Notes: generated from the letters alone by a model not told the origin. A stretch of 51,960 nt of DNA from Octopus bimaculoides (GCF_001194135.2 NC_068983.1:7965761-8017720); one strand, 5' to 3'. Counted from the first letter of the stretch, positions 1-51,960 are shown. Program-made: numbers and translations.

Positions 1-124
1 ATATATATTCATACACATACACAACAAACACACAGACACACAGAAACACACACACATTATATATACACAAACACACACGCACACACCAAAGCTCTTACAC
101 CACATTGAAGATATCCTTAAAGCC

Positions 125-1052
125 TTGGGAATAGGTTCGAACGCTGATGTCATATATCGTGACTTCAGTAAAGCGTTCGACAAGGTTGACCATAATATCT
201 TACTCACAAAATTGGCAAATGTTGAAATCCATGGAAAACGTCTACACTGGGTTAAGTATTTCCTAGAGAATAGAAAACAAGAAGCTGTGGTCGATGCAGT
301 CCACTGAAGCCCAGCAAAAATCCCCAGTGGTGTCCCTCAGGGGACTGTCTTGGGCCGGCTCCTCTTTATAATTTATATAAATGACCTTTCCAGCGTCGTA
401 AATCACTGCAAAGTGAAAATATTTGCTGATGACACTAAGCTCCAGNNNNNNNNNNAGCAGACCAGACCCAACTCCAGTCTGACCTATATGCTGTGAGTCA
501 ATGGACAGATAAAAACAAAATGGAACTGAACGAGGGAAAATTTGAGCTGATGCATTTTGGAAGAAAGTCTATACTTAAACAGCCATACTCTCTTCTTTCA
601 GGGGAACCGCTCACGGCATCCAGTAATATCAGAGATCTGGGTGTAATTGTTGACAATAATCTCAATTGGAGTGTCCACATCAACAATAAGGTCAATATAG
701 CCCGTAGGATGAGCTCCTGGATCTTAAGAACCTGTCGGTCCAGAGAACAAGGTGTCATCATTCAACTTTTCTCCTCCTTTGTACGACCACAACTCGAACA
801 CTGCTGCCCCTTGTGGTTTCCCCATACAAAAAAAGCATCTCGAGGATTGAATCGCCCCAGAGGGTACTCACTAAACGAATTGAAGGCATGATTGATCTTG
901 ATTACTGGGACCGCCTTAAAGCCTTGAAGCTCTACTCTCTCCAGCGCCGCCGCGAGCGGTACATCATTTCAACGATGTGGAGAACATACCACCAGCATTT
1001 CCCAAACGACCTGAACATTAGTTTCAAGGTTCATCCAAGGCTGGGACCAGTA
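125..1052 (+). mobile_element. CR1/L2-group LINE reverse-transcriptase fragment (frameshifted, dead)
   Basis: Consecutive frames give DFSKAFDKVDH, SGVPQGTVLG-LLF-IYINDL, FADDTKL, RDLGVIVDNNLNW, FVRPQLEHCC-LW-P and YWDRLKALKLYSLQRRRERY, the usual CR1-type RT/C-terminal motif order, with stops and frameshifts. Confidence 0.85.
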
Positions 1053-1079
1053 TAAAAGCGGTAACTGATGCTAAAGGAG

Positions 1080-1207
1080 GGTCAACCAGATATTAAAACT
1101 AATGTATATTGTGAAATATACCATAATCTACCATGTGCTCGAGTTTCATTAACATTGAGACAGCAGAACCCCAAAACATTGGGGTGGCCTAATACTTTTG
1201 GCCAAGG

Positions 1208-1210
<3 letters not shown>
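1080..1210. mobile_element. Isolated terminus of a Tc1-like DNA transposon
   Basis: Ends ...GGCCTAATACTTTTGGCCAAGGCTG|TA. The reverse complement CAGCCTTGGCCAAAAGTATTAGG resembles Tc1 TIRs and abuts a (TA)n run. The left boundary is approximate. Confidence 0.5.
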
Positions 1211-1250
<40 letters not shown>

Positions 1251-1544
1251 TGTGTGTATGTATATATGTGTGTGTGTGCGTGTGTGTGTCTGTGTATGGA
1301 TCAAAATAGTTTAATTCAAATTCTGAGTACTTAAGTTTTCAAAGCACAAGATGGTACTAATTGTCGGTCACTGGAAATTTGAGTAAGAAATCAGTTGGAG
1401 AAAGTCAAGTGTACTTACCGATGGATGGGCTGCAATTGGTGGAGAAAGGTCACGTGGTTTCACAATTTGATGCTGGTATTTCAGCGACAATATCTACTTG
1501 GAAAATACCGCATTTTTCTGTGACTGCTACTCACCTCCCTCTGA

Positions 1545-1715
1545 CAAATGGTGTTGGTTTACTTACATCGCCATAACTTAGCGTTCCGGCTTGAGAGATA
1601 GTCACAAACGAATGTCAGACTTGGAAATAATATTGGGATCTATTTTGTTGACTAAAACCTTCAAGACGGTGCCCCAGTATGGGCACAACCTTATATCTGA
1701 AACAACCAAAATATA
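1545..1715 (+). mobile_element. Degenerate 3' half of CORE-like SINE (group B)
   Basis: ATAACTTAGCGTTCCGGC...GACTAAAACCTTCAAGACGGTGCCCCAGTATGG aligns by eye to the 3' half of the full copy at 33037-33485. Confidence 0.55.
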
Positions 1716-2599
1716 AAAGGTGTGAGACTGAGGTACATATCTCAACCACGATGTGTACACTGTGTTTAAGAGTGAAAAGTTTTCTGATCATTCCAGCCCC
1801 AACAAGGGATTCACTATGTAGTCACTTCAGATGCTTGAAATGGCAGCCAAATCCCAGAAGGGATCAAATCAGAGGAAAGAAGAAATGTTCTTATTCTTTA
1901 AAACATTTTGATTTTATCACAAATCTAAATGTAGCAAGACAAGTTATTCTATCTAACTCTCTTACACATTACCTTCACTGAAACGTAGTTGAAATATGGC
2001 GTAATCTAATTTAATTAAGTTAGTATATTTATCTTATCATATTTCATCTTACTCTTCTGTATTAACTCGTCATACAACACTTAATTGCTATAGCAACCAG
2101 TTATAATATTTTCACTCCTCACCTAGCTTATAGTTCATATATTACTTATTTAAATTAAACACTAGTTAAATTAATATATTTACTTCAATATGTTTATTTA
2201 ATCTATCTATTTGCCTTAATTTATTTATCTTAATACGTTATACTTCACTTTATTCGAATCCAATGATAACATAATATTTTATTCACTCCCAAAGAACTTG
2301 AACTTTCAATAATATTTCTATAATGTCTTTATATATTTTATAGCTGACACCATTATAACGCGCTTAAGTTAATTCTTGATCTCTTTACTTATCTAACCTA
2401 TAACCTCATCTGAATACTCAGTAAAACTCCTTCCTCACCACACACTATGCTACACTGCTATTGATGACGACTTTCTGCATCTTGTTTACAAAACTCGAAT
2501 ACTACCCCAATCCCCTTTGACTGTCTGCTAATACTAAGTCATACTGCACATCGCCACTACAATTGAGATTTTGCCATTATCCACATCATTTTCTTCATA

Positions 2600-3470
2600 C
2601 CTTACCACAAAATAAGTTCATTAGTTTATTGTGAGTGAATGTTGACGATTTCTGCCTTTCACCAGTTTAATTTTAATTCTACTACATGACTCTGGCCACA
2701 AACTTTACATAAATGTCAAATTTCATCAAAATCGGATGAATTCTGTTAAAGGTACAGCATAAAATACTAATCCTATGGGTAATTCCATATAAAAAGCCTA
2801 TTGATTTCTTAATATCATCCGCACACGCGCATTTTTTGTCAATTCTTCATGCTATCATCAACTAATGGACATGAACTGTAATCACGTGTAAAATTTCTAC
2901 AAAATAGATAAGAATGTCTCTAAGGAAATGCTTATTTACACTTGTGCCCTTTTCTAGCCCATTCTAATTAAATAAACAAAATTTACCTAAATCTCAAATT
3001 TCATTAAAATCCAATAAAAAATGTAAAAGTTACGGCAAAAAATATAATCCATATGGGTATTTTCACGCAAATGCCCTATTGATTCTATAAAACCACTGCT
3101 CAGGGGCAATTATCGATTTTTTGTCAACGCCATGTACTGACATCAACTCACTGCCATGAGCCTCGCTCACTCATCGATGTTCATCAAAATCGGACAAAAA
3201 ATTCAAAAGCTGCTTGAAAAATAACATCGTTATGGGAATTACAGTTCAAACGCCCGATTGAGCTGACAAAAATCGATGCCAACTGAGCATTATCGAGTTT
3301 TCAAAAACCTCCGGCCTTATATGAACTTCAAGGCATATGATCTGCCTATGTGCCAAAAATTGTTAACATCGGTTGGACGGTGTGGGAGGAGTTAGAGTTG
3401 CCCCAAAACACACAGACAGACAAACACCATTACACATTTATGTATGTATATATGAATATGGGTGAATATG
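2600..3470 (+). mobile_element. Possible non-autonomous Helitron/Helentron-like (DINE-1/Lep1-style) element with internal ~175-bp degenerate repeats
   Basis: The motif TTTCATCAAAATCGG recurs at about 2721, 2894, 2999, 3179 and 3360. The end reads GTGCCAAAAATT...ATCGGTTGGACGGT...ACAGACAGACAAAC...TTTATGTATGTAT, resembling insect HINE/Lep1 3' ends (from memory). Confidence 0.4.
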
Positions 3471-3869
3471 GGTATATGTATTATATATATATATATAATA
3501 AAGATATTTTCTTATATCGATGTTGTTACTGTAACCGATCTTATTAGTGCAATTGCTTTTCCTCTTATACAATTCTTTTTTCAGTTGATTACAAAGTTAA
3601 CTGAAACCAAGTAATAATATTCGTTTTCTGAGTTGCTTTGCTTTTTCTTGTTTATAATTCTTTCTTTGGTGTCTGATAGTATTTTCTTTTCTAAAATTAT
3701 AACAGATATTTCTAATTATTGATTTTTCTTACAGGCTATATTTTCTGGAAGAATATTTTTTTAATAGTACACCGACAGAATTAACATGGATAAGCAATTT
3801 ATTTATAATAACGGTAAAAATAGCAATAGCATAAGAACAACACCAAAACCCAAAACAAGAACAAAATAT

Positions 3870-4220
<351 letters not shown>

Positions 4221-4976
4221 ATAAAAGAAATGTGAACAGACACTATTATTTTTATTATTATTTATACTAATAACAAGAACAACATGACTGCATTTGTATT
4301 GTTTCGAATATATTACTCACAAGAGAAAGCATAATTTTATCTTTCTCATATATATTCATTCAGTATTGCTTTCATTCGAGTGTTAATTATTTCGTTAGTT
4401 TTTAGACAACACCTGTAAAATAAATACCTTTCTTGACGTAATACCCCGAATACTAATATTCTTAACTATTACGTTCCCAAATTATTCGAGATGAAGTTTT
4501 ACTTATTACACAAATGTAGAAACAACTTCGACTAGCTTATTTACCGATATAATCTTTAAATAATATGCGTAGTTTTGTCGTCAACACCTTTGATTGGTTG
4601 CTGTTTCAAGTAATCTACGTTTTATTCTCTCAGTTTCCTCACAACGAATATAAGTTTAATTAAAATTCCCTGGTTCATTACATTAAAAACGCTAGAACCC
4701 ACTTATACTTACACTGCTCGTATAGAAGGCGCCACTGGGTATTTCACTCAATGTAGTTCTGATAACACAATTTGGGAAAAGAACTATTTAAGTAGTCTCT
4801 ACCTGGTCCTTCCACATGCTAGAAATACTAATCGAATTCCTTTCGAATTACAGTCTGCCGTCTTTCAAATGAAGGCCACGTTGCATAGTTTTCTAGATGC
4901 AGCGACTCTGAAGAAGAGGATGATCACAACTGGAACAGATTTCATGAAGACAGGATTAACCTTGAACTAAATAAAC

Positions 4977-5113
4977 CTTCTACTATAGGCACAAGGGCAG
5001 AAATTTTGGGGGAGGGGGGCTAGTCGATTACATTGACCCCAGTGTATGACTAGTATTTTTTTCATCGACTCCAAATGGATGAAAAATAAAGTCGACCTTG
5101 GTGGAATTTGAAC
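4977..5113 (-). mobile_element. SINE group A, partial, short-tail variant
   Basis: The reverse complement contains GTTCAAATTCCACCAAGGTCGAC...TCATCC...GGGGTCAATGTAATCGAC, shared with the copy at 6917. Confidence 0.75.
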
Positions 5114-5126
5114 ATTTCTCTCGGCT

Positions 5127-5276
5127 TTTACGTCTTGAATTAAAATATCACTGCGATCAACCTCGCTTTTCATCCTTTCGGGGTCTATGAAATAAGGTAC
5201 AAGTCAAGTACTGGGGTTAACTTAATATACTTGTCCCCTTCCCTCACAATTACTGGTCTGATTCCAAAATTGAAAA
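5127..5276 (+). mobile_element. SINE group A, degenerate, opposite orientation to the adjacent copy
   Basis: CTTTTCATCCTTTCGGGGTCTATGAAATAAGGTACAAG...ACTGGGGTT core motif. Confidence 0.7.
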
Positions 5277-6916
5277 GTGTTTATGGTGCCGGTAGTGTAA
5301 GAGTCCCTTTCCGGTTTTCTCGTGTGGAGAAAGAATCTCATTGAAATATCTTCTCACAAGTGCGAATCGATATGTGTATGTATGTGTGTGTTTTGTGTAT
5401 GTGTGTCTGTGTGTTGTGCGTGTGTGTTCAAGGGTATTGCGCGATATTTGCCGTAAATGGCATTTCTGATGATGATATAGATGGTGATGCTGTTCGTAAT
5501 GACTCACTTGTTCGTGCCGGGAGTAGAAGTAATGGTGTGTTAAATTGTAGCACGTGACTACAAGAAATGAGGTGTTTGTTCTGTTAATCGGTGTAATGAG
5601 CAGCATTCGTGTGTTATGCTGATCAGTGTAGCTTATATGAACGCTTCGGATATAATTCTTAAAATTTTCAAGGAAAATGTATTCATTAATGAATAACTTT
5701 TAAAGCCATACACCCCCACTTCATCAGCTCCCTTTAAGGTCGGAAGTGAGGGTAAAAAAGAACATCAGTAGTGGCTTTGATTCTCACGTGTAATCCCTGA
5801 CAGAGGTCATATTAAGAAATAAGAATTTTAAATTGCTTTATATTATTTTTTACTATTGAATACAAGATGATGTTTAAAGGACGACGGCTCATCACGACGT
5901 TCAACATAAATGAAGAGCAGATATATTGCGGTGTTATGGTAAGTCAGTCAAAATGAACCGGCGCATTGTGACTATTCATGAAAAAATTTACATCCATTTT
6001 GCTAGTATTTGGTTAAAAACAGTTTTGACAGAAAAAGTCAGCGCTGATGGAGAAAAATCACAGGAGACTACGGTATGTTAAAAAGCAAATCAATTTGAGT
6101 CAACATGGAAAATTTTATTTTCCAATACTTGTAAAAAAAAAAAATGACTCAATTAATAGATCACTGGTGTGTCAAAAAGCAAATGTTCAGGGAAGAAATA
6201 AGTAAATAAGATTTCATACCACCAAGAGATGGTTTAACAAGAGGTAAAGAGAGAATGTACTCTGTATAAATATACTCATGACAAGGTGAGTGTATTAAAA
6301 CAGAATGAACAAAAATGTATCGCTAAATATTCTCAAAAATATATTCACGATACAACAAAGTGGGGATTTATTTTGTACAATGCTCGTGCATTTAAATGTC
6401 TAAGAATGAACGTGCCATTGATACAAATTTGTGGCTGACAAATTAAAAATCCTTGGTGATATGAGGGTATCAAATGTTTACCTCTTCATTACTGTTCTAA
6501 TGTAAGTGGATGGATGAGTACAGTTATTGTTAACAGCAACGTGTTATTTAAGTGGGATTTGGAATTACAGAGAAATATTGTTATGTTAGTTGACAACTTG
6601 CACGGCGCAGAAATAATTTGACAATAAAGAATATAGAAGAATTTCTTGTTTTTGCTAAAAAAAAAATTACATTATTAATTCAACAATGTGATAGAAGCAC
6701 CAGATTTATATCGAAAAGAAATTTGTGAAAGAATCAGATTTAATTAACTTAATTCTTATCTGATGCCACCTCATTTGACAGATAAATTTATCTTCCTGTT
6801 GCATTGCACATGCGAGTAGCCTCATAGAAATAAATCTCAGAAGGGACTATTCTGAATTCTTTTGAAATAGATGTATGTTCTAAAACATGAGCAGAAACTG
6901 TTGTTAACTGTTGTAC

Positions 6917-7150
6917 GGCGGCGAGCTGGGAGAAACGTTAGCATGCCGGGCGAAATCCTTAGCGGTATTTCGTCTGTCTTTACGCTCTGAGTTCAAATTC
7001 CGCCGAGGTCGACTTTGCCTTTCATCCTTTCGGGGTCGATAAATAAAGTACCAGTTACGCACTGGGGTCGATTTAATCGACTTAATCCCTTTGTCTATCC
7101 TTGTTTGTCCCCTCTATGTTTAGCCCCCTTGTGGGCAATAAAGAAATAAG
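6917..7150 (+). mobile_element. Full-length tRNA-derived SINE group A with 15-bp target-site duplication
   Basis: GGCGGCGAGCTGG head, B-box-like GTTCAAATTCC, core CCTTTCATCCTTTCGGGGTCGATAAA and A-rich tail. AGAAACTGTTGTTAA occurs at 6893-6907 and 7149-7163. Confidence 0.9.
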
Positions 7151-7592
7151 AAACTGTTGTTAAGAAGTTAGAACTTATTACAAATGAATCTCTTGGTAAA
7201 ATCTTAGACTTTATATACAAAGGAGAGGATGAATATCGGTCGCCGATTACTAATAAAGTTGGTACCTACAATGACAGTGTCGGAAATATGTCAAGCTGTT
7301 ACTGATGTGGACTCTAAATCAGAAGACCATGAATTAATCAACTCCAGAAGAAATTTCGAAGGATCCTCCATCTAGCGATATATATTCTACCGCGGAAAAC
7401 AATATCGTTCAGTAAAATTTCTAAAGCAATATAAATATGTTATGTATACTCCATCAATAAACTTCTAAACTATTAAGTAAATAGCCATTTATTAATTAAG
7501 CACAAAAATATGTGTAGCAGCAATTTGTTTTTGTATTTAGCTTCTAAACTACTAAACGGAATCTACATAAAAACAATGTAATAAATATATAT

Positions 7593-7976
7593 ATTAATCT
7601 TAAGATAATATATATTTTAAAACTTGAATGTCTAATTTAGCACCTTAAAATTAATTTATGTTCGTTGTTTTAAAACACTTCGTATTATATCTTGAACAGC
7701 AGACAATCAGAACTAATTAGGGTTAGAAGCATTGCAGCTGAATTCTAGATTAAAAGAAAGTCTGTTTTTAGAAATGGATATGTATATTAATCTTAAGATA
7801 CATACATACATACAGTATGTATCTTGAGATACTGAATGTCTAATTTAGTACCTAAAAATTAATATAATACGCCCGTTGTTTTAAAACACTTAGTATTATA
7901 TCCTGAACAGCAGACAATCAGTACCTAATTAGAAGCATTGCAATTAAAAGAATTGCAACTGAATTCTAGACTAAAA
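7593..7976. repeat. Local tandem duplication, two ~165-190-bp units
   Basis: 7593-7755 and 7786-7976 share ATTAATCTTAAGATA, TGAATGTCTAATTTAG, GTTGTTTTAAAACACTT, GAACAGCAGACAATCAG and CTGAATTCTAGA. Confidence 0.9.
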
Positions 7977-10271
7977 TATAAAATGACATATTTTTATATC
8001 TTAATATTTTTCGTTTTTGTTTGAAAGGAACAAATATATATTTTAAATTTACTTTTGTACTTACGTTTAGGTTTTATTGCTTAATAAACTGTTGAAATAA
8101 TAGGTTCCTAAATTTTCAAAACGTGACACGATGATACAATACTAATATATTCCTCATTGAATATATTTTACTTTCATTATTTTAAGGATTGATATGGATA
8201 TCCATGTTTATTTTTATTTATTTGATAAGTATATAAATTATTTATAAAGCATTTGAATTTCCTTCGTATAAATACAAATTTTTCGAGGTGAAGTGCTTTG
8301 TGCATTTACAAAAAATAATAAAGATTGAAGATTTCTAATCATTGGTATTGAAGACAGAAAACTCTGAAAACCACACTTATTTTTAGTAAAGTGTGACAAA
8401 AACACTAGAATTAAGTATAATTTCAATAATACAATTTACCCTTTATAATTGATTAAGCGCCGCAAGGTTTTTGGTATTTGACAAACTGCGCCCAATAAAA
8501 TCAAAAACAAATTTATAGGATTGTTTTTATTTTACGTATGACAGTTAAACCAAAAACGAAAAGGAACTACAGCTACAGCCAAGGTGATAGTCTAAGTACC
8601 TGTCTTCAAATGACATGGTGCTCCCTTTCTGTCAGTTTGTTTGTCACTCCTCTCTGTACAGGCAAAACAGAAAGTTTCCGTAGAAAGTCAAGATTGAAAG
8701 AAGAGCGCTCTATATAGTCAATAGTGCTGAATGTGAATAATACAGTCTGCTGTTACAGTTAGTGGTACATTCCATTTGGAAATCCATGCTTGTAGCCAAT
8801 AGTTTAGTGCCTGCGTTTCTTAAGGGTCTCTCATCAGGGTACTGATGGCAATTAATAATTGTCTACAAGTATGTATTGCAAAACCTAGTGTGAGCGTACA
8901 TGTGTGTTTAATGTGTATATGTGAATGTGAACCTCAAACATGTTTTAGAAATTTTCAATGTTCCTTTGATCGATTGTATGAGAAGTATGTAAATCACTCT
9001 GTTCTATTCATTGGGAAACTCAAGCATTTCTAAGTTTCTACGCAGATCCCTTATTATGTGATCCAGTGCGAAGAAGTGAAAATCTATTGCCCGGGTACAA
9101 AAGTTGCAGGTTTCTCGTCGGTTCTCTATAGATATTTTCATTTCCAATTTTTGAAGTGACATTTACATGCTAAGCAACAACTCTCTACAACAGTTCAAAT
9201 AATTGTATCAAATAATTGTAGCTACCTAGTTTTGTTATTCATATTTTATACTTATTACTTTTATAGGAGTTTTCTACCATTATTCCTTATTTTTATCGGC
9301 TTGGACAATTTCTACTTCTGGTGTCTGTCTGATGTGGTTGCTAGGATGACCCTTCCTGTACACAGCATTGGAGACTATCTTAGCGTTAATATATGTATTA
9401 TGTATGTATGTATGTATGTATGTATGTATGTATGTATGTGTGTGTGTGCATATCTATGCATGTCGTACAATCCTACGGGCGCGTTATTAAACGCAGATTT
9501 TTATTCAAGTAACAGTAGATTTCGCCTAAGCGAAATTTTAAATTTCATGCTTGAAAATTTGTTATATATTGAAAAACAATATTTTAGAATAGAGTAAAAA
9601 GAATGAGCTAAAGAATTATATTATATACACACGCAGCACGTTTTATTGCAAATGTCATCCATATTCTATAGTTCTTCAGTTCTTTAGGTTTATAGCTCTG
9701 TAGTTCATTAGTTCTGTATTTTTTGGTTATAATTTAAAAATTACTTTAATCATATACTGGAAGATCAATTCATTAAAAAGAAATCATCTGAAGGTAATCG
9801 AAGAACAATGATAGACATGATGTTCAATAATTTTAATGACATCAAAATAAGCTAACAAACATTCAATAAACAACTCCACAAAGAAAGAAATTAATACTTA
9901 ATATACACTATTACACTTCTGGCTACAAATTAAATTAGATTCTAAAACTGTTTATGGAATACTTATATAAAACAAATACAGAATATTTAAACAATAAAAA
10001 TACAGATATACCTTGGATTCACCTAAATTTAAAATAAAATGATAAACAAGATGAGTTATATGAAAATTAAACATGAAAATAATAACGATAAACAAATATG
10101 AAATTCGCTACAGAACTCTAATGAAATATATGCGCAGTTTATAATAATGTTGTTTATTTAGCAATTATAAAACAACAACAGCAACAACAACAACACGAAC
10201 AGCAGGAAGAAGAAGAAGACATCATTTCGACATGAGGAAATGATTCTACGTCGTTGCTCAATTTTCTTCAG

Positions 10272-10366
10272 GACATAGAGAAGAATTCCTTATGATAATT
10301 AATCGCTGTGCAGATGTTTGTGATGAATGTAGAATTAGTTTGAGGCTACAGATTGCAACAAAATAA
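10272..10366 (+). CDS. Candidate terminal coding exon (phase 1): GHREEFLMIINRCADVCDECRISLRLQIATK*
   Basis: Strong acceptor AATTTTCTTCAG|G, an open phase-1 frame with C-x3-C-x2-C, and a stop overlapping AATAAA with more AATAAA downstream. No upstream exon is securely linked. Confidence 0.35.
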
Positions 10367-10602
10367 ATAAGTAAATAAATAGGTTAATAAATATGGGACA
10401 ACAAAAATAAAGCGAAATATGGCGACAAGCACTCATGATGAATTTGAAATATCTCAGATTTCATTTACCTCTGCATTTTTCTAATTTATTATAATATATT
10501 ATTATTGATTAAGTTGGGTATAAATTTTCTGCGTATCTTTTCATTTATTCATTCCGTTATTCATTTATTTTATTGCGTTAAACATCTGCACACAATCATA
10601 TA

Positions 10603-10660
10603 TACATATGGAATACATATGGAATACATATGGAATACATATGGAATACATATGGAATAC
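10603..10660. repeat. 11-bp minisatellite (TACATATGGAA)x5
   Basis: Directly visible. Confidence 0.95.
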
Positions 10661-10706
10661 GTATAAATACACATAAGTAGACAGTAATGAAACAGACAAC
10701 TGTGTT

Positions 10707-10933
10707 CTTATTTCTTTACTGCTCACACGGAGCTACATACAGAAGGGACAAACAAGGACGGACAAACGGATTAAGTCGATTATATCGACACCAGTGCGTA
10801 ACTGGTACTTATTTAATCGACCCCGAAAATATGAAAGGTAAAGTCGACCTCGGCGGAATTTGAACTCAGAGCGTAGCAACAGACGAAATACCGCTAAGCA
10901 TTTTGCCTGGCATGCTAACGTTTCTGCCAGCTC
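10707..10933 (-). mobile_element. Near full-length SINE group A
   Basis: Reverse-complement match to the 6917 copy. Imperfect TSD AACTGTGTTCT (10698) / AACTGTGCTCT (10938). Confidence 0.9.
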
Positions 10934-11141
10934 ACAGAACTGTGCTCTATTGTGGTACACACATCGAGGAGTGCAAATTTATTCACACACACACACACGC
11001 ATACTTACAACACACAGACATGTATGCACACATCAACCTGTCAAGTTAGCTACAAGACCAAGAGCATTGCCACTTTCTTAGTGACCGGCATGAATTCTGC
11101 AAAAGGAAAAAGTTCAAATATAACCCCCAAAAACATACAAA

Positions 11142-11299
11142 GGTGCAGACATGGCTGTGTGGAAAGGAGCTAGCTTCCCAACAATATGGTTCCGGATTCA
11201 GTGCCACTGTGTGGCACCTTAGGCAAATTTCCTCTACTATAGCATCGGCCCGACCAAAGCTTTGTGAGTGGATTTGATAGATGGAAACTGAAAAAAGCC
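11142..11299 (+). mobile_element. 5' half of CORE-like tRNA SINE (group B; OR2-like from memory)
   Basis: GGCTGTGTGG head, GGTTCCGGATTCAGTGCC, CORE-like CACCTTAGGCAAAT..CTACTATAGC, then (TA)n. Confidence 0.8.
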
Positions 11300-12205
11300 T
11301 TATATATATATATATATACCGGAAGAAATCCCTAATTACCTCCCCCTATCTAGAACTCTTCTTTTTCAGAATGGAGCGAACACGTTACAATGAAGTAGAG
11401 AAATTTGAAAAGACAACAGGAAACCGGTTATTTCTCAAAATACAATGTTTATATACCAAAAAAATTTTATAACATTTTTCTAACATTTTTCTGACATAAT
11501 TTAAATATATACTTTAACNNNNNNNNNNNNNNNNNNNNNNNNNNNNNNNNNNNNNNNNNNNNNNNNNNNNNNNNNNNNNNNNNNNNNNNNNNNNNNNNNN
11601 NNNNNNNNNNNNNNNNNNNNNNNNNNNNNNNNNNNNNNNNNNNNNNNNNNNNNNNNNNNNNNNNNNNNNNNNNNNNNNNNNNNNNNNNNNNNNNNNNNNN
11701 NNNNNNNNNNNNNNNNNNNNNNNNNNNNNNNNNNNNNNNNNNNNNNNNNNNNNNNNNNNNNNNNNNNNNNNNNNNNNNNNNNNNNNNNNNNNNNNNNNNN
11801 NNNNNNNNNNNNNNNNNNNNNNNNNNNNNNNNNNNNNNNNNNNNNNNNNNNNNNNNNNNNNNNNNNNNNNNNNNNNNNNNNNNNNNNNNNNNNNNNNNNN
11901 NNNNNNNNNNNNNNNNNNNNNNNNNNNNNNNNNNNNNNNNNNNNNNNNNNNNNNNNNNNNNNNNNNNNNNNNNNNNNNNNNNNNNNNNNNNNNNNNNNNN
12001 NNNNNNNNNNNNNNNNNNNNNNNNNNNNNNNNNNNNNNNNNNNNNNNNNNNNNNNNNNNNNNNNNNNNNNNNNNNNNNNNNNNNNNNNNNNNNNNNNNNN
12101 NNNNNNNNNNNNNNNNNNNNNNNNNNNNNNNNNNNNNNNNNNNNNNNNNNNNNNNNNNNNNNNNNNNNNNNNNNNNNNNNNNNNNNNNNNNNNNNNNNNN
12201 NNNNN

Positions 12206-12250
<45 letters not shown>

Positions 12251-12605
12251 ATATAACAGAAATTAAGCTGGAGAAAAAATTAGGAATGGTCAATATTATA
12301 AACTTAGACAACCAATACAAAACTGCACTAAATATCATACCAGATACGTTCTTAATTTACTGAAGCTACTTTCGCTTCGTGTGAAAGCAAACATAGTGGA
12401 ATCTTCGAATGACAAGGGGAAATAATCACAGTCAAGAAACAATTCTTTGGAAATGATATTATATTGCCGAAAAGAGAAAAAAATAACTGCTGACAACGAT
12501 AACAGTGACATTAACATTAGCCAAACCAAAGATAGTTCTACTTCAAAAGCGTCCCCCACGGTTTTTATATAAATGTTAACGGTGATGATAATAGATGTTA
12601 ATAGT

Positions 12606-12818
12606 GGTTTCAAATTTTGGTGCACGACCAGTTATGTCGAGGGAAGGAGGAAGTCAATTACATCAACGCCAGTGACCAAATGATACTAATTTTATCGGCC
12701 ACGTAATGATGAAAAGGCAAAGTTGACCTTGCCGGAATTTGAACTCAGAACGTACATTCGAATGAAATGCCATTAACCATTCTGTCCGGTGAGCTAACGA
12801 TTTTATCAACTCGCTGCC
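12606..12818 (-). mobile_element. Old degenerate SINE group A
   Basis: GGCAAAGTTGACCTTGCCGGAATTTGAACTCAGAACGTA core with degenerate head and tail. Confidence 0.7.
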
Positions 12819-13485
12819 TAATGCAGATGATAATATTGACACAATTCATATTGATATGTTGACGAATAGTAGTCTTGGGTGTAGTAATGATATGAATAAT
12901 ACCTGTCACGTTTACTTCCGTACACCTCCGGTGATAAGTAATTTCAGAAACAGATTTCAATACCCTCGTAACAATTCCTGCCTAACTAAAAACATTTGTA
13001 GATATGAAATCCACAGTAATATAACAACGTATACCTATATTGGTTCCATTGCAAATAGATTCAAGAGAAGATTATGTAATAATGTTTATACATTTGGGAG
13101 ACGTAATAAAGGTAAATATAAATACAAGCCAGTCGCTGAAAAATATCGAGAATTGAAAGATAATGCTCCATATTACCTAGAACATAGTCAAGCATGTTTT
13201 GCCTCCTATAAATGATAGGTGTGCGTATAAACTTCGCTGCACTGAATTATTGGAAAAATGTTTTATTGAGATCCTTAAAAAACCTAATTATGTTAAAAAT
13301 ACATTTATGTGGTTTAAACAGCTTAGCTAAAATTTTCTTGCCATTTTCGGTGCTCAAATCTTTTAGCTTCTAAATACCTGTCTAAATGTATACTCTACAG
13401 CTTTATTTAGGTATATCTCTTCTTACTGTAACATGTACTTACTCTATATATACTATGTATTCACATACATCTATATATGATATAT

Positions 13486-13530
<45 letters not shown>

Positions 13531-13678
13531 AACAAACACACACACAAACACACACACAATATGTATATGCGTAATATATACAGATATTTACAGTTCTATA
13601 TTTAAGAGATGAGGAATTATGTACATTATTTACATTATTTACAATTGACGGATATTTGTCCTCATCTTGTTTGTTGTT

Positions 13679-13726
13679 AACACAACGTTTCGGCTGATAT
13701 TCCCTCCAGCCTTCATCAGGTGTCTT
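13679..13726 (-). ncRNA. Minimal type I hammerhead ribozyme motif (intact)
   Basis: The minus strand reads AA GACAC CUGAUGA A GGCUG gagggaauau CAGCC GAAAC GUU GUGUU. It has conserved CUGAUGA and GAAA cores, a 5-bp stem II, stem I GACAC/GUGUU, and a palindromic AACGUU in place of stem III. Confidence 0.75.
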
Positions 13727-13782
13727 GGGGAAATTTTTCGAACACGGGTTCGAAATTTCGAAACGATGTTCGAAATTTCCCC

Positions 13783-13830
13783 AAGACACCTGATGAAGAC
13801 CGGAGGGTATATCAGCCGAAACGTTGTTAA
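13783..13830 (+). ncRNA. Hammerhead ribozyme motif, probably decayed copy
   Basis: AAGACAC CUGAUGA A GACCG gaggguauau CAGCC GAAAC GUU GUUAA. The cores are intact, but stem II has two mismatches and the stem I partner lacks 2 nt. Confidence 0.55.
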
Positions 13831-14235
13831 CAACAAACAAGATGAGGACAAATATCCGTCAATTGTAAATAATGTATACAGATATTTGTTTACTTTTATG
13901 CACTGAATTCTTATATATACGGTGTTCTAACAAGGTATCCATGTTTAGTTGGATATAAAGATAACCTTTTGGTATTAATACTGCTTCCGTCGCTAATAAT
14001 TAATTCTTAATAAGCCTGCTGGGTATTTGCGATATCAGCGTCTAAAAAGATGCTGAAATTATATATATATCGTGGCAGCGGTATTTGACTGTTATATGGT
14101 CACCCGGTGCTTCTCACTTCAGAGTGCCAATAGAACAAAATTTGACGGCTAGTAAATTAGTCAGTTGCTTAATTGACATACGAAGCGAAGATATTTCAGT
14201 TATTTGAATAAACTGCTTTAAAATCATTGATTTAT

Positions 14236-14684
14236 TATTTCTTTATTGCCCACAAGGGGCTAAACATAGAGGGGGCAAAGAGGGGAAGACAAAGGGATTA
14301 AGTCGATTACATCGATCCCAGTGCGTAACTGGTACTTAATTTATCGACCTCGAAAGGATGAAAGGCACAGTCGACCTCGGCCGAATTTGAACTCAGAACG
14401 TAACGGCATACAAAATACCGCTAAGCATTTCGCCCGGCATGCTAACGTTTCTTATTTCTTTATTTCCCACAAGGGGCTAAACATAGAGGGGACAAACAAG
14501 GGCAGACAGAGGGATTAAGTCGATTACATCGACCCCAGTGCGTAAGTAGTACTTAATTTATCGACCCCGAAAGGATGAAAGGCAAAGTCGACCTCGGCGA
14601 AATTTGAACTCAGAACGTAACAGCAGACGAAATACCGCAAAGCCTTTCGCCTGGCGCACTAACGTTTCTGTCAAGCTCGCCGCC
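14236..14684 (-). mobile_element. Head-to-tail dimer of SINE group A
   Basis: Two bodies joined at ...GAAATAAGAAACGTTAGC (sense). Flanked by TTAAAATCATTGATTTAT (14218-14235) / TTAAAATCATTTATTTAT (14685-14702). Confidence 0.9.
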
Positions 14685-16387
14685 TTAAAATCATTTATTT
14701 ATGTAATAACAATTCACGGTTAATACACTTGGTTGTAACTTCACAACTGTTCTTTTCTCATATCAGTTTTCCAAAAGGTTATCACATTGTTTCTCCGTAC
14801 AAATTAACTTACAACGTATATTATGTTTAAAACAACTCTCCACCAACGTATGTCGCTCCCCATAACTTTCTCATTTGAATCCTCCTTTTTCACACAATTC
14901 CTTGGCCTTTCTGGATTTTAACTGTATACTGTTAGTTATAACATGTTATTGACAGAAAATTGCATTTATCCAATGGTAATCGTTTCAGTTATCCTAATTC
15001 ATTTAAAATTTTAAATGAATTTCGTCAATGAATTTAAGAACAATAAGAGGTTGTTGTAATTTACATTGTCAATGAATATATAATAAGCAATTATGAGATA
15101 CTAATTGACAGTCATATAATTGATTTTCTTCTCTTCTCCACTACTTGCTGTTTTTCACTTTGCCCGAACAGCCTGTTCCACACCTTCCCCGCCACACACC
15201 TTTAAGGTCATTACCTCCCATCTCCCGCACACACGCACACGCACACTGACACACAACGTCTCATTTAAGAGTGCCAATAGAACGAAATTTGACGGCTAGT
15301 AAATTAGTTGCTTAATTGATGTATGAAGCGAGGATATTTCAATTATTTAAATAAGCTGCCTCTAGTGAGGAATACCCATAATAAGTGATACCGCACATAT
15401 AAGTCTCTGTAGTGGATTTTCTTTCTTTTCTTTTTATTGTCATATTGAAATTAAATAATTTAAATAAACAATGATGTTTTGTTCAATTGCTCGAAATTCA
15501 GTGGTTCGTTCACAACATACAAATGTAGTCTTAGCAGGGAAAGGGGATGCATATTAGTGGATTAAACTATACTACGCAAAATATGTATAACAAAGGCGAA
15601 ACAATATTAACATGGTAGAGCTCACTATTCTGTGTAGAATTAGTCAAGTAGAAAATGATTTTTCTCCTCACTAAAGCTGTATATTTAACTAATTAAAATG
15701 TATAAGTTAGTGAAAAGAAAATCATATTTGTAGGTTGTTTACTCACTTTTTCTTTATAGTAGAATTTATCTCACTAAACGTGGTTGATTCAACTATTTAA
15801 AATGTCTTGGACTCGTACAACACTTTACCAACCTTCTAATTTACTAGTCATCATATTTTCCATGTAGGGATGCATTCAGCCTCAAGTAATTAAAAATGAA
15901 ATGATTCCATCAAACAAATATAAGTGATCACAGATTTCGTATCGTATGATATATTTGTTATGATAAGTAAGGATTTTGCATAGCAAAGAAGAAAAAACTC
16001 ATCTTTCGAAATATGACCCAGTGAGCTGTCAAGTGGCAATGCGAATTTCAGCAGCTTCATTGTCTTTTCTGTTTAGAGTTATCGGTTCTCATATCTGAAA
16101 TCACTTTGTTGCATTATTCCGCGCATTGACGAAAATTTACCACGAATGAACAGCTACAATGTATTCGTATATACTTGAAATCTTAAGCAGCGTTACATTT
16201 ATCATTCAGACACTCTCTAAATGGAACCGAAGTTGGATCGTATCTACGTAGTCGTCGGGAAGTCTTTCGACATTGCCGCAGAGTAAGAACAAAATTTAGA
16301 ATAGAATAAATCATTGTTTTATATACGTGAAATTTTATCCTTAGCTGCAATATTTTAAGTAAAAAATCTTCTTTGTATTGTTTTTTA

Positions 16388-16690
16388 TGCGCCCTTTTAA
16401 AGCCTAACCAGGCTCATGGGACCGGTTTCCCGGTTTCTATGCCGTATGTGTTTCCCCAGCCGGACGGGACGCCAGTCCATCGCAGCTTTACTCAATAAGC
16501 AAGAAGAAAGGGTGAGAGAAAGTTGGGGCGAAAGAGTACAGCAGGGGTCTCCACCACGCCCTGCCGGAGCCTCGTAGAGCTTTAGGTGTTTTTGCTCAAT
16601 ATACACACATAACGCCCGGTCTGGGAATCGAAACCGGGATCCTCCGACCGCGAGTCCGCTGGCCTAACCAATGGACCATTGCGCCTCCAC
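16388..16690 (-). mobile_element. tRNA-derived SINE group C, variant with V-domain-like 3' part
   Basis: The head matches the 43047 copy. The 3' part reads GCTGCGATGGACTGGCGTCCCGTCC...AGAAACCGGG, resembling the V-SINE domain (from memory). Confidence 0.85.
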
Positions 16691-16830
16691 TGTTTCGTCC
16701 TTTACCAGATGTAATAATTTATCCTGAACTTTTCCAGATTTATAATCTTAAGAATATTATTTCCCTTGCTCGCATTTTCCCATGCAATATACAATATCTG
16801 TACACCACTTCAAACACAGTCTCCCTCTCT

Positions 16831-16896
<66 letters not shown>

Positions 16897-18338
16897 ACAC
16901 ACTTATGTGTATACATGCTCATGCACAGATACACCCACACATAATTTTCAGCAGTTGATTTTCTTTTGTTTTCTTTTTATAGTCATATTGAAAATAAGAA
17001 AATGATGTCTTGTTCAACTACTCGAAATTCGGTGGTTCACTGACAATATGCAACACTAGCCTTAACAGGGAAAGAGAGAGCACATTAACAAATTAGGCTA
17101 TATTTTGCAAGATATGTAAGTGGAAACAAAATTATATTTGCAGGATTTTTCTCATACCTCTTCTTTGTAGAATTAGTCTCACCAAAAGTCGTTGGTTTAA
17201 CTAATTAAAACGTCTTGAATTCGTACATCACTTCCACAACTTTCCGATTTACTAGTCTTCAAATTTTCTACATAGAGATGTGACCAATATCAAGTAAATA
17301 CTTTTATAAAAATGAATTAATTCCATTAAACAAATATAATTGCATGAAGATTTCATCTTACATTATATATTTCATATTCTAATTACGAATTTTACATTGA
17401 AAGAAGAAATAACACATATTCCGAAATGCAACTCTATGCGATCTTAAGTACCAATGCGAATTTCAACAGGCTGTTACTCCTTTCAGTTTAACTTTATTGC
17501 TTGTGATATCTAAAAATATTTTCTTGGTTTTATTCCTTGCGAATTTTCCCAGTCCTCGAATGTTCACAATCTTCCAGGGATTTGATATCCTTGCGGGTAA
17601 TGCCAGCGACATCTTCTAATCAGACACCGTATTAAATAATGCGTAGTTGTTTCGAATCGATAGCGATATCTGCAGTAACTTTCACAATTCACTTGCGTAA
17701 GTGCTAAAATTAGACAAGAACAAGTGTTTTAAAGCCATTGTTTTATATATGTAAAAGTCACCTCAACATTCTAGGTTGTAATTTCAGAACTGCTCTTTTG
17801 TCGTATCTGTTTTTCGAAACGTCATCACACTGTCTCTACCACACAGATTAACCTTCGACAAATGTTTGAACAACTCTACCAATGCATGCCGTTTCCCACA
17901 ACTTCCTCACTTGAATCCTTCATTTCTCTCACACATTATTGATTACTTTTTTTTCTGGATTCGAACAGCATTCTTTTAGTTATAACACGTTACTGACAGA
18001 AAATTGTACTTATCCAATGATTATAATTTCAATTATTTTAATATATTACAAAATGAAAATGGATTTCATCAATGTATTTAAGAACAGTGAATGGTTGTTG
18101 TAAATTGTATAGTCAATGAATATATATTAAACAATTGTGAGATGTTAATTGACAGTCATATAATTGGCTGACTTTTCTTCTCTCGCACTCCTGCCCTGTT
18201 ACTTCCGCTTTGAGTGAGTACTCTGTTTCACACCTTCCCTGTCACAAACCCTTAAGATAATTAACACACACACACACACACACATTCCCACACACAGACA
18301 CATTCATACGCACACACATTCATGCACACAAACATTCA

Positions 18339-18379
<41 letters not shown>

Positions 18380-18389
18380 GCGCTTTGAC

Positions 18390-18600
18390 CGCCTTGACCT
18401 CTGTCTTTCATCTTTTTGTTTTCATCACTCTTCTGTCTAACATATTTTCTTACTCTGCGCCAGATTTCCTCTTTCTCCGTGTGATTCAACACCATCTCTT
18501 CCAAGTCATAGAATCAAACTTCGGCTAATTTTTGTAACTCATCTTTTCGTGCAAACTTCGCAATCTTCACAACCTTTCGATTTTCAGGACTTTATCATCT
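18390..18600 (-). mobile_element. Possible decayed RTE-type LINE fragment
   Basis: Minus frame KVVKIAKFARKDELQKLAEV*FYDLEEMVLNHTEKEEIWRRVRKYVRQKSD resembles the EN-RT linker of RTE elements. There are no catalytic motifs. Confidence 0.35.
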
Positions 18601-19101
18601 CAAATCCATGTTTCTTCTATTCTCCTCTCCACATTTTTTTCAGCTTCCTCACACTCGTACTCGATCGCAACTCTTCCCTTTCACGCATTTCGAACGAACA
18701 CTTAACGATTATACACACACACACACACACGCACACACACACACACACACGCACACACACAAACCAGCACTCCATACCCTCAATAACCAGCATACTCATA
18801 GTTCCGTATTTCTACGCACACACACACACACATGTGCGCGCAAGCGCAGCACACACGCACACGCACACGCACACGCACACGCACAAATATCACGCAATTA
18901 CACTCACACACACANNNNNNNNNNNNNNNNNNNNNNNNNNNNNNNNNNNNNNNNNNNNNNNNNNNNNNNNNNNNNCACTCACGTTTATGCAATCTCAAAT
19001 CACGGATGCATTCCTATATGCGGACACGTGCAACTGTTCCCTTTTTTTTTTATCAACCTAGACCCACATTCTTAACTGGCTCATTATCCACTCACCTGGA
19101 T

Positions 19102-19142
<41 letters not shown>

Positions 19143-20042
19143 TTGCTAAGACATTTCCTCTTTCATAGTTTCATTTTATACTGTTCTTCCAATGAAGAAC
19201 TAGCGGCCGAAATGTTACGATTCTCTTTCCCTTCCATTTGATTTTTCAAAGTTTTACAATATTTGTCAATCTTCTCTCGTCTTTGCTCTCTTCGTTTTGT
19301 ATTCGCTCATTATACCCATGCTTTCATAATGTTCACACACACGCGCATGCGTGCATGATGCTAATGTTATTTTGGCAGTGATGTTGAATATTCTTTTTTG
19401 TGGAAGGATTCCAACCACCCCGCAAGTGACTGAAGGTCTCGTTGTTATAAAGTAAAAAAAACTGAACGATTGGCAGTTCAGGTTGCTAGCGGTTCGCTAT
19501 TAGCCGTGATTGTGAGTGTTGAGTCTCGTGCATTAGTAATACCAGTGCATCGTGTATACACCTCTTCTCCCTGCTTCGTTATATTATATATCCAATACAA
19601 GGGTATAGAAATTTGCCACATAATACAATTAATATAACGCTCACGACTGTCTTGGAAGGAATAAAGTTTGAGTTGCTAGAGACGATTCTAATAATCAAGA
19701 CCTGTCATGTCTATTTCTCTCGTGATTGATCTCTAAGGGCTTCGATTTTTTTTTGTTTTGTTGTGTTTGTAGGTGTATACAATTTCCTACTGTGAGTTTT
19801 CTTTTCTTTTTATGGTCATATTGAAATTAAATATGTACTTGAACAACGATGTTTTGTTCAGTCACACGAAATTCGGTGGTCTGCTGATAATATAGAAATT
19901 AGCAAGGAAAGAGAATGCACATAAGTGGATTAGACTGCACTGTGCAAATTATGAATAACAAGGCCGAAACAAAATTTAAATTGTAGAATTCGCTATGGAT
20001 TTTCTCCTCACTAAAACCTTTTATTTAACTAATTAAAACCTC

Positions 20043-20472
20043 CTTTACTACTGTAGGTACAAGGCCCGAAATTTTGGGAAAGGGGACCAGTCGATTAGAT
20101 CGACCCCAGTACGTAACTGATACTTAATTTATCAACCCCAAAGGGTGAAAGGTAAATTTGACCTCACCGGAATTTGAACTCAGAACGTAATAAGCAGACG
20201 AAATACCGCTAAGCATTCCGCCCGGCGTGCTAACGTTTCTTATTTCTTTATTTCCCACAAGGGGCTACACACAGAGGGGACAAACAAGGACAGACAAACG
20301 GATTAAGTAGATTATATCGACCCCAGTGCGTAACTGGTACTTAATTTATCGACCCATGAAAGGATGAAAGGCAAAGTCGACCTCGGCGGAATTTGAACTC
20401 AGAACGTAAAGACAGATGAAATACCGCTAAGCATTTCGCCCGGCGTGCTAACGTTTCTGGCAGCTTGCCACC
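20043..20472 (-). mobile_element. Head-to-tail dimer of SINE group A with two different tail types
   Basis: Same junction GCTAACGTTTCTTATTTCTTTATTTCCCACAAGGGGCTA as the 14.2-kb dimer. The downstream monomer has the short tail. Confidence 0.9.
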
Positions 20473-21994
20473 TTCTAGTGCCAATCAATTAAAATATCGT
20501 GGCTTCATACACCAATTAAGCAACTGACTAATTTACTAGTCCTCAAATTTTCCAAGTAGGGATGTATCCAACATTTATAAAAAGGAAATAATTACATCAA
20601 ACAATTATATGTTAACAAAGACATAATATTATGCGTATATTATATATTTGACACTATAATCACGAAAATAACCCATCTCCCGAAATACGATCCAATGATC
20701 TGTTTAATGTTAATACGAATTTCGGCAGCTTCTTTCCATTTTCAGTTTTCAATTATTGCAATTAATATCTAAAATCATTTCCTTGCTTTAGTTCGTACAA
20801 TGGAACAAATTTACAACCATTATCTGCCATACACTTGAAAATATCAATCGAATTTGCATGTTGTTGTCGGCACAAGAATTTACAGGTTGCAACTCTATCA
20901 CCTAAAATCAGAAAATAATTTTACTTTAAGAACGTTATATATCATGTACAAATCAGAAACATCACAGTAGCTTCTACTTTTGTCATATCTGTTTTCCAAA
21001 AACGTCACCACACTGGTTCGGCCGTACAGATCAACTTTCAACGTACATTATGTCTAAAACATGTCAATGCTTGTCTTTTCCCACAACTTTCTCACCTGAG
21101 TCCTCTATTTCCCTCACGCTTCCATCATTGCTATTTCTGCATAATTTTAATTTTGTCGCATGATTGACAGAAAATTGCATTAATGATTTTTATTGCTTTA
21201 ACTTTTCTAATTTATTTTAAAATTTGAATACTTGCCATCAAAGAATTTAAGAACAATGTTTGGCTGCTGCAATTTATATTGCCAAATCGATATATGATAC
21301 ACCATTGTACAGTATTTTCCGTCATATAATTGACTGGAGGTGTGATTCATGTCAATGTTGGATGCGTGGAATGTCAATCCGCTGATCGATAGCGATCAAT
21401 AAATTTCAGAAGCTTCAACATTTTATGTACCTTATTTCTTTGACCTCATAACTGACGTGTTTGTTTGTTATCAGAAAGTGTTTTAAATTAATTTAACCAC
21501 AGAACAAGAAGCGACATCCTTCATATAGTAGACCGACTCAGGCTGGTTAACGCAATGAAAAGTTCTCTAGTTTGAATCTGTTATAGCGGAATCGTTTGAG
21601 ATGGAAGGAAAGATCCAACTGTTGGAGTTATTGGTGAGAGGAAATTTGTTTTCAAGAAACTTTACAAATAGATGAACTCTTAATGATGTAGGGCTTCCGA
21701 TTCCATTGGATCTGCTTGAAGGTAGGAAAACCTTCAGATGGTTCACATTAATGAAGATAATGCACTGTTAATCTAAAAGGTTACTCTTACAAAGAAACAT
21801 TGTCTTAGAGTGTAGTATATCATTCTTAGTAATGGGTATTGAGTCGATATGGCTGAATGGTTTATGGCATAGAAGCTGTTCTTACAATAAGAGAAACAGG
21901 TATCGGTTAAATTCATAAAGCATGTCCCCTGTTGCCATTTCTATGTAAATAGTCTCAGAGACTCTGGAAATACTCGAAGTACAGAAAAATATTC

Positions 21995-22080
21995 TTTTCT
22001 ACTCTAGACACAAAGCCCGAAATGTTTGGGGAGGGGCCCGTCGATTAGATCGATCACAGTACTCCACTGGTACTTGATTT
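21995..22080 (-). mobile_element. 3' fragment of SINE group A (short tail)
   Basis: CTACTCTAGACACAAAGCCCGAAATGTTTGGGGAGGGG..GTCGATTAGATCGA...CTGGTACTT. Confidence 0.65.
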
Positions 22081-22412
22081 GGTGCATACGCTAAAGTGTT
22101 GTCGGTCACAAATCTTGTAATGGGAATGGTAGAATTCTACCAAAAGTTCGTTTTAGATAATTATAAACAACTTAATATAATATTTTAATTTCAAATATAG
22201 TCCTTACTATTAAATAATAAGCACCATTAGAATGTGATGAAGCGTATTTTAAAGAACATATATATAGACCTCTTACCAACAATCCCGGATGTAATCATAA
22301 AAAGGTTCAGCATGACAAGACAGAATGTAGAATTCATTTTCGACCTGTAAAATTATAATATACATATAAGCATAGATGCAAACATATATGCATACATACA
22401 CACATACATATA

Positions 22413-23288
22413 CAGGGTCCGATGGTTAAATTGTCGCCATTTTATATTTTTGATTTTACGCATGCACAATGTTTCTTTTGGATTTTTGTCAGCTACACCC
22501 TATAGTAGGGTCAGTTGGGCACCGTCTGTGAAAGCATACAGCACTATGACGCAATTCACTCTGCCAGAAATTTGGAAACAACATGCTGTACTGCTTGCCA
22601 TTCGCCCCGGAAACTCCAATACAAACATTTCAGAGTGTTTGGGTATCAGTATGAGGTAATGTACCGAGAGTGATAAAAATCAAACATCCAGTCAATATCA
22701 TTGCATTTGAAGTGATCACTAGTGATTGCGACGTTACGCTTCCATTCATCTTCCCACACAGCCTCACGCTCAACACAGAGGCCTACATCAAGTGCCTGGA
22801 GGAGGTAGTGTTGCTCTGTGTCAAGAGGATGGCTGCTGAAAGATTCTATGTCTGGTAACAGGACTCTGTACCATGCCACACAAGCAGGAGAACCCAGTCA
22901 TGAATGTCAGACAATTTATGCGACCACATTCACCCCTAACATCTGGCCACCCAAGTTTTCAGACTGCAACCCCCTTGATTATTATATGTGGGGCGCAGTT
23001 GAGCAAGAGACCAACAAAACTCCATGTAACACCAGAGATGAACTGAAGGCAAAGATTGTGGCAGCATTCACCAACTTAAACAAGGAGACCGTCCAGTAGA
23101 GTTGCAGGAGATTCTGAAGTCGTCTGGAGGTTGTGGTAGAAACCAATGGCGATTTTATTAAATAAATTTCCTCCTTAAAATTTCAAGATATTTTTATGCA
23201 ATTTTAGTAAACATATCTGTTAAAACGAGATGTCAGTGTAATTTTCAATTTTGCGTAATTTAGACAACAGTTTATTCACTGCACCCTG
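22413..23288 (+). mobile_element. Internally deleted maT/DD37D Tc1-mariner element
   Basis: TA|CAGGGTCCGATGGTTAAA ... TTTATTCACTGCACCCTG|TA imperfect TIRs. Frames give KHPVNII..VITSD, LNTEAYIKCLEEVVL, QDS(V)PCHTSR and WPPK(F)SDCNPLDYYMWG, with spacing consistent with DD37D. Confidence 0.8.
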
Positions 23289-23357
23289 TATATGTGACAG
23301 ATATAAGGCGGTGCTCCAGTATGGCCGCAGTCAAATGAGTGAAACAAAAATATATGT

Positions 23358-23390
<33 letters not shown>

Positions 23391-23718
23391 NNNNNNNNNN
23401 NNNNNNNNNNNNNNNNNNNNNNNNNNNNNNNNNNNNNNNNNNNNNNNNNNNNNNNNNNNNNNNNNNNNNNNNNNNNNNNNNNNNNNNNNNNNNNNNNNNN
23501 NNNNNNNNNNNNNNNNNNNNNNNNNNNNNNNNNNNNNNNNNNNNNNNNNNNNNNNNNNNNNNNNNNNNNNNNNNNNNNNNNNNNNNNNNNNNNNNNNNNN
23601 NNNNNNNNNNNNNNNNNNNNNNNNNNNNNNNNNNNNNNNNNNNNNNNNNNNNNNNNNNNNNNNNNNNNNNNNNNNNNNNNNNNNNNNNNNNNNNNNNNNN
23701 NNNNNNNNNNNNNNNNNN

Positions 23719-23766
<48 letters not shown>

Positions 23767-24285
23767 TGTGTTACATATATCTTACATAATATCGAGATCA
23801 GTTGGATTGGAATACTGTATATTAGAACATTTTTCATGTAATCTGTGTTTATGTTAGATAAGTTTACATATGATTAAGAGATAATTTATGATCATACTTC
23901 CATCAACAGTACTGTAGTATACGAACAACAAATGTTGATACGACAATTCTACATTACAGCTAATTACTTAATCATGAATAACATTAACAAAGATTAAAAG
24001 TTCACAATTTTATCTCTTAAAATATCTGAGACGTTCTCCTGGTAAATAGATTAACGACCACATCTCAACTTTTTCACTTCCTATCTAAGGATATTAAATA
24101 CTTTGGAAGTTACTAATCGTTTACAAAGCACGCGCAGCCGTAACTTGCAATATGTCTAAACACACACCTTATGTACAGTAGATGTTACACGTAAACAATT
24201 TAGATTACATCATCAAAACAAACATCTAAACATGGTGACGTGCTGCTGTCGCTGCCACTACTACTAGTACTACTACTACTGCTGC

Positions 24286-24322
<37 letters not shown>

Positions 24323-24750
24323 GCCGCTACTGTCCCTTTGTTATACCTTCTTTTCAGTTATATATAAATTAGTTTCTGAATTAAGCTTAATAGCGGGAAA
24401 TTTGAAGGTGAGCGTATCTCGATACTAGCCACTTCCGCATTTGATTGGTATTATATTCCATCGCTGGCGAGAAGGCGAAGACAAGCTCGTCGACAAATGG
24501 AATCAGGAAGCAAAAGTCTCAAGAAATACAGCAAAGAATTGCGTCCTAGGGTTGCTGGCGTCCCGGACAACTGCCCGAGTTGACAGTACTAAAAATATGC
24601 AGTTAGGTTCTTCTACAGAAGTCCTAATACATCCCGCTGACACAAAACAATTCATACCAACACGGTTATCAGTACTTGATAACCAGAAATGACTGACAAA
24701 AGTAACTTTAATTTTCTACGTTATTTCATTTTTGTCAACTGTTCAATTGT

Positions 24751-24809
24751 TCAATGGGCTGATTGAGTGAACCTGTCAATAACAAACCTACAATGACCAC
24801 TAGAAACAG
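24751..24809 (-). pseudogene. Candidate downstream exon of a minus-strand peptide gene copy: (T)VSSGHCRFVIDRFTQSAH*
   Basis: The acceptor region TTTCTTCTTTATAGTAGATTTTACCCACAG|CTGTTTCTA resembles TTTTTCTTTGTTGAAGTAAATTTGACTTACAG|CTGTTTCTA at 38015. Only one Cys precedes the stop. Confidence 0.4.
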
Positions 24810-24909
24810 CTGTGGGTAAAATCTACTATAAAGAAGAAATATGCAATGACCATTTTTTTTTATTCCTGTTTTTATAAAATCAGTATAACTCTCAACTTTG
24901 TAATTAAAA

Positions 24910-25190
24910 GCTATACCGACCACCGAACTGGACAGCACTGCATAATACCAAAGATACCGTCTTCTTCATCACATATAGAACCCAGTACTGCAACAGCTAA
25001 GGTTTTAGAGTACCACAGCTGTTTAACATCCTGTCAAGGAACCTATGAGATCTAGGAGTTGGAGATGTCGAAGCGTTCAAAAGGAACTCGGACAAATTTC
25101 TATCTGAAGTCACAAATGAGCACACATCGCGGCAGGAGTCATAAAGAACAACTGCGTTCAACTCGCTTCTCCACCAAAACCAGTACCGAA
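24910..25190 (+). mobile_element. 3' end fragment of a CR1-type LINE
   Basis: Frames give HRTGQHCIIPKIP, QYCNS*GFR-PQLFNIL, VEAFKRNSDKFLSEV and NSLLHQ, like the C-terminal tail following the RT region of CR1-type elements. Confidence 0.6.
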
Positions 25191-25396
25191 AGGAGAACAC
25201 AAAACACTGAAAAGCTGTGCTCCAGCATGGTCCCCAGCCTCTAGCTGAAACCAACAAAAGAATAAAAGAAACGAATAAAATCTGTTATCAATAATAGCAA
25301 GGTTTCACTTTCCATGAATGCAATGAAGTGTGACACGTTAGAAAACTGGTACCAAATAGAAGATTGACATGTCTTTATGCATAAGATAGATCTTAC

Positions 25397-25467
25397 TCCA
25401 TAATCCCACCACAAGCAAGAATCACTCTCCCATAAGTGATGTCTTCATAATTGGTCACAATTTACAT
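25397..25467 (-). pseudogene. Candidate signal-peptide exon with in-frame TGA: MKTSLMGE*FLLVVGLW(T)
   Basis: Acceptor TTTGTTAATTCAG|, ATG at 25448, TGA at 25422-25424, phase-1 donor A|GTAAGA. Splicing to 24809 gives ...LLVVGLWTVSSG, a typical signal-peptide end. Confidence 0.4.
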
Positions 25468-25643
25468 CTGAATTAACAAATTATGGTCTATTCAAACCTA
25501 ATTTCTCTTTCTTTTGTGTGTCTGGTGTCTCCTAATTTCATTTTCTGAACTCACTTCTTCCAACCTATCTATACACACAAACACGCATGTATATATTTAG
25601 ATATGCACGTACACACACACACACACACACACATACAAACGCA

Positions 25644-25682
<39 letters not shown>

Positions 25683-26612
25683 ACACACACACACGCACAC
25701 ACGCACACACACATGTCCCCACACACAAATTATGGAGTGGCAGCAGCGCTAAGCAGTGATGTGTATAAATACAAAGATATTACCAGTTTAAATGTGCCTG
25801 GGGCCTATTCAAACTCGTAAGAAATCTATTCATTGTGTTTTATCATGTAGAAAATTACCCTCTGTAGACAAATGGTGTAAATACACTTAAAATCAGCCCG
25901 CAGCGTCACATAGACTGTGAAGTGCAAGCAGTTAAGCGTGGGTATCGCCTCTTCAGTCGCAGTAACTGGACAATGTGCGCTGCGAGATGGTAAGATAAAT
26001 TGTCTTTTATGATATTCCCGTCATCTTATAATGAATGGTAGCGCTAATCGGCGGTTTACCATAAACGAATTACGTGGTTCGAATGTGCCCCAAGCATATT
26101 TGAACTCGTCTTAACCTTTAATACATAGTCGTCTAATTTCGATTTATATTCCATAGAGTACGTACGATTAAGAGTTAATTAAGGACTTTGTTTCCATCAT
26201 CAGATCTAGGATAAACAAACTGCGTTGATATACAAACAAATATTAATAAAACGATTTTACAACACAGTTATATATTTACTATTTAATGATATGCGTTATT
26301 TAAACCTTCACAGGCATTGCAAACATATGTCATAATATACGAGAAGATTTCAGGGCAAATGTACGGGCAACCGGATGAAATAATTTAGGTATCCCAAGTT
26401 CAGTAAATAGCTTGGAATATATTAACGTTTCACAAAGTATATGAAGCCATGGCTGTTACTATTAGGCTAGCACAAATATCTTGTATACTGTAGCTGTTGC
26501 ATCTAAACACTTCAGACCGAATCATCAAAGCAAAACAGCTGCATAACCGTCAGTGATTGTTGACTCAGAGACGCGCATTTGCTGCTGACGCCGCCGTCAC
26601 CACAATCACCAG

Positions 26613-26675
<63 letters not shown>

Positions 26676-26798
26676 AACAAGAACCAGAGATAATAATGTG
26701 GGCGAATTTTTTGAGTGAAGCTTATAAGACTACCTTCGGCATGGTCATTTTATTTATTATTATTTAATCTATTTTTGCCAAATAAACATACACAGTAT

Positions 26799-26861
<63 letters not shown>

Positions 26862-27133
26862 NNNNNNNNNNNNNNNNNNNNNNNNNNNNNNNNNNNNNNN
26901 NNNNNNNNNNNNNNNNNNNNNNNNNNNNNNNNNNNNNNNNNNNNNNNNNNNNNNNNNNNNNNNNNNNNNNNNNNNNNNNNNNNNNNNNNNNNNNNNNNNN
27001 NNNNNNNNNNNNNNNNNNNNNNNNNNNNNNNNNNNNNNNNNNNNNNNNNNNNNNNNNNNNNNNNNNNNNNNNNNNNNNNNNNNNNNNNNNNNNNNNNNNN
27101 NNNNNNNNNNNNNNNNNNNNNNNNATATATATA

Positions 27134-28236
27134 CAGGGGCTGGACAAAATAATGGAAACATCTAGCATCATAGCTTCATAATTTTGAAATATCTATAAAA
27201 GCGTCAAATCTTGTTTATTTCTACGGATTTCATTTATTATTAATGTTGCTTAATATGTTTTGCTAAAATTGTTATTTCTTTTCTAATATCATTAGAAAAA
27301 GGTAATTAAAATTTATTAAAATGACAGATCTATCGGACTTTCAATGAGGTCAAATAGCCAGTGCTGATATGGCAGGCGCTAGCGTAACGAAAACTGCTGA
27401 AATGTTTGGTGCATCAAGAGGTACTGTCTCGAAAGTAATGACAATCTTTAAGAAAGAAAGAAAAACCTCCTCGTCTGGAAGAAAAACCAAGACTTTCAGA
27501 TAAGAATCGTCGGACTCTTACGCGAATTGTTAGAAAGGATCACAAAAGTACAGCTCCTAAAATTACTGCAAAGCTTAATGACCACCTCGAGAACCAGTTT
27601 CCACAAAAACTGTTCGCCGGGAGCAGCACAAAACCGGATTTCACAGGAGGGCTGCAATCAGAAAACCACTACTTTCAAAAACAAACGTTGCAAATCGTTT
27701 AGATTTGAGTAAAAACCTACAGAAATTTTCCCTAGAGCAGTGGAAGAATGTTATTTTTTCGGGCGAGTCATTCTTTACCTTATTTCCGACCACCGGCCAA
27801 GTATACGTGTGGAGACAGCCAAAAGAAGCATTTTACCCAGACTGCTTTGTTGCAACTGTTAAATTTGTAGGAGGATCTGTGATGATTTGGAGTTGGGGCT
27901 ATATCTTCGAAATCCGCAGGCCCAATGGTTTACTGAATGGCATGATGAACATTATAGTAAAATTGAACATCTTATCTGGCCACCACAATCCCCAGATCTC
28001 AATACTATTGAATATTTATGGTGCATTTTAGAAAAACAAGGAGTCGATATCCTCCACCATAATCACTTCAAGAACTGAAGAATAGACAAAAGTTCCTTTG
28101 GAAGCAATTCAAACTTTGTCCGAGTCCATGCCTTGTAGAATTCAAGCTGTAATTACTGCCAAAGGCGGTCCTAGCCCATATTAAAATAAATTTGTTTGAA
28201 ATTTAAAGGTGTTTCCATTACTTTCTCCAACCCATG
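27134..28236 (+). mobile_element. Tc1 (DD34E) transposon, defective, with internal deletion
   Basis: TIRs CAGGGGCTGGACAAAATAATGGAAACA / TGTTTCCATTACTTTCTCCAACCCATG, TA-flanked. Frames give MTDLSDFQ*GQI, WKNVIFSGES and WPPQSPDLNTIEYLW; the FQDDN region is missing. Confidence 0.9.
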
Positions 28237-28390
28237 TATATATATGTATATATATCTATATATATANNNNNNNNNNNNNNNNNNNNNNNNNNNNNNNNNN
28301 NNNNNNNNNNNNNNNNNNNNNNNNNNNNNNNNNNNNNNNNNNNNNNNNNNNNNNNNNNNNNNNNNNNNNNNNNNNNNNNNNNNNNNNNNN

Positions 28391-28421
<31 letters not shown>

Positions 28422-28565
28422 GTCCAACATGAGGCAATACGTCACATCACGACTATGTTATGCAGCAATAACGGGAGTGGATATTACAATGTTATTAATA
28501 GTAAGATAAGTATAATACACCTCTGAGATTACAGAAACAGCCAAGCAAGTCATAGGAACAGTGAA

Positions 28566-28770
28566 ACTTACCTTGTAAATGTTTCTACGTATAATCTGCA
28601 ATAGGTAGCTGTGCTCTTATATAAGAATCATACTTCAAGCTGTTCCAAGTATAAGACAGTCTGATTAGGTTATCATTTCTTGATTTCAATGGACGTGTTT
28701 GTATCGTCATTAGAAATAGCAGTTATTGAAAATATACCTGTGTTGCTCATTTTCTCACGTTTATGGGCAA
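28566..28770 (-). promoter_or_regulatory. P1: TATA promoter, short non-coding exon 1 and GTAAGT donor
   Basis: The reverse complement aligns over ~200 bp to 40975-41172 (TAAACGTGA, TCAATAACT.CTATTT, CATTGAAAT, ACAGCTTG..GTATGATTCTTATATAAGAGCA). TATA at 28616-28623, donor at 28571. Confidence 0.7.
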
Positions 28771-28879
28771 GATACAGTGTCGTTTTCAATTGTGAGGATA
28801 CAATATCTTCGGAAGCTTTTCAAGGGTGACTATACAAAAACATAACAAATACACACACACACGCATACACACGCGCATG

Positions 28880-28915
<36 letters not shown>

Positions 28916-29814
28916 CACACACACATATTTTATTGTGTGTGTGGAGAGTCATTCTGTTTTTATGCCTTATTAATTAACACACTCACGGTTTGATTTCCAC
29001 TCATTTACTTATTTATTTTACTAAAATTTTCGTTGATTCCTTCCGTTATCGGAGCTGCGTTCTTTTTGTTTGTTTGTGCGCATGGGTGTGCGTTAGCGAG
29101 CATGTGTATACACATATGTATGCATGAATGTACGTATATATGTATGTGAGAACGTATGCATATGTGTTTATGCATATATAGGTATGCGTGTGTGTGCGTT
29201 TGTATGTATTCTGCATATTTATGTTTGTGTGTGTATTTGTGTGTACCTCTGTCTCCTTGTGCGTGCGTGTTTGGATGTACCTATGAGTATGGATTTGTGT
29301 GACTGTGTATGTGCGTCTGTTATATATGGATGTATGTTTCCATATGTGTCCTTGTGTGTGTGTGTGTGTGTGTGTGTGAAATATGCGTGTGTGCATGTGG
29401 TCATACGTTTCAGTCATTTCTGTATGTATGTGTATATGTGTGCTTGTCTGTCTGTATAACCTATGTACTTATCTATCTACTTGTCTGTCTGTTTACTTAC
29501 ATATCCATTTACCTACTTATATATANNNNNNNNNNNNNNNNNNNNNNNNNNNNNNNNNNNNNNNNNNNNNNNNNNNNNNNNNNNNNNNNNNNNNNNNNNN
29601 NNNNNNNNNNNNNNNNNNNNNNNNNNNNNNNNNNNNNNNNNNNNNNNNNNNNNNNNNNNNNNNNNNNNNNNNNNNNNNNNNNNNNNNNNNNNNNNNNNNN
29701 NNNNNNNNNNNNNNNNNNNNNNNNNNNNNNNNNNNNNNNNNNNNNNNNNNNNNNNNNNNNNNNNNNNNNNNNNNNNNNNNNNNNNNNNNNNNNNNNNNNN
29801 NNNNNNNNNNNNNN

Positions 29815-31069
29815 ACCAATATCACTGTCAGATGTGTGATGGAATCCAACGTAAACAATCAGTTTCTTCCATAGTCTCGAACATTTCTGATTCTCTGAGA
29901 ATATTTACATAGAGATGACCACTAGAGATTTGCTTTATTACTTCACATGAATCTAACGAACATCAATGTCTCTTATTTTAAGAACAGATTCTCTTTCATA
30001 CACCGTTGCCACCATATCTATCTGTTATGATTCAAGCTACTACTATCTAACACCTTTGGATGATCTCTACTCAACCGCTACACAACTGCTACTCGACTGC
30101 TGCTCAACACCCTACCACGGCCAGACTACCTCTATTTATATGTCTTGGGAGGTCCTACTTCTTCGCCTGGGGGAGTCGACACAACACTATCCAATATCAT
30201 AATTGATGTAATATAATTTATAAAAATGCTCCATTATTTTCATTAGTACAAACTTCCAGTACGATCTCTCATCTTTCAAATATTTCTAAATTGCTGTCAT
30301 CACTATAATATCTCATTGCGTCAGTCCTTGCATTAAACTATTTGCTCAATATTTCCATATTAGAACAGCTACCCTATACGACACACTCTCTTATGTCTTC
30401 TCAGGAACATCAAAATTCGGAATGTCATTATTGAGATCCCTAGCCTTTGTACATGTACATTTTAAAGCACATCTCATCTAGTTGTGTAAATTAAATTCAA
30501 ATAAAACAAACTTTTTTATGGAAAGAAAATATGCAAATTCTGAATAGGCTTTTCTAACATATGGTTTTAAAAATTTTGAAACCAGGTCACCAATTTTGGG
30601 GAAGGGCAAAGGTTGATTAATTCAATCCCGATACTCACATGGCACTTATTTTATCGACCTCGAGAGGATGAAAGGCATTGTCAGCCTCGGCGGAATTGCA
30701 TCTCAGAAGCCAAAAGGGTTTTCTAATATATTGATTACTGTATCAGAAGGTCGACATTATATACATCAGACTGATGTATATAATGTGCATTATTTATCGA
30801 GTCGTAAATGTCTCTCAGTTGTATGTTATCTATAGATATTTTATGACTATATTACTGCAACAAATCGTTTGTTAATTGCTTCAAGAAATTCATGTAACTT
30901 GTAAAATAAATTAGAACAATTATATTTCATGAAGATTAGACTAACTAATATTGTGTCATCCATAATAATAAAAATAAAATTATGGAGTTCAAACAACAAA
31001 TAGGTGTGAATAATTGGTCAGCGACATGCGTAGATATTTAGGAAATTAATGAGAGATTTGCGCTGACAG
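29815..31069 (+). repeat. Third, more diverged copy of the intron sequence that follows the signal exons at 45.6 and 50.2 kb
   Basis: Collinear by eye with 46335-47095 and 50972-51948 (TGATGGAA.CCAAC.TAAACAAT, CACATGAATCTAAC, GGAATGTC...TTGAGATCCC, ATAAAATT..G.AGTTCAAA, TGCG.TGA.AG). Confidence 0.85.
30577..30712 (-). mobile_element. Degenerate SINE group A inserted only in this intron copy
   Basis: TTATTTTATCGACCTCGAGAGGATGAAAGGCA..GTCAGCCTCGGCGGAATT. Confidence 0.7.
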
Positions 31070-31260
31070 CAAGCAGTTGTAAATGGAGACCACGTTGAAA
31101 GCTGATTTGTATACTGTAGAAAATATAAATCAAGTTCAAAAGAAGAGATCAAGGAAATGAATGTGGCTGCCTTGATATGATAAGTACGATGTATCTTTGC
31201 CTTGATTTTTAAATATCATACTGCGGAATTAAGACAACGTTTATTCTTTTGTAATTTTAG

Positions 31261-31367
31261 GCGTTAAGGTGAAATATCGACATTATTGCATGGAAATACA
31301 TCATCAAAATGGAAACCCTTGTGATTTCACCGAATTTTTAAAGTGTCTTTATGATCATTGTCAATAA
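31261..31367 (+). CDS. Terminal coding exon of a small secreted four-Cys peptide: (G)VKVKYRHYCMEIHHQNGNPCDFTEFLKCLYDHCQ*
   Basis: Acceptor TTTATTCTTTTGTAATTTTAG|, intact phase-1 frame matching the phase-1 donor of the signal exons, C-x10-C-x7-C-x4-C, and AATAAA at 31363, 31399 and 31408. It lies 192 bp past the conserved intron block. Confidence 0.7.
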
Positions 31368-31781
31368 ATTATATTCGATGTTTGTATACAATTCATTGAA
31401 TAAAATCAATAAACAATGTGTGATACCGTAGGCAACAATTTAAAAGAAAATCTAGATATAGACCACTGACAGGACAGAAGAACTTGTCTCTCTCATGTCA
31501 GGTAGGTTTCAACATCTGTCCTATATAAAAATCATGCTTATAATGTCGAATACAGTAATATGAATTATTTGTTGATTTGTAATTGTTTGGTTTCGTTTCA
31601 TTTCCATAAAATATTATTAACTGACAGAGAACACTTCTTTTTGTGGAATATTTGTCGAACAACAAAGCTGGTAGTTATATAATTGATATATTAAGTAATA
31701 TGTTTAGCTAATAAAATTTAATTCCATGACAAAATTCATATTCTACAGGATTAATTCTCTCCAGTATAGTTCACTATAATC

Positions 31782-31848
31782 ATGAGAAATATCTTTGAAA
31801 TTTCTATTCTGTTTCGTGTTTTGTTTTGCTACACTTCATCTGCTAGTG
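31782..31848 (+). CDS. Weak candidate signal-peptide exon: MRNIFEISILFRVLFCYTSSAS(G)
   Basis: Acceptors at 31748/31764, ATG at 31782, phase-1 donor G|GTAGTT (weak). The hydrophobic core is interrupted by E and R, and there is no homology to the other signal exons. Confidence 0.25.
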
Positions 31849-32218
31849 GTAGTTTAAACTGCTGATGTTCACCACCAACATACTTGCACAATTTATGAGT
31901 CTGAGAAAAGCTAGAAACCGTTATGATTACGTATTGTTTTATTATGCTTAGCAACATGATTGCACTGGACGTTTTTCAGCTCTTGTGTCTTTGTTTATGT
32001 AGATTAATTCTTAAAAATAATCAATCATATTGTTTTCATAAACCAAAATATAATGAATTTCTAACGTACGTTAAACATAGAGATAAATGATATCATATCG
32101 TCATGTAAAGGCCTAGTGCAATCTTTCTCTTCCATTTATTTATAAGCCGATGAAACAAAATTTCGCATAGCAGAACGGTTACAGGCATAACGGTTGTTCA
32201 CAAAAGGTAATATTTTTT

Positions 32219-33036
32219 TCACCTGGATCACTTGGATCGACAAGGCTCTTTGATGCCGATCCGGCTCCGCTGGCCTCAGCATTTGCTCCTTTCCTCTCGT
32301 ACTCTCGCTATTTCCCTCCACATTGTTCCAAATATCTTTCTTAAATCATCTTCCCACCTAATTGGCGGTTCTTCCAGTGGTCTCTTCCATACTCACAGCT
32401 ACCAATTGGCAACTGCACGGGTCCACCGATTATCTGTGAACCTTGAGACACGACCGGCCTATTGTAGCTTTGTGTGGTGGTATTCTGCAACGACGTCCTT
32501 AACTCCAGTTCTATCCCTGATCTTGTTCTGGATGTGATTTCTTAGTGAGATTAACATCGACTTTTTCAAGACTCTCTGCGCCGTAAGCAGATATTCTTCT
32601 TCTCCCGTTGTCAAGGCCCAAGTTTCACATGCATAAAAGCTATTCACAGCGTCTCTCGACATCGTCATACGAGGCCCGCAACGAAGGCATAAGGAACTGC
32701 AACGAAGGCATAAGGTACTGCAACGAAGGCATAATGATAAACGGAGAGCTGCTTACCGATATACGATTCGCTGATGACACAGCACTGACACCGGAGAGCA
32801 CGGATGAGCTGCTGATCATGCTGGACATACGGTCCGAGGGCGTACCGATCTGTCGCCTAACAGTTGGAGGCGATGAAATAGAAGAGGCGAGCAGCTATGT
32901 GTGTCTCGGTCATAAAGTGACTAAGAGGAGACAAATGGAGAATGAGATCCCGCGAAAGGTAAAAACGGGATGGAGAGTATTCAACTCGGTGAAGGATGAG
33001 CTAAAGTCGAACCTAGACAAGGCAACTCACTCCAAT
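32219..33036 (-). mobile_element. Truncated RTE-clade LINE with 5' inversion
   Basis: 32219-~32665 (minus): YACETWALT, IRDRTGVKDV, RWEDDL and a GATCCAAGT/GATCCAGGT tail. ~32678-33036 (plus): INGELLTDIRFADD, SYVCLG, GWRVFNSVKD. Confidence 0.85.
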
Positions 33037-33233
33037 CTCTTTTACTCTTTTACTTGTTTCAGTCATTTGACTGCGGCCATACATGCTGGAGCATCGCCTT
33101 TAGTCGAGCAAATCGAACCCGGGACTTATTCTGTGTAAGCCTAGTACTTATTCTATCGGTCTGTTTTGCCGAACCGCTAGGTGACGGGGACATAAACACA
33201 CCAGCATCGGTTGTCAAGCAATGCTAGGGGGAT

Positions 33234-33322
<89 letters not shown>

Positions 33323-33485
33323 CGACGGGCTTCTTTCAGTTTCCGTCTACCAAATTCACTCACAAGGCTTTGGTCGGCCCGAGGCTATAGTAGAAGACAC
33401 TTGCCCAAGATGCGACGCAGTGGGACTGAACCCGGAACCATGTGGTTGGTAAGCAAGCCACTTACCACACAGCCACTCCTGCGCC
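33037..33485 (-). mobile_element. Full-length CORE-like tRNA SINE (group B) with internal (TA)n(TG)n
   Basis: The reverse complement reads GGCGCAGGAGTGGCTGTGTGGTAAG...CTTGGGCAAGTGTCTTCTACTATAG...microsatellite...GCTCCAGCATG..GGCCGCAGTCAAATGACTGAAACAAGTAAAAGAG. Confidence 0.9.
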
Positions 33486-33866
33486 TCTTCATTTTTAAAA
33501 AATAAAACAAAAACCAGAAATAATTGAATTAAAAGAAAATTAAAATTATGGAGATGGGTTTTTATAACAAACCAGAATTAAAAATCATCTCATTTCTCTA
33601 TAAACTCTATAAATTCAGAATTAAGCATAACAACAGAACATTTTAGGGCGAGAGAATTCGGTTCTAGCAGGTCCAGCACATGGTCGGTACTATATTTTAT
33701 CGCAGGATAAAATGCAAAGATGTCTTTGACCAGATATAAAAATAGAAATTAAGACGTTTGAAGAAATACAGCAAGGCATTGTCACCGATGCTATCACGAT
33801 TCTTCCCATCATTTCAAGCATTAAAAAAAAAAGTAAACACATATAAATATATACACATACGATGCC

Positions 33867-34020
33867 TCTTACCTCTGAGAGTGTCTTCATAAATATTGTT
33901 GTAGTTTAACGATTAGTGTTGTACAGCTAAGTTCTTATATATGAATACAAAAACATCCAGCTGTCACAAACAGAAATAATTCCAACAGTGTTATTACTTC
34001 TGGACTTCAATGTACATTTA
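33867..34020 (-). promoter_or_regulatory. P2: more diverged TATA promoter, exon 1 and GTAAGA donor
   Basis: The reverse complement TTTGTGACAGCTGG...ATTCATATATAAGAAC matches TTTGTGACAGCTTGG...ATTCTTATATAAGAGC at 41091-41126. TATA at 33934-33941, donor at 33872. Confidence 0.55.
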
Positions 34021-34425
34021 TGATGTTCCGGAATAGCATTTATCGAGCATATTTATATTTCATTCATTGTATGAGATGTCATATTTATTGCGTTTAACAT
34101 TCAATTTTGTAGAATAATAATCACTTTATGAATATTTGCAAGAAGTCGGAAAAATACAACTAAGTTTTTTTTTCTGGTGATTTAACGACTGATATTTTGC
34201 AGCAGTAAAAGTATGTGCAAACATACGTTTGTTTGGGTGTCTATATATATGAATATGTCTATGAATATGTACCTATCTTTCTATCTGTCTGCTTGTCTAT
34301 CTATATATTTGGGTATAAATGTATATATTTATGCATACACATACAGGCACTGAAACAGACACAGACACAGACACACCCACGAACACACATACATAGATAA
34401 TACATATATATAATACATATATAAA

Positions 34426-34472
<47 letters not shown>

Positions 34473-35779
34473 NNNNNNNNNNNNNNNNNNNNNNNNNNNN
34501 NNNNNNNNNNNNNNNNNNNNNNNNNNNNNNNNNNNNNNNNNNNNNNNNNNNNNNNNNNNNNNNNNNNNNNNNNNNNNNNNNNNNNNNNNNNNNNNNNNNN
34601 NNNNNNNNNNNNNNNNNNNNNNNNNNNNNNNNNNNNNNNNNNNNNNNNNNNNNNNNNNNNNNNNNNNNNNNNNNNNNNNNNNNNNNNNNNNNNNNNNNNN
34701 NNNNNNNNNNNNNNNNNNNNNNNNNNNNNNNNNNNNNNNNNNNNNNNNNNNNNNNNNNNNNNNNNNNNNNNNNNNNNNNNNNNNNNNNNNNNNNNNNNNN
34801 NNNNNNNNNNNNNNNNNNNNNNNNNNNNNNNNNNNNNNNNNNNNNNNNNNNNNNNNNNNNNNNNNNNNNNNNNNNNNNNNNNNNNNNNNNNNNNNNNNNN
34901 NNNNNNNNNNNNNNNNNNNNNNNNNNNNNNNNNNNNNNNNNNNNNNNNNNNNNNNNNNNNNNNNNNNNNNNNNNNNNNNNNNNNNNNNNNNNNNNNNNNN
35001 NNNNNNNNNNNNNNNNNNNNNNNNNNNNNNNNNNNNNNNNNNNNNNNNNNNNNNNNNNNNNNNNNNNNNNNNNNNNNNNNNNNNNNNNNNNNNNNNNNNN
35101 NNNNNNNNNNNNNNNNNNNNNNNNNNNNNNNNNNNNNNNNNNNNNNNNNNNNNNNNNNNNNNNNNNNNNNNNNNNNNNNNNNNNNNNNNNNNNNNNNNNN
35201 NNNNNNNNNNNNNNNNNNNNNNNNNNNNNNNNNNNNNNNNNNNNNNNNNNNNNNNNNNNNNNNNNNNNNNNNNNNNNNNNNNNNNNNNNNNNNNNNNNNN
35301 NNNNNNNNNTATGTATAATATATAAATTTAGTAAATGGAGTAATATGCATATGTTAAATGAATTCTTTTATTTCCAACATATGTTTCGAAGATTACATAT
35401 GGTTCCTTCCAAAGGAATAGGTGATGTTGATAAAGATGTAATCTTCTCTTCAGGGAAATACATAAGAGCCAACTTAACTGTAAGACATTTTAACCGAATG
35501 TGATAACTATAGGTAGGGAAGATTGCTACGTAACTTATTTGAAAAAACCGTTGGAGGTTGCGACACTATGAGACAGTACGTTGGATAAGGAGGGAAGAAA
35601 AGAAGGAAAAAAGGAATTTAGAATTTAGAATTGGGAGTTAATAAGATGATTTAAACCCGATAAAAATGGCAGAAGAATGTTTTATGTATAATGGGACCGC
35701 AAAGGGGAGTTAATCTTGTACTTATACATGCAGGGTTGACATAAATGCCTATAAGCATATATATATAATATATATGTAT

Positions 35780-36139
35780 AGGAGTAGCTGTGTGGTAAGT
35801 AACTTGCTTACCAACTACATAGTTTTGGCTTCGGTCCCACTGCTTGAAACCTTGGGCAACTGTCTTCTACTATAGCCTCGGGACGACCAAAGCCTTGTGA
35901 ATAGATTTGGTAGACGGAAAATGAAAGGTGCCCGTCGTATATATNNNNNNNNNNNNNNNNNNNNNNNNNNNNNNNNNNNNNNNNNNNNNNNNNNNNNNNN
36001 NNNNNNNNNNNNNNNNNNNNNNNNNNNNNNNNNNNNNNNNNNNNNNNNNNNNNNNNNNNNNNNNNNNNNNNNNNNNNNNNNNNNNNNNNNNNNNNNNNNN
36101 NNNNNNNNNNNNNNNNNNNNNNNNNNNNNNNNNNNNNNN

Positions 36140-36177
<38 letters not shown>

Positions 36178-36256
36178 GGTGTTTGTCCCCCCCAACATCG
36201 CTTTACCACCGATGCTGGTGTGTTTACGTCCCCATGATTTATTGGTTCGGCAAAAA
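35780..36256 (+). mobile_element. SINE group B spanning a gap, 3' truncated
   Basis: GGAGTAGCTGTGTGGTAAG...CCTTGGGCAACTGTCTTCTACTATAG...(gap)...GATGCTGGTGTGTTTACGTCCCC. Confidence 0.85.
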
Positions 36257-37419
36257 ATTTACATCTGATTTAACAAATAATGTACAATCTAAATCTAACA
36301 GCACAGCCGTTTGCTTTTTTTTGTCTGGTTTTCCTGAAGTTTCATTTCTCAACTCACTTCTTTCAACGGTTTTCCTTACTTTACTCTGAGAGTCTCTTAA
36401 GCTAAATTATTTTAGGAAGACTACCAATGTATAAAGACTTATTAACAGTAATATTCATTGAATATTCATTGAACAAAGAATACTGTATATTTTAGTTTGA
36501 GCCGGTCAAGAGAATAGAGTTATAGAACTTTAAGACGTTCCAATTAATTAAGGCTTTTACTTGAAGATATTTCATCAATGAACGCTCCCTGAACCAGAAC
36601 AGTTTTGTGTTTAAGATGGGTTGTGTCGCAGTTTCCATGCTTCGAACAGTAATTTAATGTAGCGAGAACTAAAGTTTGCCTTCAGGTTAATATAACTAAT
36701 GTTTCTCTTGTTACATTAATTCATACGATCCAACCAGTATGACGTCATTACACAAAGGTCAATTTACTATAGTGTTTGACGAAAGATGCATCATATTATT
36801 TATAAGGTCCGTATTTTGGCAGGGTTTTGATTCGGTTTATTCTTTGATATAAGATTATTTGCACTGCGGCTATTCTCAGTTTAATTGAGAACCTGAACTT
36901 TTGATAAGTTAAATTTTAGATTTTGTTTATCTACACGTCAATGCTGAAGTTTAGCTCTCACGAAAGTGTACTGGCACCTACTGCAATTTTGATAGCCATC
37001 AATATTTTTGTATAACCGGAAAAACTCGTATGATTATCTGTGAGTATCAGTTATGTTATGTTTGGTAAAGCGATGATGAATAACAGTAGACATACTACAG
37101 TGCCTTGAAGTGTTTTAGTCCATGATTGCATGCGAAATGTCAAAGACTTTAGCAAAATTAAGGTGTTTGTAATCTTCAAAAACCAGATTTTTATCAAAGA
37201 AATTATTTTCTTCATGATAATCGGTTATTTTTTTTTTTACTGGATAATGTTCTATACAACTTTAAATCTGTGGAATATGACAGAAAAAAGTCTGTAATTT
37301 TATCCGCAATTTGGTGTGTACAGGTGTTGGCGTGGATATACATAACACACACACACACACACACATACATGCACGCGCGCAATTGGATATCTTAGCGGAT
37401 CAGTGGTCGATCTGAAGCC

Positions 37420-37620
37420 ATAAGCTCGTGAGGCCGGCTTCCCAGATCCTGTGGTGTCTTTTTCGCTACTCTCTGAACTGAACGCCGGATTGTCGCAGAG
37501 TTACCTATTCTCCCCAACTGTCAGGACTGAAGCAACATGAGATGAATTGTTTAGCCCAAGAATACAATGCATGGCCGATTCGAAGAATCCAACCCACAAT
37601 ATTTTAATCATAATTGCAAA
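37420..37620 (-). mobile_element. Possible old SINE remnant
   Basis: GACTGAAGCAACATGAGATGAATTGTTTAGCCCAAGAATACAATGC...GAATCCAACCCACAA resembles a reversed CORE/B-box region. Confidence 0.35.
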
Positions 37621-37901
37621 ACACTAAGTTACACACCTTGTGTGCGTGCATGTGTATACATATATGAATATATTACCGCAGAGTAATTTGTGTATGTGTG
37701 TGCGCGTGTATACATATATATATATATATATATATCAAACAGTTACTTGTGAGGAATAATACTTCATAATCTCTCTGTTAGCACACCAGGCTAAGAATAT
37801 CGTTTACAATAGTAAAGAACTGCACGTATTCTCAGGTGGGAGGGGTCGGGAGTTATAGTTCATCACCACTCTATATTGTAAATCCCTGGTTTTACTGCTT
37901 T

Positions 37902-38015
37902 TTACACACAGTGATACATGCAAGACAGGATATAAATAATGATGATTACACATGATTTTCTTTATTGCAATAAATTTGACATGCAGCTGTTTCCAGTCGT
38001 CATCATTAGAAACAG
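37902..38015 (-). pseudogene. Pseudogenised homologue of the four-Cys exon: ...SCMSNLLQ*RKSCVIIIIYILSCMYHCV*
   Basis: Acceptor GACTTACAG|CT. C-x10-C-x9-C-x3-C, ending LSCMYHCV* versus LKCLYDHCQ* at 31.3 kb. In-frame TAA at 37962-37964, and the Cys frame is shifted relative to a phase-1 start. Confidence 0.6.
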
Positions 38016-39379
38016 CTGTAAGTCAAATTTACTTCAACAAAGAAAAAATTATGTTGTGACTGTTAACTATTGCTTGTCTCATATATAATATACATATGTA
38101 TATNNNNNNNNNNNNNNNNNNNNNNNNNNNNNNNNNNNNNNNNNNNNNNNNNNNNNNNNNNNNNNNNNNNNNNNNNNNNNNNNNNNNNNNNNNNNNNNNN
38201 NNNNNNNNNNNNNNNNNNNNNNNNNNNNNNNNNNNNNNNNNNNNNNNNNNNNNNNNNNNNNNNNNNNNNNNNNNNNNNNNNNNNNNNNNNNNNNNNNNNN
38301 NNNNNNNNNNNNNNNNNNNNNNNNNNNNNNNNNNNNNNNNNNNNNNNNNNNNNNNNNNNNNNNNNNNNNNNNNNNNNNNNNNNNNNNNNNNNNNNNNNNN
38401 NNNNNNNNNNNNNNNNNNNNNNNNNNNNNNNNNNNNNNNNNNNNNNNNNNNNNNNNNNNNNNNNNNNNNNNNNNNNNNNNNNNNNNNNNNNNNNNNNNNN
38501 NNNNNNNNNNNNNNNNNNNNNNNNNNNNNNNNNNNNNNNNNNNNNNNNNNNNNNNNNNNNNNNNNNNNNNNNNNNNNNNNNNNNNNNNNNNNNNNNNNNN
38601 NNNNNNNNNNNNNATTCGAAGCGACCCCACAGTCGCTGATTTTGCAACAAACAGAGGTGCTAGTACAAAACTCTCTCATAGAGATCAATGCTATAGTTGT
38701 ACTGACAGATGATGTTCGTAGCCACTTCAACATGTCTCTCCGTTCGAACGTACTCTACTACCATTTTATATATATTGTGAGCAGAGTCGAGTTACAGCCA
38801 TCTTTAGCTGACCAGGTGTCCAGTACTGAAAAGTAGAAGAAAAAACCCGAACCAGGACGAGTCTCCTGGTCCCGTTGATAGATAGTGGTGGTGGTTCGGT
38901 CCCCTTCTCGCAATTTATCGTATGCAGCTCTGCCTCATTAACAAGCTAGAAGAAATTTCCTCTTAGGGTTAAAAAAAATTGCAGTAGAGTCCATTGAAAC
39001 GGACAGCCATGTTGAAGTGGATACGAATATCACTTGTTAAGATTACTGAATTTTTTGATACCCCATACGTCTAAACTCGGCAACTCAGTTATCGAATCCA
39101 TAAGGGAGATACGGGCGCGCACACACACACAAACACACAGACACACACAAACTCTATTTTATAAACCCATGGAAATTGTACCCTCTATGCTTCACTTTTA
39201 AGCAAGCTATAACTTCCATTATGCCAGTAATCCAGTTCAAAATATAGCAGCCGTGCTTATTCTGTCCATAAGAAAGGAACAAATAATACAATATGGGTGT
39301 ATGTGATAACACGCGGGTAACGCTGCTATGCATTGCTCATGTGTCTGTATATATATATATATATATATATAAATATATA

Positions 39380-40621
39380 CGGTGTTGGACAAGATAATGG
39401 AAACACATAGCATCATAATTTTGAAATAGCTATAAAACCGACAAATGCTTGTTTATTTTTATGTTTTTGGATTTATTATTAGAGTTGCTGAATATGTTTT
39501 GCTAAAATTGCTGTTTCTTTTCAGATATCATCAGAAAGAGATAGTCAAAATTCATTAAAATGACAGATCTATCGTACTTTCAAAGAGGTCAAATTGTTGA
39601 NNNNNNNNNNNNNNNNNNNNNNNNNNNNNNNNNNNNNNNNNNNNNNNNNNNNNNNNNNNNNNNNNNNNNNNNNNNNNNNNNNNNNNNNNNNNNNNNNNNN
39701 NNNNNNNNNNNNNNNNNNNNNNNNNNNNNNNNNNNNNNNNNNNNNNNNNNNNNNNNNNNNNNNNNNNNNTTGTTAGAAAGGATCACATAAGTACAGCTCC
39801 CAAAATTATTGCAAAGGTTAATGACCACCTCGATGAACCAGTTTCAGCAAAAAACTGTTCGCCGGTCGTTGCACAAAGCAAGATTTCAAAGGAGGGCTGC
39901 AATAAAAAAAAAACCATTACTTTCAAAAACAAAGTTGCAAATCGTTTAGAGTGGATTAAAAACCTACAGAATTGGTCCCTGGAGTAGCAGAAGAATGTTA
40001 TTTTCTCGGACGAGTCATCCTTTACCTTATTTCCGACCACCGGCCGAGTATACGTGTGGAGACAGCCAAAAGAAGTATTTGGTCCAGACTGCCTTCTTCC
40101 AAGTGTTGAACATGGAGGAGGATCTGTGATGATCTGGGGTGGGCTATATCTAGGAAATGCGCCGGCCCAATGGTTTCCCTTCATGGCAGAATTAATAGTC
40201 AAGACTATTTAAGCATTTTATCTGATCAAATTTATTCTATTGTTGCGGAACTGTTTCCGGAGGGAAGCGCAATCTTTCAGGATGATAATGTACCAATTCA
40301 CACAGTTAAAATTCTTACTGAATGGCACGAGGATCATTCAAGTGAATTTGAACATCTTGTCTGGCCACCACAGTCCCCAGATCTCACTATTATTGAACAT
40401 TTATGGTGCATTTTAGAAAAACAAGGAGTCGATATCCTCCACCAGAGGAGACTGTTTTGGCTGAAGAATGGACAAAAATTCCTTTGGAAACAATTGAACT
40501 TTGTACGAGTCCATACTTTGTAGAATTCAAGCTGTAATTACTGCCAAAGGTGGTCCTACCTCATATTAAAATAAATTTGTTTGAAATTTTAAGGTGTTTC
40601 CATTATTTTGTCCAACCCGTG
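39380..40621 (+). mobile_element. Tc1 (DD34E) transposon, defective, same family as 27134-28236
   Basis: Same TIRs. Frames give MTDLSYFQRGQIV, FSDES, FQDDNVPIH and WPPQSPDLTIIEHLW. Confidence 0.9.
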
Positions 40622-40641
40622 TATATATAATATATATATAA

Positions 40642-40790
40642 GACGGGCGTCTTACAGTTCCCGTCTACCACATCGACTCACAAGTCTTTGATCGGCCTGA
40701 GGGTCTAGTTGAAGAAACCTTTCCAAGGTGCCATGCAGTGAGACCGAATCCGGTTGGAAAGCCAGCTTCTTACCACACAGCCACATCTGT
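40642..40790 (-). mobile_element. Degenerate 5' half of SINE group B
   Basis: TTACCACACAGCCAC head and CCAAGGTGCCATGCAGTG core, reversed. Confidence 0.75.
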
Positions 40791-40974
40791 GACTATATAT
40801 ATATATATGCTTACGTGCATACTCCAAAATGCACATATGCATGAGCACATACACTAATCTTACAAATATGTTTGTGTATGTGTTTGTGTGTGTGTGTGTG
40901 TAGGTATCTCTCTAAGTAGTGGTATTTTCCTTACTCTTTGAAAATGCATGCGAACAGATAATAGCCGGGAATTT

Positions 40975-41172
40975 GGCCTGTAAACGTGACTCTTGACACA
41001 AGTGTAATCTCAATAACTACTATTTTGAAGGTTTATAATAAAACTTTCATTGAAATAAACAAGTGATAAACAACTCGGAAGGTGTTATATTTGTGACAGC
41101 TTGGCGTATGATTCTTATATAAGAGCATTCTTACCTCCTGCATCACATACAAAGAAACACTTACTGGTAAGT
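40975..41172 (+). promoter_or_regulatory. P3: TATA promoter, short non-coding exon 1 and GTAAGT donor
   Basis: TATATAAG at 41116-41123 and CTG|GTAAGT at 41166/41167. The TATA-to-donor distance (51 nt) matches P1 (52 nt). Confidence 0.7.
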
Positions 41173-43046
41173 TTTATTCTTCCTATTTTCATTTATCTCT
41201 CTCTCTCTCTCTCTATCTATCTTTCTTTCTGCCTGTCTGTGTCTGTCTGTGTCTGTCTGTGTTTATTTNNNNNNNNNNNNNNNNNNNNNNNNNNNNNNNN
41301 NNNNNNNNNNNNNNNNNNNNNNNNNNNNNNNNNNNNNNNNNNNNNNNNNNNNNNNNNNNNNNNNNNNNNNNNNNNNNNNNNNNNNNNNNNNNNNNNNNNN
41401 NNNNNNNNNNNNNNNNNNNNNNNNNNNNNNNNNNNNNNNNNNNNNNNNNNNNNNNNNNNNNNNNNNNNNNNNNNNNNNNNNNNNNNNNNNNNNNNNNNNN
41501 NNNNNNNNNNNNNNNNNNNNNNNNNNNNNNNNNNNNNNNNNNNNNNNNNNNNNNNNNNNNNNNNNNNNNNNNNNNNNNNNNNNNNNNNNNNNNNNNNNNN
41601 NNNNNNNNNNNNNNNNNNNNNNNNNNNNNNNNNNNNNNNNNNNNNNNNNNNNNNNNNNNNNNNNNNNNNNNNNNNNNNNNNNNNNNNNNNNNNNNNNNNN
41701 NNNNNNNNNNNNNNNNNNNNNNNNNNNNNNNNNNNNNNNNNNNNNNNNNNNNNNNNNNNNNNNNNNNNNNNNNNNNNNNNNNNNNNNNNNNNNNNNNNNN
41801 NNNNNNNNNNNNNNNNNNNNNNNNNNNNNNNNNNNNNNNNNNNNNNNNNNNNNNNNNNNNNNNNNNNNNNNNNNNNNNNNNNNNNNNNNNNNNNNNNNNN
41901 NNNNNNNNNNNNNNNNNNNNNNNNNNNNNNNNNNNNNNNNNNNNNNNNNNNNNNNNNNNNNNNNNNNNNNNNNNNNNNNNNNNNNNNNNNNNNNNNNNNN
42001 NNNNNNNNNNNNNNNNNNNNACTATTTGAGGTTTTTTTTTAGATGTATTTCGATTGATATATTATTAATTGGAACGTTATTCATTTTTCTCCCGTCAGCA
42101 GAACTTATCTTGGTTAATTAAATTTTCTTTAATTCATTTATGCTTCGTTTTCAACAGGAGTTTCGTGGATAATAGGCTCTCAATGTACGAATATCCAGAT
42201 TTATGTTATTTACCAGGATTGAATATGGATTATGTGAAAAACTAATACAAATCGAATGTCATACACGTATTAGAAACATTGAGTACAACTTTGCATTATA
42301 AAGCTAAGTTATATCAAGAACTTCGAGGACAATTTGAAAAAAATCTTGGTATTATGGACATATTTCAGTACTTAGCGTGTTTTTAAGTGCGACCAGTCTA
42401 TTTAGATATATGTGTTTGATATTCATATAAGGAAATGACGTGGAGAAAACGTTAAATGCTTGACGTTTTGTGAAACTAAAATTAGGCAGTGTCCATTACG
42501 TTATTAGTATGAACGAATCCCAGGAGATACGTATATAGAAGAACTGGGTGCAATTATTAGACTTACTGTAGAAATATATAACACACTGCATGAATGTCTA
42601 AAGAGAACAACCCATTTTATAAGAAGTAAAAGTGACAAATATATTGCAAGAAGTTACTTGTTGCTGCAAGTCGTTGTATAAGGTTTTATTTAGGGCTCAT
42701 ATACCCGCGTTTGGATGTAGATTTAATACATATGAAGTAAACAGATCTGTCACAGATGTTAAAGTAGCGACCGTATTAAGTTTTGAATAATTAAAGAATG
42801 TTTGCGTAAGGTCTATGTACACACGACGCAATAGATTTCATTTTTTGTTTTGTTGTTAAAGACATTTAAACTACTGACTCCTACCACATTTCTGATGCTA
42901 ATTTCTAATCCGATATTTAAATACCTGTAATCGCGTCCAAACTTTTTGTAACCAAAAACTTCTATTGTTCATTTTTTCCTGCCGTTTCTATTATGAAAGC
43001 CATCTAAGCGCATATTCCGAGTTACGTTTTATGTTAAGTATATCTA

Positions 43047-43446
43047 GTGGAGACGCAATGGCCCAGTGGTTAGGGCAGCGGACTCGCGGTCGGAGGATCG
43101 CGGTTTCGATTCCCAGACCGGGCGTTGTGAGTGTTTATTGAGCGAAAACACCTGAAGCTCCACGAGGCTCCAGCAGGGGATGGTGGCGAACCCTGCTGTA
43201 CTCTTTCACCACAACTTTCTCTCACTCTTACTTCCTGTTTCTGTTGTGCCTGTAATTCAAAGTGTCAGCCTTGTCACACTGTGTCACGCTGAATATCCCC
43301 GAGAACTACGTTGAGGGTACGCGTGTCTGTGGAGTGCTCAGCCACTTGCACGTTAATTTCACGAGCAGGCTGTTCCGTTGATCGGATCAACTGGCACATT
43401 CGACGTCGTAATCGACGGAGTGCCAACAACAACAACAACAACAACA
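43047..43446 (+). mobile_element. Full-length tRNA-derived SINE group C with (AAC)n tail
   Basis: A box TGGCCCAGTGG, B box GTTTCGATTCC, tail GAGTGCC(AAC)n. Probable TSD TAAGTATA at 43035 and 43447. Confidence 0.9.
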
Positions 43447-43610
43447 TAAGTATACCAAGATAATTAGTTAACATGAATATCTTTCCTCCTTTATTCTGAC
43501 TTAAAGAAGACAGTGGAATCCCATTAGTGAAGTTACCGTCCCTACAACCAACCACTCATCTCTGGCGCATTAGTATTTTGTTGTTACTAACGAAAGGTAA
43601 CTTCTTGCTT

Positions 43611-45163
43611 TTAAAAGAAGCTTTGGTACTTCCTTTTCCTTTGTCCCTTGTAGGATGACAAGCTCTCTTTCTGCAGGAACCAACAAGAACCTCCCATCAT
43701 ATTTGGGTTGAAATTATCTTGGTATCTGTTTTCAATAACTGAGATCTGTTGGGGGAAGCGTTCACCATGCTCGTCACCCACAACTCCAGGGTAGGCCGGG
43801 AAGAAGATGAGAATGTAAAAAATGCATCCCAAGTTTTCTTAATATTTAAGCATGCTTACTACGAGCTCACAGATGTTTTGAGTTTTGTGATTTTCAAGAA
43901 AAGTTTTGACAGAAATGTCGAGTCGTTGATTACATTGCGGATCTGTGGTCCAATAAAACCCCCAGCTTCTAGCTTAGCATCTGTCAATATATTCCTTTGA
44001 ATTTATCCTTTCGATATTAGAAACCACTGTCTTGATGAATAATACCCTTAGTGAAATTTTTCATAAAATCAAGTTTAATGTGAAATGGTGGAAGACATAC
44101 TTTCTGAGGGTGAATAACTGCTGAGTGTTTCACACTGTGTTTACCAATAACGTGTTTAGTTGTAGATGGCTAATCATGTTTCTGGAGAGGTTGTTGTCAT
44201 TTCTGCTGTTCCATAGACACAAAAGAGCATATATTTTGTGTAGCCTAACTATAACCCAAAACGTAATGATATAACTTTAAGATCACCATATTATTCTATA
44301 TGCGATCTTCATATTTCGTGAATCTTAGCAGCAGTTCGATTGATTAATAAGTCTCATTAAAGCCAGCGGTAATACGACATGTATTGCCGTTGTTCAATAA
44401 TACTGCTTCAAGGCTAGCTTTAGAAGAGTCCATGAACAGTCTCCAGTTTTTGAGTCATAGCGAAAATTAAATCCTTTCCATCAGACTACTGAAATCATGG
44501 GAGAAACAAACGTTTTCCTCCCGGATGTGATATGATGAAAACTGTAAATGGCGATGGCGTATATGGGAAACTTTGGTGTTTGGTTGGAGAAGATTCCATT
44601 CTTGAAATCTGGAACCAAGCATGTCTGCCTCTAAATATTGGTAATTCCAAATTGCGCACTAAGTCGTTTAACTTCCTTTTGACAAATGTGAGGAAGTATT
44701 GACATCTGGAACATATACACCATCTATCCCTATTTCTACATCACTAGCAGAATCTTCAGATGAACTACTGTCTGTTGCCGTTGCTGGTGGAACTTGTGGT
44801 GGATTTGTTTTATTATGTGATACTCGTTTTATTGCTGACTCGCAATTTCAATAGAAGGTTTATTGTATTAGTTTCTTTGTGAGACTTAATCTTTGTCAAA
44901 CACAAACCATATTCATTGCTGTGGTTTTTCAGCTCACGCAAAACCCTAGGGATTGAGATCTGCATAGCATTTTTAAAAACTATTCATCCAAGCTATTAAC
45001 AACGAATTGCATTGTGCACAGCAAATATGTGGATCCCAGTCATACTTTTGTTGTCCTAACTTACTGTTAAAATAATATTTGTAGGTAAGTTTAATATTTG
45101 TTCATATGTTTCTACATTGTGGCTCAGATGTATATTGTTCACAGATATAGCAAGAGATGTCAT
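43611..45163 (-). mobile_element. Decayed DNA transposase, Chapaev3-type (CMC superfamily)
   Basis: Minus frames give in order SCYICE, DWDPHICCAQC, LNDLVRNLELP, WRLFMDSSKASLEAVLLNNGN, GDLKV, LGYTK, GFIGPQIR and DEHGERFPQQISVIENRYQDNFNPNMMGGSCWFL, with many stops and frameshifts. The family name is from memory of Chapaev3 proteins. Confidence 0.7.
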
Positions 45164-45609
45164 ACCATATATATATATATATATATATANNNNNNNNNNN
45201 NNNNNNNNNNNNNNNNNNNNNNNNNNNNNNNNNNNNNNNNNNNNNNNNNNNNNNNNNNNNNNNNNNNNNNNNNNNNNNNNNNNNNNNNNNNNNNNNNNNN
45301 NNNNNNNNNNNNNNNNNNNNNNNNNNNNNNNNNNNNNNNNNNNNNNNNNNNNNNNNNNNNNNNNNNNNNNNNNNNNNNNNNNNNNNNNNNNNNNNNNNNN
45401 NNNNNNNNNNNNNNNNNNNNNNNNNNNNNNNNNNNNNNNNNNNNNNNNNNNNNNNNNNNNNNNNNNNNNNNNNNNNNNNNNNNNNNNNNNNNNNNNNNNN
45501 NNNNNNNNNNNNNNNNNNNNNNNNNNNNNNNNNNNNNNNNNNNNNNNNNNNNNNNNNNNNNNNNNNNNNNNNNNNNNNNNNNNNNNNNNNNNNNNNNNNT
45601 ATATATATA

Positions 45610-47095
45610 TATATATAATGTTGGTATTTATAAATTTTACAGGTTCAACATGAATTCTATACTCTTTCCCATCTTCTTGGGAATATACATGATGATTGCC
45701 CTGACCGAAGGTAAGAAGACTGGTCACCCATTCGTTAAATGATTTTTCGACCCTTGTCAAATTGCGCATCTAAATCTAATTTCGGTGCAGCAATTTCATA
45801 ACTATCTAGAATCAATTTGTCTGAGAATTACAATTCAGAAAAGTATGCTCTGTTAACAAGTTCCCTATATACGACATCCATTTTATAGATAAAAATATCT
45901 CAATATAACCCTTAATCGAGCCCTTCGCTTCAACAGACTACATCTGAATATTCACTTCCAGGAATTTTATCCCACCAATAATATCGTAAATGCATTCTGC
46001 TACAGTTCCTTCCATTTCATTCGACGAAGTTCCTTTGCTCTATCCTTTCATTGAAGCAAATCACACATTTACCGATTATTCCTTTAGTTTTTCATAAGTG
46101 TGATTGTGATTATCACACGGCTATGTAAATACCATATTTAGAACGAAACATAACATACTGAAACACATAAAATCTCAATATGATACACAGACATACATAT
46201 GCAAATCAACGTTGGTTGCGGAGCCTTTTTCATCACTCTCAAAAACCGTCGTTCATTGCTACATTGAGCGCTATTCATATTGTCTTTACTGGAATGCGTA
46301 CCAAATAATGGATAATTACAGATCAAGGTTCCATTACCAATTGCAGTATCACATATATGATGGAAGCCAACATAAACAATAAGTTTCTTTCATGATTTTG
46401 AGCATTTCCCCATTCTCAGTGTTTATTCCCAAAGATATAATCACTGGAGACTTGATCTATTACCTTACATGAATCTAACCGATATCAGAGTCTCTTCACT
46501 ATAATAGATGTCATCACTATGATCCCTCTTTTACAGATTCAATACTTCTCTTAACCTATTTGTTCAATATTTCGTTATTAGAGATGCTACTCTCTAGAAT
46601 ATACTTTACTTTTTAGTTTTCTCAGAATCATGAAAATTTGGAATGTCCTATTTGAGATCCCGAGTCTGTGTAGTTGTACATTAAGAACATCTCTTCTAGC
46701 TGTATTATCACCATCACATAAAACATAACGTTCTATGAAAATCATCAATAGGCTTTTCTAGTATATTTACCACTGTCGTTGAGAGTGAGTAAACAATTTC
46801 CAGGAGTAAGTGTCTCGCATTTGTAAATGATATAACAATCATGTTGACTCTATCACAGCAATATATCGTTGTTTGTAAATTGCTTCATGTATTTCATCCA
46901 AATTATCAAATAATTCAGAGCAATTAAATTAATGAAAAACAGAACAATTAAAATCATTAGAGGTCAGATCAACTGATTTTGTGTCGTCTACAATAAAGAT
47001 AAAATTAGGAAGTTCAAAGACAAATTGGTATGGGAAATGGGTGCCGGAATAATGGAGTTATTTACGATATTATAGAGAGATATATGCGTTGAGAG
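45610..47095 (+). repeat. Duplicated gene segment (signal exon plus intron), paralogous to 50199-51948
   Basis: High similarity by eye from TGTTGGTATTTATAAA to TATAGAGAGATATATGCGTTGAGAG, with a few indels and microsatellite differences. Confidence 0.95.
45650..45710 (+). CDS. Signal-peptide exon MNSILFPIFLGIYMMIALTE(G)
   Basis: Acceptor TTTTACAG|GTTCAAC ATG (exon starts at 45643), 20 codons plus G, donor GAAG|GTAAGA. The core is hydrophobic, with a T-E-G cleavage-type end. Confidence 0.75.
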
Positions 47096-47989
47096 NNNNN
47101 NNNNNNNNNNNNNNNNNNNNNNNNNNNNNNNNNNNNNNNNNNNNNNNNNNNNNNNNNNNNNNNNNNNNNNNNNNNNNNNNNNNNNNNNNNNNNNNNNNNN
47201 NNNNNNNNNNNNNNNNNNNNNNNNNNNNNNNNNNNNNNNNNNNNNNNNNNNNNNNNNNNNNNNNNNNNNNNNNNNNNNNNNNNNNNNNNNNNNNNNNNNN
47301 NNNNNNNNNNNNNNNNNNNNNNNNNNNNNNNNNNNNNNNNNNNNNNNNNNNNNNNNNNNNNNNNNNNNNNNNNNNNNNNNNNNNNNNNNNNNNNNNNNNN
47401 NNNNNNNNNNNNNNNNNNNNNNNNNNNNNNNNNNNNNNNNNNNNNNNNNNNNNNNNNNNNNNNNNNNNNNNNNNNNNNNNNNNNNNNNNNNNNNNNNNNN
47501 NNNNNNNNNNNNNNNNNNNNNNNNNNNNNNNNNNNNNNNNNNNNNNNNNNNNNNNNNNNNNNNNNNNNNNNNNNNNNNNNNNNNNNNNNNNNNNNNNNNN
47601 NNNNNNNNNNNNNNNNNNNNNNNNNNNNNNNNNNNNNNNNNNNNNNNNNNNNNNNNNNNNNNNNNNNNNNNNNNNNNNNNNNNNNNNNNNNNNNNNNNNN
47701 NNNNNNNNNNNNNNNNNNNNNNNNNNNNNNNNNNNNNNNNNNNNNNNNNNNNNNNNNNNNNNNNNNNNNNNNNNNNNNNNNNNNNNNNNNNNNNNNNNNN
47801 NNNNNNNNNNNNNNNNNNNNNNNNNNNNNNNNNNNNNNNNNNNNNNNNNNNNNNNNNNNNNNNNNNNNNNNNNNNNNNNNNNNNNNNNNNNNNNNNNNNN
47901 NNNNNNNNNNNNNNNNNNNNNNNNNNNNNNNNNNNNNNNNNNNNNNNNNNNNNNNNNNNNNNNNNNATATATATATGTGCCTATGTGTA

Positions 47990-48212
47990 TGTGTCTTTGT
48001 ATTCGAGCTAGTCCCACGAACACCGGTTGACAACTTTGTTGGTGTGTTTACATCCCTGTACCTTAGCGGTTCAGCAAACGAAACCGAGAAGATATGTGCT
48101 AGGCTTTGAAGAATTAATAAGTTCTGGGGTCGACTTGTTCGATTAAACTTTTCAAGGTGGTGCTCCAGCATGGCCGCAATTAAATGACTGAAACAAGTAC
48201 AAAATAAAAAGG
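47990..48212 (+). mobile_element. 3' half of SINE group B
   Basis: TTAGCGGTTCAGCAAA...TTCAAGGTGGTGCTCCAGCATGGCCGCAATTAAATGACTGAAACAAGTAC. Confidence 0.85.
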
Positions 48213-48247
48213 AAACCAAAGGAAAACCAGTGCAACAGAGCTTTAAC

Positions 48248-48392
48248 GGGGCGAAAGAGTACAACAGGGGTCGCCACCACCCCCTGCCGGAGCCACGTAG
48301 TGCTTTAGATGTTTTCGCTCAATAAACACACACAACAGTCTGGGAATTGAAACCGCGATCCTCCGACAGCGAGTCCTCTGCTCTAACCACTG
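48248..48392 (-). mobile_element. Head fragment of SINE group C
   Basis: GAAAGAGTACAACAGGGGTCGCCACC...GGGAATTGAAACCGCGATCCTCCGAC matches the 16.6-kb and 43.1-kb copies. Confidence 0.85.
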
Positions 48393-49660
48393 TACTACAT
48401 ATATAATTGTGAAAATGATTCAATAAAAAGGATGCTATGCACTTGTTGGCTACATAGTCACTGGTTAACAGTTAAAGTCGATTTACAATGAGTAAAGTAG
48501 TATTTAAGATTTCTGTGAATAACCACAGAGCGGCGTTATCTTTTTAAATGATTGAATAAAGCAAAATTACAAACTTATGATCTGGTCTCTTCGTGATCTA
48601 TCTTTGCTCATGTTCTGCATATATGAAACTCATTCAGTGCTCTCTGTTTCACCTGGGATTGCAGGTCCCTAACCTTTCGTTTTTAACTACATATCGTGAC
48701 AGTTTGATTATATATAATTTTCTGAACAAATTTTGATACATCGAATAAGGTGTTTGAAGTAAATAGAGAAAACACTCAGACACAATAGCTGTAGAAACAG
48801 CTTTGCAGATCTGTAAATACCTTTAGAAACGCAAGAATCTGGCCAGCGAGCCGCTACAAATTATCTAAGTATAGGTATATGTGTGTGTGGGTGTAGGTGT
48901 GGGCTTGTGGGTGGTGGTGTGCGGTGCGTGGGCGTGGGCGGGTATAATTAATGAATTAATTAATACACTATCGTTATAGGAAGATCCGATAGGAAATCTT
49001 GATGTACATGGGGGATGAATTTTTGGCAAGGGATTTTTACGCTGTAAACCGGGCGGTGTACGTCGCTGGATTTCGGTTGACTGGTTTGTTTACATATTCT
49101 TTCACCCTCTTGGATGATGTGTGTGTTTTGCTNNNNNNNNNNNNNNNNNNNNNNNNNNNNNNNNNNNNNNNNNNNNNNNNNNNNNNNNNNNNNNNNNNNN
49201 NNNNNNNNNNNNNNNNNNNNNNNNNNNNNNNNNNNNNNNNNNNNNNNNNNNNNNNNNNNNNNNNNNNNNNNNNNNNNNNNNNNNNNNNNNNNNNNNNNNN
49301 NNNNNNNNNNNNNNNNNNNNNNNNNNNNNNNNNNNNNNNNNNNNNNNNNNNNNNNNNNNNNNNNNNNNNNNNNNNNNNNNNNNNNNNNNNNNNNNNNNNN
49401 NNNNNNNNNNNNNNNNNNNNNNNNNNNNNNNNNNNNNNNNNNNNNNNNNNNNNNNNNNNNNNNNNNNNNNNNNNNNNNNNNNNNNNNNNNNNNNNNNNNN
49501 NNNNNNNNNNNNNNNNNNNNNNNNNNNNNNNNNNNNNNNNNNNNNNNNNNNNNNNNNNNNNNNNNNNNNNNNNNNNNNNNNNNNNNNNNNNNNNNNNNGT
49601 ATATATATTTATAAATGTATGTGTGTTTGTGTGTGTATATATACATATACATACATATAT

Positions 49661-49720
<60 letters not shown>

Positions 49721-50152
49721 TTATATATAAGCAAAGATGCAAGCTCTAAAGTCTCCCTAGGGCTCCACGCACTAGTTGCACTGACATGTAATATTCGTAG
49801 CCACTTCATCATGGCTGAACGCTCGAACGGATTTTACTGCAACGTTTCAACTCCAAGACGACATCTGCTCCAGCTGGCTAACGATGATGCAGAGCTGTAT
49901 CTGATAAATTTCAGGCAGGAGAGCGAACCCCCACCACTTTCTGGGGACTGGATGAATAAACCACATTTGGTTTCGGGGTACTTCAGTCACTCCTCAGTAC
50001 TAGACACCTTGTCTGCTAAAGATGGCAGTATCTCAACCCTGCATGCAATATANNNNNNNNNNNNNNNNNNNNNNNNNNNNNNNNNNNNNNNNNNNNNNNN
50101 NNNNNNNNNNNNNNNNNNNNNNNNNNNNNNNNNNNNNNNNNNNNNNNNNNNN

Positions 50153-50198
<46 letters not shown>

Positions 50199-50228
50199 GT
50201 TGGTATTTATAAATGTTACAGGTTCAGC

Positions 50229-50289
50229 ATGAATTCTATACTCTTTCCCATCTCCTGGGGAATATACATGTTGATTGCCCTGACCGAAG
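50229..50289 (+). CDS. Signal-peptide exon MNSILFPISWGIYMLIALTE(G)
   Basis: Acceptor TGTTACAG|GTTCAGC ATG (exon starts at 50222), donor GAAG|GTAAGA at 50290. Both splice sites and the frame are preserved relative to the 45.6-kb copy. Confidence 0.75.
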
Positions 50290-51960
50290 GTAAGAAGACT
50301 TGTCACTCATTCGTTAAATGACTTTTCAAACCTTGTCTATTTGCACATCCAAATCGAATTTTGGTGCAGCAATTTCATAATTGTCTAGAATCAATTTTCC
50401 TGGGAATTACAATATACACAACTATCCTCTGTTAACAAATTTCCTATATATGAATTTCATTTTATAGATAAAAATATCTCAGTATAATCCTTAATCGATC
50501 CGTTCAGTTCAGCTTGTTCCCTTCACGATTATTTCTTCCTATTCATGTCTTCTTCCACAGACCACGTCTCAATATTCACTTCGAGCAATTTTATCTGACT
50601 AATAATAACAGCAATTTGAGACACAGACGTACATATATCCACACACACACAAACACACATAAACACAGACACGCACACACACACACACACAGACAAGCAA
50701 TCACACACACACAAACACACAAATACACATACGCACACACCACATACACCACACAATTATACTAAGCAACAATTCATTGTTTTATTAAAGCATTTTATGG
50801 AACTCGGAACCAAGATGTGCCTCTTCTGATTATATGCAAATCAACGTTGGTTGCGGAGCCCTTTTCATCACTCTCAAACACTGTCGTTCATTGCTACGTT
50901 GACAGTTATTCATGTTGTCGTTACTGGAATGCGTACCAAATAATGGATAATTACAGATCAAGGTTCCATTACCAATTGCAGTATCACATACATGATGGAA
51001 ACCAAAATAAACAATATGTTTCCTTCACGGTTTTGAGCATGTCCTCATTCTCAGAGACTATTTCCAACGATATAATTGCTGGAGACTTGATCTATTACAT
51101 TACATGAATCTAACCGATATCAGAGTCTCTTGCTCTAACAAAATACAATTTCTCTCTTATACACCATTGTGAGCATATCTATCCAATATAAAAAATGATG
51201 TAAGAAATTTTGTAAGAATGCTTAATGATTTCTTTCAGTAGGTACCTCATGTACGCTGTTCTATCTTTCAAACAGTTCTAAATGAATCTCATGAAATCAC
51301 TGGGTACCATACATTTGTAATGTTTGTCGATATTACTATAAAGAAACATGACGTAATAGGTTTCATCATTATGATCTCTCTTTTACAGATTCAATACATC
51401 TCTTAACCTATTTATTCAATATATCGTTATTAGAGATGCTACTCTCTAGAATACACTTTACTTTTTAGTTTTCTGAGAATCATGAAAATTTAGAATGTCC
51501 TATTTGAGATCCTGAGACTGTGTAGTTGTACATTACGAACGTCTCGTCCAGGTGTATTATCACCGTCACGTAAAAGATAACGTTCTATGAAAATCATCAA
51601 TAGGCTTTTCTAGTATATTTACCACTGTCGTTGAGAGTGAGTAAACAATTTCCAGGAGTAAAAGTCTCGCATTTGTATATTATATAACAATCATGTTGAC
51701 TCTATCACAGCAATATATCGTTGTTTGTAAATTGCTTAATGTATTTCATCCAAATTATCAAATAATTTAGAGTATTTAAACTAATGAGAAACAGAACAAT
51801 TAAAATCATTAGAGGTCAGATCAACAAATTTTGTGTCGTCTACAATAAAGATAAAATTAGGAAGTTCAAACGACAAATTTGTATGGGAAATGGGTGACGG
51901 AATAATGGAGTTAATTACGATATTATAGAGAGATATATGCGTTGAGAGTAAATTGGTTTA

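Follow-up and report, generated by a model that had tools for sequence, protein, structure and literature searches.

The window, a 51,960-nucleotide stretch of Octopus bimaculoides DNA, contains an unannotated cluster of three-exon genes for small peptides, with copies in tandem and inverted arrangement. The first-pass annotation had anticipated such a cluster of tiny-exon genes shaped by birth and loss of copies, and intact as well as decayed copies are indeed present on both strands. It had placed the cluster at 24751-51960; the cluster is real, but the family continues outside that range, with copies E, F, G and H on the minus strand at 14.6-22.4 kb. The best intact gene, E, lies in this outer part and is the sole complete copy that can be read in the window. 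The features are as follows.

14694-15253, minus strand: copy H, remnant of the intron block that adjoins the terminal exon on its upstream side
16183-16290, minus strand: copy G, decayed terminal exon (pseudo-exon) reading (V)LTLRQCRKTSRRLRRYDPTSVPFRECLNDKCNAA and a stop
17564-17703, minus strand: copy F, terminal exon of 140 nt with acceptor ttttag, encoding (A)LTQVNCESYCRYRYRFETTTHYLIRCLIRRCRWHYPQGYQIPGRL and a stop, AATAAA downstream
20762-20901, minus strand: gene E, terminal exon of 140 nt, beginning GT GAT after gattttag and encoding (G)DRVATCKFLCRQQHANSIDIFKCMADNGCKFVPLYELKQGNDFRY and a stop
20902-22276, minus strand: gene E, intron 2, gap-free
22277-22344, minus strand: gene E, signal-peptide exon of 68 nt, phase 1, running from GTCGAAAATG after ttttacag to GTTG before gtaaga and encoding MNSTFCLVMLNLFMITSGIV(G)
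28553-28657, minus strand: TATA/exon-1 module with TATA box GATTCTTATATAAGAGCA at 28612-28629 and donor GGTAAGTTT
29815-31260, plus strand: copy A, intron-2 relic, starting at a gap edge
31261-31367, plus strand: copy A, terminal exon-like ORF directly after ttttag, reading GVKVKYRHYCMEIHHQNGNPCDFTEFLKCLYDHCQ and a stop, followed by AATAAA signals
41080-41185, plus strand: TATA/exon-1 module upstream of gene B, with TATA block at 41110-41127 and donor ctg/gtaagt at about 41166
45643-45710, plus strand: gene B, signal-peptide exon of 68 nt, phase 1, MNSILFPIFLGIYMMIALTE-G
45711-47095, plus strand: gene B, intron 2, interrupted by the gap 47096-47966
50222-50289, plus strand: gene C, signal-peptide exon of 68 nt, phase 1, MNSILFPISWGIYMLIALTE-G
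50290-51960, plus strand: gene C, intron 2, extending off the window end

Gene E is gap-free from its signal exon to the stop codon and reads as intact and complete. Despite only 57% nucleotide identity, its signal exon agrees with those of B and C in length, leader, start and splice sites; in simulated neutral decay, an equally hydrophobic ORF survived in 3.7% of trials. The intron and 3′ flank of E are collinear with those of A, B and C: intron blocks 22002-21846 and 21405-21137 correspond to 29851-30018 and 30725-30987 of the A intron, and the first of them also matches the introns of B and C. The terminal exons of A, E, F and G are homologous and share a conserved acceptor, the AG of which is lost in G. 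Cysteines are spaced C-x3-C-x12-C-x5-C in E and C-x3-C-x15-C-x4-C in F. Copy F is an intact terminal exon; a search for a signal exon of its own found none. G and H are relics: G reads ttttGT at the acceptor and has Ser in place of the second Cys, and a tandem SINE pair (14231-14690) occupies the expected exon site of H.

Genes B and C look intact over their readable parts. Inspection of splice sites and ORFs confirmed the two phase-1 signal exons proposed earlier, each with a ttacag acceptor, a 7-nt leader and a G/gtaaga donor. The two genes (45601-47095 and 50179-51948) are 88-94% identical; they differ at three coding positions, each time non-synonymously, and conservation of the exon does not exceed that of the intron. 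The B signal exon matches that of O. vulgaris gene 2 at 63 of 68 nucleotides, with syntenic flanks. By alignment to O. vulgaris, the terminal exon of B should begin about 160 nt inside the gap 47096-47966 (position 47095 corresponds to L001 25957, against an O. vulgaris exon start of 26120) and that of C about 160 nt beyond the window (51960 corresponds to L001 12148, with the exon start at about 12312).

The single database relative is an O. vulgaris ‘Hypothetical predicted protein’ (P0001; profile match E=1.8e-5), encoded at a gap-free locus (GCA_951406725.2, OX597816.1:70.23-70.27 Mb). In a database of 5.8 billion protein sequences, E, A, F and the B/C signal peptides match just this one automated model, and other annotated octopus proteomes, if included there, contain no calls of these genes. 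Since the only relative comes from O. vulgaris, the first-pass guess of a cephalopod source was right, and the family seems to be confined to octopuses. The P0001 model is a mis-fusion of two paralogues in which the first signal exon is read out of frame, and its start ATG occurs in just one copy of the exon-1 module. A second called O. vulgaris gene ends at 1855, the stop codon that we derived for gene 0. The locus carries three intact 8-Cys terminal exons, along with the same signal exon and TATA/exon-1 module. Its signal exons are 68-71 nt long, end in phase 1 and encode MNSILSFIFLGIYMMIALTE; both fit the shared start motif with 0 mismatches. An nhmmer profile of the A, E, F and G terminal exons matches all three 8-Cys exons and the A orthologue, and in the protein alignment C1, C2 and C3 of E and F coincide with those of the O. 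vulgaris genes. P0001 and its paralogues are genuine homologues and have the TATA/exon-1 module, signal exon, intron, acceptor and first Cys unit in common with the window, but the O. vulgaris genes compared possess two Cys units (8 Cys), whereas E and F have one. The 36 kb of O. vulgaris sequence compared contain no orthologue of E, F or G.

The TATA/exon-1 module at 41080-41185 has its orthologue at L001 20561-20664, upstream of O. vulgaris gene 2. Its counterpart at 28553-28657 likewise contains a very short non-coding exon; because E is the next downstream family exon on the same strand, we infer that this module is the promoter and exon 1 of E. TATA block and donor are 100% identical in the two window and two O. 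vulgaris copies, and the rest of the module is much more diverged. Three such modules had been proposed; they do exist, but the readable sequence holds two (41080-41185, plus; 28657-28553, minus). The predicted gene architecture, a non-coding exon 1, a signal exon, a phase-1 intron and a cysteine-rich terminal exon, holds.

Copy A had served as the model for the mature peptide. Its intron, reported as a third copy at 29815-31069, is in fact such a copy, diverged to 65-75% identity with the B and C introns over 29815-31072, bearing a SINE insert at about 30572-30708 and orthologous to L001 34877-33090 (minus strand; 88-93%). The exon at 31261-31367 had been called intact, and the acceptor, ORF and poly(A) signals are kept in both species. 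However, the exon already has Tyr in place of the family's first Cys and has acquired one new Cys, and the O. vulgaris orthologue, GVKVKYRHYYMKIHLQNGDPGDCTEFLKCLYDHRQ and a stop, retains one of A's four cysteines. No signal exon was detectable upstream of this orthologue; a search of both strands of this gap-free locus found signal-exon homologues in genes 1 and 2 only, and a local alignment of the 1.4 kb further upstream of the A orthologue scored below shuffles. The exon is probably a relic, and its C-x10-C-x7-C-x4-C spacing is therefore not the family framework, which the aligned E, F and O. vulgaris sequences give as C-x3-C-x12..18-C-x4(5)-C.

These data also bear on the precursor of about 55 residues originally suggested, in which the MNSIL signal exon would splice to an A-type C-x10-C-x7-C-x4-C exon. 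The homology of the A intron to those of B and C, together with the acceptor, ORF and poly(A) signals maintained in both species, speaks for it. Yet in gap-free O. vulgaris the orthologous MNSIL signal exon splices to an 8-Cys exon (AGEVECPFDC...CAAGCP) at the homologous position, no signal-exon homologue besides those of genes 1 and 2 was found on either strand of the locus, and the cysteines of A are unconserved. We rejected the composite, in which a working signal exon is combined with the decayed exon of a relic, and regard the literal form of that model as the least probable of the explanations considered. A supposed broken homologue at 37902-38015 on the minus strand was likewise discarded: tblastn gave no match at E<60, DNA local alignment scored below shuffles, and a four-exon profile did not match. 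It is 3′-flank DNA that aligns to the O. vulgaris flank.

None of the proposed exons straddles an assembly gap. On either side of gaps 29526-29814, 41269-42020 and 45190-45599, the sequence is collinear with the uninterrupted O. vulgaris locus; around gap 38104-38613 it is collinear with paralogous 3′-flank copies of that locus at 75-77% identity. The locus is rich in transposons (Tc1/mariner, SINEs and other repeats) as well as in assembly gaps. Such a transposon-packed setting, and the occurrence of copies in both orientations, could mean that the repeated unit is a mobile or satellite-like interspersed repeat and that the ‘genes’ are passengers or chance ORFs. We consider this very improbable: the DNA shared by the copies has stops in every frame and no conserved reading frame, repeat termini were not seen, and conservation falls on the TATA box, the splice sites and the codons for cysteine. 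Moreover, all copies found form one local cluster, and about 29.8-47.1 kb of the window aligns, at 75-93%, to the single O. vulgaris locus compared.

A weightier objection is that the locus is dead or never-functional DNA, made up of chance ORFs, splice-like sites and cysteines in an AT-rich duplicate or of unexpressed pseudogene relics. We searched the window blindly for an acceptor followed by a phase-1 ORF of 25-70 codons containing four or more Cys and a poly(A) signal. Exactly three matches emerged, A, E and F, against a mean of 0.45 in shuffles; an isolated exon-like match is thus within reach of chance, but these three are all homologous to one another. The signal-exon start motif likewise occurs three times in the window (B, C and E; 0-2 mismatches), with 0 expected. 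In favour of dead DNA are the plain decay of G and H, the loss of three of four cysteines in A between species with a dN/dS of 0.46 from 10 differences, the B/C exon differences, which are exclusively non-synonymous at a conservation no better than that of the intron, and an annotated homologue that amounts to one automated model. Against it, E at 57% identity still has the shared exon length, the ATG, the two splice sites and the hydrophobicity, and TATA box and donor are invariant within an otherwise diverged module. Furthermore, genes 1 and 2 of O. vulgaris retain 8/8 Cys and the reading frame with identity as low as 56% in the second half of the exon, which points to selection on the cysteines. 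Identity in the first half of that exon is 84%, compared with 90% for the intron; the dN/dS of this half, 1.17 from small counts (15 non-synonymous versus 3 synonymous), is only suggestive of accelerated evolution of the mature peptide. Dead DNA is hence an unlikely explanation, albeit the most serious competitor. With a probability of roughly 0.62, we favour the reading that the window carries a portion of a multigene cluster that is taxon-restricted and encodes small, secreted, disulfide-rich peptides.

On this basis we propose the following gene and peptide model. Transcription would start at a non-coding exon 1, about 20 nt after the conserved TATA box and by our estimate very short. Exon 2 (68 nt), which ends in phase 1, contains the start codon and encodes a predicted hydrophobic signal peptide of 20 residues; the terminal exon completes a Gly or Ala codon and encodes the mature peptide without a pro-region. 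Consistent with this model, the first Cys follows the signal exon after only 5-6 residues, with no dibasic site. The signal peptides are predicted by hydrophobicity only (mean Kyte-Doolittle value of the best 12-residue window, 2.27 in B and 2.32 in E), with small residues at -3/-1 judged by eye (TEG, TSG, ALT). The mature peptide is based on C-x3-C...C-x4-C units, each of which may fold as a two-disulfide helix-loop-helix. In the O. vulgaris B-type genes the second unit is exactly C-x3-C-x15-C-x3-C (C-RYM-C-x15-C-AAG-C).

This spacing recalls the α-hairpinin motif XnC1X3C2XnC3X3C4Xn (PMC7191063); besides the plant α-hairpinins, these C-x3-C-xn-C-x3-C or cystine-stabilised α/α peptides include the scorpion κ-hefutoxins and OmTx, and Conus flf14a-c and vil14a (PMC7191063; for scorpion CS-α/α peptides, PMC11722136). 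Their fold is a helix-loop-helix with C1-C4 and C2-C3 disulfides. Like the α-hairpinins, the octopus peptides are short and predicted to be secreted, and they contain two pairs of cysteines on either side of a loop of 12-18 residues, with x3 spacing in the first pair. Unlike them, the first unit, which is the sole unit in E and F, has a second pair spaced x4 or x5 instead of x3, so that the exact motif is found only in the O. vulgaris second unit and not in the window copies E and F. PDB sequence searches with the family peptides gave no match at E≤10, and we treat the likeness as a resemblance of pattern and not as homology.

Among molluscs, the conotoxin superfamilies are multigene families of secreted cysteine-rich peptides that couple a conserved signal to a hypervariable mature region. 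The mussel MgCRP-I family is likewise a secreted cysteine-rich multigene family with conserved signal and hypervariable mature region (PMC4558851). The octopus genes resemble both in the near-identity of signals between close paralogues, mature peptides that seem to diverge fast around fixed cysteines, separate signal and mature exons, and apparent tandem birth-and-death. They differ in lacking a pro-region, and thereby the conotoxin-type signal/pro-region/mature precursor, in their cysteine framework and in showing no sequence homology. The supplements of one peptide study on O. vulgaris salivary glands did not contain the peptide strings.

The family is new and uncharacterised, though of known type. 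Its cluster evolves through local tandem and inverted duplication followed by decay, and its mostly cationic peptides would act extracellularly, in defence, as venom or as a chemical signal.

The cluster of tiny-exon genes for secreted peptides that the first-pass annotation had proposed is a real finding, but that annotation was wrong about the specific peptide, about the cysteine spacing and about the homologue it named on the minus strand. The cluster is most likely a taxon-restricted family of three-exon genes for predicted secreted peptides, of which the window holds the following parts besides copy A, treated below (terminal exon, the mature-peptide exon):

45643-45710, plus strand: signal exon of copy B; ttttacag, then GTTCAAC ATG...GAAG, then gtaaga; encodes MNSILFPIFLGIYMMIALTE, with a split Gly codon
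50222-50289, plus strand: signal exon of copy C; encodes MNSILFPISWGIYMLIALTE
22344-22277, minus strand: signal exon of copy E; ttttacag, then GTCGAAA ATGAATTCT...GTTG, then gtaaga; encodes MNSTFCLVMLNLFMITSGIV
20901-20762, minus strand: terminal exon of E, about 1.4 kb past its signal exon; gattttag, then GTGAT...; reads (G)DRVATCKFLCRQQHANSIDIFKCMADNGCKFVPLYELKQGNDFRY, then stop
17703-17564, minus strand: terminal exon of copy F, intact; reads (A)LTQVNCESYCRYRYRFETTTHYLIRCLIRRCRWHYPQGYQIPGRL, then stop
about 16290-16183, minus strand: terminal exon of copy G; acceptor AG lost, one Cys lost
15253-14694, minus strand: intron remnant of copy H; a SINE pair occupies the expected exon site

Both plus-strand signal-like exons are present with splice sites as first claimed. 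Copies B (45601-47095) and C (50179-51948) are recent tandem duplicates, 88-94% identical; since their signal exons are no better conserved than the intron and all three coding differences are non-synonymous, this pair is uninformative on selection. The E signal exon was located by a scan for hydrophobic ORFs with an ATG and a GTRAG donor, and it equals those of B and C in its 68-nt length, 7-nt leader, MNS start and phase despite only 57% identity. A 25-nt motif at the signal-exon start occurs three times in the window against an expectation of zero. When the B exon was randomly substituted to the divergence of E, an ORF at least as hydrophobic as that of E resulted in 3.7% of trials, a figure that excludes the retained length, ATG and splice sites. 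This simulation is evidence of constraint on the signal exon. The signal peptides themselves are putative, judged from hydrophobicity alone, and a search by local alignment for signal exons of A, F, G and H gave no score above shuffles.

Copy E, complete and gap-free, settles the concern raised with the first model that it was a composite; the intron of E contains blocks collinear with the introns of A, B and C. In a blind scan of the window, the features required were a phase-1 ORF (25-70 codons, four or more Cys), a poly(A) signal and an acceptor rich in pyrimidines; A, E and F alone showed them all, compared with a mean of 0.45 hits in shuffles. While a single match of this kind could be chance, three that are homologous in sequence are not. 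A profile of the terminal-exon region matches the window at four places, A, E, F and G, and no 8-Cys terminal exon was found in its readable sequence. B and C are apparently intact as far as readable, F consists of a terminal exon only, and G and H are relics; speculatively, F could be an alternative 3′ exon of E. The tandem and inverted arrangement first described stands, but its extent (24751-51960) was drawn too small, with E to H lying outside it on the minus strand. A conserved non-coding block, 69-77% identical between its copies (15387-15645, 16928-17178 and 19797-19996, minus-strand sense), lies upstream of H, G and F, one copy apiece, whereas E, A, B and C lack it; on inspection, neither a signal exon nor a TATA box was seen in it.

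Copy A had been read as a third copy of the intron that leads to an intact mature-peptide exon with poly(A) signals. The intron is there (29815-31072, plus strand), an older copy 65-75% identical to those of B and C with a SINE insert, and it leads to ttttag, an ORF at 31261-31367 and AATAAA signals; A is probably a relic, to judge from the following comparison. DNA common to A, B and C, in which we sought a coding signal, has stop codons in every frame and is thus non-coding. In Octopus vulgaris, the orthologue of A lies on the minus strand of a gap-free locus (L001, OX597816.1:70233044-70269349, 36.3 kb, N-free), where its coding part starts at 33086 and reads GVKVKYRHYYMKIHLQNGDPGDCTEFLKCLYDHRQ, then stop. 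The two ORFs are equal in length and match at 92/102 nt, with 93.5% identity in the 200 nt upstream and 83% in the 200 nt downstream, and their ten changes give a dN/dS of 0.46. One of the four cysteines of A is kept in the orthologue; the family's first Cys is Tyr in both species, and the stray Cys that each has acquired in the loop is not the same one. Local alignment for a signal exon in the 1.4 kb beyond the shared intron of the orthologue scores below shuffles, and the signal-exon pattern was found on neither strand of L001 beyond its genes 1 and 2.

With one shared cysteine and no signal exon found, the spacing C-x10-C-x7-C-x4-C first given for the family is an accident of decay in A, and the composite precursor of about 55 aa, a B/C-type signal exon joined to the A terminal exon, is the product of no gene. 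The composite arose because the terminal exon of B would fall in the gap 47096-47966 and that of C just past 51960; both are predicted to be 8-Cys exons, starting some 160 nt beyond the readable sequence. It found no relative in the protein database and should not be synthesised or searched for in its present form. The supposed broken homologue on the minus strand at 37902-38015 has no tblastn match at E<60, aligns as DNA below shuffles and is missed by a profile of the genuine terminal exons; it is located in 3′-flank DNA.

A profile of E, B+A and C+F has a single protein match, P0001 (113 aa, E=1.8e-5), annotated as 'Hypothetical predicted protein [Octopus vulgaris]' and the sole protein relative of the family. 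It is called in L001 at 10001-26306, within a locus that contains:

start near 10357, and 24117-24184: signal exons
ends at 1855, 12507 and 26306: three intact terminal exons of genes 0, 1 and 2, encoding 8-Cys peptides such as AGEVECPFDCQAELKRKHIALTYESMQKCNQEHCKCRYMCYKTHYGKITMDDYKKCAAGCP

P0001 is a fusion of two tandem paralogues. Its model begins with exon 1 of gene 1, passes through that gene's signal exon in a wrong frame, giving HEFYTFSHLLLGNIHDDCPDRR, and ends with the signal and terminal exons of gene 2. Its start ATG lies inside the exon-1 module, where just one of the four module copies has it. The O. vulgaris annotation was built from transcripts, proteins and ab initio predictions (PMC10700109). 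A second gene called in L001 ends at 1855, the stop codon derived here for gene 0. The deposited P0001 model should be replaced by two separate genes, each encoding about 80 aa. Within its 36.3 kb, L001 has no orthologue of E, F or G. L001 also carries a direct tandem duplication of 10.2 kb (1-10238 versus 10654-20863, 96.5% identity) that includes genes 0 and 1, whose terminal exons differ at 1/189 nt. A literature search turned up no paper with peptide strings of the window or of O. vulgaris, and such strings are absent from the supplements of one O. vulgaris salivary-gland peptide paper.

The module consists of a TATA box, GATTCTTATATAAGAGCA, followed after about 50 nt by a donor, GGTAAGTTT, and has these copies:

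41080-41185, plus strand: window, upstream of B
28657-28553, minus strand: window, upstream of E on that strand
9934-10037 and 20561-20664: L001

The modules first reported thus exist, but readable window sequence holds two rather than three. Neither the TATA block nor the donor varies between copies, even in the diverged one at 28.6 kb, and this supports the earlier idea of a non-coding exon 1.

Further evidence of constraint comes from the cysteines. Genes 1 and 2 of O. vulgaris retain all eight of them and the reading frame, although the second half of the exon is only 56% identical; by a rough calculation, the chance of its four Cys codons all surviving at this divergence is near 0.002. 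The first half is 84% identical compared with 90% in the adjoining intron, and its dN/dS of 1.17 derives from small counts (15 non-synonymous and 3 synonymous changes). The first three cysteines line up between E, F and the O. vulgaris genes, in the pattern C-x3-C-x12..18-C-x4(5)-C. This pattern resembles the alpha-hairpinin or CS-alpha-alpha motif (PMC7191063), to which only the second O. vulgaris unit conforms strictly. A PDB sequence search found no solved structure similar in sequence to the family. As counted here, most of the predicted mature peptides carry a net positive charge, E about +2 and F about +6.

With 35.6% G+C, the window is AT-rich draft eukaryotic sequence, crowded with microsatellites and transposons. 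It is interrupted by 16 runs of N, and next to many of these gaps stand (CA)n or (TA)n repeats that probably caused them. None of the proposed exons straddles a gap. The region of about 29.8-47.1 kb aligns to L001 at roughly 75-93% identity, which points to an Octopus species other than O. vulgaris as the source; this identity and the gappy assembly would suit a short-read draft, tentatively that of O. bimaculoides. On either side of gaps 29526-29814, 41269-42020 and 45190-45599 the window runs collinear with L001. Gap 38104-38613 has flanks collinear with paralogous 3′-flank copies in L001 (75-77% identity; distance of 423 nt expected, 510 estimated). A minus-strand terminal exon concealed in this gap was considered; as the paralogous 3′-flank collinearity explains the flanks equally well, no such exon is claimed. 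Pieces of the A 3′ flank recur at 24364-25564, a stretch presumably inside intron 1 of E. The matching pairs, 24374-24541 with 33614-33781 and 25459-25564 with 36256-36367, are weak (67-75%) and in direct orientation, so that local duplication extends past the gene copies themselves.

Among the repeats, a SINE-like element of about 220 nt has at least eight copies at 84-92% identity (sites 6911-7154, 10696-10933, 14231-14690, 20089-20474 and 30572-30708; L001 33614-33779) and matches nothing in Rfam at the gathering threshold; tandem pairs at two sites, in copy H and beside copy E, occupy expected terminal-exon or 3′-flank positions. A repeated element of about 320 nt lies directly upstream of signal exon C (49729-50052), with copies in L001 at 5632-5932 and 16268-16568, and at a second window site a partial direct copy (38649-38759, plus strand) abuts a full inverted one (38771-39037, minus strand). 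We had suspected a P-element-like transposase fragment, an idea dropped because its 106-codon open stretch has no protein homologue at E<=1. Another interspersed repeat (16497-16691, 43046-43240, 48250-48395; L001 34205-34502) has copies 85-89% identical to one another and inserted in both orientations, one of them lying at the expected 3′ flank of B. Two decayed Tc1/mariner copies (27127-28254 and 39373-40640), interrupted or bounded by gaps, are mutually 84-87% identical, and the ORF 40170-40523 matches Sleeping Beauty transposase (PDB 5cr4, E=7.7e-11). ORFs at 493-1055 and 32608-33138 resemble, by eye, LINE-type reverse-transcriptase fragments. Of two adjacent minus-strand ORFs at 43274-43832, one presumably resembles the C-terminal dimerisation region of a hAT-type transposase (...DEHGERFPQQISVIENRYQ...). 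A long (TAT)n microsatellite (3913-4102, 63 copies) yields poly-Leu/Asn/Tyr/Ile pseudo-ORFs in all frames.

The family is uncharacterised and of a familiar kind. Each peptide would lack a pro-region and comprise one or two units of the form C-x3-C...C-x3/4-C, and the cluster would have evolved by local duplication, inversion and decay. As predicted from sequence, the products are probably secreted, disulfide-stapled helical-hairpin effectors that act extracellularly, whether in defence, saliva or venom, or chemical signalling. Slightly below even odds, at roughly 45%, we place the full reading: an Octopus-restricted family of secreted one- or two-hairpin disulfide peptides, missed or mis-modelled in annotations, in which the mature regions diversify by selection and the cysteines and signal peptides stay conserved. 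Few families of small secreted cysteine-rich peptides have been described in cephalopods, and annotation readily overlooks short multi-exon genes of such kind. If expressed, the genes would add to the cephalopod secretome a lineage-specific family on a simple, probably helical-hairpin scaffold, with a bearing on saliva and venom, mucosal defence or chemical communication. If the full reading is true, their products would constitute a new class of cephalopod peptides with a venom, antimicrobial or chemosignal role, and the cluster, which would display together the birth of genes, the migration of cysteines (E, A) and the death of genes (G, H), would be a compact example of birth-and-death evolution with shifting cysteines.
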